From Escherichia phage CMS-2020a, in the sequence record CP053388.1: a stretch of DNA of 64,000 nucleotides, one strand, 5' to 3'. Positions 1-64,000 of this stretch are shown piece by piece (positions within the stretch are counted from its first letter, which is position 1; every line of letters starts with the position of its first letter). The position numbers were made by a program, and so were the translations under genes. The notes beneath the pieces were generated by a model. That model did no database searches. It was given only the letters and a program-made list of their open reading frames with translations, and was not told where the DNA came from.

Positions 1-1095
1 ATGTCCACAAAAAATAAAAAAGGTAAAAATAACAAAGAAGTAGAAGATAACATCGACAACTTTGAAGAAGGTTCCCTTGAATTGTACACAGGGGAACTTG
101 TCCCTAATAGCAACAATACAGTCCAACCAATTGCGTTGATGCGACTGGGGTTGTTCGTCCCCACGCTTAAGGGAACAAAATACAGTAAACGTAACAAGCC
201 AAATGAGATCGATGCTTCAAAGGAGCTTGTCCAGCTCGAAGTAGCCCGTTCTGAAGGCTATTCCGATATCAAGATAACCGGTCCTCGTCTCGACATGGAT
301 CATGATTTCAAAACGTGGGTGGGCGTTGTGCGTTCGCTGGCAGAATACGGCGAACCTAACGGTCGTGTCGAGTTAAGCATCACGAAATTTGCTAAGTTTT
401 GTGGCTATCCATCGTCACAGATCCGCAAAACACTCCGCGACCGGCTTACAAACAGTCTTTTGAAGATCATGCGTACAACTCTGTCTTTCCAGAGAACGTA
501 TGAAGAAAAGAACGTCGACGGCTCTAACAAGATCTCGCTTCTGATGGTGCACCTCATCAATAGCGTGGACTACAACGAGCAGAAAGATACGGTGGTGTTC
601 TATGCAGAACCGAAGCTGGCCGAACTATATCGCTTTGACCATAAGGTTCTTTTGCAGTTAAAGGTTATCAATAAGCTACCACGCAAAGAAACAGCACAGG
701 CTCTGTACACCTTCATCGAAAGTCTTCCAACCAAGCCTGCGCCGGTATCGCTTGCTCGATTGCGTGCGCGACTCAATTTGAGTAGCAGGAATGTCAGCTC
801 GCAGAATCAGACTATACGTAACGGCTTAAAAGCTCTCCAAGATTTGGGCTATCTCGAATACAGCGAGATTAAGCGTGGGCGGTCGATCTATATCCAGATT
901 CACAGCCGCAATCCAAAACTCAAAGTCGCACCGCCAAAACCTGAAGACATCGAACCCAAAAAACCAGATGAGAAAGCTGGGGAAATTGATGCCAAACAGA
1001 ACATTATCAACAAGATAACCGAACTTTCGCAGAATTTGACGCCTGAAAATATCAAGATGATTGAGATCCTTTCCAATAGTCTCAAACTGCTTTGA
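1..1095 (+). CDS. putative plasmid-type replication initiator (iteron-binding Rep); ORF starts at window base 1, so the true 5' end is unverified
   Basis: 364-aa ORF with basic N-terminus, immediately followed by an array of 15-bp direct repeats; call is by context, no catalytic motif seen. Confidence 0.5.
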   Translation: MSTKNKKGKNNKEVEDNIDNFEEGSLELYTGELVPNSNNTVQPIALMRLGLFVPTLKGTKYSKRNKPNEIDASKELVQLEVARSEGYSDIKITGPRLDMDHDFKTWVGVVRSLAEYGEPNGRVELSITKFAKFCGYPSSQIRKTLRDRLTNSLLKIMRTTLSFQRTYEEKNVDGSNKISLLMVHLINSVDYNEQKDTVVFYAEPKLAELYRFDHKVLLQLKVINKLPRKETAQALYTFIESLPTKPAPVSLARLRARLNLSSRNVSSQNQTIRNGLKALQDLGYLEYSEIKRGRSIYIQIHSRNPKLKVAPPKPEDIEPKKPDEKAGEIDAKQNIINKITELSQNLTPENIKMIEILSNSLKLL

Positions 1096-1627
1096 TATGC
1101 TGTCAGCGGTGAAATGTATGCTATCAGCGGCTATTTTTCTGAAAAGTATGCTGTGAACGGTTAAAGATATGCTACCAGCGGTATAGTGAGATAAACGTAT
1201 GCTGTGAGCGGTAAATCATCTATCACCACTCAATGCTCTGGCATACCTCCCCAGTGGTTACTAACCTCGAAGAGTGCATTCCATATAGGTTTGCGCTCAC
1301 TAACATTCTATTGCTATTGCGCTGATTGCTTGTAGTGAAAGGCATTTATTGCCTGCTACTCCCTGATAGAACGTATGCTGTCAGCGGTGTTTTATTGAGG
1401 AATTTTTGTTTGGATATGCTATCAGCGGTAATTAATGGTATATGTCAGACATTCGTATGCTGCCAGCGGTAATTTTGTTCTGGTTATACCCATACCGGGA
1501 CACATTATTCATGCAATTTCTTAAGTATGCTGTCAGCGGTAAAAAATCGAGTAAAGTATGCTGTGAGCGGTGAGATAGACTCTCGATATGCTATCAGCGG
1601 TAGTTGATTGTGTATGCTGTCAGCGGT
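1095..1627. repeat. iteron array: 12 direct copies of TATGCT(R)(Y)(S)AGCGGT in two clusters (5 copies 1095-1212, 7 copies 1374-1627) separated by ~160 bp
   Basis: copies read at 1095, 1117, 1147, 1168, 1198, 1374, 1415, 1456, 1526, 1557, 1587, 1613. Confidence 0.85.
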
Positions 1628-1643
1628 GACGACTATGAAATAT

Positions 1644-1665
1644 GACTGCGGAACGTGCCGCAGTC
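1644..1665. terminator. hairpin GACTGCGG-N6-CCGCAGTC between convergent genes
   Basis: perfect 8-bp inverted repeat between end of iteron array and stop of minus-strand ORF at 1675. Confidence 0.4.
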
Positions 1666-1674
1666 AGTTTGCAT

Positions 1675-1887
1675 TTAGTGTATTTTCTTTAACAGACCCC
1701 AAAGTGTTCCGGCTTTTGTAGTCAGTTTTCCTGTTTCTGGATCGTACATACGCCATTCACGCCGCTGGTGGACGATATACCCATCTTCACGTTCCAGACG
1801 CTCAAGAATGCCAGGCTGCTTGAAACCCTTAGCACGCCAGTAGCCGCTTGTTTTCTCGATTTCCAGACCTGCCAGTGTTAATGCCAT
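1675..1887 (-). CDS. hypothetical protein (70 aa)
   Basis: ORF whose stop region abuts start of next gene; last gene of leftward operon. Confidence 0.4.
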   Translation of the reverse strand: MALTLAGLEIEKTSGYWRAKGFKQPGILERLEREDGYIVHQRREWRMYDPETGKLTTKAGTLWGLLKKIH

Positions 1888-2222
1888 TACCCAACCTCCT
1901 TGCAGTCATCGAAAAGGTAGCTTTGCTGAGAAGCGTGAACGCCATAGAAGCCCTTGTATTTGTTGTATACGAAGTGGTCTTCTCCGACGCCGGTTAATTT
2001 GCCATTACGATTTGTGAGATATGGGGATGACAACACTCGATCGTCACGCACAACATAGAACTGGTCGCCGCTGTCTACGACCATCGCTCCATATGGTGCT
2101 TTTATGACGTCGGTAAGAGCGCCATTCTTAACGTCGGCTACAGACATTTCACACTGATAAACAGTGGTGTCGGCCACAACGATCGAAGAAAGAAACAACA
2201 GCGCGAATGGGATGGTCTTCAT
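1887..2222 (-). CDS. secreted/periplasmic hypothetical protein (111 aa)
   Basis: N-terminal signal-peptide-like segment MKTIPFALLFLSSIVVA; start overlaps stop of upstream small ORF (ATGA). Confidence 0.5.
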   Translation of the reverse strand: MKTIPFALLFLSSIVVADTTVYQCEMSVADVKNGALTDVIKAPYGAMVVDSGDQFYVVRDDRVLSSPYLTNRNGKLTGVGEDHFVYNKYKGFYGVHASQQSYLFDDCKEVG

Positions 2223-2398
2223 GCTGCCACCTCTTTGATTACATCAAATGCTGAATTAAATACGAGCACGATAGCCAAAGCGTTTATGACTACGTCGTGC
2301 ACCGGGGAAAAGACTTTACGAATGACACCAGTGAAAATGCAGTCGATGACAAAAGCTATTGAAACGATGAGTAACAAGTATTCAATAAAAATCTTCAT
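2219..2398 (-). CDS. small membrane protein (59 aa), not in supplied ORF track
   Basis: hand-translated MKIFIEYLLLIVSIAFVIDCIFTGV...; hydrophobic; stop TGA overlaps ATG of 1887..2222. Confidence 0.35.
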   Translation of the reverse strand: MKIFIEYLLLIVSIAFVIDCIFTGVIRKVFSPVHDVVINALAIVLVFNSAFDVIKEVAA

Positions 2399-2437
2399 GA
2401 TAGGTAGATACTAACTTATATAAACTTTACTGTAAAC

Positions 2438-2713
2438 TCACTCAAAAGTGCTGATGCTTAAAATACGCTCAAGATGTTCAGCATCTTCATTACTGATTTG
2501 TTGAGTCTCTTCTACGTACCAACAGTTGCCGTTATGCCAACAAACACCATCATCATCAACCATCACTGAATCAGCGTCATGACCTGTATATTCAACAAGA
2601 GTACGCTGGATCAGCGCGTCAGTTTCTTCATCGTTAAGGCCATCGACTTTGACCATAAAAAGCGGAAACACGTCATAGACAGTGCTGGTAACGATTCGAA
2701 CTAAAACTCTCAT
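2438..2713 (-). CDS. hypothetical acidic protein (91 aa)
   Basis: ORF with RBS-like sequence upstream; D/E-rich. Confidence 0.45.
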   Translation of the reverse strand: MRVLVRIVTSTVYDVFPLFMVKVDGLNDEETDALIQRTLVEYTGHDADSVMVDDDGVCWHNGNCWYVEETQQISNEDAEHLERILSISTFE

Positions 2714-2768
2714 GTGTTTTTCCTTTTGTGGTTAGTGTTTACTTATTTTGTTAGTTATGAATAGGCGA

Positions 2769-3194
2769 TCAATCTTCTTGTTTAGGGAAAAACTGTTCAA
2801 TAACTCTGTCAACGGCTGTGTCTATATGGAGTAGATGCCACACAACCATATCTTTGCTTCCCATGCCTTGTGTGAATATCACGTCATACTTACGCCATGC
2901 GCAGTGGAACCAATATGCTGAGTCATCAATTGGTAAATCCTCTCCCGCCTCTTTGAAGTATTTCAGCAGCATTGCCTGCTCTGCCGTTGGCGTTGGACCT
3001 ATTTCCTGAGCGTACATACGGATGAATCGCTGCCAGTCTGTCTCGTCGGGGGTTGGATCTGGTGGGGTCATTTCTGCGATAGCGTTTCGTAGCTGATGCG
3101 CCCAATCAGGTTCAGGAAAGCCTTTTGCTACTTCATCATCAATAACATCCAGAGCCACGTTTGCGGCATCGTAGAGTTTCTTAATAACTGTCAT
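2769..3194 (-). CDS. hypothetical acidic protein (141 aa)
   Basis: ORF; AAACAAATTGTTT palindrome about 20 bp upstream of its start. Confidence 0.45.
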   Translation of the reverse strand: MTVIKKLYDAANVALDVIDDEVAKGFPEPDWAHQLRNAIAEMTPPDPTPDETDWQRFIRMYAQEIGPTPTAEQAMLLKYFKEAGEDLPIDDSAYWFHCAWRKYDVIFTQGMGSKDMVVWHLLHIDTAVDRVIEQFFPKQED

Positions 3195-3244
3195 GTTTTC
3201 TTATCCTTTTAAACAAATTGTTTTCTTAATAAGATAATTTCGAT

Positions 3245-3278
3245 AAAAAAGGCGTCCAACTGGACGCCTGAACTTTTT
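3245..3278 (-). terminator. intrinsic terminator GGCGTCC-AACT-GGACGCC flanked by A-run and T-run
   Basis: hairpin plus T-tract (on minus strand) directly after stop of 3286..4116. Confidence 0.6.
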
Positions 3279-3285
3279 AGGGGAG

Positions 3286-4116
3286 TTATTTCACTGTAAT
3301 GAAAGGAGTGTTAGCCCCTTGAGTCATGTACTGCGGTAACTGGCCATTCCATTTATTGATGGCTTCCAGCTCCATAACGTTCGGGTTTTGACGCAGAGCT
3401 TCACCGCGCAGACGAATGGCGTCTGCTTCTGCTTGCGCACGAGCACGGATAGCATCAGCTTCACCATTAGCCTGTTCACGTAGCATATTCGCCTCAGCTT
3501 TACGTTGTTCAACTTCCTGCTGACGTTGCAGAGTACGCTGGTTAGCCGTTACTTTGGCGTTGATAGATTCAATGACGGTTTTTGGGTAATCAGGCTTTCC
3601 AACCCATGACAGGCTCAGTACCTCAATACCAACCGGAGACATCTCTTTCTGAATATCTTTCAGTGCGTTGTCCAGCAATTGCGCCTTACCACCGTCGATA
3701 AATGAGTCAGTGGTCATACGGCTGGCCAAACGGTTTAGAGAGTCGGCAATTTTCTGACGCAGATCTGATTCGGTGATATCGTCTACGCCTTTGCGATAGG
3801 TCTGGAACACCGTCGTTACCTTGTCACGATTAACCAGATACGCAACGCCAATTTTGTGACCAATAGCAGTACCGTCACTCATCTGGAATGTGAACGGTTC
3901 GTCGTAGGTCTTCATTTGTTTGAAGGTCGGGAATACGTAAAGTTCGGTGTTAAGACCTGTCCATTGGCGACCAACGCCAACCACTTCACCGATCCCTTTG
4001 TCTTCACCTAATTTGTTTACTTTGATGCCAACGTATCCAGGCTCCACGCGATCACAGCCAGTAAGACCCATTGTGCAAATAGCCGCCAGAGCAACTGCAA
4101 GTAAACCTTTCTTCAT
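3286..4116 (-). CDS. SPFH/band-7 (stomatin/prohibitin-like) domain lipoprotein
   Basis: signal peptide with lipobox LTGC; C-terminal Ala/Glu/Arg-rich coiled-coil typical of SPFH proteins; domain call from recalled family features. Confidence 0.55.
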   Translation of the reverse strand: MKKGLLAVALAAICTMGLTGCDRVEPGYVGIKVNKLGEDKGIGEVVGVGRQWTGLNTELYVFPTFKQMKTYDEPFTFQMSDGTAIGHKIGVAYLVNRDKVTTVFQTYRKGVDDITESDLRQKIADSLNRLASRMTTDSFIDGGKAQLLDNALKDIQKEMSPVGIEVLSLSWVGKPDYPKTVIESINAKVTANQRTLQRQQEVEQRKAEANMLREQANGEADAIRARAQAEADAIRLRGEALRQNPNVMELEAINKWNGQLPQYMTQGANTPFITVK

Positions 4117-4119
4117 TAC

Positions 4120-4320
4120 TTATTTCCCCTTTGCTTTGATTAATGAGTTGATAAACTTACGACCAGCAATAAGACCGATTACAGGAGCACCAAAACCAAC
4201 GATAACTCCAAACATGACGGCTAAATCACTCTTGGTGGAAATCAGCGACGGAACCAGTAAACCGTAGATGAGAGCCACTGAAACGCCTGTGGCTACTGCC
4301 AATAGATAGATTTTGATCAT
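4120..4320 (-). CDS. small two-helix membrane protein (66 aa)
   Basis: two hydrophobic segments; 3 bp upstream of SPFH gene. Confidence 0.5.
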   Translation of the reverse strand: MIKIYLLAVATGVSVALIYGLLVPSLISTKSDLAVMFGVIVGFGAPVIGLIAGRKFINSLIKAKGK

Positions 4321-4383
4321 GTGTTTTCCTATGTGGTTGTTATGCGAAAATAATAAGTAAGTACTTATCTATTTTCAAGAGAT

Positions 4384-4407
4384 AAAAAAGGCGTCCTGTG
4401 GACGCCT
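4384..4407 (-). terminator. intrinsic terminator AGGCGTCC-TGT-GGACGCCT plus T-run
   Basis: hairpin and T-tract immediately after stop of RecA-like gene. Confidence 0.6.
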
Positions 4408-4412
4408 TGTGT

Positions 4413-5486
4413 TTACTCTTCTACTGACTCGGTGGGGTTGTCTTTTGCTCTTCGGTCGTCGATTGCCTGCAAAGCCGCAATGATTTCAGCCAGTGGCTTC
4501 TCCCGATACATCTCGACGATCTGCGATTTGGTGTATTTCTTGTCACCAATTTCAACTCGCCCGCTGGCGTTCTTTGGCAGGTATCCTTCTTCCAGCATGT
4601 ACTCGACGAGCGATTCGATAACGTCGAGGCCACGAGTAGGATCGAAGTAGAATTTCCAGGTGCATTTGCCATACGGTGGTGCAACTTTGTTTTTGATGCA
4701 TTCTGCGCCTACGTCCTGGCCGATCTTCTCTTTACCATCCTTCATCACCGATGCACCAAGACGGATACGTACAGAAGCGTAGAACTTCGGTGAATCTCCA
4801 CCTGGCGACGTAGTAGGGTCGCCAAACATTACACCGATTTTTGTGCGAACCTGATTCAAGAAGATGATGCAGGCGTTGTATTTGCGTGCCCACAAAGCCA
4901 GAGTAGGGAAGTTCGCACTTGTCGCACGAGCCAGTGCCGTATTGTCGTTCATGTTTAGCTGATCTTTGTCTTTGGCAGTGCCTTCAGCCATCTTTTCGAA
5001 CTTCTCGGCTTTGGAGTTCGGAACCATAGACGCAAGTGAGTCAGCCACGATACAGATAGGTGCTGATTCAGGAATAAGCTCTTCATCACGTACCAATTTA
5101 AGAATTGTGCCGATCAACTCTACAGAGTCTTCGAAGGTATCAGGCTGCTTGTATACCCACTGACCGTCATCCTCATCTGCGTTCAGGCCATTGGCTACAG
5201 CCAGGCCAACGTCAAAACTGTTTTCATGATCGAGGAATACCGCCAGACCATCTTGTTTTTGAGCGGAGATCATCGCTGCTGTTGCAAGGAACGTTTTCCC
5301 TGCACTTGGAGGACCGAATACTTCGACGATACGACCACATGGGAAGCCGCCATCGTAACGACCAGAAATAGCTTTGTTTAACGGTGGAAAGCCTGTATCA
5401 ATCCAATGAGTTACTTTCTGAATTTCGTCGTTGCTACCGATTTTCTTTTTCAGAGCAAGTGCCAGTGCGGATTTTCCTTTTGCCAT
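4413..5486 (-). CDS. RecA/UvsX-family recombinase ATPase
   Basis: Walker A GPPSAGKT, RecA-like core spacing. Confidence 0.7.
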   Translation of the reverse strand: MAKGKSALALALKKKIGSNDEIQKVTHWIDTGFPPLNKAISGRYDGGFPCGRIVEVFGPPSAGKTFLATAAMISAQKQDGLAVFLDHENSFDVGLAVANGLNADEDDGQWVYKQPDTFEDSVELIGTILKLVRDEELIPESAPICIVADSLASMVPNSKAEKFEKMAEGTAKDKDQLNMNDNTALARATSANFPTLALWARKYNACIIFLNQVRTKIGVMFGDPTTSPGGDSPKFYASVRIRLGASVMKDGKEKIGQDVGAECIKNKVAPPYGKCTWKFYFDPTRGLDVIESLVEYMLEEGYLPKNASGRVEIGDKKYTKSQIVEMYREKPLAEIIAALQAIDDRRAKDNPTESVEE

Positions 5487-5488
5487 GA

Positions 5489-5761
5489 TCAGGCTCCTTT
5501 TGTTTCGTTGATTCGTTTTAAAGCGGCGGATTCGTCGAATACAATCGCATCGTGGTTAAGGAGTCTGGATACACGAGCGAGGATTTTTACGACCTGCTCG
5601 CTGACTAATCCAAACTCGCGATCTGTCGCTTTCATTCCGGCAGCGCCTAGAATTGACGGCAGTGCGATGACAGCGTACTCACCGTGATAAAAGACAATCT
5701 CTTTTGCCAGTTGGGCAGGGGTGGTTGTAGCGCCATTAATAATCGATTTAAGCATTAGCAA
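5489..5761 (-). CDS. hypothetical protein (90 aa)
   Basis: ORF tightly packed between exonuclease and recombinase genes. Confidence 0.4.
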   Translation of the reverse strand: MLMLKSIINGATTTPAQLAKEIVFYHGEYAVIALPSILGAAGMKATDREFGLVSEQVVKILARVSRLLNHDAIVFDESAALKRINETKGA

Positions 5762-6699
5762 TACCTTTCGAATGGAAGAACAAACACTTCAAGGTCTTCA
5801 AGGAACGAACGGAAATTCAGCTCGTAGCACAGTTGCTCGAATGCTTTCACGTCACGATTGCCTTTGATTGTTTCGATTTCGGTAGGCGGAAACTTCGTCT
5901 CAATCAGGTTCATTAGCGTGATGTTTCTCTTGAACGCTTCGAGCATTCGACAGCCTGTTTTCTCGTTGAAGGCATTCTTCGCTAGTTTGTTGAAGGCGGT
6001 CTTATGGCGTCCTTTGTCAACCACGATTGAGCCGTCGTTGATACCGCGTACCATCGTTGCGACACTTCCCCATTCATGCAGCAGCTCTTTCGCACCGCCA
6101 GCACCAATGCCACCAACACCGCTAATGTTGTCCGATTTATCGCCTTGTAATGCTTTTGCTTCCAAAAATGCGCGAGGAGTAGCGAATCCTGTCAGTTCCG
6201 CAAATTGCTCAAAATTAACCTGCTTGTTTTTGGCGTCTTCGCGCAGGCTTACCCAGCTTACGTTTTCGCGAACTAACTGAAGCCAGTCGCTATCGCCTGT
6301 TAACAGATAGATGTGTTCAACGATTGGCTGCGGTGCAATGCTGGCTACCAGCAGCCCGGCCAGATCATCCGCTTCTGCATCTTTTGCAATGAGTTGGGTA
6401 ACTCCAAGCGCGGTCATCATTTTGAGGATGTATGGCTTCTGGATAGCAAAGCCTTCCTTCATCTTTTTCATATCAGGATCGTCGTCGCGATTTGCTTTGT
6501 AGTCCGGGTAAAAGTCGCGACGCTTGTCACTAAATCCATCCCAAAGAATCATAGGTCGGGCATGGAGGATGGAGGCATAACGACGGACGTTCTTAACAAA
6601 GCCGAAAGCAGCCTGTACTTCCATTTCGCCGTTGTGCAATTTGTCAGATTGTTGGTGGTAATAACCCAGGCTATTGCCATCTACGAAGAGATAATTCAC
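5755..6699 (-). CDS. 5'-3' exonuclease / flap endonuclease (FEN-like)
   Basis: N-terminal YLFVDGNSLGYY, helix-hairpin-helix GVGGIGAGGAKELL; start placed at in-frame GTG 6699 because terminator hairpin 6721-6742 lies inside the longer ORF to 6750. Confidence 0.75.
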   Translation of the reverse strand: MNYLFVDGNSLGYYHQQSDKLHNGEMEVQAAFGFVKNVRRYASILHARPMILWDGFSDKRRDFYPDYKANRDDDPDMKKMKEGFAIQKPYILKMMTALGVTQLIAKDAEADDLAGLLVASIAPQPIVEHIYLLTGDSDWLQLVRENVSWVSLREDAKNKQVNFEQFAELTGFATPRAFLEAKALQGDKSDNISGVGGIGAGGAKELLHEWGSVATMVRGINDGSIVVDKGRHKTAFNKLAKNAFNEKTGCRMLEAFKRNITLMNLIETKFPPTEIETIKGNRDVKAFEQLCYELNFRSFLEDLEVFVLPFERYC

Positions 6700-6714
6700 C
6701 GGTACATTCCTTCC

Positions 6715-6742
6715 AAAAAGTAAGGCGTCCGTAGACGCCTTA
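6715..6742 (-). terminator. intrinsic terminator TAAGGCGTC-CGTA-GACGCCTTA plus T-run
   Basis: hairpin and T-tract after SSB stop; same stem sequence family as terminators at 3250 and 4390. Confidence 0.55.
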
Positions 6743-6759
6743 CTGGTCACGTAATGGGA

Positions 6760-7788
6760 TTACAGAGAGTCCAGCTCTCTCAGTAGGTCATCCAGACCTT
6801 CATCTTCCGTCGCAGATGCGGCTGCTACAGATGTCGCTGCGACTGCTTCAGACTCTTTGACTGATACTGCAACGGCAGCGGGACTTGCTTCTGGTTTAAA
6901 TTCAGTTTCAACGGCACGGAGGATTTCTTCATCAACCAGACTGGTTGGTTCAGAAGCTGGGGTATGAGCGGTAGCTACAGCAGTCGCACCCTCCGTATGA
7001 CCAGTGACAGAGCCAAATCCAGGTAGTGCCGCAGCCGATGTTTTCGCGGTTGAGGAAATTGCTGGTGCAGATGCTGCGGCAGTTGGTGCAGCGATGCCAA
7101 TCAGACGACCCATAGTGCGAACTGTCGACAGAAGACGAGTTTCATCAGCCTGATTTGCGTATGCGATCAGATCATGCTGGGTATTCCAGAATTTATCTTC
7201 GATATCGCCTTTGTAGACTTTACGCTTAGGCGAGACGTCATATTTGGTATCGCGACCAGAGCCAGTACGTTTAATCAGGAATGCGTAGCCTTCCTCTTTG
7301 CTCAGTGGATTGCCGATATCATCAGCGATGTCTTCGGTGATTGCTTTGCAGATATCATCGAATACAGTAGACGGCAGCTCGATTAACTGGCATTTCTCAG
7401 CATCTGCGAAATCCTCACGAGCAGAAAGAATGCCGTTGACCAGGTAGCGAGGAGTGGCACGCATTTGACCGATGCGTTCTTCCATTGCTTTGTTACCCTT
7501 GTGACGAGCGCGACCTTCCATCACCATTTCGCATAGCTGACAAGCGCGACCGTGAGTATGTTGCTCACAAATATAAGCGTTGGTTGCTTCTTTACCTTCC
7601 TCGTTCTGATACTTAACGTAGTGCATACCGAAAGTCTGGAAGAACTTACCGTTTGGGTCGTCTTTATTCGGGAAGATGCGGATATAGTTGACGCCGTCTT
7701 TTAAGCGAGTCAGATCAACGTTGTTACCACGTTTGGCGGCAATGTCTTCACGAGTTTTGTTAAGCAAATCAAGTAATGTCTTAGACAT
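6760..7788 (-). CDS. ssDNA-binding protein, T4 gp32-like
   Basis: N-terminal YIRIFPNKDD resembling recalled gp32 motif, Cys/His zinc-site cluster CEQHTHGRACQLC, acidic C-terminal tail DEGLDDLLRELDSL. Confidence 0.65.
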   Translation of the reverse strand: MSKTLLDLLNKTREDIAAKRGNNVDLTRLKDGVNYIRIFPNKDDPNGKFFQTFGMHYVKYQNEEGKEATNAYICEQHTHGRACQLCEMVMEGRARHKGNKAMEERIGQMRATPRYLVNGILSAREDFADAEKCQLIELPSTVFDDICKAITEDIADDIGNPLSKEEGYAFLIKRTGSGRDTKYDVSPKRKVYKGDIEDKFWNTQHDLIAYANQADETRLLSTVRTMGRLIGIAAPTAAASAPAISSTAKTSAAALPGFGSVTGHTEGATAVATAHTPASEPTSLVDEEILRAVETEFKPEASPAAVAVSVKESEAVAATSVAAASATEDEGLDDLLRELDSL

Positions 7789-7905
7789 GTGTTTCTCCTT
7801 GTTGTGATTTGGCCGATGGCGCTATGCGCGTTGGGCTTTCGTTCATTCGTGGCTCTTTCGAGCTGTTAAATGATAGATCAGTACTTACTTATTATCTATC
7901 AAAAA

Positions 7906-8337
7906 TCAACGGGGAGTAATAAAGCGTTCAGAGCCTAATCGCTCTAATTCAACGATGGCCATCTTTGACGCCTGAACGATCATGTCTCGGCGATGCGAAA
8001 AGGCGGCGACAGCATGTTTGTATATGTCTGCGATGTGCCGTGCTTCATCCAACTTCTGCCGTTTAGACAGATACTGTGGGTTTGTTTTAACCTTAGCGTC
8101 CAGTACAGATTCGTTGAACTTAATGCCGTTCATACTCAAGTTCTTACGCTCTGTGTCGTATAGCTTTGCTTCAACAGCTTCAAGGTTAAGTTTTGCCTCT
8201 GCGACACTTCTTTCTGCATGAGCGAGTTTTGAGCCATACTCCATTAAAAGGCGGGGTTGTCTACGCCAGACTTCCTCCAGATTGTCTCGGTCAAACTCGA
8301 GATCAGACATTATTTTCTCGTAAATATCGGTGATCAT
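7906..8337 (-). CDS. hypothetical protein (143 aa), coiled-coil
   Basis: ORF between DnaE and SSB genes. Confidence 0.45.
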   Translation of the reverse strand: MITDIYEKIMSDLEFDRDNLEEVWRRQPRLLMEYGSKLAHAERSVAEAKLNLEAVEAKLYDTERKNLSMNGIKFNESVLDAKVKTNPQYLSKRQKLDEARHIADIYKHAVAAFSHRRDMIVQASKMAIVELERLGSERFITPR

Positions 8338-8431
8338 GTGCTTTCCTTTTTACTTATCATCTTATATTGATTATATCATTGTGATGATAAGGCAAGGAGT
8401 TCGAGGATAGGGGATATGAGGGGATAAGAGA

Positions 8432-8456
8432 AAACATGGCCATAGAGGCCATGTTT
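8432..8456 (-). terminator. hairpin AAACATGGCC-N5-GGCCATGTTT followed by T-rich tract
   Basis: 10-bp perfect stem directly after DnaE stop. Confidence 0.5.
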
Positions 8457-8462
8457 ATGGGA

Positions 8463-11400
8463 TCACGTCTTAATGGTTTCTGCTACGTCGGCTAATATCG
8501 CTTCTAGTCGTTCTCCCTCTTCAGGTCTGAAGTAAAGAATGTTGGGGTTAAACCCGTAAAAGACAGTAACGTCAAGGTCTGGAAGATACTCCTTCCTGCC
8601 GACCAAATCGGATGGCTTGTTTTTGTTGTTAAACAATGCCGTTGCCCGGCTACCACACGTCAGCACATAGGTCGGGCGCACCAGATTGATCTCTTCACGC
8701 ATAAAGTCGGTGAACTGGCCGATCTCGTCTTTGGTGTAGTCCTTTTCTTTGTCTTTCACCTTTTTGCAAACGCCTGTGACATAGAGATCGCCCATGCGCA
8801 AATCCCCAGCCGTCAACAGCTTGGCCTTAAAATCGTCGTATCCGTTCTCCATAAAGTAACCGGTTCGAGCATCATTGCCGTTCGCATTGTCCAGAATGAT
8901 CATGATTTTCGGCTTAATACCAATGCTGGGGCGGATTAGTTCATCACCTAAGCCCATTTCAGCCGCCATCCGCGTCATGAGTACGTTAATCTCAGCCGAA
9001 CGTTTGGGGTTCATCTCAAACGGACGTGAGGCTTTAACTGCGTCTATGACAAGGTCTCCCATCAATTCAGCCTGGTCGCGTAGGCGCTCTGGATCAGTTG
9101 CTGGCAGACTACCTGGCTCGATGGATGCAAACGCCCCTACTTTTTGCAGCGATTCGCGCACTCGACTATTACAGGCACGTTTCTCGACAGCTTCTTCGAA
9201 TTGCGCCAGTGACTCGAATTTGCCGCCAACTTTTTCTCGCGCTCTCATGATGGCTTGGCAGCCATTCTCAGAACACCCCTTCACAGCAGAGAAGGGCGCA
9301 TACAGCACCTGGCTGCCATCTTCAAGCGTGCGGATCTCGATTCGGTTAGATGACACGTTAACGTCTGGTGGCAATACGCGAATGCCATAGGTCAGCGCAT
9401 CCTTAACCAGCCCCTGGTGCTTATCCTCGCCCAGAATGGTGAGCGCAGCAGCGAAGAACTCAGCAGGGTAATGTGTCTTTAACCACATAGACTGATAGCT
9501 GATTAAAGAATAAGCAACACTGTGTGATTTGTTGAAGGCATATCCACCGAACTTCTCAAAGGCGTCCCATATTTCTTGGGCTTTTTCCTTACTGAGACCT
9601 TCCTGTTCAGAGACGATCTCCACGTAGTCTATGCCGTCACTAATAGCCTCGCTGTAGCTTCTACGCTTACCGTCTGAGCAATCCAGTTTTGCGTGTTTGT
9701 GAACCTCTACAGTACCTCCATTTTTGAGTGACAGTGTCACCCAGCCTGCTTGTGCTCGTTCTACAAAATCGCTGCCGATCGCTTTCATCTTATCCATGTT
9801 CTTTTTACCGATAGCGGAACGCAGAGCGTCTGCTTCGGCCATAGAGAACCCGGCAAGTACTCGGGAACTTTGCATGATTTGTTCCTGATAGAGCAAAACA
9901 CCATTAGTCTCCCGGGTGACTTCCTCAAGACGCGGATGAATTGAATGTGGAGCCATGAAGCCTTTGGCCACGGACACATAATCGTCCAACATGCCGGATT
10001 GAATCGGGCCAGGTCGGAAGAGCGCAGTCGTAGCAACAACCGTTTTAAAGCTCATTGGCTCAATTCCACCACCTAAATCTTTAAGCAGCTTGCGCATTGG
10101 GCCTGATTCAAGCTGGAAAACACCTTGAGTGTACCCAGCAGCAAAACCATCCAGCACCTTGCGATCTTCAAGAGAAATGGCATCAAGATTGATATCTTCA
10201 CCTGTGTTCTCTTTTATGTAGCGTTTTGCACTATCGAGCAAATCGAGAGTTGCCAGACCGAGTACGTCCAGCTTAATTAGGCCCATAGCCTCGCAGTAAC
10301 GCTTGTCAAATGCGATACAACGCGCGTCACCACGGCGTTCAACCGGTGTACGTTCTGTCAGAGGAACACCTGCTACGATCATCCCTGCCGCATGTCTACC
10401 AAAGCCACGCATAAGGCTTTGTAACTTGCAGGCTGCATTGAATGCATCAGGATATTTTGTTGCGTATTTGTCGAGACTTGCCAGTTGTTCGCGCAGCTCC
10501 TCCAATGGAAGGCTATCATCCTCGACGTTCTTCAGCTCTTTTGATACCGCCATATCTGCGGACTCCACACCATAAATACGAGCGGTATCACGTAGTGCAG
10601 AGGCTGCGCCCAGGTAGGTGAAGTTCGGAATGCCTGCAACGTAATCTTCGCCGTAGCGTTCATTCAGATACTCGATCACCTCATGGCGACGTGCCTGGCT
10701 GAAGTCCAAGTCCGCATCCGGCAAGTCGAGACGCTCAGGGTTGATGAAACGCTCAAACAGAAGACCGTGACGGATTGGGTCGACGTTGGTTATGCCTATG
10801 CACCACGCCACCAGAGAACCGGCAGAGGAACCACGACCAGGCCCAACGGGAATGCCAGTTTCACGACTATGATTCATCAGATCGCGCACCATCAGGAAGT
10901 AACCACAGAATCCCAGGCGAGTCAGCGTGTCCATTTCGTACTTTAGCCGCTCAACATAAACCCTGTTCTCAGAAGCAGGTGGTGTGTAGCCAAACTCTTT
11001 TGTGGTAAGACGTTTACGCAGCCCTGCAACAGCCAGTTTCATCAGCGTTGCAGGCTCGTCGTCTGCCATCTTTGGCAGTGCTGGCGGCAATTCATGCCAG
11101 CGCCATGTGCAGGCATCGATAATGGTATCCTGCGTTGTTGAGGCCATTGCAGCTGTTACCGGCACATCCATGCGAACGGAGAAGGCTTTAAGCGCCTCAA
11201 GGAGATGGCGGCGACCATTGACGGCGTTATCTCGCTGGTGGGGGATACGCAGACGATGCGGCTGGTCGATTTTTATGTTGTTCGTAACCATGTGCGCAAT
11301 GTCTTTAATGTCTGCATCGTCGATCGATTCGTAATAAGCGGGATAGAACGCCACTGGCTCTATTTTCAATGCGCTGGCGACTTTCATCGCCCGGACGTTA

Positions 11401-11969
11401 ATCTGGTCGTAGAATGGGGTAGGGTGCGGATAGACCACACTATAGAAGTTGTCTTTTCCACCCGCTGTAATCAGTGTGCTTATGATTTTTGCAAAATCGT
11501 TGCGTTGGAACACGCTACCGATGTCGGAAGTAAGCAGGATGATGTTGCCTTTGGCATATGTAGAAACCAACTGTTCGAGCGAGAGACGCGGTACAAAGTA
11601 GAACTGTTCTCGTGTGTTGGCCGCCGTCATTAGTTCGCAGATGTCGCGATATCCTTTCTCATTTTTAATTAGAGCGGTAAACGAGTAGTTACGTCCTCGC
11701 TCTAATGATTCCATACATCTCATAGATTCTTTAGCAAGTTTAGCCCGGTGCTCGTATGTGGGATCATCAACAATGTTTAGTTTCACACCACAAATAACCG
11801 CCATGTCGTCACCAGCGGCACGTTGTAGTGGAATAACGCTCGCAATATTCATGCTATCTGCTGAAATTACAGCGGTGTAGCCAGCTTCTCTGGCAATCTT
11901 CACCGCGTTTTCTGCTTTTAGAGCCGACTCCCCAAGTGAGAAGTCAGTTCGAACCATCAGTGCCTTCAT
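8463..11969 (-). CDS. dnaE: DNA polymerase III alpha subunit (DnaE-type, PHP domain N-terminus)
   Basis: 1168 aa; PHP-like N-terminus, conserved polymerase core segments such as GLIKLDVLGL and NKSHSVAYS. Confidence 0.85.
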   Translation of the reverse strand: MKALMVRTDFSLGESALKAENAVKIAREAGYTAVISADSMNIASVIPLQRAAGDDMAVICGVKLNIVDDPTYEHRAKLAKESMRCMESLERGRNYSFTALIKNEKGYRDICELMTAANTREQFYFVPRLSLEQLVSTYAKGNIILLTSDIGSVFQRNDFAKIISTLITAGGKDNFYSVVYPHPTPFYDQINVRAMKVASALKIEPVAFYPAYYESIDDADIKDIAHMVTNNIKIDQPHRLRIPHQRDNAVNGRRHLLEALKAFSVRMDVPVTAAMASTTQDTIIDACTWRWHELPPALPKMADDEPATLMKLAVAGLRKRLTTKEFGYTPPASENRVYVERLKYEMDTLTRLGFCGYFLMVRDLMNHSRETGIPVGPGRGSSAGSLVAWCIGITNVDPIRHGLLFERFINPERLDLPDADLDFSQARRHEVIEYLNERYGEDYVAGIPNFTYLGAASALRDTARIYGVESADMAVSKELKNVEDDSLPLEELREQLASLDKYATKYPDAFNAACKLQSLMRGFGRHAAGMIVAGVPLTERTPVERRGDARCIAFDKRYCEAMGLIKLDVLGLATLDLLDSAKRYIKENTGEDINLDAISLEDRKVLDGFAAGYTQGVFQLESGPMRKLLKDLGGGIEPMSFKTVVATTALFRPGPIQSGMLDDYVSVAKGFMAPHSIHPRLEEVTRETNGVLLYQEQIMQSSRVLAGFSMAEADALRSAIGKKNMDKMKAIGSDFVERAQAGWVTLSLKNGGTVEVHKHAKLDCSDGKRRSYSEAISDGIDYVEIVSEQEGLSKEKAQEIWDAFEKFGGYAFNKSHSVAYSLISYQSMWLKTHYPAEFFAAALTILGEDKHQGLVKDALTYGIRVLPPDVNVSSNRIEIRTLEDGSQVLYAPFSAVKGCSENGCQAIMRAREKVGGKFESLAQFEEAVEKRACNSRVRESLQKVGAFASIEPGSLPATDPERLRDQAELMGDLVIDAVKASRPFEMNPKRSAEINVLMTRMAAEMGLGDELIRPSIGIKPKIMIILDNANGNDARTGYFMENGYDDFKAKLLTAGDLRMGDLYVTGVCKKVKDKEKDYTKDEIGQFTDFMREEINLVRPTYVLTCGSRATALFNNKNKPSDLVGRKEYLPDLDVTVFYGFNPNILYFRPEEGERLEAILADVAETIKT

Positions 11970-12147
11970 GTGTTTTTACCTTTCTGGTTTTTTTGATTTT
12001 GTCATTGGGGAAGCCTACGAACTTCCCATGCATCGAAATCGCAACTTCTTTTGCTGATTGGTGACAATCGGGCTTGTCTGGACACACCAGACAAGCCTTA
12101 CCAGTTTCAGAAGCAGCGATAAGAGAGCCGAAACATCCTTTACGCAC
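11944..12147 (-). CDS. small Cys-rich protein (67 aa)
   Basis: ORF with C-x2-C...C-x4-C-H pattern; overlaps DnaE start by 25 bp. Confidence 0.3.
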   Translation of the reverse strand: MRKGCFGSLIAASETGKACLVCPDKPDCHQSAKEVAISMHGKFVGFPNDKIKKTRKVKTHEGTDGSN

Positions 12148-12149
12148 GA

Positions 12150-13385
12150 TTAACCAAATATTTTTTGAACAACTTCACGAGCCGCTTGTGCAGAAGCTGA
12201 AGGGAGTTTGTTAATGAAAGAACGCTCAATACCTGTCACAAAGTCGCCTCGCATCATTCCAATCTTGGCCGACAACAAAAGTTCACGAGGGCCAATTGGC
12301 TGACTAATGAGGTGTTCTTCGTATCCATCGCGAACGATACCGGCAAACTTAACCATCTTTTCAGCGTATTCATCCACGATGCCTGCATTTGTCAGCATGT
12401 TGATCTCTGCGTCTTTGCTCATGTATTTCACATTCGAAACGATGCCAAAACGCGAAAAGTTCGCGGCGTTCTGGATGTTTGTACCCTGGTACAAGCCGGT
12501 TTCATCACCAGATCCGTTCGTGTTGCCAGTGCCAATGAAAGCAAACCGTTCATGCGGAGTAATGCGACGCCATTCTGGAGTTGCCTCTTTGATGACCAAC
12601 GCTTCACCTTCCAGCACTGGCTGATACACGCCAAGAATTTGTGGAAACGCAAAGTCGTATTCATCCGCGAGGTAAACCCAGCCATGCTTCATTGCGAGCG
12701 CAAGCAAGCCAGGTTCGAAATACGTAGAGCCATCACGCGCCAGAATTTGCCCCGTAACATGTGCCTCTTCCATTGATGCTGTATGTTGGGCACGGATCAA
12801 CGGACGATTGAGCAAAGCACATAGCTGTGTAGGCAATGACGATTTGCCTGTTCCTGCATGACCCCACAAATAGCCAGGTATGCCAAGTTCAAGCATCATG
12901 AAAATATCTTTGATCAGTTCGAAGTCGCCATATACGTAGCCTTTCTTCACTTCGGGAACGAACTCTGGATACGGCGTATTGACGTTGACGCTAACCATGA
13001 GCGGCGTCCCACGTTTTGTTCCGAGTTCTTCCACCGTTACGTTTAGCAGTTCGTGAGCTGCGACCAGATCTGTCTTGTACTCAACTGTGCCTGTGTAGCC
13101 AGGGCTACTGGTCAAGCCAGAAGATTTGGCCATTTCGCTTTTTTGCTCGGCACGTTTAGCTTGAATTGCATCAAGTGCCTTTTTCGATAGCGTTGGTTCA
13201 TCTGGAAACTGCGTTGTGTACATTTTCAGTACGGTGTCAGGATCGGCATCTTTTACTGACTCAGGAATGCCCTCGCAATTACCATTGGCTACATGGGACT
13301 TAAAATAGTGAAATGATTTGCCGCACCACTTGCAAACAAGGTAATCAGAAGGATTTTTTTCATTTTGCAGTGCAGTAGTCGTCAT
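12150..13385 (-). CDS. AAA+ ATPase, CobS/MoxR-like
   Basis: Walker A GHAGTGKSS, Walker B VYLADEYD, paired with downstream VWA protein. Confidence 0.65.
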   Translation of the reverse strand: MTTTALQNEKNPSDYLVCKWCGKSFHYFKSHVANGNCEGIPESVKDADPDTVLKMYTTQFPDEPTLSKKALDAIQAKRAEQKSEMAKSSGLTSSPGYTGTVEYKTDLVAAHELLNVTVEELGTKRGTPLMVSVNVNTPYPEFVPEVKKGYVYGDFELIKDIFMMLELGIPGYLWGHAGTGKSSLPTQLCALLNRPLIRAQHTASMEEAHVTGQILARDGSTYFEPGLLALAMKHGWVYLADEYDFAFPQILGVYQPVLEGEALVIKEATPEWRRITPHERFAFIGTGNTNGSGDETGLYQGTNIQNAANFSRFGIVSNVKYMSKDAEINMLTNAGIVDEYAEKMVKFAGIVRDGYEEHLISQPIGPRELLLSAKIGMMRGDFVTGIERSFINKLPSASAQAAREVVQKIFG

Positions 13386-13480
13386 GCGTTTTTCCTTTGT
13401 TCTCTAATGAGCGTTCAACTTCTTATATAAATATATCATCATCTATCGTAAGTGGTTACTTATCATTAAGGCTGTTTTGT

Positions 13481-15589
13481 TCACTTTAAAATGATACGAG
13501 ATAGTTCAGTAACTACAGATGAACCAAGACTATCAACGCTCGTTACCAGGGCATGATTTGAGTAAAATCTCTCCGGTGCGTCAGTCATGATGCCAATTGC
13601 CATCAAATCAATATCAGTCTGCGTTTCAATTTGCTTCGCAACTGAACGCAAATGAGCGTCAAAACCTCTCCCAACAGCCCACGGCGCGCCATCACTCAGA
13701 ACAAGCATGATCTTCCTGTCCTCCAAGCGACCGGAAAATAACGATGCAAGGCTGGCTATGCTTTCACCATCCACGTTATTAAGAAGTGGGAATGTGTAGC
13801 CTACGCACCCCATACGTGAGCGAACTTCGCGAGAATTTACCTTTTCATTCCAATTTTTGATGATAGGTAGCATTAAAGATTCAAAGCGAGAGAACTCATA
13901 CTTGACAGCCTTAAGTTCTCCTGCCGCCATATGACTACCAAATGTAGTGAAGCCGGTGATAATGTTGGGAACATTTATTCGATCAAGGGCATCGGCGATG
14001 GTATATGCACTTGCAAGAGCCAATTGTATCGTTATACCACTCATTGAACCTGATAAATCAATCACTTGTTGAACACAGGCGTTAACGGCTTTAGATTCTT
14101 CTTTTTTACGAAACACGCGAGCATCATTCATTGCTAATCTGTAGATACTAGAACCATGAATGTGCCCCCGACGCTGGCCCGGTATAAACTGAACTCTGTT
14201 TCTGCTTGCTATTGCTCGCTCCAGGTCTTTTGCCAGCGTCGACGAAACACCTGACGAAAGATGCTTTTCAATATATTTGTCGAAGAGCTGGTTGCCTTCA
14301 GGAACGATGCGATAGCGGCTGATTGGATATCCTCCCAAATCAATATCGGAGAATGTTTTAATAAGCCGTTTGATATGGGCTTCTGCCTGATCAATCGAGC
14401 CGATGAAGTCGTATGAGCGATTGTATGGCCTGTATTCGCTTTTCGAGCTTTCTGTTAACTCGCTTTTAATCGTTTCGGATAGCGCATCTTCTGTCATGCC
14501 TCCGACTTCATCTTCCATGCTATCCAACTCCTCTAAAGCCTCTTCCAGACTCATTTTTGACGGAGTTGGGATATCTGAAGAGCCGTCTTCTGTCGTTTTT
14601 CTTTTTTCGTGGTCAGCGGTTAATGATTCTGACGCCGCGTTATCAGAAGCATCAGAATCTGATACCTCTTTATCATTTTCTGTATCATCGAATATTGTTT
14701 CTGATGATTCAGAATTATCTGAATCATCACTGTCGTTATTATCATGTTTGTGCTTACTATGTGATTCTGATTCGATAGATTTGTGATTATCTAACACTGA
14801 GGGTGTCTCATGATCTTCGTTGTCTTCACTGTTTTCTCCAGAGGCATCCGTCTGGTCAGCGTCTGAAGGATCGGAAGTTTTTCCCGGAGCTGACTCCTTA
14901 CCTTTGCTTTCACTTTCAGTGTCTTTGAGGATCTTAGCTATGGTCGCAGCCACCTTTACACAATCCTCGGTGCAAGACATGTTACGCACGGCCACATCGA
15001 TACCATGTTCTTTTAATAATGAAATTGGTTTCTCAATGACAGGCCAATATTCATCCATGAAATCTACGAACGGTGCTTGGCCATCCCAGGCTCTTACAAC
15101 CGGACAGAGAAAGAAGTTTAGAAAAAGCGCGCGCTGATCTTTGCCACAATAAGCAATAGCCTCTGAAGCCTTTGGTTTAAAGACTTTTTCGATTATAAGG
15201 CGCTGAGTTGCCATCAGATTACGTCTTGTTCCGTTAAAGACCTCACCCATTTTTCGCTCGATGAACACGTCTTCTAAGGCATTCCATAGCGACCAGGAAG
15301 GAACGCGTCCTTTTTCTCTCATTTTGTTGGACACACGAATATCGGTAAACAAAATGTGAGCAACTTCATGATCGAGAAATCCGCGCACAGCATTCATCAA
15401 TGCCGGTGTTGCGTTATCCGGGATTGATGGGATGTTTACGAGAATTGGATCTCCATCATCGTTATAGCGTACATAAGCGTCGTCCCCTCGTTCTGCAACA
15501 GGGATGTTTTTACCTGAAAGGAGAGCGACTACTCGTTTTACACTGTCACGGAAGTCCTGAACCTCTTTGATGGAACGTTTTTTAGACAT
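13481..15589 (-). CDS. von Willebrand factor A (VWA) domain protein, CobT-like, with long acidic Ser/Asp/Glu-rich linker
   Basis: C-terminal VWA/MIDAS-like segment DLSGSMSG; long acidic low-complexity region; partner of AAA+ ATPase. Confidence 0.6.
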   Translation of the reverse strand: MSKKRSIKEVQDFRDSVKRVVALLSGKNIPVAERGDDAYVRYNDDGDPILVNIPSIPDNATPALMNAVRGFLDHEVAHILFTDIRVSNKMREKGRVPSWSLWNALEDVFIERKMGEVFNGTRRNLMATQRLIIEKVFKPKASEAIAYCGKDQRALFLNFFLCPVVRAWDGQAPFVDFMDEYWPVIEKPISLLKEHGIDVAVRNMSCTEDCVKVAATIAKILKDTESESKGKESAPGKTSDPSDADQTDASGENSEDNEDHETPSVLDNHKSIESESHSKHKHDNNDSDDSDNSESSETIFDDTENDKEVSDSDASDNAASESLTADHEKRKTTEDGSSDIPTPSKMSLEEALEELDSMEDEVGGMTEDALSETIKSELTESSKSEYRPYNRSYDFIGSIDQAEAHIKRLIKTFSDIDLGGYPISRYRIVPEGNQLFDKYIEKHLSSGVSSTLAKDLERAIASRNRVQFIPGQRRGHIHGSSIYRLAMNDARVFRKKEESKAVNACVQQVIDLSGSMSGITIQLALASAYTIADALDRINVPNIITGFTTFGSHMAAGELKAVKYEFSRFESLMLPIIKNWNEKVNSREVRSRMGCVGYTFPLLNNVDGESIASLASLFSGRLEDRKIMLVLSDGAPWAVGRGFDAHLRSVAKQIETQTDIDLMAIGIMTDAPERFYSNHALVTSVDSLGSSVVTELSRIILK

Positions 15590-15687
15590 GGCTAATCCTT
15601 TGTTATGAAAACAAATTATTTACTAGTGTGTTTAATGTAGCACTGCGCGAACAGGGAACTAAGCCATTCGCGCAGGGAGAAGAGGGG

Positions 15688-15900
15688 TTAACAGATTCTG
15701 ACGGCTAAAGACCCGGAGCCGGTATTGAGAAGCGTGAAGCGTTTGTTGTTAAATTCGAATATAAAGCCAGTTGTGTCATTCACACCAACCTGAATCTGCT
15801 CATTCGGTAGATCGGTGAGGATGTCAGCTACACACTCATCAGCTAATTTCTGTACGTGTCCGATCTCAAGAGCGATTAGGCTGGAAATAGTGGTGTTCAT
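15688..15900 (-). CDS. hypothetical protein (70 aa), first gene of leftward early operon
   Basis: ORF adjacent to AT-rich divergent promoter region 15900-16150. Confidence 0.35.
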   Translation of the reverse strand: MNTTISSLIALEIGHVQKLADECVADILTDLPNEQIQVGVNDTTGFIFEFNNKRFTLLNTGSGSLAVRIC

Positions 15901-16151
15901 TCAATCAATCCATTCTAACTTATACTATGGTAAGGAATACTACTAAAATTTATATCAATACTGAATACATTCATATCATATACAAGTTAATTTTCTTACC
16001 TGTTTTGGGCTAATTTTTCTCCGTGCAATGGCCTTTAACCGGTCTTTTAAGTGCCTATCGAAAAAAATGATAATAGCTTTACAACCCTAACCTTTGATGT
16101 AATATCGGTAAGCACTTACCAGTGAGAATTGAACGCGCAAAGGTTGTAACA

Positions 16152-16538
16152 ATGTCTGACAACAAGATTGAATTTATAGAAAGTCGCTATGCTGCTTTTA
16201 TCGCAGGGCTGATTGAATCCTCACCTATGAGTCAGGCCCAAATAGCCAGACTTATTGGTTATAAAAATGCCAACAACCTTTCTTTAATTAAAAGTGGCAA
16301 AATTCCATTGCCTATCGATAAGGTTCGTCCGTTGGCGCTGGCGCTGGGTATTGAGCCAAGTCGTCTTATGATGATGGTGCTGGAAGAACGCCAACCTGAA
16401 CTCGCAGCATTTTTATACAAAGAAGGCACCGCTCCTCTTAACGAGGACGAAAAACAGGTTCTTGCTGCATATAACGAGCGATTCGGTAAAGAGAAAGGCG
16501 CATCACAAAAGGTTGTTGAGGCTATAAAGTCTCTATGA
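16152..16538 (+). CDS. XRE-family helix-turn-helix transcriptional regulator (candidate repressor)
   Basis: HTH segment SQAQIARLIGYKNANNLSLIKSGK; start placed at ATG 16152 with AAGG RBS (track ORF starts at GTG 16122). Confidence 0.65.
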   Translation: MSDNKIEFIESRYAAFIAGLIESSPMSQAQIARLIGYKNANNLSLIKSGKIPLPIDKVRPLALALGIEPSRLMMMVLEERQPELAAFLYKEGTAPLNEDEKQVLAAYNERFGKEKGASQKVVEAIKSL

Positions 16539-17636
16539 AAAATTTACACGAATAAGCTCTGTTGATAGACGATCTCCCTTGAATTTGTGGTCAATTTCGT
16601 CTAAATCCGGTTGCTCTACAATTGATGCGATGTACGTCGAGAAACTTTCTAAGGCGTCTCGCATCTCGTCCATATAATCGTGCCGGTCGTAGACTCGATC
16701 TATCCCCTCAAGACTGTGGTTCATGATTTTGCGTGATACCTCCTGGCTTATGCCTAATGCTGGGAAGTAACTACGCGCAGTACGGCGCAAGTCTCGGGGT
16801 GTAAATGGCTCAAGCTCCATCAGTTCTGGTCGTTCCAGAATACGACGTAATGCCTGGGCTATTGCCACTTTAGACATAGGAAGGTCTTTCCCGATTTTTT
16901 TATTCGAAGGCACGAGCCACTGGCTGCCTTTACCGTATTCGAACAACTCTTCAATACATGTGCGCATTAATGTGCTTAAAGGCAGCGAATGCTCACGGGC
17001 AGATTTGTTCCTCTTGCCTTGATTCCAAACCCCACGCTTAAGATTGAACTCACTTTTTTTAGCCCGCAGTACTTCGTCAGGTCGTCTTGCGGATACAAGA
17101 CACAGCCTGGCCGCCCATTTTGTACCAGCGCACACATTGAAGTAGTCCCATATATTCCAGAACACCCATACCTCTGCGTCGGTCAGCTTCCGCTCGCGAG
17201 GTGTGGGCTTTGCGCCACCGGCAACTTTGTTTAGTGACATATCGTTTAACGGTGACACGTCTATCATCCCCTGGAAGGCGCACCAGCTAAGGAACTGCTT
17301 CATCAGAGAGAAAACGCGGCGGCCCATAACAATTTTGCCATCCAGTATTAGTGGGTTGACCAGTTGGTTCACCATGAACCTATTAATGTCACTTACTTTT
17401 ACATCGGCAATGTGCGGCAAAACATGTATCAAAATACAATGAACAGCGATCTCTGGCCGACGTCTGGTTATCAGCAGAGATAAGCGAGTGAATAACATGA
17501 ATGCGTCCGAGAATCTCATGTCATTGCTGACCTGGGAGATCATAACGGCCTGCATTTGAGATGCTCTTTCGAGATACTCAATCGCCTCTTTTGAGGTGTT
17601 CTCCGCAGCGCGTGCTCTGTCAAAGCTATTTTTCAT
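16533..17636 (-). CDS. tyrosine site-specific recombinase (integrase/resolvase family)
   Basis: C-terminal R...H-x-x-R...Y pattern (RDLRRTARSYF, NHSLEGIDRVYDRHDY). Confidence 0.65.
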   Translation of the reverse strand: MKNSFDRARAAENTSKEAIEYLERASQMQAVMISQVSNDMRFSDAFMLFTRLSLLITRRRPEIAVHCILIHVLPHIADVKVSDINRFMVNQLVNPLILDGKIVMGRRVFSLMKQFLSWCAFQGMIDVSPLNDMSLNKVAGGAKPTPRERKLTDAEVWVFWNIWDYFNVCAGTKWAARLCLVSARRPDEVLRAKKSEFNLKRGVWNQGKRNKSAREHSLPLSTLMRTCIEELFEYGKGSQWLVPSNKKIGKDLPMSKVAIAQALRRILERPELMELEPFTPRDLRRTARSYFPALGISQEVSRKIMNHSLEGIDRVYDRHDYMDEMRDALESFSTYIASIVEQPDLDEIDHKFKGDRLSTELIRVNFS

Positions 17637-17809
17637 ATGACAATCACCGAGTTACGCCGATTCACTGTATAAGTAAACAGTATATTAGGCATAGATTCTT
17701 ATAGGATCAAGAGTAAAAGTAACTCATTTTCACTAATGATTCCATACATAGTAGGTATGGAATCATTTAAGGGAGGAATTTAAATTCTGAGGCGTTATTA
17801 ATATGATTG

Positions 17810-18220
17810 TTAAGGGTTAGTGAGAGCTTGAAATGCGGCCGCGTAGGCAGCGATATCGACCATAATTTTTGGATCTTTCGCGTACTGATGTGCGTTGTTA
17901 GGGAAGATTGCCAATAGGCTATACACATCTTGGAAATGTGCATGTTGACTGTAAACGAGTGCACGGTCGCTTGTGCAATTGAATCTGCTGCGGCTGCTGG
18001 TTCGTTCTTGCTTCGTGAACAAGAGATGAACGTGATAGACGCGGGAGGACACGATAGCACCAGGAGCCGTATACGGGCCATCTTTGCCGAATATGGCTGG
18101 GTACATGCCTTGTTTAAACGACTTGAAATCGTTGAGTAACGTAATCTCTAAGTCAGGCTTTATATCGAAGGTCGGCTTTAAAAATTGGGCGTAACTATCA
18201 CTGTTCCATGTGATCTTCAT
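17810..18220 (-). CDS. YafO-like toxin candidate
   Basis: motifs RVYHVHLL, FNCTSDRALVYSQHA, LLAIFPNNAH match my recollection of E. coli YafO; recall-based only. Confidence 0.45.
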   Translation of the reverse strand: MKITWNSDSYAQFLKPTFDIKPDLEITLLNDFKSFKQGMYPAIFGKDGPYTAPGAIVSSRVYHVHLLFTKQERTSSRSRFNCTSDRALVYSQHAHFQDVYSLLAIFPNNAHQYAKDPKIMVDIAAYAAAFQALTNP

Positions 18221-18229
18221 CGTTCAACC

Positions 18230-18838
18230 TCAATGGAATGAGAAGTTGGCGAAGACGTCCTCATCAATGAGGCCAGTCTGCGATTCGATGACGTCTACGT
18301 CGTTAAAACACTGATTTAAAATCAATAGCAGATCAGAGATAGCTAAACGATACTCAGTTACAGAATCGCTCAAGCGTTTCAAATATGGATGAGGTTGCTC
18401 AGAGTCGCGAATCAACTTGTTAACGAATCCCTCCAAACCACGAATGGTCAGGTCAACGTTCTTCAGTTCTTCGTAACGACTTTCACCGAAGTTGCTGCGA
18501 ATCTTTTCCGCTTTCCATCCAGAGATGGCATGGGCTAAGCGAACGTGTTTCGCCGTCAATTCTGCGAGCTTGCTTTCAATCTTTGCCAGCTGTGCCGCAT
18601 CGCGGTTTTCTTGAACAGGAATAGCCGCAGTGCTCACATAGGTTTGTGTTTTGAATCCTGTGAATTTCGCAGAGGGCTTCATCGTGCCACGGAAGCGTCG
18701 ATATCCACGCGGTTCAATAAAATCACGCCCAGATTTAGCTGTAGGCTTTGCGTTTGAAAAGCGTGAAGCGTTAGAGGTCACAGTAGCAAGGGCATTGCTA
18801 ATGACACTCATATCTTCTAGGCAATTTTCTAAACGCAT
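18230..18838 (-). CDS. hypothetical protein (202 aa), upstream partner of YafO-like gene
   Basis: ORF 9 bp upstream of toxin candidate on same strand. Confidence 0.45.
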   Translation of the reverse strand: MRLENCLEDMSVISNALATVTSNASRFSNAKPTAKSGRDFIEPRGYRRFRGTMKPSAKFTGFKTQTYVSTAAIPVQENRDAAQLAKIESKLAELTAKHVRLAHAISGWKAEKIRSNFGESRYEELKNVDLTIRGLEGFVNKLIRDSEQPHPYLKRLSDSVTEYRLAISDLLLILNQCFNDVDVIESQTGLIDEDVFANFSFH

Positions 18839-18933
18839 AAAACCTCTTAACTGCTCAATGGCTCGTAACTAAGTGTACGCTGTGCTGATGAAAGCTACAA
18901 ATAATAAATGGCCCCAAAAGGAGCCGTATTGTA

Positions 18934-19179
18934 TTACAGAGTGCTCGCAAAAGCAGCAAATTCTGTGTATCCGCCAATCGGCTGGCCATCGATCAGCACC
19001 TGGGGGATCGTCTCTACCGGTTTACCAACAATTTCGCTAAGTTTTTCCTTCTCGATACCGGCAGTGGTGATGTCGATGTACTCATAATCACCGTAGCCAT
19101 GTCCCTTTAGTTGCTTCGCCAGCTCGACCGCACGTTTGCAGTATGAGCAGTTATCTCGTCCGTAGATAGTGATCGTCAT
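18934..19179 (-). CDS. glutaredoxin / NrdH-like redoxin
   Basis: CSYC active-site motif near N-terminus, 81 aa thioredoxin-fold length. Confidence 0.8.
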   Translation of the reverse strand: MTITIYGRDNCSYCKRAVELAKQLKGHGYGDYEYIDITTAGIEKEKLSEIVGKPVETIPQVLIDGQPIGGYTEFAAFASTL

Positions 19180-19352
19180 AACTTAACAGATGCCTTTATA
19201 AATATTGATTCGAACATATCAGACTATACTACAAACAGATTTTTTTGATAAGTATGTAGTAACTTATTGATTGACTAGTAAGCAATTGAAGTGATTACGA
19301 CAATAGATTAGAGTAAGGATTGCCTTGAAATGTACATTTTATAGAGGTTTTA

Positions 19353-20261
19353 ATGATTGGTAAGTTGTCTGATTCTTTGATTGAAAATAAATACAACGAA
19401 TTTAGAGAAGAAATATCTTTACTTTTTGACTATTTAAATCAGATAAATGATACAACAAAGAAAAATATAAAACGTCTTCTTAAAGAAGTGGAGTATGCAC
19501 AGAATCCAGATACTATTATTAATATTAATGAAACTATTAAGATTAAGTGTGGCACAACGTTAGCTCGCCATTTATGTTCAAACCCATATACAGGTTCAAC
19601 ATTAGAGATAGGTAACAGCGCCATTGATTTAGAAGAAAAGATAAGATTGTGTAATACTTTGAAAAATAAACAATATCAGTGGGTTATTACTGAAGCCTAT
19701 GAGTTACTGGAAGACTATATTGAGGCAATATATGTCTATACTGTATGTGTTCGAAATGATTTATGGTCCTCAAGTGATTTTGGTAAGGTTGAAGATGATG
19801 AAATTGGGAAAAGGGAAGTTTATTACAGATTATTAAAAGCAAAAAGTAACCCATCGAAAAAAATAACTAAAATTTTCAGAAATAAAATACCTGGTTTCAA
19901 AGAGATAGAAACAAACAACAAGATTGGCAAAAACTATCGCTTTAACATCAAGCTAATTGAACTACTAAGACATACAATAGTACACAATAGTGGACGATTC
20001 AATGATACAGAAAAATTTATAAATAAGGTTTTAGATGAATCTGAAATAAACGGTAAGAAAAGAGTTATTGGAGAAAGAGCTGTTAGAAGTTACATTACTA
20101 AAGTGCAAGAAGATGATATTGTGATGCTCTTAGAAAGACCATCTGAAATTTTAGGTTCTTTTGGTGGGTATTTTAACAGAGCAAAATTTTTACTAAGTGA
20201 TATTTTAGAATACTCACTAATCATTAAAGAAGAACTAAAATCATATCTAGGCAATCATTAA
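19353..20261 (+). CDS. AT-rich foreign gene; HEPN-motif protein, possible Abi-like abortive-infection/defence protein
   Basis: GC content visibly far below neighbours; own AT-rich upstream region and terminator; RHTIVH fits Rx4-6H HEPN motif. Confidence 0.5.
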   Translation: MIGKLSDSLIENKYNEFREEISLLFDYLNQINDTTKKNIKRLLKEVEYAQNPDTIININETIKIKCGTTLARHLCSNPYTGSTLEIGNSAIDLEEKIRLCNTLKNKQYQWVITEAYELLEDYIEAIYVYTVCVRNDLWSSSDFGKVEDDEIGKREVYYRLLKAKSNPSKKITKIFRNKIPGFKEIETNNKIGKNYRFNIKLIELLRHTIVHNSGRFNDTEKFINKVLDESEINGKKRVIGERAVRSYITKVQEDDIVMLLERPSEILGSFGGYFNRAKFLLSDILEYSLIIKEELKSYLGNH

Positions 20262-20265
20262 CAAA

Positions 20266-20287
20266 AAAGGGGCCGAAGCCCCTTTGA
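20266..20287 (+). terminator. intrinsic terminator AAAGGGGC-CGAA-GCCCCTTT plus T-run
   Basis: GC stem-loop and T tract 5 bp after stop of 19353..20261. Confidence 0.7.
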
Positions 20288-20439
20288 ATTTTGCGCTGAA
20301 AAAAGTGTTGCTAGGATGTTAGCAAGCTATGGTTAAGAACGTCTGCCGTAATTGTCTATCACAGCGTTGAGCGGTCTGGTTTATGTTAGCGGAGTCTTAA
20401 TCTGGTTGATTAAAAGGCCAAACCGCTCAACGCTGTGTC

Positions 20440-20526
20440 TGGCGGAGAGTAATGGAATCGAACCATCATCGCTTGCGCAATGGGACGGTTTTCAAGACCG
20501 CTTGAGCACCATGCTCCCTACTCTCC
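20440..20526 (-). tRNA. tRNA-Ser (anticodon TGA), type II with long variable arm
   Basis: hand-folded: acceptor GGAGAGT/ACTCTCC, anticodon loop CTTGAAA, T-loop TTCGATT, encoded CCA; D-arm somewhat atypical. Confidence 0.55.
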
Positions 20527-20750
20527 GGCCGTTGTGGTGGCCGGTACTGAATCTCCGGCATACGGTGCAGCCAATTAGGACTACGGACGATCACCGCTCG
20601 CGAAAGGGAAGATTTGCGGCCGCATTTCCCTAACACCCAAGAAAGCTATCGCATCAGTCTGCGAATCCACCACAACGGTAAGATCACTACCTTTCGACCA
20701 GTCATTGTGCACATGAACGACGATTAACCGTAATGATCTTATCGTTGTAT

Positions 20751-20826
20751 TGGTGCCGGTTAACGGACTCGAACCGCTGACATCCTGCTTACAAGGCAGG
20801 CGCTCTACCAACTGAGCTAAACCGGC
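20751..20826 (-). tRNA. tRNA-Thr (anticodon TGT)
   Basis: hand-folded cloverleaf: acceptor GCCGGTT/AACCGGC, D-stem GCTC/GAGC, anticodon loop CTTGTAA, T-loop TTCGAGT, CCA encoded. Confidence 0.8.
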
Positions 20827-20830
20827 AATT

Positions 20831-20917
20831 TGGTGGGGAGTGATGGAGTCGAACCACCCGAGTCGCCATGACAGTAGATTTACAGTCTACACCGCTACCT
20901 CTACGGACTAACTCCCC
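20831..20917 (-). tRNA. tRNA-Tyr (anticodon GTA), type II
   Basis: acceptor GGGGAGT/ACTCCCC, anticodon stem-loop GTAGA-CTGTAAA-TCTAC, long variable arm, T-loop TTCGACT, CCA encoded. Confidence 0.7.
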
Positions 20918-20922
20918 TAAAT

Positions 20923-20997
20923 TGGCGATGGTGGGTGGATTCGAACCACCGACCAGTTGGTTAACAGCCAACTGCTCTACCGCTGAGCTACACCATC
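20923..20997 (-). tRNA. tRNA-Asn (anticodon GTT)
   Basis: clean cloverleaf: acceptor GATGGTG/CACCATC, D-stem GCTC/GAGC, anticodon loop CTGTTAA, T-arm GGTGG-TTCGAAT-CCACC, CCA encoded. Confidence 0.85.
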
Positions 20998-21775
20998 AAT
21001 TCGGCACTGCCAGTATTTATTACTCAACAGTGCCAATCGCGACGGTTTAGTTTCTGCCAGGAAACGCACCGCTACTTGCACTTTTCGTTAGTGCCAGACG
21101 CTTTCGACTTCGCTCAATAGTAGAAGGCAAAATCTTTAAGTAGATGATGTTTCTGAGGACAGCACCTACTTTGTTATTTATACAATGTAATGTATGGAAT
21201 CATTTGTTGTGAAAACAGGCACCAATGGCAACAGTGGTTAAACCTACACAACAATCCTGTCTTCACAACGTTGAGGCCACTACTCCGATTGAATGTTTGC
21301 CCAACATGTTACATATCAACGCTCGCCGGTATCTCTGTGAATAGAACCTTAGAATTGATAAAAATGTAATGGCCTCAACGTTGTGTGCTGGCTAACCATA
21401 CCAGCCGGGCTACGTCGCCGCTTTTTAACCCAGTATAAACGACATAATTGAACAAAATGACGTAACAGGATGGGCGGTCAGTGGCTAAGAATCCGGGAGT
21501 CATATGGAGTTGAAAATATACCGACCGCCCATTCTGTTACTTCATCGGAGGGAACACTCATGTTCCCTCCTGCGTTCTGCAATCACACTCGCTCAGTGTG
21601 TCCCATTTCGGTAACGAGGCTGGAAACTGACCTCGCTGGTGTTTGGCTTATTAGGCTACTGCCAGATAGACTTCTTCGTTTGCACTTGTATTTAAGTTCA
21701 AACAGTCGCGTCTCAACGAAAACAAAGTCATCTTATACATAAAAGATAAGTAAGTAAATACTTATCTTTGTGTTT

Positions 21776-22066
21776 TTATTCGGTTGTGGCTTTTTTGATC
21801 AAGGCCACTCTACGACTAGGTGTTCTTGTGATGGTGGCAGTGAACCGTTTCGCTTGGATAGTAATGGTTTCGTTCTCCTTAAGTTGCCCGTAGCGAGTTT
21901 CCACCAGGGTGCCAAGACGCCACAGACCATCATCGATACGTTTATGACTGGCAAATTTAATCAGCAGCAGTTTTACGACTAACTGACCTACGTAAAAGGC
22001 GAATGCGACTCCGGCCGCTAAGAAATAGGTGGCCAACCACCATTCCCAAGAAGTTAAATTGCTCAT
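21776..22066 (-). CDS. membrane protein (96 aa)
   Basis: N-terminal transmembrane segment; start overlaps stop of upstream small ORF. Confidence 0.45.
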   Translation of the reverse strand: MSNLTSWEWWLATYFLAAGVAFAFYVGQLVVKLLLIKFASHKRIDDGLWRLGTLVETRYGQLKENETITIQAKRFTATITRTPSRRVALIKKATTE

Positions 22067-22215
22067 TTTATAACCTTTGTTTCATGAACTACCCGATACA
22101 CGCGCTTTCCGATGCACAGTGTTTTGCTTTTAAGTTCCTGCTTAATTAAATCACGACAGATGCCGAAGCCGATAAGGAAGCCACCCATAAAAGCTAATGA
22201 GATGTATGGAATCAT
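22063..22215 (-). CDS. small membrane protein (50 aa), not in supplied ORF track
   Basis: hand-translated MIPYISLAFMGGFLIGFGICRDLIK...; ATGA overlaps with both neighbours. Confidence 0.3.
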   Translation of the reverse strand: MIPYISLAFMGGFLIGFGICRDLIKQELKSKTLCIGKRVYRVVHETKVIK

Positions 22216-22427
22216 TTTAACACTCCTGATTCTACTAATTGCTGTAGCAATACTTTCCCTTTATCAGTTAACTGGTAGTTGGCCGAGCACCACGTTTCAG
22301 AAACGTTTGCAACCAACCCTAACCGCTCTAACTTAGCTCGCGTTTTAGGCTTCCAGTACTCAGGGAACTCCGGCCACTTACTGATTTCATGAAGCGTTTC
22401 CTTCTCCCGCTTACTTAATACGATCAT
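22212..22427 (-). CDS. hypothetical protein (71 aa)
   Basis: ORF translationally coupled in chain of small genes. Confidence 0.4.
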   Translation of the reverse strand: MIVLSKREKETLHEISKWPEFPEYWKPKTRAKLERLGLVANVSETWCSANYQLTDKGKVLLQQLVESGVLK

Positions 22428-22590
22428 CCTTAATCTCCTTCACGGTGTTGGTTATTTCTACAATGCGATAAATACGACCGCGTCTTTCTATAACACCGCT
22501 TTTAATGTAGTCATTGATGCAACTGGACATCACCACAATACCTATGAAAAAACCAACTGCTAAAAATGCAATCATCCAGCCGAGCATCAT
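22411..22590 (-). CDS. small membrane protein (59 aa), not in supplied ORF track
   Basis: hand-translated MMLGWMIAFLAVGFFIGIVVM...; start ATG overlaps ligase stop (ATGA). Confidence 0.3.
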   Translation of the reverse strand: MMLGWMIAFLAVGFFIGIVVMSSCINDYIKSGVIERRGRIYRIVEITNTVKEIKDDRIK

Positions 22591-23909
22591 TCTTTATCTC
22601 CGATTCGATCTTCTGTATCGCGTAAGCAACGCGGCCATTTCAGTCGTGGGTGGCGTAAGCTGCCGTCCGGTGTTTTCTCGTGACAATGAACCTCGACAAT
22701 ACGACCACGGTACTTCTCTTTGTTGTTCCAGATCTCATCCAGATATTTATGCTTAATGCCGCTCGCACGAACGATGACGCCGTTTTCAAGACGAATAACA
22801 ATTTTTCCAAGCGTGTTGGCAAAACCAGAGTCCGGATCGCCCGGCTCAAAATCGATAATTTCACCATCTTCTGAATCTTCGTCTTTTAACTTCCACCAGC
22901 TGCGGGTACGTTTAAACTCGTAAACAGAGTTCGGATCTTTGCCCATCTCCCCTTCTTCGTTATCGTCCAGGCGTTTCATGAAGCGTTCGATGAAGTCTTC
23001 GTGGCTATGGATGATATAGAACGGATGCAGGTGAATGTCTTGTGTGTAGCCTTCACTGCGATCGTTTTTGAACAACGCCACCAGCATAGCCAGGCGCTCT
23101 TTCAGCTTCATACCTGTCTTTGCATACTCTTTGGATTTAGCCTGTGCTCGCCATTCCGGTAGGAAGAAGTCGAAAACATGATAAATAGCGCCAATTGCCT
23201 GCACGTTCTTTTTGCGCAATGCAGATACGGACTGGTTAAATGAACCGGCAGTTCCTTCACCATCGAAGAAGATGTGTTTGTGGCCTGAAAGTTTGCCTAA
23301 TTCGAGCATGGCTGGCTTTAGGTGATCGAGAGACGTGATTGGATTACCAGTACGAGAAAGGAAGTTAACCTCTTCCTCGTCAACAATAACCTCGCAAATT
23401 ACTCGCAAACCATCGAGCTTAAGACTGCCAATCATCGGCCATTTTGCTTTAGGATTTGGCTTGAAGGGGTATTTGTCGCCCTTTTCTTTATACGGTGACG
23501 CCAGCTGCACCTCGAATTTCGGAATGGAATTTTCAAAAACCTTGTTGCATAGGCTAATCCCAACGCCAGCTTTCGGGTCTTTTAAGAGGAAACGACGGAA
23601 CACGTCCTGCCCATCGGCGCACATTGACGCCACGATAGACTCAACAGCTGCTATTGCTGCGTTCCCCGTTAGCTCGCGAGAGGCCAGCTTATTCAGTACA
23701 TCAATGGCTTTTTCGTCACTTGGGATGGACTCACTAAGCGGCTCTGCCACTTTGTATTTCTTTACCCCAAAACGGATGAAAGGGTTGAGCATCAATGAAA
23801 CCATGCTTTGTTCAAAGTCATCCATGTTGGCCAATGCCTCTTTTTTTGCATTGGTTCCCATAGCTTTCATTTCGTCCAGCTTATGCTTAAGTGCGATCAA
23901 CTTTTTCAT
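22587..23909 (-). CDS. ATP-dependent DNA ligase
   Basis: adenylation motif I KLDGLR (KxDG) and motif FDGE. Confidence 0.8.
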   Translation of the reverse strand: MKKLIALKHKLDEMKAMGTNAKKEALANMDDFEQSMVSLMLNPFIRFGVKKYKVAEPLSESIPSDEKAIDVLNKLASRELTGNAAIAAVESIVASMCADGQDVFRRFLLKDPKAGVGISLCNKVFENSIPKFEVQLASPYKEKGDKYPFKPNPKAKWPMIGSLKLDGLRVICEVIVDEEEVNFLSRTGNPITSLDHLKPAMLELGKLSGHKHIFFDGEGTAGSFNQSVSALRKKNVQAIGAIYHVFDFFLPEWRAQAKSKEYAKTGMKLKERLAMLVALFKNDRSEGYTQDIHLHPFYIIHSHEDFIERFMKRLDDNEEGEMGKDPNSVYEFKRTRSWWKLKDEDSEDGEIIDFEPGDPDSGFANTLGKIVIRLENGVIVRASGIKHKYLDEIWNNKEKYRGRIVEVHCHEKTPDGSLRHPRLKWPRCLRDTEDRIGDKE

Positions 23910-24388
23910 TGTTGTTTTACCTCCATATGTTGATCGATTTGCTCATGTGTTTCTTTTGTTGTTTCTTCAAGCAACGCCGCATACACGTCAGTGATCGCTG
24001 TTTGTGATGTGGTGCTCTTCTTAACCATGCTATTAATCGTTACACTGTCACGTTTTCGTTTTAAAGTTCTGGCTTGTTTATTCCGTTCTTCAACCTCCTT
24101 AATGAGCGCGGTCATATCTTCGAAATACAGAGATTCTCCTTTACGAATCTCTTCAACCATCATTTTTAACGCCTTGCATTTGCCTGCTTTGATAGCGGTT
24201 GCGCACGACTGGAATGAAGTTCGAGGAAGACGGTTTTCTTTGAAGGCAAGAATGGTGTGCTGGCAAACGGAGTAGCTGCAATATGCCGACTCACCGTTTA
24301 TCTTTACTTCCTCACAACGAAGTGAATAACCATTATTTCCTGAAATAGAGGGGATTTTTGACAAATCAGCTTTCACAATTACCGCCAA
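23906..24388 (-). CDS. hypothetical Cys-rich protein (160 aa)
   Basis: ORF overlapping ligase start; several Cys in N-terminal half. Confidence 0.4.
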   Translation of the reverse strand: MAVIVKADLSKIPSISGNNGYSLRCEEVKINGESAYCSYSVCQHTILAFKENRLPRTSFQSCATAIKAGKCKALKMMVEEIRKGESLYFEDMTALIKEVEERNKQARTLKRKRDSVTINSMVKKSTTSQTAITDVYAALLEETTKETHEQIDQHMEVKQQ

Positions 24389-24443
24389 AAATAATCTTGT
24401 GCTTACCTATCATTATTTGCGTAAAAAACGACACACTGAGAGC

Positions 24444-25226
24444 TTACCAACTTCCCCAGCTAATCATCTTGCGCTGATCGCTTTCTAAGCGATAGGGGAC
24501 AAGAAGCTCTGTGACATGATTGGTGGCGTATGATTTAGCCTCTTGCTCTATCATCGGTAATTCGTTAGCAATCCTGACCATCTTCCCAGCAAACTCCGCC
24601 ATTACGCCATCACATGCCTTCCCAGCATCAATAACGATATGCACCAGATCCAACTGGCTTTTGCACATGTCGCAAAGAGACGCATACTCACTCTCTCTGA
24701 TTACATTTACGGCATCATTAGCCCCTTTATTAAGCAAGACTTCCAACAGGTTTGTCGGGGTAACGAAATCGGCTTTAAGTGACAATGTTCTCTCACCTTT
24801 TATCGACCGTAAGTACTCTTCGTAGTTTTGCTTGTCTTCCAGCAAAAATAAGCTATGCATAGTTAGAAGTGATTCTTGAATAGCCTCTTCAATAATACTG
24901 TCATTTGACGCACAAAAAACGGTATTTGTGTAGATCACTTTGCCATCCATCCATGCCCCAACCTGCACTTTAAGACTAATCGGGTTTTCTTTGCTAATAA
25001 AAACAACTAATGCAGAACGCCGTGCACAAGAAGGTTCACCCCATACGTGTAACTTAACCTTCAGATAAGGTAGCCCCGGTAGCGGGATCTCGACCAAACG
25101 AGTGGCGATATGATCCATTGCTGTTTTTACGGCTTTTTCAATGATGTCTAGCCGATTGCTCTCGCTGATTTCTAAACCAGTTTTATCAATGATGTCGCAG
25201 GCTAATTTCTGAATTTCGTCTTTCAT
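24444..25226 (-). CDS. hypothetical protein (260 aa)
   Basis: ORF in replication module, no motif recognised. Confidence 0.45.
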   Translation of the reverse strand: MKDEIQKLACDIIDKTGLEISESNRLDIIEKAVKTAMDHIATRLVEIPLPGLPYLKVKLHVWGEPSCARRSALVVFISKENPISLKVQVGAWMDGKVIYTNTVFCASNDSIIEEAIQESLLTMHSLFLLEDKQNYEEYLRSIKGERTLSLKADFVTPTNLLEVLLNKGANDAVNVIRESEYASLCDMCKSQLDLVHIVIDAGKACDGVMAEFAGKMVRIANELPMIEQEAKSYATNHVTELLVPYRLESDQRKMISWGSW

Positions 25227-25301
25227 ACCAACTCCTAGCTAACAGATGAAAGTATTCTCACAGAAAGATAAGTAATCATCTACTTATTTTGAAGGTGATT
25301 G

Positions 25302-26555
25302 TTATGATAGAGCCTTAATGCCCAAAACCTTGCTTTGCAACTCCAACTGCTTGGTATACGGTTTTGCCCGATAATAGGCTTTGATGATTTGCTCTGGCGT
25401 TGCATCGCCCGGGTCGAGTCCTTCCTCACCCAAACACGCAACTTTGACATTAAAACCGATACTGGTCAGTCGCCTGGCTGCGGCCATCGTGTTGCGTATA
25501 GCTTGCTTTTCACTATCCCACATCATGATCACATTACGTAACCCACGCGCCTTGAGCGTCAGGAACGCGCCTAACTGATCTTCTGCATCCTGAGTGGTGT
25601 TACCAGATAGATGCATCCCGAACGTTCCTATTGGTTCCACGTAATCACGTAATGTTTCTTCGTCAAAAATAGCTCGTTTAACCCCCATAACATCGAACGC
25701 CCCCTCACAGACAACTACAGTCTGTTTGCCGACTGCATTATGGCCGTTGTAGAGAAACTTACCTGAAGCTGGAAGTTGCATAGGAAAGAGGTAGCGGCGT
25801 TCTGCTGTACCGGTAATGTCTCGTCCCTGAAATGTCTTCATTACCCCATCCAGATCGTAAACCGGTATCAGTATTCGCATATCGAATATCTGTCCTTTAA
25901 CCTGATCTGTATACGGATCTACATAGGCGTGCTTGCCTTCGACGCAGTATCGTAGGTCAAAATACTTTGCCATTTCAGGCGATATGTTTCGTTCAACCAG
26001 ATAGTCTGGAAGACGGCCATCTATAGGAAGCTCGTAATGACGAGGGAGTGCAACTGGCCCCTCTAACTCGACTGTGCTTGCAAGCACTAGCTCTTCTTTC
26101 TTTGGTGCCCACCCCTGGGAAAGAAGGGCGTTCTGCACATATTCCTCGAACTGTCGTCGTGATTTGCCGCTGTAGTGCTTGAGGAAGACCAGCTTATTGA
26201 ACTGAATCTCTTCGGGATGATCACCAGCGAAGCATTTACCGACGCCACTGGTCAGATTGAAATATACCTTCCAGTTGGAGCTGCCGCATACCGGACACTC
26301 CTTGATATTCACTTCACGACCGCGAGTACTCACGCCTCCACGTCGATAAACGATACCTTCAGTATCCAACCATTGTTCAAAATCTAATTCGGTAATTAGC
26401 TCTTTCAGCTCGCTCACGATAATTCCACTTTTAACAGGCAATATTGTGACCAACCTAAATGTTGATATAACATAAAGGCTCATGTGTTTTTCTTTTGTGG
26501 TTTGGCAAAAGAAAAGTTGTTTCACCAATGAATCAAGCGTGGAGGTGTTCTCCAC
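25302..26555 (-). CDS. DNA primase (DnaG-like, zinc-ribbon plus TOPRIM)
   Basis: zinc-binding CPVCGSS and downstream Cys, acidic TOPRIM-like segment; start may lie at an internal Met. Confidence 0.75.
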   Translation of the reverse strand: MENTSTLDSLVKQLFFCQTTKEKHMSLYVISTFRLVTILPVKSGIIVSELKELITELDFEQWLDTEGIVYRRGGVSTRGREVNIKECPVCGSSNWKVYFNLTSGVGKCFAGDHPEEIQFNKLVFLKHYSGKSRRQFEEYVQNALLSQGWAPKKEELVLASTVELEGPVALPRHYELPIDGRLPDYLVERNISPEMAKYFDLRYCVEGKHAYVDPYTDQVKGQIFDMRILIPVYDLDGVMKTFQGRDITGTAERRYLFPMQLPASGKFLYNGHNAVGKQTVVVCEGAFDVMGVKRAIFDEETLRDYVEPIGTFGMHLSGNTTQDAEDQLGAFLTLKARGLRNVIMMWDSEKQAIRNTMAAARRLTSIGFNVKVACLGEEGLDPGDATPEQIIKAYYRAKPYTKQLELQSKVLGIKALS

Positions 26556-26564
26556 GCTTATTTT

Positions 26565-27905
26565 TTAGGTAACGTCTAAGATTCGCTCAATGAAGCGCAT
26601 TTGTTCGAGGTTTTGTTTAACGCGAATGCTGATCCCTCCCTGCTGGTTACGTGAACCGGCAAAGTAGAGACGAGCCTCTCCTTTCGCTTCTTCTTCTTCT
26701 GTTTTGTTGATCGTTATTACCAGGTCAGCAATACGTACTTTTTCGATGTTGTCGGCAGCGTGCATCATTGTGGCAACTTCTGACGCGCCACCTTCACGGT
26801 TTGTTTGCGATGCTGTGATACCAGCAACGTTGTGTTTGTCATAAAGAGCACGTAAGTCGGTATAGATACTACGTATGTTGGCGCGATCATCACGAAGGTC
26901 ATAACTGGCACGCATCAAATCTGCATAGTCGACAACAACCATGTCAGGCACCATGCCATTGGCTTTCATGCTGTTAAGCATACGATCCAGATCTGCCGGT
27001 GACATACTTCCTGACGGACGCTCAACAACCCACAAACTACCAATCCCCTTCGTGGCTCCCAACTCTGCCAACTTACGATGAACCTCATCGCGCCGTTCCA
27101 CCAGCTTGGACATTTCTGTCTCCGACAATCTTGCATCAAAACGGTCGGATAAAATGGTGGTGTGAACCTCCAGCGAGAGATACAGAACATTGTAGCCAGC
27201 AAGTGTTGCGTTTATGGAAAACTCACCCATTGCGGTCGATTTACCGGATTTAGCGAACCCCATGAAGAGCACCATTTCACGCTTCGCCCAGCCTTTTTGG
27301 TACAGCAACCTATCGAGCAGAGGGAGTCCAGTTGTAATGCTGTTTGGCACATACTCCTCTGAAGCCTCATATTCACGCGCCTTCAATCGCTCACTTGCGG
27401 AGGTGTAGTAGTCATAGATTCCGGTCGCTTCGTTCGATCCAATCTGCTGAACCTTGGCCATGATTGCCATCGCCCCCTGAAAGTCGCCCTTCTCTTTCAG
27501 TTCAGCAGCCTTAATCAGAGCATCATCAAACGCTACGCTTTTTGCGAAGGTTGATACCTGGTCAACCATGTACGAGGTATCGGACAATTTTTCTGCAAGG
27601 ATGCGCTTAAACGCAGCAACAACATCGGCGAATAGTTCCTCACGGATAGTCTTATCGCGTTTCGCACGCTTAAGCATATCCAGAATTGCAGATGAAGAGG
27701 GCGCGCTCTTGTACATACGGTAATAGCCCGAAACCATATTAACCAATATGGCATTGGCCGCATTGGCAAATTGGCTAGGTACAACCAGATCTCCAGCACG
27801 AGTAAGAAACTCGTGATCACGACAAAAATAGGCCGTCAATCTGTTCTGAAAATCTTCATCAAACTCTTCGGACAGCCCGCGTCCTGTATGGCAAAGTTCG
27901 GTCAT
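26565..27905 (-). CDS. replicative DNA helicase (DnaB-like)
   Basis: Walker A GFAKSGKST, Walker B VVVDYADL, RecA-like C-terminal domain. Confidence 0.8.
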   Translation of the reverse strand: MTELCHTGRGLSEEFDEDFQNRLTAYFCRDHEFLTRAGDLVVPSQFANAANAILVNMVSGYYRMYKSAPSSSAILDMLKRAKRDKTIREELFADVVAAFKRILAEKLSDTSYMVDQVSTFAKSVAFDDALIKAAELKEKGDFQGAMAIMAKVQQIGSNEATGIYDYYTSASERLKAREYEASEEYVPNSITTGLPLLDRLLYQKGWAKREMVLFMGFAKSGKSTAMGEFSINATLAGYNVLYLSLEVHTTILSDRFDARLSETEMSKLVERRDEVHRKLAELGATKGIGSLWVVERPSGSMSPADLDRMLNSMKANGMVPDMVVVDYADLMRASYDLRDDRANIRSIYTDLRALYDKHNVAGITASQTNREGGASEVATMMHAADNIEKVRIADLVITINKTEEEEAKGEARLYFAGSRNQQGGISIRVKQNLEQMRFIERILDVT

Positions 27906-27948
27906 GTGCTTTCCTTTGTTTTTTAAACAAATTGTTTTCTAGTATTAG

Positions 27949-28698
27949 TTAATTAGATAGGGGATCAATAAACCGCCGTGCTTCTTCCAGTTCTTCTGGA
28001 AAGTGGGCGGAAATAAGGCGCTCTGGAACGATTTCCATTAGCCAGATAGCGGAGAAAATTGCGCGTATGCGCTTGCTGCGGGGGATGGTGCGTAAACGCT
28101 CCAGAATCCACTCAAAATAGCTTTCCTGAATCGGGTTGAACTGCATGTCTCCCATATGCTTAAAGCTAACGAGAGAGTCATCCAGACGGGTTGTTGCGCG
28201 TCTGGCTAATTTCTCTTCAAATATCTCAATCAGTTCTGGCTGCCACAAATGCTGTGGGCGCGGCAGCTTGTCCCACAGCCGTCGTGCAGCTGCGGAAAGA
28301 ACGGTGGAGATAAAGTAGTCGTATGAGCAGCAATAGCGATCCGCAAACTGGCGTGCTTTCCATAGCGACGTTTTGTTGGCAGTCGACAACTCCTGATAAG
28401 GCAGACGTTTTAACCCGGTGGTGAACGGAGCTGTTTCAAAGTGTTCGCGACCGTGCGTCAGCATGATATTTGAGTACTGACGTTTGTATGCCTCCGTAAA
28501 AAGACAGGTGGCCATGAGAGGATGCATGTCGCGGTAATCAAACCACTTCGTCTCGAAGAGTTCAGCCTCGTCTTTACAGCGCGACAAACCAATGTTTTCA
28601 GCGACCCACTTGTCCATAACAGCGGTATTCCACTCTGTCATGAAGTCGTACTGGTCGTTGTCGATGGTATCGAAAAAGATTTGGCTCATGTGGCTCAC
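27949..28698 (-). CDS. hypothetical protein (249 aa), possibly replication-associated
   Basis: first ORF of helicase-primase operon, no motif recognised. Confidence 0.4.
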   Translation of the reverse strand: MSHMSQIFFDTIDNDQYDFMTEWNTAVMDKWVAENIGLSRCKDEAELFETKWFDYRDMHPLMATCLFTEAYKRQYSNIMLTHGREHFETAPFTTGLKRLPYQELSTANKTSLWKARQFADRYCCSYDYFISTVLSAAARRLWDKLPRPQHLWQPELIEIFEEKLARRATTRLDDSLVSFKHMGDMQFNPIQESYFEWILERLRTIPRSKRIRAIFSAIWLMEIVPERLISAHFPEELEEARRFIDPLSN

Positions 28699-28805
28699 CT
28701 GGTAGGTAGTTACTTACTTATCACAATGAGCGGATGATAGCGACTGGTGGCAGTTTTTGGAAGTGGAAACGGAAGGGAGTTGTTCTGGTGGTGTCTTTTA
28801 AAAGA

Positions 28806-28860
28806 CCTGCTTCCGTATATATTTAATAAGTTACTTATTATTTATATATACAGAAGCAGG
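28806..28860. repeat. 55-bp near-perfect palindrome, copy 1 (identical to 61526..61580)
   Basis: CCTGCTTCCGTATATATTTAATAAGTTACTTATTATTTATATATACAGAAGCAGG read at both loci. Confidence 0.9.
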
Positions 28861-28971
28861 CATAACTTGTCGTCTTAGACGCCCAGAAGCTCTACACTTT
28901 GAGCCTGTTAAATTGATTAAAAACTTATGTGTAAAATAGAACGCATTAGTCAGTAGCAAAGAGATGCAATA

Positions 28972-29739
28972 ATGGACGATTTATCGGTATACGCGAGATC
29001 ATTGGATAAGGCTAAATACTATGTTTACTGTCTCTATGATACAGAAGACAAGATGAAAAGACCGTTTTACATAGGAAAAGGCAAATCGACTCGTTGTCTC
29101 GATCACATCAAGTATCCCGATGACTCTCCCAAATCCATGCGGATCAAAGAACTTTTGGCTAATAAAAAATTAGGCATAGATATACTTCGTCATGGTATGG
29201 ATGAAACCACAGCCAAACTTGTTGAGGCGACATGCATCGACCTTATGGGGGTCGGAGAGCTTACGAATAAGGTACGAGGAAGTGGTTCCATGATGGGCAG
29301 AATATCACTGGACGCCTACCATCACTTAGTGCTGCAAGAGGAAACTGAAATTGCTCCTGATCACGCCGGTCTTGCCTTCCTGCTAAACAGCACCTACAAG
29401 TCAGGAATGTCCGCTCTGGCATTATATGAAGCTACGCGTGGCGTATGGGCAAAGGTTCCAAGAGACGAGAATCTCAAATATGCCTACGCTACATATGGTG
29501 GGCTGATAATGGAAGTTTATCAGATTGAATGCTGGGTCAAAGCCGGTTCTCAGCAGTACTTTACAAGGGATATAGCTCTTGGCCCCGACACAAAACGTTA
29601 TGAATTTGTTGGCAGAATAGCCGATGAGCATATTAGAAAACTGTATGTAGGCAAATTAATCAAGAAGCCACCAAGCTACGGTAGCCCTTTTGTGAAGGTT
29701 GGGGTGGTTAGGACTGAACATAGTGTTAGCGCGGCATAA
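28972..29739 (+). CDS. GIY-YIG domain protein (nuclease-family; homing-endonuclease-like or defence-related)
   Basis: N-terminal YVYCLYD...PFYIGKGKSTR...H matches GIY-(10-11 aa)-YIG spacing; + strand gene among minus-strand modules. Confidence 0.5.
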   Translation: MDDLSVYARSLDKAKYYVYCLYDTEDKMKRPFYIGKGKSTRCLDHIKYPDDSPKSMRIKELLANKKLGIDILRHGMDETTAKLVEATCIDLMGVGELTNKVRGSGSMMGRISLDAYHHLVLQEETEIAPDHAGLAFLLNSTYKSGMSALALYEATRGVWAKVPRDENLKYAYATYGGLIMEVYQIECWVKAGSQQYFTRDIALGPDTKRYEFVGRIADEHIRKLYVGKLIKKPPSYGSPFVKVGVVRTEHSVSAA

Positions 29740-29791
29740 AGCTGACACTGTAGTTATGCATTGGCGCAATGTACGCGCCAATGCATGATTT

Positions 29792-30151
29792 TTAACCTTT
29801 CTTCATCAACTCTCGTTTGATTTCATCGGTACGCATCGTGACATCGGCAGCGGTGATCGCCTCATTCAATTTCACGATGTCCTCGATTTCCTGCGGTGAC
29901 TTCTCTGCCAGATGGAAAATGGCTGCTCGAATCACGTCAGAACGAGTGAACTTCTCGAAGCGAGGGATGAACTTCATCATCTCCAGCAGTTCGAAGTATT
30001 CGTCCTCCAGTGACATTGTGCGGCTTTTAATTTTCTCTTTGCCACGAGTCGGGCGTCCCTGTGGTCTGACTGGTTGGCGCAAAGGAGTTGTGTTCTTAGC
30101 CGGTGCATCAGGCTCTTTGCGCTTTGCTAGGTCACCCATTTTCATGGACAT
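29792..30151 (-). CDS. ribbon-helix-helix centromere-binding protein (ParG-like small partition protein)
   Basis: 119 aa, basic N-terminal tail, RHH-like segment MSLEDEYFELLE; start overlaps parA stop. Confidence 0.5.
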   Translation of the reverse strand: MSMKMGDLAKRKEPDAPAKNTTPLRQPVRPQGRPTRGKEKIKSRTMSLEDEYFELLEMMKFIPRFEKFTRSDVIRAAIFHLAEKSPQEIEDIVKLNEAITAADVTMRTDEIKRELMKKG

Positions 30152-30819
30152 TATTCTTCTTCCTCCAGACTCAACAGATAATCTACAAATTCTTCAAACT
30201 CGGCTTCCGCCTTTTTGTCGCGCTCGCTACCGGTCATTTCAAAGATAGAACGACCAGACTCTTCCGCATCATCATAGACGTTGCGGTTATACAGATTGAC
30301 TGGCGCAGACTCGATTCCAAACGTCTCAACAATCTCTTTAGCCGCCAGAATGCGAGACACTTGTGATGGCAAAGCCGGGCACTGGTTCATGACCGCGCGG
30401 ACCTTCACTTTATCGTTTACATTGCGAACATTGTCGATAATAGGATCGATGTCACGTAAAGATTTCAAATCACGACGCTTAGGACGCAGCGGGATAATGA
30501 TAACGTCAGCCATCAGCATCGCTTGTCGCTGAATTTCGGAGTCGAAGCCACCAGCATCTACCACTACAAACTCAGCTCTACCCTGAAGCGATTTTAGGTG
30601 CTTAATGATGTCATCCTGAACGTATGCAAAAGGAATCAGCTCAAGGTCTTCGTTCTGTCGACGGTCTTCACACCAGCTCGTTGTCGTGCGCTGAATATCT
30701 ATATCGGTAATATAAACCTTCTTCTTCTTTTTGACTTTCAGGCAAACGGCAATTTGCTGGGCAACGGTGGATTTGCCAGGCCCGCCCTTTGTGCCGCCAA
30801 CCACAAAGATCTTGGTCAT
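30151..30819 (-). CDS. parA: ParA/Soj-family partition ATPase (short type Ib)
   Basis: deviant Walker A GGTKGGPGKST; 222 aa. Confidence 0.8.
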   Translation of the reverse strand: MTKIFVVGGTKGGPGKSTVAQQIAVCLKVKKKKKVYITDIDIQRTTTSWCEDRRQNEDLELIPFAYVQDDIIKHLKSLQGRAEFVVVDAGGFDSEIQRQAMLMADVIIIPLRPKRRDLKSLRDIDPIIDNVRNVNDKVKVRAVMNQCPALPSQVSRILAAKEIVETFGIESAPVNLYNRNVYDDAEESGRSIFEMTGSERDKKAEAEFEEFVDYLLSLEEEE

Positions 30820-31137
30820 TGGAGAGTTCCCTTTGCGTATATAATTATCGTCTGAAACAACTTGTTTTCTTATATGTGATATAGCCTAAATGCCTACGGC
30901 TGCGGTGTAAAGGTTAAATGGTAGGTTGTGATTAACAATTGGCAATCATAGCTTGTATTTGTCTGTTGAAAAAAGTAACAATGACCTCTATATTACAAGT
31001 ACGGTGATATGCCGTACACAATTTGATAATGCACACGTAATGGGCTATAGCCTTTTAAAGTAATTTTTGAGTCGAAAACTCAGTTTGAACAGAGGAGATT
31101 GATGGCCTTCCTACATCACGGCCATCAGGAGGAATAC

Positions 31138-31407
31138 ATGTCAGCACTAAAAAAGCAGCGCATCGATTTGAGATTAACCGATGACGATAAAAGCATCATC
31201 GAGGAAGCTGCCGCAATGTCTAACCAGAGCATTACTCAGTTTATGGTTAGCAGTGCATCTGAACGTGCCGTGAAAGTTATAGAGCAACACCGTAGACTAG
31301 TTCTGAATGAAGAATCCTGGAATCTGGTTATGGACGCTATAAGCAATCCTCCGGCACCGAACGACAAGCTGAAACGAGCTGCTGATCGTCTGAAAAGCAT
31401 GGAGTAG
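31138..31407 (+). CDS. DUF1778-type (TacA-like) RHH antitoxin
   Basis: small ORF 8 bp upstream of GNAT gene; start set at ATG 31138 with AGGAGG RBS. Confidence 0.6.
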   Translation: MSALKKQRIDLRLTDDDKSIIEEAAAMSNQSITQFMVSSASERAVKVIEQHRRLVLNEESWNLVMDAISNPPAPNDKLKRAADRLKSME

Positions 31408-31414
31408 TTTACTC

Positions 31415-31936
31415 GTGAGCAATACAACGATAGAGATTTTCTCTGGAGAGAAAGATTATGATCTAAACGGTTTTGATTGCGGCGAAGAGTCACTAAACGC
31501 CTTTTTAGCCAACCACTTAAAAAGGCAGCATGAGGGAAAAATTCTTCGTGCTTATGTGCTTTGCACTCAAGAAGAAAGGCCAAAAGTGCTAGGATATTAC
31601 ACTTTGTCAGGTAGTTGTTTTGAAAAGGAGTCCTTACCTTCAAGAAGCAAACAAAAGAAGGTTCCTTATCGGAATGTTCCAAGTGTTACTTTGGGTAGGC
31701 TGGCTTTGGACAAGTCCCTTCAAGGTCAAGGATTTGGCTCAATGCTTGTAACACATGCAATGCGCGTTGTGTACAATGCATCTCTTGCTGTAGGCATTCA
31801 TGGACTTTTCGTTGAGGCGTTAAATGACAAAGCCAAGGCGTTTTATAAAAGTTTAGGCTTTATCCAGCTGGTTGGTAACAACGAGCGTTCTTTGTTCTAT
31901 CCTACAAAATCTATCGAAAAATTGTTCGAAGAATAA
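31415..31936 (+). CDS. GNAT acetyltransferase toxin (TacT/AtaT-like)
   Basis: GNAT motif A LQGQGFGSMLV; operon arrangement with small upstream partner; GTG start. Confidence 0.65.
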   Translation: MSNTTIEIFSGEKDYDLNGFDCGEESLNAFLANHLKRQHEGKILRAYVLCTQEERPKVLGYYTLSGSCFEKESLPSRSKQKKVPYRNVPSVTLGRLALDKSLQGQGFGSMLVTHAMRVVYNASLAVGIHGLFVEALNDKAKAFYKSLGFIQLVGNNERSLFYPTKSIEKLFEE

Positions 31937-31968
31937 TGTGTTCCCCTCATTTGAGGGGAACTTCGACA

Positions 31969-32184
31969 TCACCAACCACAAACCCTCTCTCCCATCGTAT
32001 TGTGAAAAAGGATTTGGCGTTCGGTTTCTTCAGTCATTACATCATTATTGCTGATATAGATAGGCTCAGCCCCATCGCAGAACAACACGCTGGCTGTTTG
32101 TGGTTTAATGACGCACCCACTTATCATACAACTCACGATGAACGGCAGAAGCATCTTTCTGACGTATTTTACTGCTCGTCTCAT
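31969..32184 (-). CDS. o-spanin (Rz1-like outer-membrane lipoprotein) candidate
   Basis: signal peptide with lipobox ISGC; overlaps 3' end of i-spanin candidate. Confidence 0.45.
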   Translation of the reverse strand: MRRAVKYVRKMLLPFIVSCMISGCVIKPQTASVLFCDGAEPIYISNNDVMTEETERQILFHNTMGERVCGW

Positions 32185-32356
32185 TCACCACTTTCACTGT
32201 GTTTTGAAGTCGTTTTCTGTCTTCCTGTTTTGCCTTCTCTTCCATTGCTCGTCGCGCCGCATTCCCGCCCATCGTGTAAGCGCCGACAAGAACGAAAAGA
32301 ACGGCAGCCAGCGTAATCAAAGCAACTTTTAGCTTTGTCATCAGGCTGCCTAGCAT
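32105..32356 (-). CDS. i-spanin (Rz-like) candidate
   Basis: N-terminal TM helix then charged coiled-coil; immediately after lysin-like gene. Confidence 0.5.
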   Translation of the reverse strand: MLGSLMTKLKVALITLAAVLFVLVGAYTMGGNAARRAMEEKAKQEDRKRLQNTVKVVNETSSKIRQKDASAVHRELYDKWVRH

Positions 32357-32357
32357 A

Positions 32358-33077
32358 TTAGACCATCCCTTTCTGGTGTCTTCTTACCTGCGACCAGGCA
32401 ATGAATCCGGCCACAACAATAGTGGCAATGCCGAAGATGATGCGTACTGTATCCCCGCTAGAGATATGACCTTGTGCCTTATCCATAGCAGCGGAAACCT
32501 GCGGCATAACATCGGCCAGCTGCGCCAGACCAATACCTGCTGTAACAGTTGCGCCTGCGGTTTCTTTAGTTACAGGAACAGCCTTCACGGTTTTCACCGG
32601 CTTAACAACGCCAGCTCGACGCAGACCTTCCTCAATAACTTCTGCCGCATACCAGGTGTTCAGCGTTTTTAGCGGGCCTCGGCCATTCTCGTGGCGAATG
32701 ATTGCCTCAACCAAAGGTCGAAGGATGTCGTAATCATGCAGATCGATGATCATGTCTGCGGTTACACCAACGGCTTTAGACACCTCATTAATGTAGGCGT
32801 CAGTATTGTTTTCATTCGGCGGTGCCCAGCGTTCAATAACTTCACGAATGGTATCGATACTTGTGCCGTCTTTTGCGCGACGTTTATCGTGGTAGGTAAT
32901 TAGAGTCACCGCCAGCGCACGAATCCCCCAAACAGGGTCTTTAAACGTGCAAAAGCGCGGTTCGGCAGGGTTGTCGATTAGCCCCTGCCACGGCGAACCT
33001 TTGTCGAGGTTGCCAGGGTTGTTATTACGAATGCCTCTCGGAGTTTTCATCCTTGATCTCCTGTTATTGCAGTCCAT
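32358..33077 (-). CDS. putative cell-wall hydrolase / endolysin with C-terminal membrane anchor
   Basis: position in lysis cassette upstream of spanins; C-terminal hydrophobic helix; catalytic family not identified. Confidence 0.4.
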   Translation of the reverse strand: MDCNNRRSRMKTPRGIRNNNPGNLDKGSPWQGLIDNPAEPRFCTFKDPVWGIRALAVTLITYHDKRRAKDGTSIDTIREVIERWAPPNENNTDAYINEVSKAVGVTADMIIDLHDYDILRPLVEAIIRHENGRGPLKTLNTWYAAEVIEEGLRRAGVVKPVKTVKAVPVTKETAGATVTAGIGLAQLADVMPQVSAAMDKAQGHISSGDTVRIIFGIATIVVAGFIAWSQVRRHQKGMV

Positions 33078-33399
33078 TCTTCACGCCATAAGCGGCCAGA
33101 CCCAGCAGCAGCGCGGTAATCAGGAACGACGTTATCTTTGAGATAATGCCGCCAAAGAACCCGCTGGAGATGGCGTCTAGCCGATTAAGTAGTTTGTCCA
33201 GGTTGGAGTGCTGAATGCTGTGTTGCGAAGGCGTCATATCGCCAAAGTAGGTTTTGAGCTGGTCGTTGACCTCCTGGCCAATTTCCTCACGCAACTCCTT
33301 ACCTAATTTGCCGACAACTTCACGCGCAACGATAGCGGCAATGCGCTCTACCTGCTCTGGCGTTACGCCTGCCATCTCGTTCGACATTATTTCCTCCAT
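33064..33399 (-). CDS. holin-like membrane protein candidate (111 aa)
   Basis: C-terminal TM helix, first gene of lysis cassette. Confidence 0.35.
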   Translation of the reverse strand: MEEIMSNEMAGVTPEQVERIAAIVAREVVGKLGKELREEIGQEVNDQLKTYFGDMTPSQHSIQHSNLDKLLNRLDAISSGFFGGIISKITSFLITALLLGLAAYGVKNGLQ

Positions 33400-33461
33400 G
33401 AATCGTCAAATCGGGATGGCGGTTTTATATCATAAAACGCCCACACTTGGTAGGTAAGTAC

Positions 33462-34244
33462 TTACACATGAGCGCCGTAAATTGCCCCAGCTTTAGTCCA
33501 TGTAGGCGCGTTGCCAGTTACGGCTTTACCAGCTGCTCCGCCGTTATATTCTGTACCGTTACCTTGAGTATTACATCTTCCTCCAGCAGCACCGACATTA
33601 CCACCCGAACCGCCTGTATATGCACTAAGAGACCCCTCACCAACAGATCCTTTACCAGGAGCGGAAATAGTACCAGCAGTTGCACCGGAACTCATATGAG
33701 AGGAAGACCCACCAGCACCGAATGGGCGACCACCGCCACCACCAAATATTAGTTTACCCCTGTTACCGCCGCCACCGCCGCCGCCACCTCCAGCGATTGC
33801 ACCATTATTCGTAATACGCAAGCGTGTACCGATGCCATTATTAATTGCGTTACCACCAGCAGCACCGGCAGCGTTACTACCACCATTGCCACCGCGTCCA
33901 TAGACAGTCACACCTGCGTTGATTACAAGGCTGATATAAGAGTTGGTAAGTGAACTCGGGAAATCTAAACATGGCACGCCGCTACTGGACGACACCAGAT
34001 CCCCTGTAATGGTAACAACGACTGGCGTCGCCCCCTGGGATTTTAAATAGTTGATCAGTGTGTCTTTGTTGTAGTTATGATTCGCACCGATGCTGTAATG
34101 AATTTCCTTAGAACGACCTGCTAACTGAGACATATTCCCAGCAGCAGACAATTGCACCGCCGTTCGAGCTGCACTCATCCATCTCTGGCCTGTCACACTG
34201 ACAGCCGAAGACCCAATCCAACCGGGAACACCGACAATTGGCAC
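33462..34244 (-). CDS. glycine-rich protein downstream of side tail fibre (fibre-associated or receptor-binding accessory)
   Basis: poly-Gly runs; start reassigned to GTG 34244 with AAGGAG RBS (track ORF starts 34301). Confidence 0.45.
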   Translation of the reverse strand: MPIVGVPGWIGSSAVSVTGQRWMSAARTAVQLSAAGNMSQLAGRSKEIHYSIGANHNYNKDTLINYLKSQGATPVVVTITGDLVSSSSGVPCLDFPSSLTNSYISLVINAGVTVYGRGGNGGSNAAGAAGGNAINNGIGTRLRITNNGAIAGGGGGGGGGNRGKLIFGGGGGRPFGAGGSSSHMSSGATAGTISAPGKGSVGEGSLSAYTGGSGGNVGAAGGRCNTQGNGTEYNGGAAGKAVTGNAPTWTKAGAIYGAHV

Positions 34245-34310
34245 ATCTAATCTCCTTTTTGATGTGAATATCCTGAATTGGTGAGGGTGGCCCCTCACCA
34301 TTCACCTTGA

Positions 34311-37300
34311 TTACATTTTTGCCTTCAGTTCGCGCACTTCCTCGCGCAGCTCTTTGACAGCCTCGACCAACATGCCGATAACGCCGTTGTAGTTAAGACG
34401 CAGACGAGGCTCTCCTGACTGATCGTTATGGTCAACCGTTACCAGTTCAGGCTGAACATTCTGGACGTCCTGAGCGATGAGGCCGCCAGACTGCTCATAC
34501 CGGTCACAGACCTGAATCTCGTACAGAACACCTTCGATCCGATCCAGCTTGTCGAGCGCTCGTTCAATCTTGCGAATATTGCGTTTGCTACGACGGTCAG
34601 AGCGGATATAAACGTCATTAAAGCTGCCATTACCGCCACAAACCCAAGTACCATCATTCTGGAGGTATGCGTTCGCATCCGTGCCGTTTGCGGTACGTGA
34701 GTTGTTGATCATGTAAAAACCAAACTGACTGTTTCCCAAGCCACCCAAGAAGAATTTGCGATCCGCGTGGTCTTGTCTCAACAACGCTTGTGCAGAGCTT
34801 GTACTTACAGCGTTCCTCCCGAAGATGACGTTCTGGTTACGCATATCTATCCACGCGCCAGAGCCGCTGTTGATGGAAAAACGGTTGGCGTAAACCCACG
34901 CACTTGACGTGATGTCACCCGTTACACTCAACGGCTTAAGGCTTTGCAGCGTGCTATTAACGAACCTAAAAACATGGGCGCTATTGGCGTAAACATCCAG
35001 AATGCCATCTCCGTTCTGTTTAAAGCCGGTGTCATTGTCACCCAGAACAATGGAATTACCGCCAAGAGCACTGGATGTACCGATGCCCAGTGCACCATTC
35101 AATTGACCTCCAGATAATGATAACGCCCCAACATCAGCAGCAGTCGGTTTAATGTGCGAACTGTAAATTACATATACAGTTCCATCTGTCAGGCCTGTTG
35201 GTTTATTCGCTGTATAAGTTGGTGATGTATGAATCGTTACGCTGGCGTTACTGGTATAATCCCACTGGATATTAACACCTGTGGCGTAATTACCTATTTC
35301 TACATAAATGTCATAGGTATCACCGGATGTATTCACCCATGCAAAATTAGTAAATCCAACCGAGGTCCGTCGCCATAATGCACCAGTAATACCTTTGGGG
35401 TTCCCATTTCCTGCACGCAGAACCAGCTCAGAGATGCCTGCTTGCTGCGGGGAGCCAACGTTAAACCCTGCGCCACCAATCAGGCTTATGTAAACCACGG
35501 AACTGGCTTGTGGCATGGTTACAGTTGCCAGCTTGAACCATCCGGCACCACCACTAAAAGACATTGTTGCTGAGTTGATCGTGCCTATAGACCTTGGAGT
35601 TAGCTCAATATTTTTAGAACCGTCAAACGACACCCCATTTATAGTTCTAGCGGTTTGTAACTTGGTCGCTGTCGCTGCATTACCGGTTGTGTTCTGGTTA
35701 CCAGCAATGTTTACACCCGGCAGGTTGATATTGGCGGAGCCATCGAATGACACGCCGCCTATTGTGCGTGCTGTTTGCAGTTTTGTTGCAGTTGCAGCAT
35801 TACCGTTCAAACTACCATTGATGCCGCCAGTAACATTGAGTCCATTACCGATCGTAACAGCACCGCTGGTATTATTAATTATAATAGGTCGCAAACCGTT
35901 CCATGAACCTAATGTGTCTCCTGATGCTGTTAGCATGAAATATGTGTTCGATCCATCATTACGGATAAAGAATCCATAGTTGCCATAGGCAATGCGCAGA
36001 CCATTCGCCGATTTTGAAATAATCTCGCCAGCAGCAGTTAATCCGCCAGTTAACGCTCCTCCAGAAAGCGATAATGCTCCTACATCAGAAGCTGTTGGTT
36101 TGTTTCTAGTGTTATAAGAACGACGCCAGCCTGGCGCGTAATCACTGCCATTGTACACATAAATAAATTCCGCATTGTTAACACCACCATGACCCGATGT
36201 TGTTGTCGTTGTAACACGAATAGTGTAGTGGCTTGTTGCCTTATTACTAAACACCTCAATCACGGAACCAGATAGATCGATCCTACCGCAACCAGTGTCG
36301 TCTATATAATTATTGTTGGCGTAAGTCCATGAGCACCGTGCGATCCAATGTTTGTTTGTAAATGCCCCCTGATTATTTAGCCAAGTTATAAATTGAGCAG
36401 TCGTAAATGCCGTTCCGTTACCACTATTTAACCATCCAGCGGCAGCGGTTGGCGCGTTTATATCAGCCGGCTGAGGCATAAATCCAGTCGTGTAAACCTG
36501 CTCCCAACCACTTTCAAAACCATAGCCATCTCTTGAGGAACGGTAGAACAGACCACCATTTTTATAGTGAGCTTTAATTTGAAGCGTACGGCAACTACCT
36601 AAACCGGTATAAAAGTTGGCAAGAATATAACTGTGGCCTGTTCTATTTACATTATAAGCACCAGATTCAGCATTCCACGGCACGCCACCATCAGCATCCG
36701 CATATGACCCTGTTGCCCTTCTTGCGAAAGCGGCAACATGCGCAGCGGTTAAAGTGATATCAGTAGAACCATCAAATGGAACACCGGATATTTTTCTTAC
36801 CGTCTGAAGTTTTGTAGCAGTTGCAGCATTACCAGTGGTGTTCTGATTACCCGTAGTGTTTACACCTGGAAGGTTAATATTTGCAGAACCGTCGAAAACA
36901 ACTCCACCGATAGATCTTGCCGTCTGCAATTTCGTGGCTGTACTTGCATTACCATTCAATGAACCAGTTAATCCACCTGTAACAGACAACGGACCTGAAA
37001 CTGTTCCTCCGGTTGTTGGCAGTGCTCCAATATCTAACGGCGTCGGTTTCTGATGTGTGCTATACATCGTATAAACAACACCATCGGTAACGCTGGAAGG
37101 CTTACTCGCTGAATATGTTGGCGATGTATAAATAGAAACTGTCGCATTTGCAGTACAATCCCAATGGATATTTACACGAGTCGCATAATTGCCAATCTCA
37201 ACGTAAATATCATATGTATCGCCGGATGTGTTGATCCAGGCGAAATTCGTTAACCCGACGGCTGTACGCTTCCACAAAGCCCCGGTAATTCCTTTGGGGT

Positions 37301-39041
37301 TTCCATTGCCTGCTCGTAGAACCAGTTCTGAAATGCCTGCCTGATGTGGGGAACCGACGTTGTAACCAGCGCCACCAATCAATGCGATGTAAACGATGGA
37401 ACTCGCTTGTGGCATGGTAACCGTAGCCAGTTTGAACCACCCAGCCCCGCCAGAGAAAGACATCGTTACTGAATTTAAAGTACCAATATCTTTCGGCGTT
37501 AATGTTATATCCGCAGTCAGTGCTTTTCCGTTAACTTTTCGGTTAGATGGCACCCTGCTATTCGCATTGTCATTGGCTGCTTTAACTGCTTTTGGCGTTG
37601 CGGCCAGCGATTCACTGGTGCTATCAACAGCACTGCTAAGTTTCACAACACCTTTAGTTGTAAGGCTTGCGTCTTCCATCGCAACTGCACCGGCAATCTC
37701 TTCAGCACGATCAGCAGCAGCTTCCGCACGGGTCGCAGCGGATTCAGCAGCAGTTTTGCTCTGAGATGCTGCCGTCGCACTGCCTGCCGCCTCTGTTGCT
37801 TTCGTGGATGCCGTCGTGGCGCTGCCCTTCGCTGCTGACGCCTGTCTGGTCGCCTCATCTTTTGAAGCAGACGCAGATGATGCCGATGACGCTGCCGAAC
37901 TGGCGGACGATGCGGCTGCCGTTTTTGAGGATTCTGCACGGGTTTCCGACGCTTTCGCGTTCGTTTCGGATGTCTTCGCTGCGGAAGCAGACCTCGCTGC
38001 TGCGCTGGCCTGTTCAGTGGCTTCGCCAGCCTTCGTTGTGGCTGTTGAAGCAGACGATGCGGCACTTTCTGCCGATTTTCCGGCGGCGGTGGCACTGGCT
38101 GAGGCCTGCCCGGCACTTGTTGACGCGGCACTGGCAGACGACGCAGCCGCTGTTTTTGAGCCTGCCGCAGCTGAGGCACTCTGTCCCGCTGCCGTTTCAG
38201 AAGACCTGGCGTTCGTCTCGGACGTTTTTGCCGCCTTCGCGGAATTGCCTGCCGCTGTTGCCGAGGAGGCTGCACTACTGGCGCTCGAGGCTGCGCTCGT
38301 TTCTGATGATTTTGCCGCCTCTTTTGAAGCCGACGCATCTCTGGCTGAGGTGGCAGCTTCTGACGCTTTCGTGGTCGCGGTGGATGCAGAAGTGGCTGCA
38401 GATTTTTGTGACGCTGCAGCATTCGTTTCAGATTTTTTCGCAGCAGTTGCACTCGCACTTGCGGCACTTTGTGAGGATGCCGCAGCGGATGCACTTTGAG
38501 ACGCTTGAGAGGCTTTTTCTCCAGCGATATTGGCGCTTTCTGCTGCTGCGGCAGCACTGGCCGCCGCCTCACGAGCTTTGTCGCCAGCAGCATCAATCGC
38601 GTCAGTGTTATTTTTATACCACTCAACGTTTTCGTTGTGCTCGTTGACGATCTGCATTAGCGGCTTAACGGTCACTTCTGTACCGTCTTCACGCTCGATT
38701 GTCACCTCATCCAGAGCAGTCAACCAACTGCGCATGGACTTGGAATCAGCCGACATACGCGACATTAGTGCTGTAAAGCGCGCGCTAAACTGTGTTAAGT
38801 CGCCTTCATAGGTCGTAATGATTCGGCACGGAACTTCAGACTGAGTTTCGCCGGTATAAGGTTCTGAGAGAACAATGTTCGTATCACTGGTTACGCGCTT
38901 GATCTCATACAGCTTATTGTCGGGGCCAATGACGATCATCCCCGGCAACACACCATTAGCTGTTACGTTCCAGGCTGTCCCTGCCCCAACCAGAGTATTG
39001 CTACCCTGTGTAAATGTGATAGTACCTTCCCTGTACCACAT
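34311..39041 (-). CDS. side tail fibre protein with Ala/Ser-rich region, internally duplicated domains and C-terminal intramolecular-chaperone (peptidase S74-like) domain
   Basis: 1576 aa; C-terminal SDRRSKRNIR...ALDKLD auto-chaperone-like segment; repeated MSFSGGAGWFKLATVTMPQ and LNGNA-TATKLQTAR blocks. Confidence 0.8.
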   Translation of the reverse strand: MWYREGTITFTQGSNTLVGAGTAWNVTANGVLPGMIVIGPDNKLYEIKRVTSDTNIVLSEPYTGETQSEVPCRIITTYEGDLTQFSARFTALMSRMSADSKSMRSWLTALDEVTIEREDGTEVTVKPLMQIVNEHNENVEWYKNNTDAIDAAGDKAREAAASAAAAAESANIAGEKASQASQSASAAASSQSAASASATAAKKSETNAAASQKSAATSASTATTKASEAATSARDASASKEAAKSSETSAASSASSAASSATAAGNSAKAAKTSETNARSSETAAGQSASAAAGSKTAAASSASAASTSAGQASASATAAGKSAESAASSASTATTKAGEATEQASAAARSASAAKTSETNAKASETRAESSKTAAASSASSAASSASSASASKDEATRQASAAKGSATTASTKATEAAGSATAASQSKTAAESAATRAEAAADRAEEIAGAVAMEDASLTTKGVVKLSSAVDSTSESLAATPKAVKAANDNANSRVPSNRKVNGKALTADITLTPKDIGTLNSVTMSFSGGAGWFKLATVTMPQASSIVYIALIGGAGYNVGSPHQAGISELVLRAGNGNPKGITGALWKRTAVGLTNFAWINTSGDTYDIYVEIGNYATRVNIHWDCTANATVSIYTSPTYSASKPSSVTDGVVYTMYSTHQKPTPLDIGALPTTGGTVSGPLSVTGGLTGSLNGNASTATKLQTARSIGGVVFDGSANINLPGVNTTGNQNTTGNAATATKLQTVRKISGVPFDGSTDITLTAAHVAAFARRATGSYADADGGVPWNAESGAYNVNRTGHSYILANFYTGLGSCRTLQIKAHYKNGGLFYRSSRDGYGFESGWEQVYTTGFMPQPADINAPTAAAGWLNSGNGTAFTTAQFITWLNNQGAFTNKHWIARCSWTYANNNYIDDTGCGRIDLSGSVIEVFSNKATSHYTIRVTTTTTSGHGGVNNAEFIYVYNGSDYAPGWRRSYNTRNKPTASDVGALSLSGGALTGGLTAAGEIISKSANGLRIAYGNYGFFIRNDGSNTYFMLTASGDTLGSWNGLRPIIINNTSGAVTIGNGLNVTGGINGSLNGNAATATKLQTARTIGGVSFDGSANINLPGVNIAGNQNTTGNAATATKLQTARTINGVSFDGSKNIELTPRSIGTINSATMSFSGGAGWFKLATVTMPQASSVVYISLIGGAGFNVGSPQQAGISELVLRAGNGNPKGITGALWRRTSVGFTNFAWVNTSGDTYDIYVEIGNYATGVNIQWDYTSNASVTIHTSPTYTANKPTGLTDGTVYVIYSSHIKPTAADVGALSLSGGQLNGALGIGTSSALGGNSIVLGDNDTGFKQNGDGILDVYANSAHVFRFVNSTLQSLKPLSVTGDITSSAWVYANRFSINSGSGAWIDMRNQNVIFGRNAVSTSSAQALLRQDHADRKFFLGGLGNSQFGFYMINNSRTANGTDANAYLQNDGTWVCGGNGSFNDVYIRSDRRSKRNIRKIERALDKLDRIEGVLYEIQVCDRYEQSGGLIAQDVQNVQPELVTVDHNDQSGEPRLRLNYNGVIGMLVEAVKELREEVRELKAKM

Positions 39042-39134
39042 GTTGAATATGCTCCTTGATTTGGCGGGCTATCCTTGCCCGCCATTAAGTAAATACTTAC
39101 CTATTTTTACCGATATAAAATTTTTTTTCCACCA

Positions 39135-42100
39135 TCACAGACGGCCAATTCTTACTCGTAAGACGTTGTTATCGTCATAAACGTCAATCCGCTGACCATT
39201 TATAACCAATCGCCCATTGCCGCCGCTATTACCGTTGATCTCAAGCGTTCCATTTTTGCCGAACCGCCATCCAGATCTACCGCTAACAAAATTGGTAGAT
39301 TGCAGATCGCCTACTTTTGCATTGGTGATTGTGCCATCCTTGATATACGCTCCATTCATATAGGCGATACTGTTTTCGATAACAAATGGCGTTGTGATCT
39401 TCCCGTTAACAGAGTTGACCAAACCAAACCTGTCAGCCTGCACCAAAAACTGAGAAAGGCCAGTGGTGTCGATACCAAGCGCAATACCAGCAACATACTT
39501 CTGCCCTCCGCTCGTTGAAGTTTCCATTTTCAACGTCCACGCGGTTGACACTTTTTTGTTGGTATCAGCAATAGCTGTTGCCTGCTGTTGAATTGTCGCG
39601 GTATTTCCATCCACCTCTGCTTTCAGAGTATCGATTCGCCCACTCAGAGCATTATCTGCCTGCGTTCTCGCTGTCGTTTCAGTTGTTACCGCCGCGGAAA
39701 TGTTGGCTGCCGTTTGAGACTCTAAGTTTGTGATTTGAGTCGCCAATGCGGCATCTTGCTCTGTACGCGTTTTCGTTTCGGTTGCTACAGCCGCTTTAAT
39801 ATCCTCTTTGTATTGAGAGGTCAGCTTGGTGATCTGAGACGACAACGCCGAGTCAGCATCAGTTCGAGCCTGCGTTTCAACTGCAACGGCCGCACTAATA
39901 TCTTTCGCTGTCTGTGCTTTTAAACTTGAAACCTCTTTTGTTAAAGCGGTATCACCATCTGCACGAGCCGTTGTTTCTCTGGCAAGAGACGCCTCGAGAT
40001 CATTAGCTTTTGCTGTAAGAGACGTAATCTGGGTAGACAATGCACTATCGGCATCAGTCCTTGCTTTTGTCTCTACAGCAACCGCTGCGGCAATATCAGT
40101 TCCGGTTTGTGCTCGCAGGCTGTTAATTTCTCGTGAGAGCGCCTGGTCAGCACTTGCCCTGGCCTCCTGCTCCTGAGTGATGGCAGCGGATATATCACCG
40201 TCAACCTTTGACTGAAGCTGGTTTATTTGTTTGGCTAACGCAGAGTCCCCGCTTGCTCGAGCCTCCTGCTCACTACGTATTGCAGCAGAAATATCATCAT
40301 CAACCTTTGCCTGAAGTTGGGTGATCTGGCTTGCCAGAGCCGAATCTTCCGTTGCTCGGGCTTCTTGCTCTTCCTTAATAGCTGCGACGATATCGTTGCT
40401 TACTTTCGACTCAAGCTGAGTGATCTGTGTCGTCAGAGCTTCATCGGCAGATGTACGAGCCTCCTGCTCTGTACTAATCGCCGCGCTGATATCTCCTTCA
40501 AACTTAGATTGCAGCTGAGTGACACGCTTTGCCAACGCTTCATCGCCATCGGCACGAGCGGTGGACTCTTCCAGAATACTGGCCTTAATGTCTTCGCCAA
40601 TTTCTACGCGAATTTCCTCAACCTTCGTGGCTATTGCAGACATATCATCAGCAAAGGTTTTCTGTGTTGTTGCGATCTTCGCGTTATTGACCATCTGCTT
40701 GTGCTGGTCTTCATCTTGACGAAGAGCCAGGTCAATATTTGTTTTGGCTAACGCCTCAATGTTCGTAGTCAGTTCTGCACTGGCACGATCGACCTCTGCA
40801 ACCGTCTTTTTCATTTCTTCAACGGCAGCGGAGCTTTCCTCTACCGTTGACTGCAACACTTCCAGTTGTTTAGCGTTTGCAGCATCGCCTTCAACACGAG
40901 CCTCGCTTTCCTTAGCAATAAGAGCCGCCGCTTCATCTCTTGCAGCCTTTATTGCCTCGACTGTATTAGCGAGAGCTTTATCGTGTTCAGATACGGTGTT
41001 TTCGATTTCAACAATTGCAGCATCAGTAGCATCAATTTTTTCAAACGCTTCATTGACCTTGTCAATCGTTGCCGAAACCTCACCTTTAAGCTCGGTTTGT
41101 GCGTTCTCCAAAGCATCGCTACGCTCGTTGAATTTTATTTCAAAATCCGCGAGGTTATCGCTGAACTGCTTATCTAATTCAGCTATATCTTCCTTAACGT
41201 CGTTTACCGCCCCCTCCAAAGATTCGACGCTCTGGTTGATATGCTCATTTAACTCGTCAACTGCTTCTTGAGAGGCTTTGCTGTTGATGTCCTCAAGCAG
41301 AGCCTGACCAAGCTCGGAAGATGTAATTTTGCCAGTCAGGAACGACAGTACATCGCGAGTTGTCGCCTCTGTACCCAAGTTTGAGTTCGGAGGACTTAAC
41401 ATACCTCGCTTGTTCGATGCTCGAACCCAGTAATACCACGTTTCGCTATCCCCAAGACCAGCATGTGTAAAGGTGGTGCTTGCAGACTCTGCGATCAGTT
41501 TCGCCGTATCCAGATTGTTGGTCTGGGATGCGTAAACATTAATGTGATCAAGGTCTACCGAATCTGGATTAACCCAATTCAGTATCACATTACGATAGTC
41601 TCCAACGGCCGTTAATGACGTTGGGGAATCCGGCGGTGTCATTGTGCCCAACACCTGATAAACGGTACTGATAATCTCTGTTTTTTTACCGTTGAATGAA
41701 ACCGCATACAGCTGGAAGTCGTAGCGTCCATTCTCCGCGACATTAACGATTTCGTATTGCTCTTCGGTTACACGCGCCGATTGCCAGTTCGATACATTGT
41801 TTTCATCAGAACGTCGCCAACTGATCCAATACTCTGGAGATTTCCCTTCCCATGTTGCAGTCAGTTTTACTGACAGGTTGCCAGGGCTTGAGAGATAAGT
41901 CCCTTCGGTGATTTGCAAATTAGACGGCTTGGAGTAAGTCGGGTCCAATACCGTCGTATTCTGCGGGATAAGCGTTGCACCATTGTCGATTGCCTCATAT
42001 TTAGACGGATTGTTCTCAACAGCGGTGATGTCAAAGCTACCCGGCGTTTCCCCCTGCGCGATGTTAACGATGCGAACGCGCATAGGTTCGAGATCTGGTT

Positions 42101-43868
42101 CTGTAATTGTCCAGACACCGTTCAAAACAGGCGTTTCCGCTGACGACAGGGCTTTTGAAAACGTAACCTTTGTTATGTTTTCGCCAGTTTCAAGAACATC
42201 GCGTTCAACGATTTTGCCTTCCTGATTCAGTATTCGAATAAAGCAGCCGCCTTTGGCTAACGACACCGGCGCATCGAGTGTGACGCTGTTTTTGGTAAAC
42301 GCCACAATTCGACCTGAGTTACGTTTGCCTGCGCGATATTTGTTCTGAATCAGAACGGTTTCACCAGGCATCAGAAATGACGCGTCTAAGCCGGCAGTAA
42401 ATGTAATTACATCCGACTCCATTCTGGCGGTATATAAAAGCCACAAACCAACTCGGTGAGCCTGCCCTCGGCTTGTACAGCCAAATGCTACGACTTCTGT
42501 CTTACGCTCACCATAACGGCGCATTGCGTCCTGATCTTCAACGTACTCGATGTTTTGCTTATAACCGTCCTCCTTGTTGTTGTAGGTTACGAGCGCAACG
42601 GATGGGCGATCTTTACGCGCAGAACCTTTATAGGTAAACAATCCATCTTTGACGTTAGAGTTGGTAAACATCATTACCGGATCTGATGGGCTATCCTGCA
42701 TGATGTTAACCATGCCACCAGCCCAAAACACCATACCGCGGAATGCACCGGCAATATCCTGAATTAATCGGTATGCGTCCTGTCGACTGGTGATCTGCGT
42801 ATTGATTGCAAAGCGTTTCTCTTTACCACCAAAGCCATCATCAACCTCTTCGTCACAATATCGACCGATCTGGTATAGCTGGCCGAGGTCAATCATAGAT
42901 TCCGACACATACTGACCAAGGCCATATCGAGCATTGGTAAGCAAATCAAAGAGAATCCACGCGGGGTTTGAAGAAGACAACAGCTTAAAAGTGCCATCCC
43001 ATACACCATCATAAGTGTTGCTGGCCTCGTTGTAGTTTGACGGCACGCGAATTTTTAATCCACGTACCAAATACGAACGAGATGGCATGGTGCTACCAAA
43101 CTGCTCAGAATTAACCTTCAGACCCACCAGCACAGAGTTTGGGTAGTTCATCGGTGTATCTACAATCTCACCTATTGAGTCCACCCATGTATCGTTATAG
43201 AGATACTGGCTGCTGTTATCATCGGTAATACGGACTACACGAACCTTGTACGCGCGTCCAGGCTTAGGCAGCTTCAGCTCATAGCTACGGTAATAAACAC
43301 CTGTCTTCTTTGCTGTTAGCTTAATGCCAACGCTTTTTTCACCTTCTGCGACCACATCTACAAATGTTGAGTCGCCATTTGCTATCTGGAACTTGTACTC
43401 AACGGTTGTACCGTTCGTGTCACCAGTTTTTTTATCTATGCTTCGCAAAGAAGGAAACTTCATGATGACACGAACCCGATCAGCTTCATCGTTATCGATT
43501 GAAACCGTTACATAATGTGTTTTTTTTAACTGGATATTGACGGATTTAGGCGTTTCAACGAAATCAAAGCCAGACATTGGAGTCTGGTCTTGCGAACCGT
43601 CGCGAAAATCCCATGTGATTCCGCTGAAGTTGGAGGAACCGTCTTCATTTACAATCGGCAGATCGTCGACAAAAATAGATCTTGCGCCATTTACCAAGCC
43701 GCCAATTACACCTTCCCCAAGAAGATCGAGGATAGCGGCCATTGCACGAGAATTTACGGTATCGTCGGCTTCAACCGGTGTACGGCTAGAGCTTTTGCTG
43801 CTTTTTTTACCACCCGCACCTGCAATAAACAGCGGTAACTTTTTCTTCTTGAACTGTTCCATGTTCAA
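39135..43868 (-). CDS. J: central tail fibre / host specificity protein, lambda J-like
   Basis: blocks matching recalled lambda J such as VGLKVNSEQFGS, RVPSNYN, FGCTSRGQAHRVGLWL; 1577 aa with added coiled-coil repeat region. Confidence 0.85.
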   Translation of the reverse strand: MNMEQFKKKKLPLFIAGAGGKKSSKSSSRTPVEADDTVNSRAMAAILDLLGEGVIGGLVNGARSIFVDDLPIVNEDGSSNFSGITWDFRDGSQDQTPMSGFDFVETPKSVNIQLKKTHYVTVSIDNDEADRVRVIMKFPSLRSIDKKTGDTNGTTVEYKFQIANGDSTFVDVVAEGEKSVGIKLTAKKTGVYYRSYELKLPKPGRAYKVRVVRITDDNSSQYLYNDTWVDSIGEIVDTPMNYPNSVLVGLKVNSEQFGSTMPSRSYLVRGLKIRVPSNYNEASNTYDGVWDGTFKLLSSSNPAWILFDLLTNARYGLGQYVSESMIDLGQLYQIGRYCDEEVDDGFGGKEKRFAINTQITSRQDAYRLIQDIAGAFRGMVFWAGGMVNIMQDSPSDPVMMFTNSNVKDGLFTYKGSARKDRPSVALVTYNNKEDGYKQNIEYVEDQDAMRRYGERKTEVVAFGCTSRGQAHRVGLWLLYTARMESDVITFTAGLDASFLMPGETVLIQNKYRAGKRNSGRIVAFTKNSVTLDAPVSLAKGGCFIRILNQEGKIVERDVLETGENITKVTFSKALSSAETPVLNGVWTITEPDLEPMRVRIVNIAQGETPGSFDITAVENNPSKYEAIDNGATLIPQNTTVLDPTYSKPSNLQITEGTYLSSPGNLSVKLTATWEGKSPEYWISWRRSDENNVSNWQSARVTEEQYEIVNVAENGRYDFQLYAVSFNGKKTEIISTVYQVLGTMTPPDSPTSLTAVGDYRNVILNWVNPDSVDLDHINVYASQTNNLDTAKLIAESASTTFTHAGLGDSETWYYWVRASNKRGMLSPPNSNLGTEATTRDVLSFLTGKITSSELGQALLEDINSKASQEAVDELNEHINQSVESLEGAVNDVKEDIAELDKQFSDNLADFEIKFNERSDALENAQTELKGEVSATIDKVNEAFEKIDATDAAIVEIENTVSEHDKALANTVEAIKAARDEAAALIAKESEARVEGDAANAKQLEVLQSTVEESSAAVEEMKKTVAEVDRASAELTTNIEALAKTNIDLALRQDEDQHKQMVNNAKIATTQKTFADDMSAIATKVEEIRVEIGEDIKASILEESTARADGDEALAKRVTQLQSKFEGDISAAISTEQEARTSADEALTTQITQLESKVSNDIVAAIKEEQEARATEDSALASQITQLQAKVDDDISAAIRSEQEARASGDSALAKQINQLQSKVDGDISAAITQEQEARASADQALSREINSLRAQTGTDIAAAVAVETKARTDADSALSTQITSLTAKANDLEASLARETTARADGDTALTKEVSSLKAQTAKDISAAVAVETQARTDADSALSSQITKLTSQYKEDIKAAVATETKTRTEQDAALATQITNLESQTAANISAAVTTETTARTQADNALSGRIDTLKAEVDGNTATIQQQATAIADTNKKVSTAWTLKMETSTSGGQKYVAGIALGIDTTGLSQFLVQADRFGLVNSVNGKITTPFVIENSIAYMNGAYIKDGTITNAKVGDLQSTNFVSGRSGWRFGKNGTLEINGNSGGNGRLVINGQRIDVYDDNNVLRVRIGRL

Positions 43869-43880
43869 AAAAATCCTTGT

Positions 43881-44474
43881 TTACATTAGCTGGTCAATCG
43901 TGATTGAAGAACTCACAACCTGTGAGCCAACCAGAATTTCCTCGCCATAGATAAGTTGTACTGGGTTGCCCTGGTTTTCTGTATTTTGAGGGCCGTCGAA
44001 ATAATAAGAGTTCGAGTTATCTGCCTGTCTCACACTTTCGTTAGTGGCTTGCGGCGATATGATTTGTGATATGCCGCCCATCATCAGTGACAAACCGAGA
44101 GGTGCTAAAGCAGGCATCACTACCGCCGATACAACCAACAAAGCGGCCCCTACTACCGTCTGAAACCACCCAAAAGCAGATCCACCGCTTCCTCGCGGAA
44201 CAGGTGTAATGCGGATTTTGGCAATGTTGTCAGACTGCCCCATCATCTGATATTCACTTTCGTCAACAGACCACTTGTGGCCCTGTTTATTGGTGATCTG
44301 GATGTGGTAACGGTCATAGGTTTTGATATTGCGCTTCATCCATGCTTTAAACCCAGGCTTGTTGGCCTCAATTAAATCCAGAGCCTGTTTTGTATTGCGC
44401 ACCTTTAGATGCCAGTGGCGGCCAAAATGTTTGGCCATAGGGCCGCCAAGCTGCACATGAACTAACTCAGACAC
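43881..44474 (-). CDS. I: tail assembly protein, lambda I-like
   Basis: position between K-like and J-like genes; C-terminal hydrophobic segment. Confidence 0.6.
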   Translation of the reverse strand: MSELVHVQLGGPMAKHFGRHWHLKVRNTKQALDLIEANKPGFKAWMKRNIKTYDRYHIQITNKQGHKWSVDESEYQMMGQSDNIAKIRITPVPRGSGGSAFGWFQTVVGAALLVVSAVVMPALAPLGLSLMMGGISQIISPQATNESVRQADNSNSYYFDGPQNTENQGNPVQLIYGEEILVGSQVVSSSITIDQLM

Positions 44475-45286
44475 GTCTCATCTCCCTTGAGCAAGTCTCT
44501 GTGACGCAAGTGATGCGTCGTATGTTTCTGATACATTCCGCCGTAATAAGCACGACAACTAAGGCGGTCGATCTGGTGATGAAGAATCATTCCATCGCCG
44601 ATATAAACCGCGCAGTGGTCAGGCATTTTCCCGTATTGGATAAAGAAGATGTCCCCACGTTGAGGCTCTGTTCCGGGAGCAAGACGCACCAATCCCTCGT
44701 TACGGTAGTTCTGATCGAGAATGTCGTTATCGCCGGTGTACCACGATGGAATATGCAGGTGTGCGTTCGGGTTTAGTTCGACGTTAAACTCACGCTTCAA
44801 ATAGTCCCGACACAACATCCAGCAATCGAATACGCCAAATACATACGGTCTGCCCAGGTATGGCATTTCGAAACCATCAGGTGTGATCACATTCATCTCG
44901 CTAAAATGGAAAGGGGCATCTCCCTCAACATTCTTGCGAATAGCCAGAATCATCCACGGAACTTCCGTCGCTTCGCAGCCTGCACGATCGGCATCAGATG
45001 CTTCTGCTGATTCATCAGTATGTGAATGCCAGATTGCGATAACATCACCCGCATCCTCTGCCGCCATAATGTCGTCAACGTGCATTACAAAAGTGTTCTG
45101 CGGGTTCTCCGAAACATTCCGCGCTTCCATAAAGCGATATTTGTCGCCATTAGTTCTAACCAGAAAGCCACACGCTTCATTAGGGTAGCGATTTATGGCG
45201 CAGAGATAGATTTGCTGCATAACGTCAGAGCCAAGCTCAGGGATTGCTTTATTACCCATACCGCGTAGCTCCAATAAATCCGCCAA
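44462..45286 (-). CDS. K: tail assembly protein, lambda K-like (JAB/MPN plus NlpC/P60)
   Basis: JAMM motif HSHTDESAEASDAD and downstream Cys/His pattern. Confidence 0.8.
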   Translation of the reverse strand: MADLLELRGMGNKAIPELGSDVMQQIYLCAINRYPNEACGFLVRTNGDKYRFMEARNVSENPQNTFVMHVDDIMAAEDAGDVIAIWHSHTDESAEASDADRAGCEATEVPWMILAIRKNVEGDAPFHFSEMNVITPDGFEMPYLGRPYVFGVFDCWMLCRDYLKREFNVELNPNAHLHIPSWYTGDNDILDQNYRNEGLVRLAPGTEPQRGDIFFIQYGKMPDHCAVYIGDGMILHHQIDRLSCRAYYGGMYQKHTTHHLRHRDLLKGDETCLS

Positions 45287-45983
45287 AATGGATCACACCG
45301 TCGGCAAAATAATTCCGACGCGCATTACAGGCGTCATAACGTTTTGTGCAGTAATCCGCACCAGACATAGACGTCTGCTGGTTATTTTTGTCGAAATATG
45401 GACCGGTATAGCCGCATTCTGGCCCTCGGTATTTCCACGGGCAGGTGTTTTTAATGATCTGACGATACGGCAGTTGCACCCCCATCAAATCGAACACACT
45501 AGACAATTCAAACTCGACAACCTGATGAGTTTCGAGAGTTTTCTGTTCGATAAACCACATTTCATCCGGGAAATGTTGGTTTGGATCTGCTGTTGGGTTG
45601 CCGTCTTTAAAATTAACGGCATCGAGGAAGCGAGCCAGCGTCATCTTGCGAATAATGCGGCAGCCAACAAGATCGTCGTTTGCCTGAACTTCCGCAGAGA
45701 CAGTTCCGGCAAAGTTCGATACCTGAATTTTTGGACGTGGCAACGTTCCCTGGCCAGTTTTGTCAAAGCCTGATGCTTTGATTGGCCACGGCTCGTATGT
45801 CACTCCTTGCCAGACGACCGGTTGCATCAGTTCGTTTGTTCCGGCGTGGAAGAATAACTTCCCCCCTGAAGTTGTGTTCGACATATCCAGTACGAACAAC
45901 TCAATGAGTGCAGAGGGAGATAAGCTCTGAATATCAGCTTTAATTCCCATTGTTTCATCCTTGAAATAAGTAGGCGCTAACAT
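45252..45983 (-). CDS. L: minor tail protein, lambda L-like
   Basis: ARFLDAVNF and YRGPECGYTGP match recalled lambda L blocks. Confidence 0.85.
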   Translation of the reverse strand: MLAPTYFKDETMGIKADIQSLSPSALIELFVLDMSNTTSGGKLFFHAGTNELMQPVVWQGVTYEPWPIKASGFDKTGQGTLPRPKIQVSNFAGTVSAEVQANDDLVGCRIIRKMTLARFLDAVNFKDGNPTADPNQHFPDEMWFIEQKTLETHQVVEFELSSVFDLMGVQLPYRQIIKNTCPWKYRGPECGYTGPYFDKNNQQTSMSGADYCTKRYDACNARRNYFADGVIHFGGFIGATRYG

Positions 45984-46032
45984 CCTGTCAGCGCCACAAT
46001 GATAGTAAATTAGTACTTACTTATCCAGATAC

Positions 46033-46368
46033 TTAAGCCTCAAATACTTGTCTGAATGTAGCAGTTAAGACACAGTACCCCTGATATCGCTTGACCGTAT
46101 GACTGTCACATACAACTACAATCCGTTTTCCTCTTGGATTAACCCAATAGAACGACTCAACGCCTGCTCGCTCAGTCAGGAAGTCATCGATTGCATTAAT
46201 TTCGTTGTATGATCTGGTAAAGGTTAACGACCATTCTTCTTTAATACGATTAAGACCTTGAGCCTGTCTCTGCTCGTAGTCATCACCAAAATTAAGTACC
46301 GTTACATTCGGTTTTACGCTCTTTTCAGATTCGTAATCTGGATACCAATTAAACGTTTGTCTTTCCAT
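46033..46368 (-). CDS. M: minor tail protein, lambda M-like
   Basis: FGDDYEQRQAQGLN resembles lambda M FGDGYSQRAPAGLN; 111 aa. Confidence 0.75.
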   Translation of the reverse strand: MERQTFNWYPDYESEKSVKPNVTVLNFGDDYEQRQAQGLNRIKEEWSLTFTRSYNEINAIDDFLTERAGVESFYWVNPRGKRIVVVCDSHTVKRYQGYCVLTATFRQVFEA

Positions 46369-46410
46369 CTCACATCCTTGTGAGACTGCCCCGGTCGGGG
46401 CAGTCGATAG

Positions 46411-49400
46411 TTAGTTACGTTGAGTGTTTGGGTTGAGTGATCCGCCAGGGCGTTTCTCTTGAGCGATAGTCTCAAGCGCGATTGCTTTCATCCGTTGAGC
46501 GGCATTGTTCCATATGCTTTCTGTATCGCCGGATTCAGTTGTGCTACCGTCACTATGGACGTTGATCTCAATTGATACCGGAGAAAGAACATTTCCTCCT
46601 CCACTCATACCATCGGTACTGAGCGTTACAGGGATTGTTCGACCATCAGGCAATGGAACATACGCCTCATTCATATCGCCTTCCCCAAACAACGCCAATT
46701 GAGGTGAGTTGGCGATACCGCCTTTCTGGTATGCCCGGAGCGGGATCACGCCGTCTTTTCCGAATATGCCACCATTTGCAAACTTCGGAATTGCAGGAAT
46801 ACCATTCGTGCCATCGGCAGCAGAACTGGTCAGATTGTTGAACCCGGAAGTTGAGCCAGAAGAACCGGACATCAATCCATCGAATCCACCACCAGCCCAT
46901 ACTGAAACCAAACCAGATGCAACTGTCGCGCCGAAATTCAACCACTTATTACCAGAGCCGGAAGCATTAGCTCCAAGCATTGCAAACGCGGCAGACAGAG
47001 CGCCGGTAACAGAGCTGAGGTTCTGCATCGAGAAGATGGAGTCCTTCACTGCTTTTGTCTCAGCATCTTTGGCTTCGGTGCTATCAAATAGCCCCGATAC
47101 CCAGCTACCAATCGCATTTGTTGCTGTGCCAATTGCGCTGGTGGTCTGCTGTGTTGTTTGCCCCAATCCAGTTACCGAACTGGACGTCTCCTTCGTGGCT
47201 TCTCCTACCGACTTGTCGCCATTAACAGTGTTGCCCATTCGTACACCTTGATTGGCAACGGCAGAAGCAACTCCAGTGAGCAAATTGCCACTCTGTGAAC
47301 TACCAGCTGCGGTGGTTCCCATCCCCAACATGTTCATTAGAGGCAGCGTGATTTGCGACTTCACGACCATATTGGTGATATCTTTCAAAATGGACTGAGA
47401 TAGGCTGGAGAAGCTCATCTTCCCGTTAATAACGAAATCAGTCAGGACATCAGTTAAGCCACTAAACAAATCAGTCCAGGTGCTTTCGATCTGCTCTGCC
47501 AAGTTTTCGTATTCCAGTGCCAACTTCTGCGTCGCAGTCCCCGTCTCTTTAATAAGCGCGGTATTGCCAGCAGCAATCAGTTGATTGATTTTCTTTGTAT
47601 AAAGCGCCACAACTTTAGGATCAGACGCCTTATCACGAAGTTCTATCAACGCTTTGAGATTGCGGTTGTAGGTGTCTTCGAAATCAGCAACTTTCTCTTC
47701 GCGAGACGGCGTATAGCCAGCACTAATAATGGAATCCGCCTCCGGTGCCCAAGTGGAGATCATCTGCTCAACATTGCGGCGATTAAACATCTCGCGATAT
47801 TCAGGTGTCGCATTTTTGAGGTCTTCAAGACGTTTTTTCGCCTTGTCGATCATCTCTTGAGTGATGAACTCGTTAGGTACCGCATTAGCCAAATCTGTCA
47901 GCGATTTCGTTGTATCGCGAAGAGACTGATCAAACGATACCGTAGCCTTAGAGCTTTCACCCATTTGCCCCATAAGCTGATCAGCTTTGTCCAGAGCCTT
48001 CTGGTATCCGGCTGCCAGTTTCTGTTGCGCTGCCTGTTCCTTCTTGGCCGCACGCTGCGAGGCGTTAGCTGATCGTTGGGCTGCTTTCTCGGCAGCTGCT
48101 GCATCCTGTTCACGAGCTTTAGTAAGTGCGGCAATGGCTGCGGCACGCTCTTCATCGCTCATTTTCTCCAGAGAGCTGGCACTGGATGCTTTCTGCAAAT
48201 TAAGCTGCGTCTTGAGTTGTTTAGGCCCAATAATCGGCTTACCTTCGAAGTCCATCATCGGAGTGCCGTCAGGCAAAGTACGCTGATAAGTCGCAGAATC
48301 CATCTGGTTTCGCATATATTGCGCCAACGCCTTCTGAGCAGCTTTATCAGTTGTACCTAACCCAAGAACAGTCCCCTGGTTTGACATTACGCCCTTACCA
48401 GTTTTGGCCGCGTTATCTCTCTCGAACTCTGCCTGAGTCAGCTCCTGAGCAACGGCTTCCAAATGCTCCTGATAACCACGAATACTGCCTTGCAGTTTCT
48501 GGATCTGCTCGGTATTTCCATCCTTTTTGGCTTTTTCAAGCTGATCATTAAGAGTCGCAATTTGCTTCTCGGTCGCATTCTTACGAGAAGAAAGTGAATC
48601 AACCAGTTTTTGCGCAGGCTCCAGATAGCTTTTGTTTACCGTTTCACGTAACGGTGCCAATAGCTTGTTCTTTTCGTCATCTGAAAGTGAACCGTCATCA
48701 TTGATTTTCTGGATCTTATCCAGAGCCTCTTGCCGGGCTTTCACGAATGTTGCCGCGAAAATCTGGTTTTCCGCTCGAATTTTCTCAATCTGAGATTCGG
48801 CAGCCTCTTTAGCCAAACGCTTTGCTACAGCGCCGTCACCAAGAGCTATCGTGCCGGTTATCTTTTGATACTCCTCCTGATTTTTTTTCAGGCGTGCTTC
48901 GATGTCAGCCTTCGACTCTTTGTGAGTAATAACACCGGCAGAGTTAGATACGTAATTAACACCCTCACCAGTTTTTAATGCTCGTTGATCAGCAAGAATC
49001 TGCTTTTCGAGCTTTTCTGCGCGGTCGGCCATTTGTGCACGTTTGGCCGCTGTCATCGCTTCTGGTATTTTCCTAATCTCGTCAACGACCTTTGAAGTTT
49101 CGCTGCGGAGCATGGTCATGTACGTGATTAGGCCAGCAACAGCTACAGTGGCAACTGTAAATGCTGCCCCTATAGGGTTTGCTGCAATGAACGCCGTTAA
49201 TCCAGCAAAAGCGCCTTTAAGCCCCGTAATCGCCCCACGGATGGCGAAAATAAGAGAGGGGATCGGAGCCAGCCCCATACGTGCCGCACGATTGAATCGA
49301 GTTACTGCTGTAGCGCCGAGGTTAAATGGAGTCTGTATGGCGGTCGCCATCGTGGCAAAGGTGCTAACCATCTGGCTCCCAGCGCCAACTACCCCCATGA

Positions 49401-51000
49401 TCCCTGCTCGCATCAGTTTGAACGCAACCATCGCGGCCACGACCTTACCGAGATTAATTACCAGCTCTTGGTTCTTTGCTAACCATTGAGCAAGCTGACG
49501 CAACCCATCGATTGCCGTTGTTAACCCCGAACCTAAAGAATTGGCAAACGAAATCCCTTCGGCGCTATTCATGATTGAAGCCAGTTCTTTCATCCCCTTC
49601 GATAGAGAATCCAGATATCCGGCCTGACCAACCCGATCAGCAAATAACGTGAATGACGTCTGAAGTTGCGCCAGCGCACCTGTGTAGGTTTGCATCATGT
49701 CTTTCGCTGCGTTCTCATTCTCCGCACGCAGACCAACAAACATCAGAGACAACGCCTGTTTTGCCTCAACCGTACCGCTGGCAACGGCTTTAGTCAGTTC
49801 CCCCATAGTGATGCCTGCGGCGTCTGCCATTGCCTGCATCGCGTTAGGAACGGCTTCACCTAATTGCTGACGTAGCTCTTCCATTGACACGACGCCCTTA
49901 CCGGACATCTGCTGAACGGCCACAGCCGCACGTTTCAACAGCTCACTATCACCACCAAAACGAGCAACGGAGTCCACCAGCGCCTTCAGAGAGCCATCGG
50001 TTGGATCTAAGCCAGCAGAACGAAACTTCACGAAGGAATCTGTTAACGCCTGCATCGCGAACGGCGCATTTTGAGCCATGTCTACGATGTACTTCATGTC
50101 ATCGGCGGCAGCCTGGCCAGGGTTAGACTTCTCCTTATTCAACCCACGAAGCATCACCCGCATACGTTCCATTTCGGCCGCAGCTTCAACAATAGGCTTC
50201 TGCCATCCAAACATGATGTCAGTAACCGTTCTGGCTGCATCTCCGATCTCGCCAAGCAGGAAAATGTTGCCACGAAGGCCAGAGAACATACCTCCTTCGT
50301 TACTTTTACCGCTATGGCCAGAGCCGCTACGCCGCCCGCTGCCACCATCGCCACTTCCAGATGTACGAACGCGTACCGGCTTGCTAATCAGTTGCTGACG
50401 TCCGATAACTTCGTCCATCTGCTCACGAACCTTTTTCAGTCCCTCGGCAGCCTGACTCGTTGTGACACCCCAATTACTGAGTCGCTTCGTCGTGGTATTA
50501 AGGCGCGTATTCATGCCACTCACGGACGCAGAGGCTTCTTTGACCTCCGTACCAAAGCGGCTTGCGCTTTTGCTTGCATAGGTCGCCCAATCAGAGAAAT
50601 CATTTAGCTCTGATTGCACTTTACGTAATGACGCGGTGAGTTTATCTACTGAAGAAGTTGTCGTATCGACGCGCTCAATCAGGGCTTTAAGACCAGAATT
50701 GAGGCTGGTGATGTTGCCACGCATTTTACGCGTAGCATCTGAAGCAAGCTCAAAACCGGCAGCTACATCCTGTAGTTTATCTGCCGTAGAATCGAGCTTG
50801 CTTTCCAGAACGCCAATGATACGGGCGACCGAACCCAAAGAGCGTTCAAAGGTTTGGATTTTTTGAGCAGGCTTTGTTACCTGCTCACCAAATCGAGTAA
50901 GCAGTTTCCCCGCACGATCGATTGACGCTGTAAACTGTTTGTCTTCCAGCGACAGGATAAACTCTACGTTTTGTGACATTCCCTTGTCATCCTCTGCCAA
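46411..51000 (-). CDS. H: tail tape measure protein
   Basis: 1529 aa, coiled-coil rich, Gly-rich hydrophobic segments; position. Confidence 0.85.
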   Translation of the reverse strand: MAEDDKGMSQNVEFILSLEDKQFTASIDRAGKLLTRFGEQVTKPAQKIQTFERSLGSVARIIGVLESKLDSTADKLQDVAAGFELASDATRKMRGNITSLNSGLKALIERVDTTTSSVDKLTASLRKVQSELNDFSDWATYASKSASRFGTEVKEASASVSGMNTRLNTTTKRLSNWGVTTSQAAEGLKKVREQMDEVIGRQQLISKPVRVRTSGSGDGGSGRRSGSGHSGKSNEGGMFSGLRGNIFLLGEIGDAARTVTDIMFGWQKPIVEAAAEMERMRVMLRGLNKEKSNPGQAAADDMKYIVDMAQNAPFAMQALTDSFVKFRSAGLDPTDGSLKALVDSVARFGGDSELLKRAAVAVQQMSGKGVVSMEELRQQLGEAVPNAMQAMADAAGITMGELTKAVASGTVEAKQALSLMFVGLRAENENAAKDMMQTYTGALAQLQTSFTLFADRVGQAGYLDSLSKGMKELASIMNSAEGISFANSLGSGLTTAIDGLRQLAQWLAKNQELVINLGKVVAAMVAFKLMRAGIMGVVGAGSQMVSTFATMATAIQTPFNLGATAVTRFNRAARMGLAPIPSLIFAIRGAITGLKGAFAGLTAFIAANPIGAAFTVATVAVAGLITYMTMLRSETSKVVDEIRKIPEAMTAAKRAQMADRAEKLEKQILADQRALKTGEGVNYVSNSAGVITHKESKADIEARLKKNQEEYQKITGTIALGDGAVAKRLAKEAAESQIEKIRAENQIFAATFVKARQEALDKIQKINDDGSLSDDEKNKLLAPLRETVNKSYLEPAQKLVDSLSSRKNATEKQIATLNDQLEKAKKDGNTEQIQKLQGSIRGYQEHLEAVAQELTQAEFERDNAAKTGKGVMSNQGTVLGLGTTDKAAQKALAQYMRNQMDSATYQRTLPDGTPMMDFEGKPIIGPKQLKTQLNLQKASSASSLEKMSDEERAAAIAALTKAREQDAAAAEKAAQRSANASQRAAKKEQAAQQKLAAGYQKALDKADQLMGQMGESSKATVSFDQSLRDTTKSLTDLANAVPNEFITQEMIDKAKKRLEDLKNATPEYREMFNRRNVEQMISTWAPEADSIISAGYTPSREEKVADFEDTYNRNLKALIELRDKASDPKVVALYTKKINQLIAAGNTALIKETGTATQKLALEYENLAEQIESTWTDLFSGLTDVLTDFVINGKMSFSSLSQSILKDITNMVVKSQITLPLMNMLGMGTTAAGSSQSGNLLTGVASAVANQGVRMGNTVNGDKSVGEATKETSSSVTGLGQTTQQTTSAIGTATNAIGSWVSGLFDSTEAKDAETKAVKDSIFSMQNLSSVTGALSAAFAMLGANASGSGNKWLNFGATVASGLVSVWAGGGFDGLMSGSSGSTSGFNNLTSSAADGTNGIPAIPKFANGGIFGKDGVIPLRAYQKGGIANSPQLALFGEGDMNEAYVPLPDGRTIPVTLSTDGMSGGGNVLSPVSIEINVHSDGSTTESGDTESIWNNAAQRMKAIALETIAQEKRPGGSLNPNTQRN

Positions 51001-51256
51001 ATATTTGCATCAGTTGCTCTTTGGCGTCAGGGTCTGCCTTATCCTGGCTTGGATCGTAGACTTTATCTGTTACGACTGGTCTTCCAATCCTGAGTTGCAA
51101 ACCCTCCATGAACGCCTTCACAGCCTCGCCATCCGCCTGGGACGCACGAGCGACTTGTAAGTTGCGGACATCCTCTTCCGCACGCAGACGGTCTATATTG
51201 CGACTGAGCATCCAGAACATCGTGAGAGGAACGTTCAGTAGCTCTAATGGCGACAC
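50987..51256 (-). CDS. tail assembly chaperone T-like segment (probable -1 frameshift extension of G-like protein)
   Basis: frame stays open upstream through the G stop; frame offset -1 relative to G. Confidence 0.4.
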   Translation of the reverse strand: MSPLELLNVPLTMFWMLSRNIDRLRAEEDVRNLQVARASQADGEAVKAFMEGLQLRIGRPVVTDKVYDPSQDKADPDAKEQLMQIFGRG

Positions 51257-51336
51257 GGCGTAGTGAGCAACTACACGACTGAAATAGAATCCGAGATCTA
51301 TTGAGACGGTCCTTGTCCCGGATTCATCGCGGGAAA

Positions 51337-51654
51337 TTACTTTGCCCCTTCGCCAGCCGCTTTTTCGTTTTCTTCATCAATCACTTCCATAGCGAAGGTG
51401 AAGATCTGCTGGAGTTGCGGAACAGTCAGTTTTTCAAGAACTTCGTCAGGTACTGAAGGGATAACCTTACGAACCAGATCTGCATAAGCTGTCACTTGCT
51501 CAACAGGAGACATGTTCATGAGATCTTTGCCTTCCATCTGCTTGATGGAAACGAACAGACCTACCGTCATTTCAACGATGGGATATTCCTGACCGCCAAA
51601 TTTGATGCTTTTCTTCGGAGGCAGAATGGAATCGAGATCGAGTAATTTGGTCAT
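51337..51654 (-). CDS. tail assembly chaperone, lambda G-like
   Basis: 105 aa between major tail and tape measure genes; GAAAAAG near 3' end. Confidence 0.55.
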   Translation of the reverse strand: MTKLLDLDSILPPKKSIKFGGQEYPIVEMTVGLFVSIKQMEGKDLMNMSPVEQVTAYADLVRKVIPSVPDEVLEKLTVPQLQQIFTFAMEVIDEENEKAAGEGAK

Positions 51655-51709
51655 TGGTTAAAATCCTTTTAAAAGAGAGGCCCATCCTGAGCCTCTGCTT
51701 AATTACTGA

Positions 51710-52492
51710 TTAATCTGCGGGGTTAATCGTTACTGACTTAGTTGCCTTCTTACCACCGCTATTGCTGGTGAAGGAGATATTTGTAGAACCCTGCGCCACA
51801 CCACGTACCAGACCCGTTTGATCTACCGTGGCCTTTTTCTGGTCTTCGGATTCCCAAACACCGGTTTTGTCTGCGGCATCAGCTGGAGTAATTTCGACTG
51901 TCAGTTGCACAGTCTCCCCTGCTTTTACAGTTGGAGATTCCTGTTTGATCGACACGGTTTTTACCGGTTTAGGACCGCTCATTTTGCCCAGAACGCCTTC
52001 ATCATCCGGGTATGCGCTGAACTGAACAGAGAACACACGAACATCATCAGACTGGTAGGTCATAGTGAAGTTGCCCGCGGTTGCCGCTTTCGGGATGGTC
52101 AACACATAGTCGGTGGTGTCCTGCGGAGTCAGAACCAGCTCCTTCGCCACATCAATCAGGTTAACGCCCTGTGCAGATGTGATCGTGACAGAGCTGTCAT
52201 CTTCGCTCAGAGTAGAACCAGGCATCAGGTCAACCATGTTTTGGAGTACAGACTCAGCCAGAGGCGCGGTGATGGTAATGTTGCGCCCCTGAACTAATTC
52301 GGAAATTACGGTCTGCCCCAACTGATCGACGGTGACTTTCAGCGTTTCAGTGGCTACTTCAACCTGAACACCACCTTTGGTGTAACCCAAATCCACACCA
52401 CCAAACGACACCTTACAGGCACCAAGTTTGATGTTTTTTACATGGGTATTAGACATTGATGGAAAACTCCTTTTTCCGTTAATTCTACGCAT
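51710..52492 (-). CDS. major tail protein with C-terminal Ig-like (Big_2) domain, lambda V-like
   Basis: position; C-terminal Ig-like segment also seen in head decoration candidate. Confidence 0.7.
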   Translation of the reverse strand: MRRINGKRSFPSMSNTHVKNIKLGACKVSFGGVDLGYTKGGVQVEVATETLKVTVDQLGQTVISELVQGRNITITAPLAESVLQNMVDLMPGSTLSEDDSSVTITSAQGVNLIDVAKELVLTPQDTTDYVLTIPKAATAGNFTMTYQSDDVRVFSVQFSAYPDDEGVLGKMSGPKPVKTVSIKQESPTVKAGETVQLTVEITPADAADKTGVWESEDQKKATVDQTGLVRGVAQGSTNISFTSNSGGKKATKSVTINPAD

Positions 52493-52530
52493 TCATTGCG
52501 CTAATAGTAAGTATATACTTACCAATTGAG

Positions 52531-52887
52531 TTAATTCAATAAATAGCCAGCAAATTCAACAGGAATGCCTGCTTCTATTAATGCCCCATCATTTTTGGGA
52601 TAAATGATTGGCATCGCCATCGGTCGTACAAGTCGAAAATAAACACCACCAGATTCCGTTTCCTCTACTGGAAACATCTCAATGATTTTATTGGCTTTCT
52701 CAACCGTCGTAGTAATTGACGAACCACGCACAATGATTGTGAATGATTCGTGATAAAAGCCCTGTAGCTCATGATCGATGCTGATACCGGTATTTGGGTT
52801 AATAAGCAGGACGCCAGATTTCACATTGGCAGGCAAGTAGTGACAGAAAATGTCAGTCCCGACCGTGCCAATCTTTGCCTTCTGCAT
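52531..52887 (-). CDS. tail terminator/completion protein candidate
   Basis: position upstream of major tail gene; start trimmed to internal Met to avoid 120-bp overlap. Confidence 0.4.
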   Translation of the reverse strand: MQKAKIGTVGTDIFCHYLPANVKSGVLLINPNTGISIDHELQGFYHESFTIIVRGSSITTTVEKANKIIEMFPVEETESGGVYFRLVRPMAMPIIYPKNDGALIEAGIPVEFAGYLLN

Positions 52888-52915
52888 CAAACTTGCAAAC
52901 GCTTCAATAAACACA

Positions 52916-53389
52916 TTAACCTCTCGTAAATCCGGCTTTTCTGGCAGCCTCAAGAATCGCTTCTGAGAACTGCTTCTCGCTAATTTCCACCGCTCTTTCC
53001 AGAAAGTGTGGCCCAACACGGGGTTTAACACCGGCAATTGGTGGGTTTGTCACGTTCTTCATTCGAGAAAGATAACCGAGTCGGTATTTACCCAGCTCCA
53101 TGTACTTAGCATAGTCACCGACTTCTACGCCCGGATGCCCCTGACGTGGTTTTGCTCCAGACACAGAAAGCTCAATGCGCAGCCCTGAATAACCTTCTTT
53201 AATCACCCTGGCAAAGATGGCTGTCTCCAGAGATCCGGTTTCCAGCGGGGCCATTGCACGGCTGAGGCGCTCAACCAAACGCGCCAGCTTTTCCATGTCC
53301 CGAATAAGATATCGCTTAAATGCTTTCTGGCTGTTGTTGAGTCTATTCCCCGCACGTTTGAACTGATGCGCATCGTATTTCAGACCCAT
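52916..53389 (-). CDS. head-tail joining / tail completion protein candidate
   Basis: position in connector gene block; 157 aa. Confidence 0.4.
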   Translation of the reverse strand: MGLKYDAHQFKRAGNRLNNSQKAFKRYLIRDMEKLARLVERLSRAMAPLETGSLETAIFARVIKEGYSGLRIELSVSGAKPRQGHPGVEVGDYAKYMELGKYRLGYLSRMKNVTNPPIAGVKPRVGPHFLERAVEISEKQFSEAILEAARKAGFTRG

Positions 53390-53820
53390 ATATTCGCCCC
53401 TACTTCAAGATGCCCAGGTCTTCCTCGTAGCCCCCAGCGGCGATGAACACTGGACGCCTTTAATTTTTGACCTTCAAGGATCAGTACATCATCAAGTTGT
53501 ACAGCCGCTTCTAAAGGGACTACTAACACAGCATCAAACAGCTCCAGACTCGCCTTACCACGACTACCAGAGCTATCAGCACGAACTGACGATTTCTCAT
53601 TACTCTGTTCGAACTTAACCACGCCGACATTCGTCTTCCTGACGAATTGTAATTGCGCCTCACCGTAAACGTTCTTTGCGCCAAAGCGGTAGATCGCAAT
53701 TTCTGTTTGCCATGAAATATTCATGCTCTCTCCCTGTTGTTGTCGGTCGCTCTCATTACTGGCCAAAAACCCTTTCGACCAAAAGTAAATAATGCGACTG
53801 GCGTTACGCACGGCGAACAA
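53380..53820 (-). CDS. head-tail connector protein candidate
   Basis: position; 146 aa. Confidence 0.4.
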   Translation of the reverse strand: MFAVRNASRIIYFWSKGFLASNESDRQQQGESMNISWQTEIAIYRFGAKNVYGEAQLQFVRKTNVGVVKFEQSNEKSSVRADSSGSRGKASLELFDAVLVVPLEAAVQLDDVLILEGQKLKASSVHRRWGLRGRPGHLEVGANIWV

Positions 53821-54637
53821 TCATACGGTTGTTGATGTAACTGACCAGCAAGCGCCAGGTACTACGAGCCACATGCACGTTTGCAGCTTTACCGGTACGG
53901 TACATGTTGGTTGTTTCACCGATGGACTCTGACAAAATGCCATCCTCTCGTGCTGCGGCTACATCATTGCCATTTGCGATCTCACACGCTTCGTTGACAA
54001 CGGCAAGCATCAACGCTTCTTTGAAGTAGTCAGGGAACTCTTCAAACTTCTCCTGCGTCATCTTTTCCCAATCGACTAAATCATGCCGGTACGCTCCATC
54101 TGCTCCCCACGGAATGTCATACACATTCAGCATATTTTGAGGGCGATCGTATCGGTCAAAGTCGATACGTAGAATTTTGCGGATTGAGAACGGTAAAGTT
54201 TTAATTCGTCTGGTAGCCTCAATGAGACGCTTGCGCATTAAGCCTTCACCATCCGACAGCAAAGTGTCCCCATTCAGCATATCGATCGCCTGCATTTGAG
54301 CATCAGCGACAGTTGCAAACGACTGTTCTGGTATCGACAGTTCAAAACTATTCAGCAGAACATACATTTGCCGCTCTTCATGCGTCAGACCCGATGCAAC
54401 AGCCTTCACAATGACGTACCGCAGATCTCGCTCTTTCTCAGAGAGCTGGTTATATTCAGCCGACACGACAACCGGAATCGACATTTGACCGCTGGTAATT
54501 TCTAGCGGCTCGCCATCAACGAGAATAGCCCCGGTGCTGTCCTTTACTGTGTAGGTAGCAGATTCGATATCCAGCACGTTGAAGGCAAATGAAAGAGAAA
54601 CAGCTTCACCGCTACGATACGAGTCGATCTGCGCCAT
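53804..54637 (-). CDS. hypothetical structural protein (277 aa)
   Basis: within head/connector module. Confidence 0.4.
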   Translation of the reverse strand: MAQIDSYRSGEAVSLSFAFNVLDIESATYTVKDSTGAILVDGEPLEITSGQMSIPVVVSAEYNQLSEKERDLRYVIVKAVASGLTHEERQMYVLLNSFELSIPEQSFATVADAQMQAIDMLNGDTLLSDGEGLMRKRLIEATRRIKTLPFSIRKILRIDFDRYDRPQNMLNVYDIPWGADGAYRHDLVDWEKMTQEKFEEFPDYFKEALMLAVVNEACEIANGNDVAAAREDGILSESIGETTNMYRTGKAANVHVARSTWRLLVSYINNRMIVRRA

Positions 54638-55071
54638 TACTCACCGCCTTGTGCTTTCAGGATGCCTTCAATCATCTCGACAATTCCTTTCGCTTTGACA
54701 CCAACCTGATTACCAATAACTCGTAGACCGGCAATACCTTCGTTGTCTGCAATGGACTCCAGCTCTTCTCGTGTGAAAGCCTGGATCTGTTTGGCCGGTT
54801 CATCTGGTGTTCCACGTTTCATTGGCACAATGTCAGGCGCTGCTGGCTCGGTAATCAGGTCTGCTGTCAATTCACCACGATCACTGTATGCGGCAGACGG
54901 AGAAACATTTTTGCCCTCTACTGTTGACGCTCGCATTGAAGCACAAATCCTCTGCTGATCGATAAAAGGCAACTCCGCTACGGATACCCCGTTCTCGAAC
55001 TGAACGCCGCACAGCATTCCCGAATAACCGGAAAATTGCGGTTCTAATAAAACAATTTTTGCTGGTTTCAT
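54637..55071 (-). CDS. hypothetical structural protein (144 aa)
   Basis: within head module. Confidence 0.4.
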   Translation of the reverse strand: MKPAKIVLLEPQFSGYSGMLCGVQFENGVSVAELPFIDQQRICASMRASTVEGKNVSPSAAYSDRGELTADLITEPAAPDIVPMKRGTPDEPAKQIQAFTREELESIADNEGIAGLRVIGNQVGVKAKGIVEMIEGILKAQGGE

Positions 55072-55115
55072 AACGCTTTCTCTCCTCTTGGGCGGCTTTC
55101 GCCGCCCAATGTCGG

Positions 55116-56036
55116 TTATTCCTGTGCGGCAGTGACCTCTACGGTCGCTGTCGCTTTGTGGCTACCATCTTGGGTAGTAACCTCGATTGTGGCAGTACCA
55201 GCCGCAACACCAGTTACAACACCGGTTTCGCTGTCCACCGTTGCAAACTCGGTATTTTTAGATTCCCAAGTAACGGTTTTATTTGTGGCTCCTGCCGGCT
55301 CGACATTTGCGGTCAGCTGAACAGTTTTGTTTGCCTCAACGGTTGTGCTATTTGGGTCGATTCCGACGCCGGTAACAGCCACAACAGGCGCAGTTACTTC
55401 CACCGTTGCAGTTGCCTTTTTGCTGCCATCTTGGGAAACGATCTCAATCGTCGCAGTGCCAACTTCTACACCAGTAACGTTCCCGCTCTGGTCTACCGTT
55501 GCCTTGTCTTCATTTTTGGAAGACCAGGTAACTGCCTTATTCGTCGCATTTGACGGCTGAACATTCGCTTTCAGACTGACTGATTTCCCTTTCTCAACAG
55601 AGGTTGAGTCTGGCGTTACCGTTACGGATTTAACGGCTACCGGATTTACGGTGACTTCCACTGACGCGGAAAGCTGGGTTTCCTGATCAGTTGCGGTAAT
55701 TTTCACTTTGCCTGGGGCTACGCCAGTTACTAATCCAGTGCCGTTAACGGTTGCAATTTGATCATTGGCTGACTTCCAGGTAAATGAACTGGCACTCTTA
55801 CCCATACTAATACCTGCACTAAGTTGAACAGTTTTCCCAACCAAAACTGATGGTGAAGCCGGAGTTATGTTTACGGATTGGGAGAAGGGAACCGCCTGCA
55901 AACAAGCAGATAGCTGACTTTGTTGCCGCTCGGTTAAAGGTTCATCGGAGATAGAATTGGTAAATCCGGCGCGGCACATATGCCCCGTAAAATCCGAAAA
56001 TGCCTCTTCCGTAATCTTCATCTTTTGTTCTGGCAT
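55116..56036 (-). CDS. Ig-like (Big_2) repeat protein, head decoration candidate
   Basis: three Ig-like repeats (TVQLTANVEP, WSSKNEDKATVDQSG type); follows capsid gene. Confidence 0.5.
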   Translation of the reverse strand: MPEQKMKITEEAFSDFTGHMCRAGFTNSISDEPLTERQQSQLSACLQAVPFSQSVNITPASPSVLVGKTVQLSAGISMGKSASSFTWKSANDQIATVNGTGLVTGVAPGKVKITATDQETQLSASVEVTVNPVAVKSVTVTPDSTSVEKGKSVSLKANVQPSNATNKAVTWSSKNEDKATVDQSGNVTGVEVGTATIEIVSQDGSKKATATVEVTAPVVAVTGVGIDPNSTTVEANKTVQLTANVEPAGATNKTVTWESKNTEFATVDSETGVVTGVAAGTATIEVTTQDGSHKATATVEVTAAQE

Positions 56037-56109
56037 TTCTTGCTCCTACAAAAAGGGTGGGCGTATAGCCCACCCTTAAACATAGATAATTACTTATCTA
56101 CAACACTGA

Positions 56110-56985
56110 TTAAATTTTTACATTGGTCAGTGCAGCGATAGCCTTATCGTGCTTATTCGCCAGAGAGCAGTACCACTTCACACGGGTACGTACTGCGTCT
56201 TTGTTCTGTACAGTACCAATGTTTTCAACAACGATACCTGCGTTGTCGCCGCCATACAGACCAGTAACGCCGTTCTCTTCTGACAGATGCAGGCAGTAGA
56301 TGCTTGCTTTGCCAGCATCGGTCGGAATGAAGTCGTTTACGATAAACGGAACGCCGTTATGGCACAGCATCGGACGACCGAAGTTCTCCATCATGATTTC
56401 AGACGGACCTACGTTTACTGTACGCAGCAGCGCACGGTAAGCACGCAGGTGCTCTGAACGCATCATGATGCAGTCAGCACCAAGATCTTTCACCGCATCG
56501 ACCAGTTCGTCGAACATGGAGAAAGTCATAGATGCACCGGCGATATCGATCTTCTGATCTGCGTGCATCAGGCGTGGAATGCCGTCAAACGCCTTGTTGT
56601 TAGTGGTGGAGTCGCCAACAATCAGATTGCGACGGAAGGCACGAGCCAGACCTTTGACTTTCTGACGAACCTGGATAGCCAGCTGGTTGTTGGTATCAGC
56701 CATAGTGGTAGCCAGGAATTTGTCGACGTCAACGTCGCCAGCCAGAATGCGCAGCTTCGCAACTTTCTCTTCGAAGGTTGCTGCACCTTCGGTGATGGTG
56801 TCGTTCACATCAATGAAAGTAGCTTCGCTCAGCGTTTTTTCACGGTTGTACAGATATGCCTTTGAATTAATTTTCATAAAAGGCAGGATGGCAAACAGGT
56901 CATCGCGATCGATGATAGTTTCGATCACACCCTGTTCAAGTTCGTTGTTAGACAGCTTTTCAGCTTCTTCACGCAGTAATGGCAT
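56110..56985 (-). CDS. major capsid protein candidate
   Basis: 291 aa gene immediately after scaffolding gene. Confidence 0.6.
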   Translation of the reverse strand: MPLLREEAEKLSNNELEQGVIETIIDRDDLFAILPFMKINSKAYLYNREKTLSEATFIDVNDTITEGAATFEEKVAKLRILAGDVDVDKFLATTMADTNNQLAIQVRQKVKGLARAFRRNLIVGDSTTNNKAFDGIPRLMHADQKIDIAGASMTFSMFDELVDAVKDLGADCIMMRSEHLRAYRALLRTVNVGPSEIMMENFGRPMLCHNGVPFIVNDFIPTDAGKASIYCLHLSEENGVTGLYGGDNAGIVVENIGTVQNKDAVRTRVKWYCSLANKHDKAIAALTNVKI

Positions 56986-57010
56986 CTATCAATTCCCTTT
57001 GATTTAGATG

Positions 57011-57898
57011 TTACTTAAGTCCAATTTTCCCCAGACCGGAGGCCAACTTATCCATAGTCGACTTGTTCTTCGGTTGGGATATTGTGTAGGTCGATTTGGA
57101 ATGTGAGCCTACACCCTGCTTGGCTTCGCTACGCATCAATGCGTCAGCTTCCGGATCTGCCCGCACAATGCGTTCAATCGCGGATTCAAACGGCAACGGC
57201 TTACCTTCACCGTCAACCAGAACAGCTCGTTCTTTATGACCTGCCGGTTTGTCATAACCCACTACGCTACCGTCTTCACCCACTTCAAAATGAGAACCGT
57301 AGATCACGCGGGCTTTTGCCGGGGTCATCAGAACTTTGTCACGTAGGAAGAGAGAGTTACTGAAGGAAGCGCCCACGGTCATCTCGACTAATTGAGATTT
57401 CAGTGATGCGTTTTCACTTTCCAGTGCTGTATAACGTTCGTCACGCTGTGCCAGCTCTGCCTGGTGTGCTTCGATCATCTGTTTTTTAACAGCATCGAAC
57501 TCACCACGACGCTCCAGTTCAGCTTGCTCCGCCTCACGACGTGCATTTTCTGCGGCCTGTTCAGCTTCTAAAAGCTGGCGAGCACGCGCCGGGTCGATAT
57601 CACCGTACTGAGCAAGCTGATCGGCCAATGTGCGCTCTTTCTCTTTGCGCTTCATGTTCTCCTTCAGCAGTTCAGCACCAGCTTTCTTGGTTTTACGAAG
57701 TTCGGCCAGTAACTCTTCCTGAGTCATGCCAGCGTATTCGTCATCGCCCTTCGGCTGCTCTTTTTGTTCACCCTGTTTGTCAGGATCTTGTGTGCTCTGC
57801 TCATTATCAGCAGCTACACCGCCAGCGCCTCCACGCTCATGCGCTTCAGCGACATCCATCAGACCACGACGGGCCAAAAGCATTTGCCACAGATTCAT
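57011..57898 (-). CDS. scaffolding protein candidate
   Basis: charged coiled-coil 295 aa between portal and capsid genes. Confidence 0.55.
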   Translation of the reverse strand: MNLWQMLLARRGLMDVAEAHERGGAGGVAADNEQSTQDPDKQGEQKEQPKGDDEYAGMTQEELLAELRKTKKAGAELLKENMKRKEKERTLADQLAQYGDIDPARARQLLEAEQAAENARREAEQAELERRGEFDAVKKQMIEAHQAELAQRDERYTALESENASLKSQLVEMTVGASFSNSLFLRDKVLMTPAKARVIYGSHFEVGEDGSVVGYDKPAGHKERAVLVDGEGKPLPFESAIERIVRADPEADALMRSEAKQGVGSHSKSTYTISQPKNKSTMDKLASGLGKIGLK

Positions 57899-57919
57899 AA
57901 AAATTCCTTTTGTTACTTA

Positions 57920-59494
57920 TCACTCGTTCTCTTGAGTAGATGAGTCCCCATTCCCTCGGGGTTGATCTTGCCCGCTTTCTTGGGCTGCACCACGATAATA
58001 AGTAAGTACTGACTTATTTTCAAGGGTATTTAGATCATTTTTTGGAGGAAAATTCAAGAGATCTTTATCAAATTCCTTTTTCATCGCCTCAGTAATGTTC
58101 GGGAAAATCTTCTCAATAAGCATTTCCATCTGGTGACGACGTACAGAGTCCGGTGCCTGAAGTAATGACAGTTTCTCGGCAACAGAAAATTCATCAGTAA
58201 GGCCACGAATATCGAAACTTTCTGGATACGCAATTAAAGAGTGGTCTTCGTCCAGATCTGCCCCCATCCATTTCGCAACCAGTAGCATGATTTGGCGTTC
58301 AGCCCTTTCCAGACGCTCTGCTTTTGTGACAAGCAAGCTATTTACACGCTGGAAGTCATACATTTTTGCGGCACCAGATGAATTATCGATTCCCTGTGCG
58401 TTGTCCTGCTTCGTTCGCTCACCAGCTACACCAACTGAATGGTAGATTTCGTTAATCACCGTCTTAATCGTAGTGATGATCATCTGAGCTTGTTTCGGGT
58501 CTGGTGACAGATAAAACGGCTGGTTTCCACCTTCAGAATCGTAGGTGAAGACTCGCTTTGTGCCCATTTCAAGCACTTTAGTGTGGTTTTCATCACCAGG
58601 TAAAAGCGACTGTACCGGTATAGCCAACTGGCTAAATGTCTGATCCTGAATAATGGCATCAAGGTTTGACAGATAGTTTGCAACCGCACGATCAAGATAA
58701 GCGATATCATCGATCAACGATGGGCTGAAATACGGTGATTCACTTTCTCCAATACAATCAACAGGAAACACAGGAACTACGCCGAGATTATGCTCACCGC
58801 TATCCTCTAAAATAACTTTTGCCTGACGGCGACCTGCTCCACCAGCGCCCTTCTTCACTTCCTCACGGAACAGATACCACTCGTTTTGTGTCCACAGACG
58901 ATAACGTTGGTATTCCTGACCTGTAGAAGTAAAAGGATCTGCGTCATCACGAGCGACTTCCACAATTAACGCCCACAACATATTCCCGTCGTCGTCCCAT
59001 GCCACATCCAGCATTTGCTGAGGTGAAATCCAGTAGGCGTAGGCGCGAGCATCTTTCTTTTTCTCGTCAGCTACTGACTCAACATCACCACTCATCGTGC
59101 TATCGACAACAACCCATATGCGACCGTAAATAGACGACTGCAAATCAATAGCGGCCATAAATGAGTCAATAGAGGCATTCTGGCGAGTCGCACGTTTCCA
59201 GAAATTGCGGATCTGCTCTGGTGCCTCTTCGATATTTCTATGAATGTCTTCTTTAAAGAGATATTTGTTGATGAGGTTTACCACCTCACGAGTGTGGTTG
59301 AAGCGATAAGCACGTTCAACTCGCTCCTTAAACTCCTGATCTCCCTCTTTAAAGTAACGAAAGATATTGTCTGTAAACCAACCACGCCCGCCAGCGTAAG
59401 TGCTGGCGAGGAAGTCCCAATGTTCTTTTTTCTTTTCGTATTCCGGGTGGCGTCGCGCCACCAGATCCTTAATTTGTTTGTCGTTCAATTCCAT
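57920..59494 (-). CDS. portal protein
   Basis: 524 aa directly after terminase large subunit. Confidence 0.7.
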   Translation of the reverse strand: MELNDKQIKDLVARRHPEYEKKKEHWDFLASTYAGGRGWFTDNIFRYFKEGDQEFKERVERAYRFNHTREVVNLINKYLFKEDIHRNIEEAPEQIRNFWKRATRQNASIDSFMAAIDLQSSIYGRIWVVVDSTMSGDVESVADEKKKDARAYAYWISPQQMLDVAWDDDGNMLWALIVEVARDDADPFTSTGQEYQRYRLWTQNEWYLFREEVKKGAGGAGRRQAKVILEDSGEHNLGVVPVFPVDCIGESESPYFSPSLIDDIAYLDRAVANYLSNLDAIIQDQTFSQLAIPVQSLLPGDENHTKVLEMGTKRVFTYDSEGGNQPFYLSPDPKQAQMIITTIKTVINEIYHSVGVAGERTKQDNAQGIDNSSGAAKMYDFQRVNSLLVTKAERLERAERQIMLLVAKWMGADLDEDHSLIAYPESFDIRGLTDEFSVAEKLSLLQAPDSVRRHQMEMLIEKIFPNITEAMKKEFDKDLLNFPPKNDLNTLENKSVLTYYRGAAQESGQDQPRGNGDSSTQENE

Positions 59495-59520
59495 TTGAAT
59501 AACCTTAGATAACTACTTAC

Positions 59521-60777
59521 CTATCGAGAACCACCAAGAATAACACGGTTTTTGACTGGATACCTACGATGTACTGGATAGCCCAATGCGTCTGCACTAT
59601 GCTCAATGCCACCTGTCTTATCCATATCTCGTGTTCCAGGCTTGTAGATGACTTTTTCCAGTGAATCAATCAAATGCTTGCACTTCGGATCGATATACAG
59701 CCGGATATCTCCAGATGCGGACATCAGCATTCGGTTAACAGCATTAACACGATCCGCAATTGGCGGGTGCTTTTTCGAATAATCGACACGTAAGAATCCC
59801 TTCTCTTTGAATATGTCTACGTCAGACTCCCCACGAGCATGTTGGCGATAAGCACCTGCCGGATCTGGAAATACCGTTACCTGTGATTTCCAGCGCCAGA
59901 AGCGTCTCTCAAGCTCATCACAAACTTCTGCCGTGTTAGAGGAAAAGAGCACCAATTCATCAATTGCCCATAGCTCACCATTTGGCTGAGGTTGCAAAAT
60001 TACTGAAGACATCGGGTCAATGTTGAAGTCCTGCCCTACCCATATAGGCAACCGAGGGTTGAACTGAAGCGGTTTTACATGCACGTTACGATCGAACGGG
60101 TAGTAAACGCGCCCGGACATGTTCTCAAAGCTGGCCAGGTACTCCTGAGCGAACGATTTGGGGTCCATATCGTTCTTAGCAGCTTCAATTTCCGCCGTAG
60201 GTACAAACGGAGAATCGGCAGTTACAAACTGCCAGCTCTTCCACTGTCCCTTTCTTTGCAGCTCTACGTTCTGGCCTATCGTCCACAGTTTGTGAAATTC
60301 CGAGAAGCCTTTTGGCGTACCAATGATCAGTGCACCGCCGCGTGTCGATGAAAGAGTAGGTCGTAACACCTTGTACCAGGTGTCAGCCTTCATATCCTGA
60401 AATTCATCAAGCACTACAAAATGCAACGCTACGCCGCGCAGAGTGTCAGGCTTATCAGCACCTTTGAGGGCGATCTCCGAACCGTTCTTCAACACGATTG
60501 TCATCGTGGTGTCGTTCTTTTTCCTAACCCACTTACGAGGCAGAACTTCCTGTAGATCGTCCCACAAAATCTGGCGAGCCATCTGGTAAGTAGGAGCGAC
60601 ATACCAGACCCTTTGCTTTTTTTCCTTTGCCGCCGCACGAATAATAGTGGAGATCGACAACCGGGATTTTCCCCAGCGTCGACCAGCACAAACAACTTTA
60701 AATCGATGCGGAGACTGGAAGACTTTCATCTGTCCAGAATGCAGTTGCACAAGACTGAGCGAGGACGGGATTGCCAT
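59521..60777 (-). CDS. terminase large subunit
   Basis: Walker A-like AGRRWGKS, Walker B VLDEFQD, acidic nuclease-type C-terminal region. Confidence 0.75.
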   Translation of the reverse strand: MAIPSSLSLVQLHSGQMKVFQSPHRFKVVCAGRRWGKSRLSISTIIRAAAKEKKQRVWYVAPTYQMARQILWDDLQEVLPRKWVRKKNDTTMTIVLKNGSEIALKGADKPDTLRGVALHFVVLDEFQDMKADTWYKVLRPTLSSTRGGALIIGTPKGFSEFHKLWTIGQNVELQRKGQWKSWQFVTADSPFVPTAEIEAAKNDMDPKSFAQEYLASFENMSGRVYYPFDRNVHVKPLQFNPRLPIWVGQDFNIDPMSSVILQPQPNGELWAIDELVLFSSNTAEVCDELERRFWRWKSQVTVFPDPAGAYRQHARGESDVDIFKEKGFLRVDYSKKHPPIADRVNAVNRMLMSASGDIRLYIDPKCKHLIDSLEKVIYKPGTRDMDKTGGIEHSADALGYPVHRRYPVKNRVILGGSR

Positions 60778-61409
60778 TATTCGTCCTCCCCTTCACTTCC
60801 ATCATCTGTCGCATCAAATTCGCTTAGAGCTTCTTCTTCCAACGTCTCAAGCAATTCGTCATCGATGATTTCAGGCTCGTCGTCTTCCTGACGTAATTTC
60901 GCCACCTGGGAAGGCGTAAGCTCACCAAATACCAGGTTCGGAATTTCTTCCTCGTCATTTTCCGCATGATCCATGCCCAATGCTTTGGACGAAACTTCAA
61001 AGCATTTTGCAAGGGTATTACTGGCTCTCTGTAAGCTCTTGAGAGAATCCTCAATCGCCCCTAAAGGCTTACCCTCACGTTTGGCCGTAGTGACTTCGAC
61101 CATCACCATCTGCCCCAACGCATACGCCCAGCCGTCATAACGTGTACGACGTTCTTCTATCTTTTCCGCACGGGCTTTAGCGCGAAGCTCTGCGTCAGAT
61201 TTAAGAGACTCACGAACCATCTTCCCAACAGAGTCCGCGCCTTTCTCTAATCCTCGCTTTTTGAAATGTCTGGAGAGTGTTTCACGACGAATGCCGTACT
61301 CTTCCTCCAGCTTTGAGAGTGTATATTCGCCTGACGTCCATTTGGCTTCAGCTTCGGCCCACTCCGCTGGTGTCAGGCGAGTTTTTACCTCGTCTTTTTC
61401 GACCGTCAT
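60777..61409 (-). CDS. terminase small subunit candidate
   Basis: 210 aa with HTH-like N-terminal region and acidic C-terminus; ATGA-coupled to large subunit. Confidence 0.55.
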   Translation of the reverse strand: MTVEKDEVKTRLTPAEWAEAEAKWTSGEYTLSKLEEEYGIRRETLSRHFKKRGLEKGADSVGKMVRESLKSDAELRAKARAEKIEERRTRYDGWAYALGQMVMVEVTTAKREGKPLGAIEDSLKSLQRASNTLAKCFEVSSKALGMDHAENDEEEIPNLVFGELTPSQVAKLRQEDDEPEIIDDELLETLEEEALSEFDATDDGSEGEDE

Positions 61410-61525
61410 AGATCCCTCTAAAACACACAGAGCGCGTCCATGCGCTCTAAAACAACTTGTTTACTGCATCTGCTAACCAACTTGTTTTCTGGGGTGTTTA
61501 ATTAGGTCTGGCATGTCTTACGAAG

Positions 61526-61580
61526 CCTGCTTCCGTATATATTTAATAAGTTACTTATTATTTATATATACAGAAGCAGG
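61526..61580. repeat. 55-bp near-perfect palindrome, copy 2 (identical to 28806..28860)
   Basis: exact 55-bp match read in sequence. Confidence 0.9.
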
Positions 61581-61604
61581 TCTTTAAATAAGCTCCCAGA
61601 CCGA

Positions 61605-61871
61605 TTACATCACCAGTAACTTCGCTTTGGCTCGACCTAAAGTAGTTAACCCAAGAGTTCGGCGGTGATAGCGATTGTCACTGCGTTGGCGCGTATGCCC
61701 TTTCTCCACCAGCCCCTTTTTTATCAGAGCGCGAATTGAGAACTGGATACTTTGCTTGGTTGTCTTGTACGGCAAAACTTCAAGCAATTCGTCCAGGTCA
61801 AGTAGATGACCTCGCTCATAACCGAGATTGAGCGTTTTGATGATGTCCTTTTGTTTATCGGTTAACGTCAT
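61605..61871 (-). CDS. small winged-helix/HTH protein (88 aa), candidate late regulator
   Basis: basic helix-rich ORF upstream of terminase regulatory region. Confidence 0.35.
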   Translation of the reverse strand: MTLTDKQKDIIKTLNLGYERGHLLDLDELLEVLPYKTTKQSIQFSIRALIKKGLVEKGHTRQRSDNRYHRRTLGLTTLGRAKAKLLVM

Positions 61872-61880
61872 GGCAAATCC

Positions 61881-62780
61881 TTATGCCGGTAAAGCAATTT
61901 CTAACGGTTTATCCAAAGGTTGTTTGTCGAATGCCAGCAGTGGCAGCGTGTCAGGCAGTCGACGACCAAAGTCAGGGTTTCGATACACACCATACAACGG
62001 AGACGTAAAGCTCAGGTTGTGAATGTCCTTGAGCAGCTTCACAATGCTGGCCTCGTCCACCAGACTGTCGGCAATGTCCTGAATCGTCGTGCCACGATTC
62101 CGCCCAGCTTTTGCCAGGGAACTGTTCTTGTGGTAGTCCGCCACCAGATCACGCAGTGCACGGCGACGACGAGACTCGCTCATAGCGAACAACTCTTTGA
62201 CGATCGCCTCGTTATCACCCGGGTCGGAGCGGAAATGGCGCTGGAACACACGCAGTGCACTTTCATAGCTCTTCGGTCGCTCAGGGCGGATGAACTTAAA
62301 CCCTGCTTTCATGGCGAAGGGATTGTATTTGCTCATCGATGACTGGATCTCAATGATTGGCCGGTCATGCATCCTGCTAACCAGGTTAATCATTCGATAA
62401 GAGACGCCTACGCCACGGTACTGAGTATCCACAACTGAGCGGCTGATCACCGCAAAGTTGTTATTCACGTACCGGCCCCAGTACTGGTTAGCCACGGTGG
62501 TATTGGTAGTTGGTTTCAACTTAGGAAACATGCGATGGCGAGGTGCCAGCAGAAGTTTCGGGTAAGCCATAACCACGACGCCCACCAGACGGTCATCCAG
62601 TTCGCAGCGATAGTATGTTGGCGCGAAAGGTTTGCCGTCTGTTTTGTAGTGAAGCGATTTAAGAGCGTGCCAGTCCTCTACAGTTCCCTTTGTGACAGTC
62701 ATTCGCTCCAGAAAGTCCAGATGACGCGGAAACTCTTCAGGGCGGTAGCGTTTGATGATGATATCTGCCATCTCGATCAC
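61881..62780 (-). CDS. GNAT-like acetyltransferase-fold protein with C-terminal extension
   Basis: motif-A-like QYRGVGVSYRM; 299 aa. Confidence 0.4.
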   Translation of the reverse strand: MIEMADIIIKRYRPEEFPRHLDFLERMTVTKGTVEDWHALKSLHYKTDGKPFAPTYYRCELDDRLVGVVVMAYPKLLLAPRHRMFPKLKPTTNTTVANQYWGRYVNNNFAVISRSVVDTQYRGVGVSYRMINLVSRMHDRPIIEIQSSMSKYNPFAMKAGFKFIRPERPKSYESALRVFQRHFRSDPGDNEAIVKELFAMSESRRRRALRDLVADYHKNSSLAKAGRNRGTTIQDIADSLVDEASIVKLLKDIHNLSFTSPLYGVYRNPDFGRRLPDTLPLLAFDKQPLDKPLEIALPA

Positions 62781-63031
62781 CTGCGCTCGATATTGGCATT
62801 GATGAAATCCAGGCGAAGAGACTCCATCGCCCCTACCATGACATACGGGCGCCCGCCGTTATGCCAGCAATCAAGAACACTGCCGTCGTTGTTGATCATC
62901 AACAGCGCCAGGCTCTGGCTTTTTCCTTCTCTGGCGTGCTGAAGTGCTTCTTCCAGCAGGCGGATGACTTCCACGTTGTTGTTATCAGTCTCTTTCGATG
63001 GCTTCAGCTCTACGATCTTCAAATCAGGCAT
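62777..63031 (-). CDS. hypothetical protein (84 aa)
   Basis: ORF overlapping neighbours on both sides. Confidence 0.4.
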   Translation of the reverse strand: MPDLKIVELKPSKETDNNNVEVIRLLEEALQHAREGKSQSLALLMINNDGSVLDCWHNGGRPYVMVGAMESLRLDFINANIERR

Positions 63032-63662
63032 ATTCCACCTTCACGCGTTCTTTGTAGTGCTTGGTGATCTGCATATCCGGGCGCAGCGCGTTCTTCAGGT
63101 CTTCGTGAGTCGTCGCCACCATTACCGTCGCACCAACCTTTCGAGCGGCACGCTGGAGGTTAGATGCCACAACCTGAGCGGTTACACGGTCGAGAACAGC
63201 GCCGAACTCGTCAGCAGCCCACACTTTAGCGCCTGACTCAATCAGTTTGGCAATCTTGAGACGATATTTCTGACCGTCTGACATTTCAGAAGGCTTGCGA
63301 ACAAACAGATATGCATCGTTCAGACCAGCCATAGATAACAACCCAAGCGCATCACTGGTAGTTTTGCCCAGTTGGTCAATGACGTTAACCTCATTATCGA
63401 AGGTAAAATCATCGATGGAGGCCACAGATAGCCCTTCATCCTTCATCTGGTGTTGCAGCTCGCGCAGCACAACGGATTTGCCGGAACCGGATTGGCCGGT
63501 AATGTACACCACATCGCCCTGCTTCACTTCCAGCTCCAGATTGTCGTAAAGCGTCCACTCTTTTTCGTCCAGGCCAAGCCCGAACGACTCAGCGATTTCC
63601 AACGTGCGCGTGGTTTTATTTACGCGTGTCTGAAACGATACGTTGATGATGTATTTGCTCAT
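63024..63662 (-). CDS. minimal ABC-type ATPase (nucleotide-binding domain only)
   Basis: Walker A GQSGSGKS, signature-like SDGQKYRL, Walker B VWAADEF, H-loop TTHE. Confidence 0.7.
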   Translation of the reverse strand: MSKYIINVSFQTRVNKTTRTLEIAESFGLGLDEKEWTLYDNLELEVKQGDVVYITGQSGSGKSVVLRELQHQMKDEGLSVASIDDFTFDNEVNVIDQLGKTTSDALGLLSMAGLNDAYLFVRKPSEMSDGQKYRLKIAKLIESGAKVWAADEFGAVLDRVTAQVVASNLQRAARKVGATVMVATTHEDLKNALRPDMQITKHYKERVKVEYA

Positions 63663-64000
63663 GCAGCCATCTCCCCGGAAGAGATCTTCTCCGCATATGC
63701 CACAAATGCGTCTACCCCGCTTTCTCCCGTCATTTCTTCCATGTGGGCAAGCAAATCACCAACAACAATGGCAGAGCCAGCAGGGAGCGTTTTAAAGCCC
63801 AATACGTCGACAACACGTACTTCTTCCGCTGCAACTTCACGACTGATCTCGGTGTGTTCATCCTTCTGTCGTTTAGTTTCTTCGCCAAGATCGATAACTA
63901 GCGAGTCGGTGTCCATTTCTTCTGTCATACTGCCAACGAGAACATTCAACTCACGCTCTTCAAAGCCGAAAACCTCGATATCGTCCAGAACAAGCGACTC
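63659..64000 (-). CDS. hypothetical acidic protein, 5' end beyond window
   Basis: ORF runs to the window edge; stop overlaps ABC ATPase start. Confidence 0.3.
   Translation of the reverse strand, partial: ESLVLDDIEVFGFEERELNVLVGSMTEEMDTDSLVIDLGEETKRQKDEHTEISREVAAEEVRVVDVLGFKTLPAGSAIVVGDLLAHMEEMTGESGVDAFVAYAEKISSGEMAA

Follow-up and report, generated by a model that had tools for sequence, protein, structure and literature searches.

Two separable modules with predicted membrane anchors in the coupled small genes behind the DNA ligase of an SSU5-like phage-plasmid

Introduction

In Bacillus phage phi29, p16.7 and p1 are small membrane organisers of phage DNA replication that are encoded with the replication genes, and in p16.7 a helical stalk links the N-terminal membrane anchor to a C-terminal domain that binds nucleic acid and faces the cytoplasm. 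Models for superinfection exclusion include the T4 proteins Imm and Sp (small inner-membrane proteins encoded among the early genes) and HK97 gp15, and in Caulobacter the divisome is inhibited by SidA and DidA, with SidA-type inhibitors acting via their membrane helix. SSU5-type phage-plasmids are common in clinical Enterobacterales (for example, pHCM2 of S. Typhi and pMT1 of Y. pestis), and a function is known for only a minority of their small genes.

The window analysed here, a 64-kb stretch of DNA, is an SSU5-like phage-plasmid with 98% identity to Escherichia phage Cyrano. It carries four small genes after its DNA ligase, here called p59, p71, p50 and p96 after the lengths of their products, which are already catalogued (PHROGs 4381, 4054, 6302 and 4507) in families without an assigned function, and which are the same proteins, with nothing to set them apart, as SSU5_045-048, CYRAN_37-39 and AplA. 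The PHROG and AplA entries state no function, the RefSeq name for p59, 'after-plasmid-ligase protein AplA' (the label in NZ_OZ501609), being positional only. Many NCBI records misname p96 'C-type natriuretic protein', a mislabel that has propagated, and our literature search found no paper using either 'after-plasmid-ligase' or 'C-type natriuretic protein' with plasmids. In addition, p59 is without annotation in the Cyrano record, as is p50 in one pHCM2 record. New here are the recognition of p59 and p50 as apparent paralogues with a predicted N-out/C-in orientation, of p96 as a predicted single-pass membrane protein, of a likely winged-helix fold in p71, and of the division of the four genes into two separable modules.

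Results

The first-pass annotation of this DNA had proposed a chain of four small genes downstream of the ligase, and four minus-strand ORFs do lie directly after the ligase, at exactly the coordinates and with the lengths that it had given (Table 1); the absence of p59 and p50 from the ORF track, which it had also pointed out, fits their both being shorter than 60 aa. Its description of ATGA start/stop overlaps along the whole chain holds at ligase/p59, p71/p50 and p50/p96 but not at p59/p71, where the two frames overlap by 17 nt (22411-22427), and where the AAGGAG and ATG of p71 sit within the 3' end of p59. A Shine-Dalgarno-like GGAG or AGGAG lies 7-13 nt ahead of three of the four starts (p96 has AAGG only), and the stop codon of a 160-aa ORF overlaps the ligase start by 4 nt, so that the coupled chain begins one gene before the ligase. 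From the ligase to p96, overlap lengths (-4 or -1, -17, -4 or -1, and -4) are conserved across relatives and recur in SSU5, pHCM2, pMT1, Enterobacter and Klebsiella even though dS is saturated; gene order and strand after the ligase are likewise the same in all of these and in Cyrano.

Table 1 Positions of the ligase, the four small genes and surrounding features in the 64-kb window.
Feature	Position	Strand	Evidence or remark
Endolysin	32358-33050		Mapped in window
Rz	32105-32356		Mapped in window
160-aa ORF	23906-24388	-	
ATP-dependent DNA ligase, 440 aa	22587-23909	-	Pfam PF01068, E 5.7e-13; PHROG 114, E 1.8e-125
16-nt imperfect direct repeat, copy 1 (GGAGATAAAGAATGAT)	22586-22601	-	Contains p59 Shine-Dalgarno and start
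p59, 59 aa	22411-22590	-	ORF; PHROG 4381, E 3.6e-39; dN/dS 0.11-0.19
16-nt imperfect direct repeat, copy 2 (GGAGATTAAGGATGAT)	22423-22438	-	Contains p71 Shine-Dalgarno and start, within p59 3' end
p71, 71 aa	22212-22427	-	PHROG 4054, E 1.7e-45; start overlaps p59 by 17 nt
p50, 50 aa	22063-22215	-	PHROG 6302, E 6.1e-35; dN/dS 0.09-0.18
p96, 96 aa	21776-22066	-	PHROG 4507, E 5.7e-58
AT-rich hairpin, 9 bp, loop UUUACU, then UUUU	21744-21767	-	Sequence; 9 nt past p96 stop

Pairwise dN/dS values of 0.09-0.19 for all four ORFs against their orthologues from SSU5, pHCM2 and Klebsiella (dS being nearly saturated) indicate purifying selection on each of them, and every complete copy of the four genes stays open in 11 related loci, the p50 copies in two of the loci (L009 and L010) being truncated at a deletion junction. 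The four PHROG matches are full length, each spanning the whole protein (E 1e-35 to 1e-58). We regard the ORFs as almost certainly real, coupled genes, which ribosomes re-initiating at the overlapping stop/start sites would translate; the tight coupling and the three membrane proteins that had been read from the sequence at first pass are borne out, the latter as single-pass proteins, by hydropathy, open frames, dN/dS and the kept overlaps. The conserved start of p59 probably lies at the second ATG (22587), which would give 58 aa, because the first position is CTG in SSU5, pHCM2 and pMT1. The starts of p59 and p71 lie in the two copies of an imperfect repeat (Table 1), copy 2 exactly 163 nt downstream of copy 1; a natural 163-nt deletion of p59 joins both copies, and in one locus (L003) the end of the ligase is fused straight to the ATGATC of p71.

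The four small ORFs are the distal end of the replication operon (helicase, primase, two unknowns and ligase) of an SSU5-type phage-plasmid, in which they are embedded; no promoter of their own was detected. The ligase shares 98.5% nucleotide identity with CYRAN_36 of Cyrano. A hairpin past p96 (Table 1) is, from its sequence, the probable end of the operon; alignment A7 shows a single compensatory pair in it, A-U to G-C, and its loop doubles as the -35 box of the promoter of a downstream RNA. This RNA, unannotated, structured and just downstream of p96, has a tmRNA-like tag frame (ANEEVYLAVA followed by a stop codon). ARAGORN runs on the window, 9 related loci and 20 loci picked up by a tag-pattern scan gave no tmRNA; the Rfam tmRNA models match the tag region only, below threshold; and a manual search found neither an acceptor stem nor a T-loop. 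The CGTTGAG repeat of the window was rejected as a closing helix, being what is left of a 69-aa ORF, of which two loci (L013 and L017) have intact copies. The tmRNA-like RNA may be the real gain from this region.

Genomic position also bears on whether the small genes act on the timing of lysis, as antiholin or holin-like modulators, or encode toxins that damage membranes. One membrane segment followed by a charged C-terminus is the layout of a class III holin or a type I toxin, and p96 has a faint match to a holin family (PHROG 2359, E 0.027), but this match is not significant and is limited to the membrane segment, and no Pfam holin was matched. The lysis cassette, in which a holin is annotated beside endolysin and Rz in Cyrano, lies 9.8 kb upstream of the small genes and in a different transcription unit, with toxin-antitoxin, partition (ParA) and replication (helicase and primase) genes in between. 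Neither Hok nor any other toxin family was matched (Pfam and NCBIfam, E<=1), Rfam revealed no antisense sRNA in 20000-24500, and the genes belong to an operon, coupled through Shine-Dalgarno sequences and overlapping stop/start codons, and are not under antisense-RNA control. These observations, along with the greater conservation of the tails than of the membrane segments described below, make a lysis or toxin role very unlikely.

A check of membrane topology found that p59, p50 and p96 have one strong hydrophobic segment apiece, with K/R-rich sequence after each. The best 19-residue Kyte-Doolittle means were 2.55 for p59 (residues 7-25), 1.84 for p50 (residues 2-20) and 2.00 for p96 (in a segment of approximately residues 10-37). 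In p59, an invariant G13xxxG17 is accompanied by a basic tail (...RRGRIYRIVEIT...); p50, ATGA-coupled to p71 upstream and to p96 downstream, has the tail ...GKRVYRVVHET.... The two peptides are 33% identical (BLASTP, E 3e-6) and have G13, G17, K30, R39, Y41, R42 and T47 in common, a resemblance that identifies them, at the level of sequence, as paralogues, and an HMM search of all six-frame ORFs of the window revealed no further copies beyond these two. Hydropathy and the positive-inside rule predict an N-out/C-in orientation for both; because basic charge follows each membrane segment, the conserved domains are predicted to be cytoplasmic, not periplasmic. The tails are better conserved than the membrane segments (entropy 0.51-0.65 versus 0.92-1.10 bits; for p50, 0.51 versus 1.10).

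This conservation pattern is relevant to a potential role in host takeover, whereby the membrane peptides would inhibit a host inner-membrane machine (for example, the divisome), arresting division or remodelling the envelope during replication. Although their size, single GxxxG membrane helix and co-expression with replication genes resemble those of known small membrane inhibitors, the membrane helices are their least conserved part, unlike what is expected of SidA-type action via the helix, and no homology to any such inhibitor was found (Pfam, PHROG and NCBIfam). Moreover, Y. pestis pMT1, an element maintained in plasmid form, retains the genes intact, and we consider host takeover quite unlikely.

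Past its membrane segment, p96, which by sequence would be a single-pass membrane protein, continues with a juxtamembrane helix that is conserved (FASHKRIDDGLWRLG.L.E..YG.LK), then a beta hairpin and, last, a basic tail; a low-confidence AlphaFold2 model (pLDDT 65, pTM 0.33) places a helix at residues 6-60 and strands at residues 67-71 and 76-80. An exhaustive profile search of 1.84 billion proteins yielded no more than 18 representative clusters, with no annotated relative among them: all but one were short members of this family or pieces of such members, the exception being a repetitive 808-aa protein (E 7.6e-4). The genomic context of a distant homologue (P0197) was sought in viral and genome contigs, with no match. 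A single three-member family of p96 and p59/p50 was considered and dropped, the profile-profile comparison giving a probability of 0.5%. Family scans of p59, p50 and p96 (Pfam, NCBIfam and PADLOC) returned nothing significant.

The fourth protein, p71, appears to be soluble (best 19-residue Kyte-Doolittle mean 0.33), and its AlphaFold2 model (pLDDT 77) has the order helix-helix-strand-strand-helix (residues 6-17, 30-35, 39-41, 51-53 and 55-66). The top PDB matches by Foldseek were nearly all MarR-family and related winged helix-turn-helix (wHTH) domains (TM(query) 0.62-0.72), with probabilities up to 1.0 but weak E-values (0.017 and weaker). The predicted topology (helix, recognition helix, beta-hairpin wing and C-terminal helix) is like that of MarR/PadR wHTH domains and small stand-alone phage wHTH proteins, and p71 also shares the L-x-x-L-E-R-x-G-L-V ... 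Y-x-L-T-x-K-G pattern, whereas a MarR protein is twice as large and has dimerisation helices that p71 lacks. No Pfam family scored above threshold (the best, HTH_45, had E 0.18 and 12.3 bits against a cut-off of 25.5), the best NCBIfam match was to the SSO5209 family (E 0.013), and PADLOC gave weak wHTH matches to Csa3/CARF models only (E 0.0015-0.027). Together, these results suggest that p71 is likely to have a minimal winged-helix fold. DNA binding by p71 is putative, given the weak structural E-values and the replacement of helix 2 of the HTH by a Pro/aromatic loop; the invariance of the putative recognition helix (P27-K-T-R-A-K-L-E34) supports it indirectly, and among comparable small winged-helix proteins of phages, some have host proteins, not DNA, as their binding partners.

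To judge from sequence matches, none of the four families extends beyond SSU5-like elements of Enterobacterales: the protein database matches of p71, p96 and p59/p50 all came from Enterobacterales, with large contigs of about 100-112 kb, and no homology of any of the four to a protein of known function was found. The region matched 759 plasmids in PLSDB, and 234 of the 5426 complete E. coli genomes carried the locus. Among 57 SSU5-like IMG/VR loci, all four genes were present in 35, only p59 was missing in 9, only ligase, p50 and p96 were kept in 8, p96 was lost in 4 and none of the four was present in 1; p59 never occurred without p71. Klebsiella pF138_1 retains p50 and p96 only, INF334 and Enterobacter CP156938 retain p59 and p71 only (with p50 truncated), and a distant branch (ligase at 74% amino acid identity) has the ligase followed by p50-like (50% identity) and p96-like (37% identity) genes, with the overlaps persisting. 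The four genes fall into two separable modules, p59 with p71 and p50 with p96, each often lost in nature, and this structure in combination with membrane anchoring is, in our assessment, quite likely. Since either module is frequently lost, neither is needed for replication as such, and the small genes are dispensable for plasmid maintenance.

In the Cyrano lysogen grown in LB, RNA from the ligase, p71, p50 and p96 was at or near the detection floor (PMC9928086, S1 table): p71, p50 and p96 averaged 5.0-7.6 normalised counts, on a scale on which 4.99 equals zero reads and CYRAN_40 reached 150.9, and these three genes are absent from the listed morons of Cyrano (PMC9928086). Reads of p71 and p96 were 3-5 times above those of the ligase in some RNA-seq conditions, an excess that may reflect a promoter apart from that of the replication operon, to which the small genes would then be less closely tied. 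With expression at the floor in the lysogen, the small genes cannot protect a plasmid-carrying cell, which argues against lysogenic exclusion, and they are probably neither lysis nor lysogenic-conversion genes.

A variant in which exclusion or immunity operates early in the lytic cycle, the inner-membrane peptides blocking DNA entry by a second phage after induction or infection, would fit small single-pass inner-membrane proteins in an early-type operon, and it would fit accessory genes that evolve fast (about 70% amino acid identity, versus 84-91% for the ligase) and are often lost, as is typical of phage-phage conflict genes. Like T4 Imm and Sp, p59, p50 and p96 are small products of early phage genes, with a predicted place in the inner membrane, but they have no homology to Imm or Sp, their conserved parts are predicted to be cytoplasmic and their lysogen expression is at the floor. 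PADLOC, moreover, found no match for p59, p50 or p96, dN/dS values of 0.1-0.2 give no sign of diversifying selection, and the coupled winged-helix protein is left unexplained, such that we consider early-lytic exclusion unlikely. The first-pass suggestion of exclusion factors, holin modulators or toxins thus gained no support from distance, expression or family searches.

Discussion

We suggest that the best overall explanation of the four genes, to which we assign a probability of roughly 0.4, is that they encode membrane-anchored, cytoplasm-facing pairs serving the replication operon. Each module would begin with a small single-pass membrane peptide (p59 or p50) that combines a GxxxG helix with a conserved basic cytoplasmic tail, the partner of p59 being the putative minimal winged-helix protein p71 and that of p50 being p96, potentially membrane-anchored with a cytoplasmic helix and beta hairpin. 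Tight coupling would favour near-stoichiometric synthesis of peptide and partner, which would then pair at the inner membrane, facing the cytoplasm, and the resulting complexes could, during the time that the replication genes are on, tether or regulate a target in the cytoplasm, most plausibly the phage-plasmid DNA or a DNA-bound factor. Peptide-partner complexes of this kind, for which gene order and co-loss are the indications of binding, are tentatively proposed, and a role specifically in replication or DNA tethering is speculative and on balance unlikely. At its most far-reaching, p50-p96 and a duplicated derivative, p59-p71, would constitute an unrecognised phage-plasmid membrane-tethering system, whose anchors recruit the DNA-binding partner or the replicating element to the inner membrane; we regard this as a long shot, but such a system could adjust copy number or the change-over from plasmid to lytic replication.

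That the four genes are real, optional and probably not involved in lysis narrows the experiments worth doing, for which naturally occurring losses offer knock-outs for comparison. The analysis also corrects the annotation of genes that are often missed (p59 and p50) or mislabelled (p96).

If the tethering system were true, phi29 p16.7 and p1 would have in it a Gram-negative counterpart. The layout of p96, in its low-confidence model, would match that of p16.7, a likeness of layout alone in which DNA binding by p96 is hypothetical, and the SSU5 modules differ from the phi29 system in their Gram-negative hosts, their non-protein-primed replication and the frequency with which they are lost.

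Architecture and conservation of the small-gene cluster

Between positions 21500 and 24000, the window shared 98.3% identity with Escherichia phage Cyrano, which is the phage-plasmid pLF82 of E. coli LF82, and 79% with Salmonella phage SSU5. The ORF listing gave exactly the four small ORFs that a first-pass annotation had described downstream of the ATP-dependent DNA ligase (p59, p71, p50 and p96, named for their lengths in amino acids), and the two that it had found absent from the ORF track, p59 and p50, are missing because both are shorter than 60 aa. p59 is without annotation in Cyrano, as is p50 in one pHCM2 record. ATGA overlaps, said to link the whole chain, do join ligase to p59, p71 to p50 and p50 to p96; p59 and p71 instead share a 17-nt overlap. 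Because the 160-aa ORF upstream also overlaps ligase by 4 nt, the coupled chain comprises six genes. GGAG or AGGAG lies 7–13 nt before the p59, p71 and p50 starts, and the p96 start is preceded by AAGG only.

Features of the small-gene region and its neighbourhood
Feature	Coordinates	Strand	Basis or remark
Endolysin	32358-33050	minus	Cyrano mapping
Rz	32105-32356	minus	Cyrano mapping
KacT toxin	31415-31936	minus	Cyrano mapping
ParA	30151-30819	minus	Cyrano mapping
Helicase	26565-27905	minus	Cyrano mapping
Primase	25302-26417	minus	Cyrano mapping
Protein of unknown function, 260 aa	24444-25226	minus	Cyrano mapping
Protein of unknown function, 160 aa	23906-24388	minus	Cyrano mapping
Ligase	22587-23909	minus	Cyrano mapping
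Four small genes	21776-22590	minus	Cyrano mapping
p59	22411-22590	minus
p71	22212-22427	minus
p50	22063-22215	minus
p96	21776-22066	minus
Repeat copy 1, GGAGATAAAGAATGAT	22601-22586	minus	p59 Shine-Dalgarno and start
Repeat copy 2, GGAGATTAAGGATGAT	22438-22423	minus	p71 Shine-Dalgarno and start
Structured RNA region with promoter	21381-21767	minus	between p96 and tRNA cluster
-35 box TTTACT	21758-21753	minus	alignment of downstream RNA (A7)
-10 box TAAGAT	21735-21730	minus	alignment of downstream RNA (A7)
Ten-codon frame GCA AAC GAA GAA GTC TAT CTG GCA GTA GCC TAA	21683-21651	minus	near RNA 5' end
tRNA cluster (Asn, Tyr, Thr, Ser)	20440-20997		after small genes

The four ORFs are real genes: complete copies are all open in SSU5, pHCM2, pMT1, two Enterobacter, four Klebsiella and other E. 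coli plasmids, with overlap lengths constant across lineages (-4 or -1, -17, -4 or -1, and -4) and Nei–Gojobori dN/dS of 0.09–0.19 where dS was estimable (dS from 0.8 up to saturation). Amino acid identity was ~60–80% for the small proteins versus 84–91% for ligase. The region was matched by 759 PLSDB plasmids (including Klebsiella, 308; Escherichia, 226; Enterobacter, 89; Salmonella, 49; and Yersinia, 43).

Two modules and their loss

Natural variants show that the cluster consists of two units, p59 with p71 and p50 with p96. The Klebsiella plasmid pF138_1 carries a ligase remnant followed by p50 and p96 only; Klebsiella INF334 and Enterobacter CP156938 keep ligase, p59 and p71, with p50 cut after ~23 codons and p96 gone; and in pMT1, ligase is interrupted by IS100 and the four small genes are intact. 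Among 57 SSU5-like IMG/VR loci with enough flank, all four genes were present in 35, p59 alone was missing in 9, only ligase, p50 and p96 remained in 8, p96 was missing in 4 and all four were absent from 1; p59 never occurred without p71 (0 of the 57). Since a distant branch (ligase at 74% amino acid identity) encodes ligase, a p50-like peptide (50%) and a p96-like protein (37%) in that order, overlaps kept, with neither p59 nor p71, p50–p96 is the older, more persistent pair. p59–p71 looks like a later insertion, its peptide derived by duplication.

When p59 alone is lost, the deletion is exactly 163 nt long and runs between two imperfect direct repeats of 16 nt (14 positions identical), so that the stop of ligase is fused straight to the start of p71; recombination between these repeats explains the deletion. 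The locus was present in 234 complete E. coli genomes; 133 of these had p59, and about one-third of the 234 gave the two-piece match expected of the deletion. The small genes are dispensable for plasmid carriage.

In the distant branch (locus L013, 8525-8775; locus L017, 7035-7260), the downstream RNA described below is followed by a 69-aa ORF. Its stop shares the sequence TAATG with a truncated 'MIPYIS...' start, which is a third remnant resembling p50; at ~21370-21381 of the window, only the first bases of this ORF are left, ACGTTGAGG. These remnants point to repeated rearrangement around p50-like starts. Of two chimaeric relatives, P0196 and P0060, one (from a Klebsiella deletion variant) carries 33 aa of the ligase N terminus ahead of the C-terminal domain of p96, and the other joins the N-terminal 60 aa of p96 to an unrelated C terminus with Pfam PF13876. 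Deletions and recombination events are concentrated in this region.

Predicted properties of the small proteins

p71 is soluble, with a predicted winged-helix fold. Its AlphaFold2 model (pLDDT 77, pTM 0.60) comprises a helix, a short helix, a beta hairpin and a helix, and its top PDB structure matches were nearly all winged-helix domains, chiefly of the MarR family (TM(query) ≤0.72, probability up to 1.0, E 0.017 or weaker), with many uncharacterised phage proteins of 57–100 aa matched in BFVD. Weak profile matches to HTH_45 and the Csa3 C-terminal wHTH point the same way, and no variation was seen in the putative recognition helix, P27-K-T-R-A-K-L-E34.

p59, p50 and p96, which the first-pass annotation had recognised as membrane peptides, each have one strongly hydrophobic segment on the N-terminal side. 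The K/R-rich sequence after this segment predicts, by the positive-inside rule, an N-out, C-in orientation. p59 and p50 are paralogues (BLASTP, 33% identity, E 3e-6), with G13 and G17 (a GxxxG motif), K30, R39, Y41, R42 and T47 invariant in their joint alignment. Cytoplasmic tails had lower entropy than membrane helices in both the p59 type (0.65 versus 0.92 bits; 52 cluster representatives) and the p50 type (0.51 versus 1.10 bits; 19 representatives), a pattern that suits anchors with a specific cytoplasmic interaction surface and does not suit membrane-damaging peptides. p96 showed no relationship to either by hhalign (probability 0.5%); its conservation peaks in a juxtamembrane helix, FASHKRIDDGLWRLG.L.E..YG.LK, followed by a beta hairpin (AlphaFold2 H6-60, E67-71 and E76-80, at a pLDDT of only 65). 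Many GenBank and RefSeq homologues of p96 are labelled 'C-type natriuretic protein', a name without support from Pfam and NCBIfam scans that looks like a propagated annotation error.

All four proteins match PHROGs of unknown function at full length, and nothing reached threshold in Pfam, NCBIfam and PADLOC scans. Searches of a 5.8-billion-protein index returned 28 clusters for p71, 42 for p96 and 146 for the p59/p50 profile, and an exhaustive p96 profile search of 1.84 billion representatives gave 18 hits; named sources were Enterobacterales without exception, with large contigs of ~100–112 kb. The newest RefSeq records call p59 'after-plasmid-ligase protein AplA', a positional name for which our literature search found no paper. 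Genes, gene order and families are all in public catalogues already, so this is not a new kind of system; new are the p59/p50 paralogy, the two-module structure, the predicted p71 fold, the repeat-mediated deletion and the evidence against lysis and lysogenic-exclusion readings.

A neighbouring structured RNA

Immediately 3' of p96 lies a conserved non-coding stretch, 78–80% identical in SSU5, pMT1 and Klebsiella. The distant branch, with a p96 of only 37% identity, still has 71–74% identity in this stretch, which lies 1.8 kb further away there. A conserved sigma-70-like promoter (17-nt spacer) precedes a structured RNA of ~340 nt ending at ~21381. RNAalifold predicted 93 pairs, 24 with compensatory changes; 95.2% of cells were paired, the covariation score was 0.280 versus 0.165 in shuffles (0 of 500 reached 0.280) and slid controls had only 0–6 double-change pairs. 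RefSeq carries no RNA annotation here, and our literature search found nothing linking tmRNA with these elements.

The ten-codon frame encodes ANEEVYLAVA*, resembling the E. coli tmRNA tag ANDENYALAA, and has no in-frame start codon upstream in seven of eight aligned sequences. Variation is limited to tag positions 3–5 (ANEEVYLAVA, ANEEMYLAVA, ANDNQYLAVA, ANEDTYLAVA, ANEDAYLAVA, ANDTQYLAVA and ANEDSYLAVA), and a small helix holds the stop codon in its loop, as helix 5 of tmRNA does. Rfam tmRNA models matched exactly the tag region, and only there, below threshold (window: beta_tmRNA, 14.4 bits, E 0.017; tmRNA_permuted, 14.5 bits; tag-bearing contig L036: tmRNA_permuted, 26.2 bits, E 0.0015; tmRNA, 11.7 bits, E 0.0098). 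No tRNA-like domain was found: ARAGORN called no tmRNA in the window, 9 related loci or 20 loci from the tag-pattern scan, and manual inspection found no acceptor stem or T-loop. The exact tag pattern occurred in 116 IMG/VR contigs, 26 of them (many ~46–50 kb) with ligase and all small genes missing from the fetched flank; the one of these that was searched, L036, has its matches among unrelated Klebsiella siphophages of MK54/ZCKP8 type (about 46 kb). Where tRNA calls were checked, the tag usually lay a few hundred bases upstream of a same-strand tRNA cluster. Cluster content varies among close relatives (Asn, Thr and Ser in Cyrano; Asn only in SSU5; Asn, Tyr and Arg in NZ_OZ501609), and the distant branch has no cluster within the fetched flank. 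This RNA may represent a new type of tmRNA derivative and merits study in its own right.

Expression and possible role

In a re-analysis of LF82, ligase, p71, p50 and p96 (CYRAN_36-39) were not included among the Cyrano morons (genes expressed in the lysogen), and their LB averages were 5.9, 6.4, 5.0 and 7.6, on a scale where 4.99 denotes zero reads, compared with 43.7 for CYRAN_34 and 150.9 for CYRAN_40 (PMC9928086, S1 table). The small genes are near-silent in the lysogen. Outside LB, macrophage conditions included, p71 and p96 reached ~3–5 times the level of ligase directly upstream, in noisy values for very short genes (PMC9928086, S1 table), a hint of an internal promoter or of unequal RNA stability; a consensus promoter scan of the small-gene region found none.

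The first-pass suggestion of exclusion factors, holin modulators or toxins fared poorly: the lysis cassette is a separate block 9.8 kb away, and near-silence in the lysogen argues against lysogenic exclusion. Lysis modulation or toxicity is very unlikely, with position, lack of family matches and conservation pattern all against it. Inhibition of a host membrane machine is a doubtful alternative, and superinfection exclusion early in the lytic cycle a tentative one.

p59, p50 and p96 are three membrane-anchored proteins, their overlaps are conserved and the two pairs are co-inherited. Tight coupling would serve to match the amount of each peptide to that of its partner. The members of a pair may come together on the cytoplasmic side of the inner membrane and take effect upon activation of the replication operon, perhaps as a tether or regulator of DNA or of a factor bound to it, in the manner of phi29 p16.7/p1. 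We give this specific role a probability of roughly 0.2.

Follow-up and report, generated by a model that had tools for sequence, protein, structure and literature searches.

Genomic context of the repeats

The stretch of DNA analysed here (64,000 nucleotides, hereafter the window) belongs to an SSU5-like phage-plasmid that is 98% identical to its closest relative, Escherichia phage PhiR41_1. The genome is ~108 kb and nearly all its genes lie on one strand, the minus strand of the window, as do all the operons adjoining the palindromes described below. Exact searches bore out the starting observation of an earlier note on this DNA, that a 55-mer (CCTGCTTCCGTATATATTTAATAAGTTACTTATTATTTATATATACAGAAGCAGG, plus strand) is present in identical copies at 28806–28860 and 61526–61580. 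These copies are direct repeats 32.7 kb apart, and the repeat reaches 72 bp at 89% identity. No further match to the 55-mer was found in the window at three or fewer mismatches and none occurred in 100 shuffles, which puts the exact repeat well outside chance expectation. The earlier note counted two copies; the complete genome of PhiR41_1 contains a third, at 13435–13487 and outside the window. There are three hairpin copies per genome, at sites A, B and C, and the window contains B (61526) and C (28806).

Site C (28806–28860, minus strand), whose assignment is based on the exact repeat, its RNA fold and its presence in relatives, comes after the par/cargo region and before the replication operon. 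The first gene of that operon (27949–28698, minus strand; phrog_2500, function not assigned) is downstream of site C and is followed by genes for a DnaB-like helicase (26565–27905, minus strand) and a primase. The operon had been taken to start at the GTG at 28698; its first gene probably begins instead at the ATG at 28689, as annotated in PhiR41_1. On the other side of site C in the window there is an opposite-strand gene (28972–29739, plus strand) whose product has a GIY-YIG domain (Pfam LEM-3_GIY-YIG). This gene has been inserted between parB and site C, is absent from CMS-2020a, Cyrano and SSU5, and is part of a variable cargo slot. This slot is an insertion hot spot for accessory genes.

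The inner hairpin of site B (61526–61580, minus strand), identical to site C in the window genome, is enclosed in an extended, two-tier palindrome (61505–61602, minus strand) by an outer stem of GGUCUGGGAG and CCAGACC. The extended module begins 3 nt past the stop codon, which it abuts, of an 88-aa gene (61605–61871, minus strand; phrog_900) that is the last of the upstream operon. Downstream of site B is the first gene of the packaging and morphogenesis operon, encoding a TerS-like DNA-binding protein (60777–61409, minus strand), with a canonical terminator-like hairpin just ahead of it. It is followed by the gene for TerL (59521–60777, minus strand), which has a Terminase_6N/Terminase_3 Pfam match. 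The module at site A also starts ~3 nt past the upstream stop codon.

Anatomy of the hairpins

The 55-mer, which had been described as a near-perfect inverted repeat, is an imperfect palindrome: the lower stem pairs positions 1–17 with 39–55 and has a single mismatch, C.A on the plus strand and thus G.U on the minus strand, above which are an asymmetric internal loop, an upper stem of 7–8 bp and a 3-nt loop. The stem is ~25 bp in all. Read as RNA from the sense (minus) strand, site C is CCUGCUUC-UG-(UA)n-AAAUAAUAAGU-A-ACUUAUUAAA-(UA)n-CG-GAAGCAGG, with a GC-rich base of 8 bp (CCUGCUUC/GAAGCAGG) and AU-rich arms. The sense RNA folded at -27.7 kcal/mol versus -22.2 kcal/mol for the antisense, and hairpin folds had z-scores of -7.5 to -9.3 against shuffles. 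A simple terminator scan did not flag the palindromes, and Rfam covariance models matched no family to them, with only three tRNAs in the window at gathering score.

The sequences flanking the hairpins differ between sites. Directly 3′ of site C on the sense strand is a U-rich tail, UCUUUUAAAAG (28795–28805, minus strand). Across 54 site C variants, TCTTTT(T/A) after the hairpin was near-invariant, and it is the persistence of this tail, UCUUUU(U/A) in the RNA, despite a hypervariable upstream flank that makes site C look like an intrinsic terminator. The tails of site A are CTGTTTTG or CTTTTTAG, and a U-tract is largely present there. In the SSU5, E. coli and Klebsiella lineages neither flank of site B bears a U-tract, and the 61526 copy is followed by CUUCGUAAG, UUCUGAAU or CUCUCAAA. 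The RNA of 61490–61615 (minus strand) folded at -52.4 kcal/mol (z -9.3), and the flank-to-flank duplex had a median z of -3.0 and was below -2 in 86% of 37 variants.

The centre of the palindrome had been equated with a dyad that recurs through the genome. The two have TAAGT/ACTTA half-sites in common, with different spacing, and a match of the centre to the consensus of that 20-bp, genome-wide family needs at least 5 mismatches in 20. The motif is missing from site A and from several variants; site A and some variants retain the clamp and have unrelated apices. These data do not support the proposal of a master operator built on this dyad, as the third copy is without the centre, one-arm (TA)n indels are tolerated and the hairpins of distant relatives differ in sequence.

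Distribution among phage-plasmids

A search of related genomes, which the earlier note had suggested, found the element kept at the same positions, ahead of the replication and terminase operons. Both positions were occupied in essentially all of ~150 IMG/VR relatives from E. coli, Salmonella and Klebsiella, and the element is also present in SSU5 and in Klebsiella pJN2-26. All 283 of the 283 occurrences with classifiable flanks fell at just three intergenic sites. A pattern scan of 185,579 species-representative genomes returned seven stretches, on contigs of 29–109 kb that were judged to be SSU5-like plasmids, and none in other DNA. The family appears to be private to SSU5-like phage-plasmids, and its absence from host chromosomes in the same scan led us to reject a host repeat of the REP, ERIC or MITE type. 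The modules are paralogous hairpins at the boundaries between functional gene blocks. In the literature we found neither an earlier description of these elements nor packaging data.

In distant relatives (48–64% protein identity) the same slots contain a long, GC-clamped hairpin of unrelated sequence. A strong U-tract often goes with it. Site B is succeeded by ATTTTTTGTGTTTTTT in two of these relatives, and site C by TCGCTTTT or TTTCTTTC in others. The hairpins of L295 and L296 have long U-tracts, L303 has short classic terminators, and L302 has a perfect hairpin without a U-tract in a divergent intergenic region. The RHH-like partner of ParA is 67% identical in L300, whose hairpin has kept the clamp and has an unrelated apex, and is 34–42% identical in genomes whose hairpins are unrelated.

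Concerted evolution and evidence for pairing

Sites B and C were identical in only 7 of 42 genomes. They were nevertheless closer within a genome than between genomes (values as low in 55 of 5000 permutations), and the right arm of the C copy is of the B type in the E. coli lineage. The exact identity seen in the window fits recent gene conversion and concerted evolution. Selection and gene conversion had both been offered as its cause: the within-genome likeness and the B-type arm in C are in keeping with the latter, and the low frequency of identical pairs argues against selection for identity.

Variants tolerated (TA)n indels in one arm and a free central base, and each of the pairs 5/51 and 9/47 occurred as C-G, U-G and U-A. 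In pJN2-26, site C has a compensatory CCTGTTTC/GAAACAGG change and site B does not; this difference within one genome favours base pairing over an altered protein specificity. In the lower stem of site C, sense-strand G.U outnumbered A.C by 33 to 3, and the sense RNA was the more stable in 28 of 33 variants. The corresponding counts were 7 versus 5 at A and 7 versus 1 at B, a strong excess being restricted to C. We do not accept this asymmetry as proof of an RNA function, since it is confined to site C and amounts to a sense-strand excess of C>T, for which a strand mutation bias is a possible source. Covariation in the lower stem, which was 95.9% paired, did not exceed that of shuffles (as high in 430 of 500) and included one double change, a null result attributable to the close family being too conserved. 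It is the distant relatives, with the same kind of hairpin in unrelated sequence, that would point to a structured RNA.

Possible functions of the modules

Based on these observations, we see roughly an even chance that the hairpin modules act as transcription terminators or insulators at block boundaries, and of the roles offered in the earlier note that of terminator is the best supported, those of operator and recombinase site being disfavored. We infer that the modules are transcribed, in which case the RNA would form a long hairpin with the GC-rich base and AU-rich arms described above. This hairpin would end or block read-through, and would probably also shield the 3′ end of the upstream mRNA, such that blocks needing opposite regulation could be insulated from one another. 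Site C would stop transcription of the parAB/cargo region from entering the helicase-primase operon; against this, the gene just upstream of it in the window is in the opposite orientation, so that site C would terminate parAB read-through across an antisense gene. Site B would part the upstream operon, of ParB-N and ABC-ATPase genes, from the terminase/virion operon. Other points against termination are the stems, which greatly exceed those of typical terminators in length and AU content and escaped the terminator scan, and the U-tract-less hairpin of L302.

The modules have a stable, GC-based hairpin on the sense strand and lie in sense orientation where a transcription unit ends, as intrinsic terminators do. 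With its UCUUUU tail, site C has the anatomy of an intrinsic terminator. Site B is without a U-tract, and so does not have a defining feature of such terminators. Based on this and on its placement within a 100-bp, two-tier palindrome, we suggest that site B probably blocks transcription weakly or conditionally, or serves as a processing or stability hairpin, and is backed by the hairpin before terS.

A processing role could extend to all the modules if the hairpin were an RNase III-type cleavage site or a barrier to 3′-exonucleases and not a terminator. It would then cleave long polycistronic transcripts where modules meet and determine the half-lives of the flanking mRNAs, in the manner of T7 R-sites, lambda sib or REP. 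The stem length and internal loop do resemble RNase III substrates, T7 R1.1-type sites being the basis of this likeness, the modules begin right after stop codons, and the almost wholly co-directional genome favours long transcripts; in addition, site B has the most elaborate structure yet no U-tract. We nonetheless consider this role unlikely, as the U-tracts conserved at C and A point to termination, and the short classic terminators (L303) and long-U-tract hairpins (L295, L296) that distant relatives use are not RNase III-like. The palindromes could, alternatively, act as DNA, in the form of cruciforms or protein-bound duplex dyads for DNA transactions: as dispersed centromeres for ParA and an RHH-type ParB (N15-like), as TerS pac sites for headful packaging, or as lytic replication or priming sites close to the helicase-primase genes. 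We regard these DNA-level roles as rather unlikely. In the close family the sequence, besides the structure, is highly conserved, RNA pairing is not proven by covariation, (TA)n-rich palindromes extrude readily, and three copies are spread round the genome at module boundaries, C adjoining the par and helicase genes and B directly upstream of terS. Moreover, the linear SSU5 record is cut inside site B (18|37 of the 55 positions; window position ~61544), TerL is of the Terminase_6N/Terminase_3 type, and headful packaging would not be harmed by additional pac sites. Apart from SSU5, only the Cyrano record ends at site B, presumably having been co-linearised with SSU5, and the Cyrano paper reports no termini. 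However, two unrelated assemblies (L097 and L101) break inside site C, so the SSU5 break may be an assembly artefact. The distant relatives have kept structure and position and lost the sequence, one-arm (TA)n indels alter the spacing between clamp and apex, the compensatory clamp change is at one copy only within a genome, and the conserved U-tract is on the sense side, all of which are at odds with action as DNA. The plasmid replicon (RepA and iterons, 1–1616) is located elsewhere. GC skew in the window had no turning point at the sites and is uninformative, as it simply tracks gene orientation; with iterons at 1091–1616, a replication origin at the palindromes was rejected.

We also doubt, to a similar degree as the RNA-processing role, that the modules are a coordinated set of DNA/RNA structural elements, evolving concertedly, that split the genome into three domains, with site B doubling as a packaging-initiation or cleavage site or as a plasmid/lytic expression switch; the virion-derived SSU5 record ends inside B. 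Far less probable still is that the palindromes are sites for the tyrosine recombinase (16533–17636), cos sites or other site-specific cleavage sites. Their palindromic architecture, the recombinase encoded in the genome, the rare site C variants in which the entire hairpin is flipped (L089 type) and the cargo slot abutting site C are compatible with such a role; the flip can be explained by template switching within the palindrome. Core sites of the lox/dif kind have inverted arms of 11–13 bp and a spacer of 6–8 bp and are usually near the recombinase gene. A lox-like site of 13+7+13 bp is located at 17735–17767, some 100 bp away from the recombinase gene; additional half-sites occur elsewhere. 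This lox-like site would be a better target than the 55-bp hairpins, whose architecture differs. Were direct repeats 32.7 kb from each other to recombine, the virion module would be lost, and in the more than 40 genomes with both flanking genes these had the same order and orientation, 27–32 kb apart, with no inversion or deletion. A recombinase site, one of the possible roles named in the earlier note, is not supported. A cos site was rejected because three copies per genome are incompatible with cos packaging; TerL, which by its Pfam match does not belong to a cos-type family, and the breaks of the L097 and L101 assemblies in the other copy are further evidence against it. The recombination and cos reading is largely refuted.

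Returning to termination or insulation, the three modules mark the borders of the maintenance, replication and virion blocks and so provide a map of probable transcription units, and they offer handles for testing by what means lytic genes are silenced in the plasmid state. SSU5-like phage-plasmids, among them S. Typhi pHCM2, plasmids related to pMT1 and many elements of Klebsiella and E. coli, are common in clinical Enterobacteriaceae; to our knowledge, their regulation is almost unstudied. The repeats also explain the assembly breaks. The element is most likely a fairly ordinary piece of regulatory punctuation, and if the modules are ordinary terminators their wider biological significance is modest.

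Comparison with known systems

The modules have partial counterparts in several systems. Like the N15 centromeres and the KorB OB sites of RK2, they are few palindromes scattered at operon boundaries with ParA/ParB encoded nearby. Those sites are protein-binding dyads of 13–16 bp with strictly conserved sequence, whereas the element here is 55 bp, allows one-arm indels and apex replacement, and has unrelated hairpins as its counterparts in distant relatives. As in P1 with its loxP/Cre system, a phage-plasmid encodes a tyrosine recombinase and has palindromic DNA, but the 13-bp arms and 7-bp spacer are at 17735–17767 and not in the 55-bp hairpins. REP, BIME and ERIC families, which are thought to be stabilisers of mRNA 3′ ends or weak terminators, are likewise multi-copy, imperfect palindromes in intergenic regions just past stop codons, and site B resembles ERIC in being ~100 bp and two-tiered. 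Unlike these families, the element has three copies only, at fixed orthologous positions in one phage-plasmid family, with no resemblance to the REP consensus and no sign of mobility. T7 R-sites and lambda sib, too, are irregular hairpins that span about two helical turns, contain an internal loop and lie between co-directional gene blocks; the candidate here differs in that U-tracts are conserved at two of its three sites. In comparison with intrinsic terminators, whose stem is usually 5–14 bp and GC-rich, the element has an internal loop and a ~25-bp stem with long AU/(UA)n arms, site B is without the U-tract, and the near-identical, paralogous copies evolve in concert. It shares with them the GC-rich hairpin base, the U-rich tract at C and A and the boundary position, and textbook versions occupy the same slots in distant relatives.

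Copies and predicted fold of the 55-bp element

Sequence search confirmed the two exact copies of the 55-bp element described in the earlier note, both on the plus strand of the window, at 28806-28860 (site C) and 61526-61580 (site B). There were no further matches with three or fewer mismatches in the window and none in 100 shuffles, and the repeat between the copies extends to 72 bp at 89% identity. The element is an imperfect palindrome in which positions 1-17 are paired with positions 39-55 to form a lower stem, with one C.A mismatch on the plus strand that becomes G.U on the minus strand. Above this stem are an asymmetric internal loop, an upper stem of 7-8 bp (AAUAAGU/ACUUAUU) and an apical loop of 3 nt. 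The RNA fold of the minus strand had an energy of -27.7 kcal/mol versus -22.2 for the plus strand, and with DNA parameters the values were -15.2 versus -12.9.

The consensus of the element in the sense orientation (the window minus strand) is CCTGCTTC-YG-(TA)n-AAATAATAAGT-N-ACTTATTAAA-(TA)n-CR-GAAGCAGG, in which the central position takes any base (A, T, G or C) and the lengths of the (TA)n runs vary independently between the two arms. The GC-rich stem base, or clamp, is retained around an unrelated hairpin centre, or apex, in several variants and in a third copy (site A) of the E. coli lineage. The element had no match in Rfam.

Genome context

The window represents an SSU5-like phage-plasmid with 98% identity to Escherichia phage PhiR41_1, 97-99% to CMS-2020a and Cyrano, 83-88% to Salmonella phage SSU5 and approximately 80% to Klebsiella phage-plasmids such as pJN2-26. 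Nearly all genes in the complete PhiR41_1 genome (107,998 bp) are on one strand, that of the window minus strand. In the sense direction, site B follows the stop codon of an 88-aa gene (61605-61871) and precedes the TerS-like gene (60777-61409), after which come the genes for TerL, the portal and virion proteins. Site C is between a parA/parB-like pair with an inserted GIY-YIG gene (28972-29739, opposite strand) and the replication operon, which encodes a 246/249-aa protein of unknown function, a DnaB-like helicase and a primase. This context agrees with the placement of the copies before the helicase-primase and terminase operons, and the two sites together bracket the whole virion, lysis and par block. 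The start of the replication operon had been placed at GTG 28698; most likely its first gene starts at ATG 28689, the start given in the PhiR41_1 annotation, which is preceded by a good AGGTGA Shine-Dalgarno sequence.

The slot on the sense-upstream side of site C (28861-29791 and equivalents) is a hot spot for cargo insertion, holding the GIY-YIG-domain gene in the window and in PhiR41_1, and DUF2971 and other genes in SSU5 and pJN2-26. Many different flanks were found in this slot in IMG/VR contigs, while the site C hairpin and its tail were constant. The neighboring ParA partner (29792-30151, minus strand) has 119 aa and a conserved TRSDVIRAAI motif typical of the ribbon-helix-helix (RHH) centromere-binding proteins of type Ib partition. 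Three tandem tRNA genes were also identified on the minus strand at 20754-20997 (Rfam RF00005; 75.5, 74.9 and 41.6 bits).

Conservation and distribution

The earlier note had proposed a search of related genomes for conservation and position. With the TerS-like protein and the 249-aa protein serving as unbiased probes, we fetched 156 IMG/VR loci, in which 48 distinct variants of the element occurred. Apart from loci truncated at contig ends, essentially every one had the element upstream of both genes, and both copies were also present in SSU5 and pJN2-26.

A whole-genome scan identified site A at 13435-13487 of PhiR41_1, outside the window, between two co-directional genes and with the same clamp and TA arms around an unrelated apex. 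Also outside the window, at 11669-11703 of PhiR41_1, a DNA pol III epsilon-like gene is followed by a short canonical bidirectional terminator (AAAGCCTGCTT-loop-AAGCAGGCTTT), whose stem resembles the clamp of the long hairpins (GCCTGCTT/AAGCAGGC).

A pattern scan of IMG/VR with flank classification assigned all 283 of the 283 occurrences with identifiable flanks to sites A, B and C. Among 185,579 species, represented by one genome each, the pattern occurred in only seven stretches (Kluyvera, Buttiauxella, Yersinia pestis and a MAG), on contigs of 29-109 kb that we take to be SSU5-like plasmids. Since the pattern scans place it only there, the element is private to SSU5-like phage-plasmids rather than a repeat of their hosts. 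No description of this three-copy repeat, which is confined to one family and shows concerted evolution, was found in the searchable literature, and we report it as previously undescribed.

Origin of the identity between sites B and C

The exact identity of the two copies had been ascribed to selection or gene conversion. When copies were paired in 42 genomes, the mean edit distance between B and C was 5.36 within genomes versus 5.69 between genomes (55 of 5000 permutations as low), a slight but significant excess of within-genome likeness. Only seven of the 42 genomes had identical copies; identity as such is not conserved, which argues against selection for it. Site B has the right arm ACTTATTAAATATATACGG in all lineages. 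At site C, SSU5 and Klebsiella have ACTTATTATTATTTATACGG, whereas the E. coli lineage has the B-type arm. In addition, some lineages have private signatures common to all copies (e.g., TATATTAAATAATAAAT in loci L067 and L152). Based on the within-genome likeness, the B-type arm at C and these shared signatures, we infer that the exact identity arose by occasional gene conversion, which in the E. coli lineage ran from B to C.

Tails and flanking structure

Site C has the anatomy of an intrinsic terminator. Of its 54 distinct extended variants, nearly all have the sense-strand tail TCTTTT(T/A), which is kept although the DNA just upstream of the hairpin is hypervariable, with cargo genes that differ between genomes. 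The tails at site A are CTGTTTTG, CTTTTAAA or CTTTTTAG. Site B had no U-tract, its sense tails being CTTCGTAA, TTCTGAAT or CTCTCAAA; it is enclosed by an outer inverted repeat (GGTCTGGGAG...CTCCCCAGACC) that produces a two-tier structure of approximately 100-115 nt with an RNA fold of -52.4 kcal/mol (z -9.3). This outer pairing is significant at site B (median z -3.0, with 86% of variants below -2), weak at site A and essentially absent at site C. At sites A and B the module starts approximately 3 nt past the upstream stop codon.

Closer to terS, on the minus strand in region 61418-61449, a canonical terminator-like GC-rich hairpin (AGAGCGCAUGGACGCGCUCU, 61449-61428) is followed by a GUGUGUUUUAG tail. 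This hairpin, which ends approximately 10 nt ahead of the terS ribosome-binding site and is kept with changes in SSU5, looks like a leader terminator and would suggest antitermination control of the late operon.

Evidence for structure in the stem

Non-Watson-Crick cells in the lower ten stem pairs of a first sample were 38 G.U versus 4 A.C on the sense strand. In a separate count by site they were 33 versus 3 at site C, 7 versus 1 at site B and 7 versus 5 at site A, where the bias is absent. At positions 5/51 and 9/47, C-G, U-G and U-A were all seen and C.A was rare, a three-state pattern that, with some cautions, is the classic path of RNA helix evolution. All the G.U variants are sense-strand C>T changes, and strand mutation bias is a possible source of their excess (genome GC skew +0.06; C>T 4 versus G>A 1 in the flanks). 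A pair-count test on 21 distinct lower-stem types was not above shuffles (430 of 500 as high); this stem was 95.9% paired with one double change and nearly invariant columns.

Distant relatives give stronger support than the G.U counts for conservation of structure rather than sequence. In contigs whose TerS-like proteins have 53-61% identity (L295-L299), the same slot contains a long AT-rich, GC-clamped hairpin of unrelated sequence, followed in two lineages by ATTTTTTGTGTTTTTT. The site C slot likewise holds a hairpin beside 249-aa homologues at 48-64% identity (L300-L303): L300 has the same clamp with an unrelated 25-nt loop, then TCGCTTTT, and L303 a short GC hairpin, then TTTCTTTC. A terminator role does not fit L302, whose perfect 20-bp hairpin has no U-tract and lies between divergent genes.

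Alternative roles

The element had been proposed as a site for the tyrosine recombinase (16533-17636). However, a separate lox-like site of 13+7+13 bp (AATGATTCCATAC-ATAGTAG-GTATGGAATCATT, 17735-17767), probably the dimer-resolution site, is approximately 100 bp upstream of that gene, and gene order is invariant in more than 40 genomes, where the helicase operon has the same orientation as terS and is 27-32 kb from it. The 13-bp lox arm has five matches in the window versus 0.08 expected, including extra exact half-sites at 11704-11716, 21192-21204 and 22204-22216; over 20 nt, 11704-11723 recurs as a perfect inverted copy at 22197-22216, 10.5 kb away. A cos site was suggested by the linear SSU5 record (NC_018843), which is cut inside site B (approximately 61543/61544 equivalent) and whose joined ends rebuild the 55-mer as 18 + 37; the Cyrano record ends at the same place, presumably linearised to match. 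Against this are the three copies per genome and the match of TerL to Terminase_6N/Terminase_3. These hairpins break assemblies, and since two unrelated IMG/VR assemblies of metagenomic or isolate origin (L097 and L101) also break inside site C, an assembly artefact would be sufficient for the SSU5 cut. We consider a recombinase or cos role highly improbable. Under headful packaging, site B is a possible pac site.

An operator role had been linked to a recurrent dyad said to form the hairpin centre, but the apex has at least 5 mismatches in 20 to the dyad consensus and a different half-site spacing. The ATAAGTAAGTACTTACTTAT-like dyads (20-bp consensus ATA(A/G)GTAAGTACTTAC(T/C)TAT) number approximately 20 per genome versus approximately one expected, with window copies at 4350, 7870, 21743, 25265, 28706, 39082, 46000, 52494 and 57995. 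Almost all are intergenic, often 5-40 nt past a stop codon or 10-45 nt ahead of a start codon. They differ from the 55-bp hairpins and, by analogy with the P1 C1 operators, may serve as operators or promoter motifs dispersed over the genome. Another palindromic motif, AGAAAACAAnTTGTTT, occurs on the sense strand at 3196-3226, 27910-27940, 30840-30870 and 61460-61490, shortly upstream of four gene starts (2769-3194, helicase, parA and terS); terS is preceded by two copies in tandem. The distant relatives L295 and L296 have this motif too, and it may be the operator of a global regulator. A replication origin at the hairpins was set aside based on the plasmid-type RepA gene and iterons elsewhere (1-1616), and no GC-skew turning point was found at the hairpin sites. 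That replicon comprises a RepA-like ORF (1-1095, "DNA replication protein" in PhiR41_1) and GTATGCTGTGAGCGGTAAA-like iterons of approximately 17-36 bp at 1091-1616. The centromere possibility was assessed through the RHH-like ParA partner, whose divergence runs parallel to that of the hairpins. A compensatory CCTGTTTC/GAAACAGG change found in pJN2-26 at C and not at B of the same genome argues for base pairing and against altered specificity of a binding protein. Overall, a DNA-level role seems unlikely.

Proposed function

We give roughly an even chance to the elements being transcribed terminator/insulator modules. A role in RNA processing or stability is rather improbable, and the remaining probability belongs to something outside the roles listed. 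Once transcribed, the terminator/insulator modules would punctuate the long one-directional genome by ending or blocking read-through between blocks needing opposite regulation, and would probably stabilise the 3' ends of the mRNAs upstream. At site C, the effect would be to keep parAB or cargo transcription out of the helicase-primase operon; the conserved stretch and dyad downstream of this site, just before the start codon, are consistent with a separately controlled promoter. Site B is atypical in its two-tier palindrome and lack of a U-tract; it may block transcription only weakly or conditionally, or act in processing.

The element is useful for mapping the transcription units of SSU5-like phage-plasmids, and explains the assembly breaks and the cargo insertion hot spot. 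Its most probable role, terminator-like punctuation, is a function of a known kind, and a specialist would not be surprised by such an element.

Follow-up and report, generated by a model that had tools for sequence, protein, structure and literature searches.

Gene organisation and cassette structure between the replication and partition genes

The window, i.e. the whole 64,000-nucleotide stretch of DNA analysed here (Escherichia phage CMS-2020a, sequence record CP053388.1), corresponded to an SSU5/pHCM2-like E. coli phage-plasmid, sharing 99.7% identity over 5 kb with plasmid CP059946.1, about 98% with phages Cyrano and PhiR41_1 and 83% with SSU5. An open reading frame proposed in an earlier note, drawn up from the sequence alone, was present on the + strand at 28972..29739, with an ATG start and a coding capacity of 255 aa, and the N-terminus of its product (...KYYVYCLYDTEDKMKRPFYIGKGKSTRCLDH...) agreed with the one quoted there. 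Its isolated orientation was likewise evident, this being the sole + strand gene between the replication and partition genes, with all its neighbours on the - strand. The replication block comprised genes for a primase (25302..26555, -) and a DnaB-like helicase (26565..27905, -), headed by a 249-aa phrog_2500 gene (27949..28698, -) that formed the left backbone flank and was kept in every relative examined. The right backbone flank was the partition operon, with a 119-aa gene at the parB position (phrog_5111; 29792..30151, -) and the gene of a 222-aa ParA (30151..30819, -), which matched Pfam MipZ, AAA_31, CbiA and ParA as well as the ParA-like phrog_164.

The start of the parB-position gene overlapped the stop of parA. 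Its product had no Pfam family and matched NCBIfam aCcr1 weakly and over a short stretch (E 2e-4); in phage Cyrano it is annotated as 'RelE/ParE putative toxin'. Its position and the aCcr1 match suggest a small centromere-binding partner of ParA rather than a toxin.

The edges of the region holding the + strand gene were defined by alignment with relatives. On the left, relatives with other cargo diverged at 28860|28861, directly after a palindrome, and on the right the alignments re-converged at about 29788|29789, at T(T/C)AACCTTTCTTCATCA, some 3 nt beyond the stop codon of the parB-position gene. The cassette between the two edges was 928 bp long and contained a 111-nt 5' untranslated leader (28861..28971, +), the coding sequence and a hairpin terminator. 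The leader presumably carries the gene's own promoter, with a possible -10 element (TAAAAT) at 28932-28937 and a putative purine-rich ribosome-binding site (AAAGAGA) about 8-14 nt before the ATG; a consensus promoter and terminator scan of 28600-29900 gave no site at its stringency and no sigma-70 consensus promoter upstream of the gene. The intrinsic terminator (29752..29793, +), seen as an inverted repeat, was called from RNA folding, the simple terminator scan having missed it. It had a 16-bp stem, with a perfect 12-bp core (29756-29767 / 29775-29786), followed by GATTTTT, and abutted the convergent stop codon of the parB-position gene. The predicted fold had an energy of -25.1 kcal/mol (z -5.6), and none of 200 shuffled sequences folded as well. 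Other cargos had their own, different hairpins at the right end of the slot. With its leader, coding sequence and intrinsic terminator, the cassette gene is a transcription unit of its own on the opposite strand.

The 55-bp imperfect palindrome reported upstream of the gene was located at 28806..28860, 111 nt before the ATG, and a second exact copy was found at 61526-61580 (0 copies expected by chance), with no further diverged copies within the window. Its supposed tie to the GIY-YIG gene did not hold, since copy 1 occupied the same backbone position whatever the cargo, in SSU5, Cyrano, PhiR41_1, p09EL50 and ECO-104 p-2 and in the empty-slot plasmid pSAN1-1735. An exact 25-mer search of the loci of the relatives found none of these copies, because they differ by 1-3 bases, and it was the alignment that showed them. 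The palindrome was rejected as part of the cassette or as its target site, for it accompanied all the cargos and was also present where the slot was empty. Copy 1 was predicted to form, on the - strand, a hairpin with an energy of -30.8 kcal/mol (z -7.7) and with UCUUUU after it, and in pSAN1-1735 about 30 nt separated the palindrome (positions ~2120-2195 of the locus) from the last par stop codon upstream of it. Copy 1 thus probably serves the parA/parB-like operon as its intrinsic terminator, and we infer that cargo goes in between the last stop codon of this operon and its terminator.

Copy 2 shared with copy 1 the 55 bp only. It was located between an 88-aa ORF (61605..61871, -) and the small terminase gene (60777..61409, -), with no variable neighbour, at a place where Klebsiella, Salmonella and Yersinia pMT1-like relatives had the conserved backbone unbroken, which ruled out the palindrome as a general marker of cargo slots. 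For this copy, a role as operator, terminator or RNA processing site is conceivable.

Two further features of the window were recorded. Many close relatives ceased to align at about 62763-62782 (positions 2763-2782 of the query 60000-63000), upstream of a 299-aa ORF (61881..62780, -), which suggests another variable boundary. Besides, the G+C content dipped markedly at 19001-20000, to 0.328 compared with about 0.47 over the window, and both the GC and the AT skew were positive there; this segment may be foreign DNA that was inserted, or else an AT-rich region with a regulatory or origin function.

Variable occupancy and distribution of the slot

When relatives were compared, the gene was found not to be universal at this position and an insertion signature was apparent, as the earlier note had anticipated for an inserted gene: the contents of the slot varied within common boundaries and included at least five unrelated cargos. 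A DUF2971 protein encoded on the - strand was present in Cyrano and in many Enterobacter and Citrobacter plasmids, and matched the PADLOC candidate system PDC-S31 (E 3e-41 and 2e-33); SSU5 and pJN2-26 had DUF2971 together with two unknown genes. Plasmid p09EL50 of E. coli O104:H4 carried a gene for a 564-aa KAP-family NTPase (PDC-S49, E 4e-22), and ECO-104 plasmid p-2 (NZ_CP141583.1) one for a 352-aa protein (phrog_22329; locus positions 2280-3338, +). The 352-aa protein, as well as SSU5_036 and SSU5_035 (phrog_17322 and phrog_22270; SSU5 locus positions 4255-4665, -, and 4655-5299, -), had no Pfam or PADLOC match, and by their position these are candidate defence genes. The slot of Salmonella Anatum pSAN1-1735, reduced to the ~30 nt from palindrome to stop codon, was the only empty one among the sampled relatives.

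The slot resembled the defence or accessory-gene hotspots of temperate phages and phage-plasmids, such as those of P2 and P4, in being a fixed place between conserved backbone genes that holds alternative known or candidate defence genes. In a 2025 survey of P1 and SSU5 phage-plasmids, DefenseFinder called PD-T4-3 in E. coli and Shigella elements of the SSU5 group (bioRxiv 10.1101/2025.09.12.675607); in the passages of that survey available to us, the slot boundaries and the list of occupants do not appear.

In PLSDB, the cassette was present at 95% identity or more in 135 plasmids and the left flank in 258, 188 of these at 95% or more. Among complete E. coli genomes, 107 of 5,426 (about 2%) carried the cassette, which was plasmid-borne in every case, with no chromosomal or other location in this set. 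The comparison with pLAO18 showed a step in identity at the palindrome, the backbone flanks being 80-85% identical to those of the window, the leader 97.3% and the coding sequence 99.1%, which indicates that the cassette moved between diverged backbones. The G+C content was 0.436 in the cassette and 0.48 in the flanks.

Other insertions were observed in this part of the backbone. Near-identical plasmids (NZ_CP028430.1, NZ_CP028433.1 and NZ_CP017847.1, matched to 27000-32000 of the window) had IS1203 or IS100 inside the replication-partition region, suggesting that it tolerates inserts outside the slot too. A second variable slot followed just past parA (30820-32100), where the window, Cyrano and p09EL50 had a TacA/TacT (KacAT-like) pair of antitoxin and acetyltransferase toxin (in the window, a TacA-like gene at 31099..31407, +, and a GNAT toxin gene at 31415..31936, +), and where PhiR41_1, SSU5 and pJN2-26 had unrelated genes of unknown function.

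Family assignment and comparison with CMoRE

The GIY-YIG assignment of the earlier note was borne out by a match to Pfam LEM-3_GIY-YIG (PF22945; residues 32-104, 30.1 bits against a cut-off of 27, E 5.6e-7), the only family given by Pfam at E <= 0.1. The T5orf172-like search recommended in that note gave no T5orf172 match, and a T5orf172 or Bro-N-type identity was dropped for want of a Pfam match. RefSeq names the product only "LEM-3-like GIY-YIG domain-containing protein", PHROGs places it in phrog_5356, whose function is listed as unknown, and no NCBIfam model matched the 255-aa protein.

By sequence, profile and fold, the best match was PD-T4-3/CMoRE. The PADLOC model of PD-T4-3 aligned residues 11-231 to profile positions 11-238 of 256 (E 1.5e-23), and in a sequence search of the PDB the sole matches were the four PD-T4-3/CMoRE entries 9U7U/9U7Z and 9U75/9U8D (E 3.5e-15, query residues 12-230). 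A profile built from 94 homologues matched the O157:H7 enzyme with 99.4% probability (E 3.6e-21, 208 columns, 35% identity). The statement that the C-terminal ~150 aa were unrecognised stood as far as Pfam is concerned, the C-terminal 148 aa giving no family even at E <= 10, and was otherwise superseded, since homology links this region to the modification-sensing domain of CMoRE/PD-T4-3: searched alone, it had CMoRE as its sole match (E 2.8e-4).

A single-sequence AlphaFold2 model was unusable (pLDDT 33) and an MSA-based model was used in its place (pLDDT 87.3, pTM 0.81), in which two domains were joined by a low-confidence linker at residues 100-110. Its global TM-score against the CMoRE crystals was 0.38, a low value which we attribute to a differing relative orientation of the two domains. 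The layout was that of a single component as in CMoRE, a GIY-YIG domain at the N-terminus being connected by a linker to a C-terminal domain, and with no partner gene within the cassette. The clade to which the protein belonged was made up of proteins of 245-255 aa that shared 50-78% identity with it and came from Enterobacterales, Shewanella, Zobellella and metagenomes; it stood apart from the characterised PD-T4-3/CMoRE enzymes, with which the window protein shared about 33% identity. On the strength of these comparisons of sequence, we consider its membership of the PD-T4-3/CMoRE family secure.

PD-T4-3 was discovered by functional selection in strain ECOR68 (as cited in PMC12923530) and has been renamed CMoRE (Liu et al., Nat Commun 2026, PMC12923530). 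Structures of the enzymes from E. coli O157:H7 and APEC O1 are available (PDB 9U75, 9U8D, 9U7U and 9U7Z), showing a tetramer, or dimer of dimers, with an intra-dimer interface formed by V92 and L96 and an inter-dimer interface at the beta1-beta2 loop, and no density for the linker (PMC12923530). CMoRE binds and cleaves DNA containing 5hmC or glucosyl-5hmC, and not C or 5mC DNA, cuts at CN11/N9G to leave 2-nt 3' overhangs, and through a direct, non-abortive action makes T2, T4 and T6 plate some five orders of magnitude less efficiently (PMC12923530). Its described hallmarks are the GIYxY-YIG motif (Y17, Y19, Y31), a catalytic Arg and a catalytic Glu, an acidic lid and a C-terminal sensor domain (PMC12923530). 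The lid, a 15-residue autoinhibitory alpha2-alpha3 loop with four consecutive acidic residues, is found in 'most' members, and a 4A lid mutant, in which the charge is neutralised, cuts ordinary DNA and is toxic (PMC12923530). In the native clinical strain NILS69, only two defence systems were active and PD-T4-3 was one of them.

The window protein and its clade were aligned with the two crystallised CMoRE sequences. Residues Y17, Y19 and Y31 of CMoRE corresponded to Y17, Y19 and Y33 (Y17-V-Y19 and Y33-I-G of the GIYxY-YIG motif), the catalytic R39 to R41, the catalytic Glu of the VEA motif to E85, R80 to R73, and V92 of the intra-dimer interface to V84, all of them conserved. In contrast, L96 of the same interface was replaced by C88. 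Residues Y17, Y19, Y33, R41, R73, E85, C88 and N99 were invariant in all 94 clade homologues. CMoRE Y127, whose main-chain oxygen touches 5hmC (PMC12923530), aligned to Q122, near the low-confidence, poorly aligned linker; the contact being a main-chain one, the identity of this side chain says little.

The acidic lid was reduced in the window protein, whose loop YPDDS (YP-----DDS) was 5 residues shorter than GEVAAVDDDELL and had 2 acidic residues, DD as against DDDE or DDDD in CMoRE. Among the 94 clade members, the longest acidic run in the lid region was 1 in 51, 2 in 22, 3 in 5 and 4 in 16. Several small insertions and deletions, some of them in the C-domain, also separated the clade from CMoRE: it was without the HVIH and MTSWEA-type insertions and had GV and SGMS insertions of its own.

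Probable function and alternative explanations

Of the two possibilities raised in the earlier note, that of a defence effector was favoured by the full-length homology to the experimentally characterised PD-T4-3/CMoRE. We estimate at roughly 0.78 the probability that the gene codes for a modification-dependent (type IV) restriction endonuclease of the PD-T4-3/CMoRE family, borne as an anti-phage cassette on an SSU5/pHCM2-like phage-plasmid. The window gene and CMoRE/PD-T4-3 are alike in being single genes of about 255 aa whose product joins an N-terminal GIY-YIG domain through a flexible linker to a C-terminal sensor, with no methyltransferase partner; the window gene differs in being phage-plasmid-borne and in having an activity and a specificity that are predicted by homology. 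By that homology, the C-terminal domain would bind hypermodified DNA, most probably that with the 5-hydroxymethyl- or glucosyl-hydroxymethyl-cytosine of T-even phages, and the N-terminal GIY-YIG domain (Y17, Y19, Y33, R41, E85 and N99) would then cleave it. Unmodified host and phage-plasmid DNA would be spared, so that no methyltransferase partner would be required, and the defence would be direct and non-abortive. The gene is presumably expressed in the plasmid-prophage state, and the lysogen would most likely be protected against T-even phages with hmC or glucosyl-hmC DNA. Recombination in the conserved flanks would allow the cassette to be swapped among phage-plasmid backbones.

The window protein may share the exact substrate specificity of CMoRE. 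PD-T4-3Capno of Capnocytophaga, which is 48% identical to PD-T4-3, has kept its function and works heterologously in E. coli, and cleaves T4 (ghmC) DNA as well as Mu DNA with carbamoylmethyl-adenine (Rodriguez-Rodriguez et al., Cell Host Microbe 2025, PMC12366544). As judged from this published description, it resembles the window protein in its family annotation and as a modification-dependent nuclease; its cutting of both T4 and Mu DNA indicates that specificity is plastic, and not fixed, within the family, and therefore not transferable with confidence.

The same plasticity speaks for an alternative in which the window protein is a CMoRE-family nuclease with another target, such as arabinosyl-hmC, Mu mom-type adenine or 7-deazaguanines, or with a looser control of self and non-self owing to the reduced lid, and maybe with a broader action against phages or plasmids. 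The identity of about 33% and the separate clade, the interface Cys, the insertions and deletions in the C-domain, the shortened lid, with 51 of the 94 clade members lacking a run of two or more acidic residues, and the toxicity of the 4A mutant of CMoRE all point in this direction. However, a gene 98-100% identical to that of the window was carried by more than 130 plasmids and 107 complete genomes, which argues against overt toxicity; the catalytic core and much of the C-domain were conserved with CMoRE, the lid itself is ascribed to only 'most' members of the family, and T-even phages are the commonest hypermodified predators of E. coli. We therefore regard this alternative as unlikely.

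Far less probable is the homing endonuclease suggested by the earlier note, i.e. a free-standing GIY-YIG enzyme of the Seg/I-TevI kind that would cleave related phage-plasmids lacking the cassette between their replication and partition modules, so that recombinational repair would copy it into the break. It would account for the GIY-YIG catalytic domain, but the C-terminal half corresponded to the CMoRE sensor domain, with no NUMOD, zinc-finger or HTH module; the slot was intergenic and held many cargos with common boundaries instead of a simple polymorphism of presence and absence, and the palindrome belonged to the backbone. Clade homologues elsewhere, in the contexts inspected in Providencia, Salmonella and Shewanella, were solitary chromosomal genes amid housekeeping genes, and not inserts in phage genes. 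No DNA methyltransferase gene was adjacent to the homologue in these three contexts, and none at all was found in those of Salmonella and Shewanella; the only methyltransferase-family gene nearby in Providencia, at about 1.2 kb, was a Methyltransf_10 (PF05971) gene that we take to be the rRNA methyltransferase gene rlmF. Such solitary homologues fit a stand-alone type IV enzyme.

A nuclease serving the lytic cycle or the competition of the phage-plasmid itself, whether it broke down host DNA as T4 EndoII does or acted as a toxic effector of abortive infection, is hardly credible, because the similarity to EndoII was confined to the GIY-YIG core, many viable and otherwise near-identical relatives that include the isolated phages Cyrano and SSU5 lacked the gene, which is thus not required for lytic growth, nothing in the analysis pointed to a modification of SSU5-type DNA, so that such a nuclease could presumably not spare the DNA of the phage itself, and the characterised members of the family act directly and non-abortively. 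A type II restriction-modification system of the R.Eco29kI kind was ruled out, there being no methyltransferase in the cassette or its flanks.

The reading as a PD-T4-3/CMoRE-family restriction endonuclease also separates the protein from other known nucleases. From I-TevI, T4 Seg, the N-terminal domain of UvrC, T4 EndoII and R.Eco29kI it differed in its extra Tyr (GIYxY) and its other C-terminal domain; it also lacked a C-terminal module for sequence-specific DNA binding and a cognate methyltransferase, and its gene was not inserted in or next to a target gene. From type IV enzymes that combine a reader with a nuclease, such as the EVE-HNH protein VcaM4I, those with McrB N-terminal domains and the PvuRts1I-like ones, it differed in having a GIY-YIG nuclease, and not an HNH or PD-(D/E)xK one; the similarity to their reader domains was marginal and had no sequence support. 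The sensor domain of CMoRE has no reported structural homologues and was claimed as an entirely new fold (PMC12923530). The predicted model, with its marginal scores, hints that the sensor of the window protein is a diverged PUA-like reader.

A broader proposal joins these observations, and we put it forward as a tentative possibility. The clade would be functionally distinct, with a short, weakly acidic lid, an interface Cys and another modification spectrum or way of sparing self; its sensor, as that of CMoRE by homology, would be a diverged PUA-like (EVE/YTH/ASCH) reader of modified bases; and the slot would be a defence hotspot of SSU5-type elements with new defence genes (phrog_22329; SSU5_035/036).

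The family, its mechanism and its structure (2026) and its presence in SSU5 phage-plasmids (2025 survey, as far as the passages available to us go) were already published, and the finding leaves current concepts unchanged. The definition of the slot at the nucleotide level with a list of its occupants, the others being candidate defence genes or unknowns, and the reduced lid of the clade are modestly new. A gene known as phrog_5356, or "LEM-3-like" in RefSeq, gains a specific putative function, according to which about 2% of complete E. coli genomes would carry a putative anti-T-even restriction enzyme on an SSU5-like phage-plasmid, and this may be of relevance to the host range in phage therapy and to how temperate elements protect their hosts.

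Follow-up and report, generated by a model that had tools for sequence, protein, structure and literature searches.

The closest solved relative of the partition ATPase discussed here is ParF of TP228, a protein of 206 aa without an N-terminal DNA-binding domain. Its small, co-transcribed partner ParG (76 aa) combines a disordered basic N-terminal tail with a folded C-terminal domain, and its parH site is an upstream array of short repeats. Other partition proteins, such as omega of pSM19035 and KorB of RK2, double as global repressors. We know of no study so far of inheritance in the SSU5-like phage-plasmids, the family to which the DNA analysed here belongs. For the toxin-antitoxin (TA) genes that lie beside the partition genes, the nearest described systems are the chromosomal pairs KacAT of Klebsiella pneumoniae and AtaRT of E. 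coli O157:H7. These form one superfamily with TacAT of Salmonella, in which a DUF1778/TacA1 antitoxin accompanies a GNAT toxin that acetylates aminoacyl-tRNA. Clade A toxins (AtaT and KacT) acetylate glycyl- and hydrophobic aminoacyl-tRNAs, and in clade D the TacT-type toxins are specific for glycine (PMC9177977).

We analysed positions 29792–31936 of a 64,000-nucleotide stretch (the window) of Escherichia phage CMS-2020a (CP053388.1). The region is 99% identical to phage Cyrano/pLF82, its par genes are 87% identical to those of SSU5, and the par cassette is present in 774 plasmid records. The first-pass annotation of this DNA had argued for a plasmid lifestyle. Extrachromosomal existence is indeed supported by RepB and iterons at 1–1627, the counterpart of the RepB/iteron region of NZ_CP010144 (with which the order of the window is not colinear), and by matches to non-mobilizable plasmids of ~105–115 kb, but this is no plain plasmid: the DNA belongs to an SSU5-like phage-plasmid of E. 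coli. All four open reading frames listed by that annotation are real and were found at its coordinates, whilst an Rfam search over 29600–32100 gave no credible RNA family. The gene set is ordinary overall, with some detail that is new, and it probably comprises two independent maintenance-type modules placed back to back: a ParF-like partition operon and an AtaRT/KacAT-type TA cassette. The first, on the minus strand at 29792–30926, would be the conserved partition operon of the SSU5-like family; the second, on the plus strand at about 30930–31940, would be a type II TA cassette in the slot that separates parA from the lysis genes.

The parA gene (30151–30819, minus strand) encodes a 222-aa ATPase with the deviant Walker A sequence TKGGPGKST at residues 10–18, within which KGGxxKS (residues 11–17) includes the signature lysine. 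Its initial assignment to type Ib holds. The protein is small, its Walker A motif starts at residue 10, and it lacks the DNA-binding domain that type Ia proteins carry at the N terminus. Its best PDB match is ParF (4dzz, E 1.2e-10, residues 9–199), it matches PHROG 164 (ParA-like), and its entire length aligns with NCBIfam ParA_partition (E 1.9e-33, with a score of 115.7 that lies below the trusted cut-off of 180). ParA resembles ParF in size and domain content; in sequence the two are only distantly similar (E 1e-10). HMM searches, proposed in the first pass as a check, placed ParA with MipZ, AAA_31 and CbiA (P-loop families of ParA/MinD type, MipZ being the top match), the antitoxin with TacA1 and the toxin with the GNAT families.

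Directly downstream of parA lies the gene for a 119-aa protein (29792–30151, minus strand), the presumed centromere-binding adaptor. Its ATG and the parA stop codon overlap by a single base (TAATG), and the gene is translationally coupled to parA. A homologue directly follows a 221–229-aa ParA in four further distant lineages, and this order is kept down to about 31% identity. The partner belongs to an orphan family, with 18 matches among 1.84 billion (1.84e9) representatives, and its alignments show the conserved motifs MGDLAK and RPQGRPTRGK in a basic N-terminal tail. In the AF2 models pLDDT is low for residues 1–42 and 81.7 for the C-terminal domain, the whole being a disordered tail followed by four helices. 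A small co-transcribed partner with a disordered basic tail and a folded C-terminal domain recalls ParG; however, the protein shows no homology to ParG that could be detected, exceeds it in length (119 vs 76 aa) and carries two extra C-terminal helices.

The first-pass annotation had described this gene as RHH-like and overlapping parA. The overlap and the 119-aa frame stand, but an RHH fold is weakly supported. Twelve of 16 family members match the RHH family aCcr1, all weakly and with a best E of 1.1e-4, below the cut-off, and the motif SRTxSLEDE...(T/S)RSDVxRAA is compatible by eye with a strand-helix-helix pattern. Pfam searches with 12 members at E up to 10 gave nothing relevant, PDB searches, from the single sequence as well as from a profile, gave chance matches only, and the predicted structure has no specific fold match, Foldseek returning nothing for the full-length AF2 model (pLDDT 63). 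Since the RHH ribbon arises only in the dimer, a monomer model cannot display it.

Could the 119-aa protein be something other than the centromere binder? ParA might pair instead with distant ParB/Srx proteins, or might serve a role outside partition, for instance MipZ-like positioning or some function in the phage. Two adjacent genes with ParB/Srx N-terminal domains, one of which extends past the window end, lie about 33 kb from parA (63659 onward) and are conserved together with an ABC-type ATPase in NZ_CP010144, SSU5 and pMT1. Both the top Pfam match of ParA, MipZ, and the fact that no DNA-binding fold is proven for the partner speak for such a reading. We nevertheless consider these options unlikely, given the coupling of the partner to parA and its constant place behind it across lineages. 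Furthermore, the ParB/Srx operon is retained in pMT1, which lacks a ParF-like ParA and employs a separate ParAB pair of the P1/P7 type; the ParB/Srx genes thus occur independently of this ParA. They also adjoin terminase genes. A RelE/ParE-type toxin, the identity given to the protein in the annotation of phage Cyrano (CYRAN_29), is far less probable still and is effectively refuted. It is the database label alone, reused in a published study (PMC9928086), that speaks for it, whereas no ParE/RelE match was obtained in Pfam, NCBIfam, PADLOC or the PDB, permissive thresholds included, and no antitoxin gene adjoins the partner. The all-helical model is at odds with the alpha/beta fold of RelE, as is the invariable linkage to ParA with a toxin.

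We favour a partition role for the 119-aa protein, which would dimerise through its helical C-terminal domain and bind plasmid DNA. Its likeliest site would be the near-invariant block just upstream of parA, where it may also autoregulate the operon. The disordered basic tail would stimulate ATP hydrolysis by nucleoid-bound ParA, and a plasmid prophage of roughly five copies would thereby be distributed over the nucleoid, as in ParF/ParG.

This upstream block (30820–30926, minus strand, 107 bp) holds the parA leader, promoter and operator and is a candidate cis-acting partition site. It includes the -35 hexamer TTTACA (30911–30906, minus strand), the -10 hexamer TAGGCT (30888–30883, minus strand), an inverted repeat TATAT-N3-ATATA (30871–30883) and a 13-bp palindrome, AAACAAGTTGTTT (30855–30867). 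Conservation of the par cassette has sharp edges at 29792 and 30926, and the upstream block is its most conserved part: pairwise identity is 0.93–0.98 at 30845–30920, above that of coding DNA, and about 0.3 beyond 30926. Both promoter hexamers are identical in two distant loci (L013 and L018). A conserved regulatory region upstream of parA is shared with ParF-ParG, and the almost invariant ~80-bp block is, as judged from its conservation, the best candidate for the centromere. It differs from parH of TP228 in having no short-repeat array. The initial reading had recognised no clear array of centromere repeats near the par genes and had left the centromere unlocated, and both statements are borne out by searches for tandem, direct and inverted repeats over 29700–31150, which found no array and only short matches at chance level; the 107-bp block itself contains single inverted repeats and no repeated short sites. 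One further candidate, a 12-bp perfect inverted repeat at 29756–29786, was rejected, as it lies outside the conserved module and resembles the terminator of an inserted GIY-YIG gene.

The 13-bp palindrome, AAACAA-N-TTGTTT (AAACAANTTGTTT), is found at 20 or more other promoters across these elements. It is not specific to par, and the block upstream of parA may therefore reflect ordinary regulation rather than a centromere. The same distribution could be read in another way, with the partner as a dual-function protein of the omega/KorB kind that binds the palindrome at parA and at 20 or more early-gene promoters, the dispersed sites together forming the centromere. The sites follow closely behind their promoters, at parA as at the other early genes spread over the element, and dispersed operators acting as the centromere would explain the lack of a local repeat array. 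On this reading only, the recurrence of a short parA-promoter palindrome at many promoters replicon-wide resembles the omega and KorB systems; the difference is that nothing connects the partner here with the palindrome. In addition, pMT1 lacks the partner and retains six palindromes, which leans against the partner as palindrome binder, although weakly because pMT1 DNA is very close to that of pHCM2-type elements. Our literature search retrieved nothing on the 13-bp palindrome or on a centromere in the SSU5 family. We regard the dual function as unlikely; were it true, partition and the global regulation of the plasmid-prophage state would be coupled.

On the other strand, the antitoxin gene (31138–31407, plus strand) encodes an 89-aa protein of the AtaR/KacA type, a DUF1778/TacA1 member with an N-terminal RHH. 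Its start is most likely the ATG at 31138 and not the listed TTG at 31099, as judged from the AGGAGG that precedes the ATG and from the KacA alignment, which begins at that methionine. The protein matches Pfam TacA1 (E 8.6e-26), KacA (5zgn_A, E 6.6e-42; 80% identity) and AtaR (6ajm_C, E 1.3e-40). After a gap of 7 nt follows the toxin gene (31415–31936, plus strand, GTG start), whose 173-aa product is an AtaT/KacT-type GNAT protein and a predicted aminoacyl-tRNA N-acetyltransferase. It matches Pfam Acetyltransf_1, _7 and _10, AtaT (6gts, E 1.4e-79; 70% identity in a gapless alignment) and KacT (5zgn_C, E 3.9e-75). Its Y144 aligns with the catalytic Y144 of AtaT, and the acetyl-CoA motif QGQGFG occupies residues 103–108. 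The pair had been described as TacA/TacT-like. A DUF1778/TacA1 antitoxin with a GNAT toxin is indeed present, but TacT-type PDB chains are far weaker matches to the toxin (E 1e-11 to 1e-20) than AtaT is (1e-79), and on sequence the pair is in the AtaRT/KacAT clade and not TacAT proper. Gene order and gene sizes agree with KacAT and AtaRT, whereas those pairs are chromosomal and this one is borne on a phage-plasmid.

The likeness extends to the regulatory DNA. A predicted sigma-70 promoter, TTGAAA-17-TATATT (30966–30994, plus strand), agrees with the consensus at 10 of 12 positions and is conserved in a variant cassette from Cronobacter. Just downstream of it, at 30999–31017 (plus strand), is the palindrome GTACGG-N7-CCGTAC, GTACGGTGATATGCCGTAC, which is unique in the window (0.03 expected by chance) and, given the position of the promoter, lies across the predicted transcription start. 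In the operator DNA crystallised with KacAT, AAATGTACGGTTATTAACCGTACATGA (PMC6698736), the GTACGG/CCGTAC half-sites and the 7-bp spacing are the same, and a position over the start site has likewise been reported for the kacAT operator. The spacer differs (TGATATG here, TTATTAA in KacAT), and in the Cronobacter cassette, which is 62% identical, the half-sites are again retained and the spacer altered. The antitoxin residues R8, D10 and R12 are identical to the DNA-reading residues of KacA. A further difference from KacAT/AtaRT is the long predicted leader, of about 135 nt. The palindrome had been noted in the first-pass annotation during the search for a centromere. It is present, but its KacAT-type half-sites and spacing and its position over the predicted start make it the predicted TA operator, and rule it out as a centromere lead.

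By analogy with the described pairs, a toxin-antitoxin heterohexamer would sit on this operator, over the transcription start, through the antitoxin RHH and would repress the operon. On depletion of the antitoxin, the GNAT toxin would acetylate aminoacyl-tRNAs, glycyl and hydrophobic ones as expected for its clade, and translation would stop. The outcome may be post-segregational killing, abortive infection, or both. In the LF82/Cyrano lysogen, where the copy number is about 5.5, the toxin is transcribed 35-fold, the antitoxin 60-fold and the partner (named 'RelE/ParE' there) 9-fold above local background (PMC9928086). The DNA of that lysogen is 99% identical to the region analysed here.

The TA pair had also been taken as support for a plasmid lifestyle. 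It is a type II pair, and the slot that it occupies, with parA on one side and the lysis genes on the other, is a variable one for accessory and defence genes; two roles are hence plausible, of which plasmid addiction is only one. The other is that the cassette is mainly cargo for anti-phage or inter-element competition, acting by abortive infection in a defence hotspot, with which some post-segregational killing would be compatible. The slot holds other genes in SSU5, PhiR41_1, pHCM2, pJN2-26 and hvKP859 and is empty in pSTM_Phi and SB1124; the Cronobacter element has its TA variant there, and a distant relative has ApeA (HEPN) and an S24 peptidase in the slot and Abi_2 across par. The gene on the other flank (28972–29739) matches the defence protein PD-T4-3 (E 1.5e-23). 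On the other hand, no PADLOC model matches toxin or antitoxin, studies of AtaRT, KacAT and TacAT to date concern growth arrest and persistence rather than defence, and TA pairs are frequent on large low-copy replicons, where they serve stability. We take a mainly defensive role as a credible option but rate it as less likely than not.

In conclusion, the TA pair brings nothing new except one more carrier. The limits of the partition cassette are now set at 29792–30926, and its partner protein represents an unstudied orphan family to which at least one published genome wrongly gives a toxin name. With the palindrome reassigned to the TA operator a false centromere lead is removed, and the search for the centromere is narrowed to the 80-bp block upstream of parA or the plasmid-wide palindrome. 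Clinical E. coli, Shigella, Salmonella Typhi and Klebsiella commonly contain SSU5-like phage-plasmids, which are carriers of resistance genes.

The region around par is an exact (100%) match to plasmids of about 110 kb from E. coli and shares 99% identity with phage Cyrano (= pLF82), and the neighbouring genes, encoding a DnaB-like helicase, endolysin, holin, Rz/Rz1 and tail fibres, form a set of the phage-plasmid type. The replication origin occupies positions 1–1627, about 29 kb away from the par cassette, where at least eight iterons (1091–1627; consensus about GTATGCTGTCAGCGGT) come after the C-terminal 364 codons of a gene for a RepB-family initiator. Because of these identities, the surrounding phage genes and the RepB/iteron region, the replicon is an SSU5-like phage-plasmid; the plasmid lifestyle proposed in the first-pass annotation therefore holds, with a phage-plasmid in place of a plain plasmid. 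That annotation was right in outline, with five refinements, and its four open reading frames (parA, partner, DUF1778 and GNAT) were all confirmed. The par genes alone share 87% identity with Salmonella phage SSU5 and about 80% with Klebsiella phage-plasmids, and PLSDB has 774 records with the cassette, which come from Klebsiella, Escherichia, Enterobacter, Salmonella, Citrobacter and Cronobacter. Four tRNA genes (Ser-TGA, Thr-TGT, Tyr-GTA and Asn-GTT) are clustered on the minus strand at 20440–20997.

ParA (30151–30819, minus strand; 222 aa) has a deviant Walker A motif, TKGGPGKST, at residues 10–18 and no N-terminal extension. The HMM searches that had been proposed returned MipZ, AAA_31 and CbiA in Pfam, and a full-length match to NCBIfam ParA_partition (E 1.9e-33), though under that family's strict cut-off. 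The nearest solved structure is ParF of TP228 (E 1.2e-10, residues 9–199), the type Ib archetype, and the earlier assignment to type Ib is supported as far as family resemblance goes.

The partner gene (29792–30151, minus strand; 119 aa) overlaps the parA stop codon by one base (TAATG), in keeping with the overlap described previously. In the four most distant homologs with retrieved context (31–40% identity), all on SSU5-like contigs, it lies directly 3′ of a ParA of 221–229 aa, which argues that parA and its partner form a conserved functional unit. The family is small, with 25 clusters in a collection of 5.8 billion proteins and 18 matches among 1.84 billion representatives. It corresponds to PHROG 5111, labelled ‘unknown function’, and SSU5_034 is the same gene annotated with a truncated start (96 aa). 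The Cyrano label ‘RelE/ParE putative toxin’ (CYRAN_29; OV696614 3999–4358), repeated in PMC9928086 where the gene is counted as a toxin moron, was unsupported by any search that we ran. AlphaFold predicts a disordered tail at residues 1–42 and, with a more diverse alignment, a C-terminal domain of four helices, modelled with confidence (pLDDT 81.7). The ribbon-helix-helix (RHH) fold suggested by the first reading is plausible and unproven: Pfam searches with 12 family members gave no match to the partner at E values up to 10, while 12 of 16 members weakly match the RHH family aCcr1 from helix 1 to helix 2 (best E 1.1e-4, below cut-off). The only other support for the fold is the motif pattern. 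The family conserves an N-terminal G-D/G-L-A-K motif, a basic RPQGRPTRGK stretch, an I-K-S-R-T-x-S-L-E-D-E segment and (T/S)-R-S-D-V-x-R-A-A.

The neighbouring toxin-antitoxin (TA) pair was correctly recognised as DUF1778 plus GNAT, but it belongs to the AtaRT/KacAT clade and is far closer to AtaT, KacT and KacA than to the TacA/TacT type originally suggested; one public phage entry already annotates it as KacT-like. The toxin (31415–31936, plus strand; 173 aa) aligns without gaps to AtaT (6gts; E 1.4e-79, 70% identity) and matches KacT with an E value of 3.9e-75, TacT-type chains being far weaker matches; it has Tyr144 and the acetyl-CoA motif QGQGFG. In vivo, members of this toxin clade acetylate aminoacyl-tRNAs that carry Gly or hydrophobic residues (PMC9177977). 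The antitoxin (to 31407, plus strand) most likely starts at ATG 31138, preceded by AGGAGG and giving 89 aa, and not at the listed TTG 31099, since the KacA and AtaR alignments begin at that methionine. Its identity to KacA is 80% and extends to R8, D10 and R12, the operator-reading residues in the KacAT–DNA crystal structure. The crystal DNA, AAATGTACGGTTATTAACCGTACATGA, has the core GTACGG-N7-CCGTAC (PMC6698736), which agrees exactly, in half-sites and in spacing, with the palindrome at 30999–31017 that had previously been listed among short palindromes in the search for a centromere. A sigma-70 promoter matching 10 of 12 consensus positions ends at 30994, so that this palindrome covers the predicted start site, as is also reported for kacAT. 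A Cronobacter relative, whose toxin in the corresponding slot shares 62% identity, keeps the half-sites and promoter position and has a different spacer. On the KacAT match, the start-site position and this retention of half-sites, the palindrome is identified as the predicted TA operator.

Within the SSU5-like family, one branch carries the TA cassette as accessory cargo. PLSDB has the exact cassette in 145 plasmids, nearly all from Escherichia or Shigella and, among the matches listed, mostly of about 105–113 kb. The slot that it occupies, between parA and Rz/Rz1, has differing genes in SSU5, PhiR41_1, pHCM2, pJN2-26 and hvKP859 and no genes in pSTM_Phi and SB1124; a distant relative has ApeA and an S24 peptidase there and Abi_2 on the opposite side of par. 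Beyond par in our element lies a GIY-YIG protein (28972–29739, plus strand; 255 aa) that matches the anti-phage defence protein PD-T4-3 over nearly its full length (PADLOC E 1.5e-23) and Pfam LEM-3_GIY-YIG, and is absent from the corresponding position in Cyrano and SSU5. Given this match and the genes of the relatives, both flanks look like accessory and defence slots, and the cassette may serve addiction, defence or both. In an LF82 lysogen, where Cyrano is at about 5.5 copies per cell, toxin, antitoxin and partner transcripts are well over local background (PMC9928086). In the sister plasmid NZ_CP010144, a chromosomal-type metG-apbC segment and a type I restriction-modification system (10678–21142, outside the window) are inserted beside a promoter that bears the palindrome AAACAA-N-TTGTTT; that an element also coding for an AtaT-like toxin should have a methionyl-tRNA synthetase gene is curious, and may be due to chance.

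The centromere itself remains unlocated. A repeat array like parH was searched for around the par cassette and none was found, in agreement with the first-pass annotation. About 100 bp 5′ of parA are almost invariant in an alignment of nine elements: sliding-window pairwise identity is 0.93–0.98 at 30845–30920, above nearly all coding DNA (0.7–0.9), and drops to about 0.3 past 30926 and past 29792. This collapse bounds the mobile unit at 29792–30926, and a co-travelling cis site must lie within it. A perfect 12-bp inverted repeat with a T-run, ATGCATTGGCGC-N7-GCGCCAATGCAT (29756–29786), where the GIY-YIG and partner genes converge, is outside the conserved module and probably terminates transcription of the inserted GIY-YIG gene. 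The conserved block contains a plausible parA promoter (TTTACA-17-TAGGCT), both hexamers of which recur in two distant loci. It also contains the inverted repeat TATAT-N3-ATATA and, at 30855–30867, the palindrome AAACAAGTTGTTT. As a minor rival to the partner, centromere binding could fall to ParB/Srx proteins: an ABC-type ATPase gene (63024–63662, minus strand) is followed, within 63024–64000 on the same strand, by the C-terminal 114 aa of one that runs off the window end, and two adjacent ParB/Srx genes lie at this place, 5′ of the terminase genes, in sister plasmids, SSU5 and pMT1. The block 5′ of parA is the best local candidate for the centromere.

The palindrome in this block, AAACAA-N-TTGTTT, is not par-specific. 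It recurs at 3211–3223, 15609–15621, 27925–27937 (20 nt ahead of the helicase ATG), 61450–61462 and 61475–61487, the window total being 14 strand matches against 3.2 expected, a count reached in none of 100 shuffles. More than a dozen further promoters bear it in the remainder of NZ_CP010144, and SSU5 has 20 sites (0.12 expected). Each site lies about 13 nt after an AT-rich −10-like hexamer and 11–66 nt before a gene start, usually with AAGA ahead of it, and the genes downstream include parA, the helicase, nrdB, a terminase-proximal gene and many small ORFs. The palindrome has the look of an operator shared by the starts of early transcripts, and of one for a global regulator of SSU5-like phage-plasmids; we found no mention of it in the literature. 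Could the partner be its binder? Yersinia pestis pMT1, in which tblastn detected neither the ParF-like ParA nor the partner and which uses a P1/P7-type ParAB pair, still has six sites (0.29 expected). This leans against the partner, weakly, as pMT1 is near pHCM2-type elements in DNA sequence.

In conclusion, the par and TA modules both belong to known kinds, and the real interest of this element lies in the missing centromere, the orphan ParA partner and the plasmid-wide palindrome.
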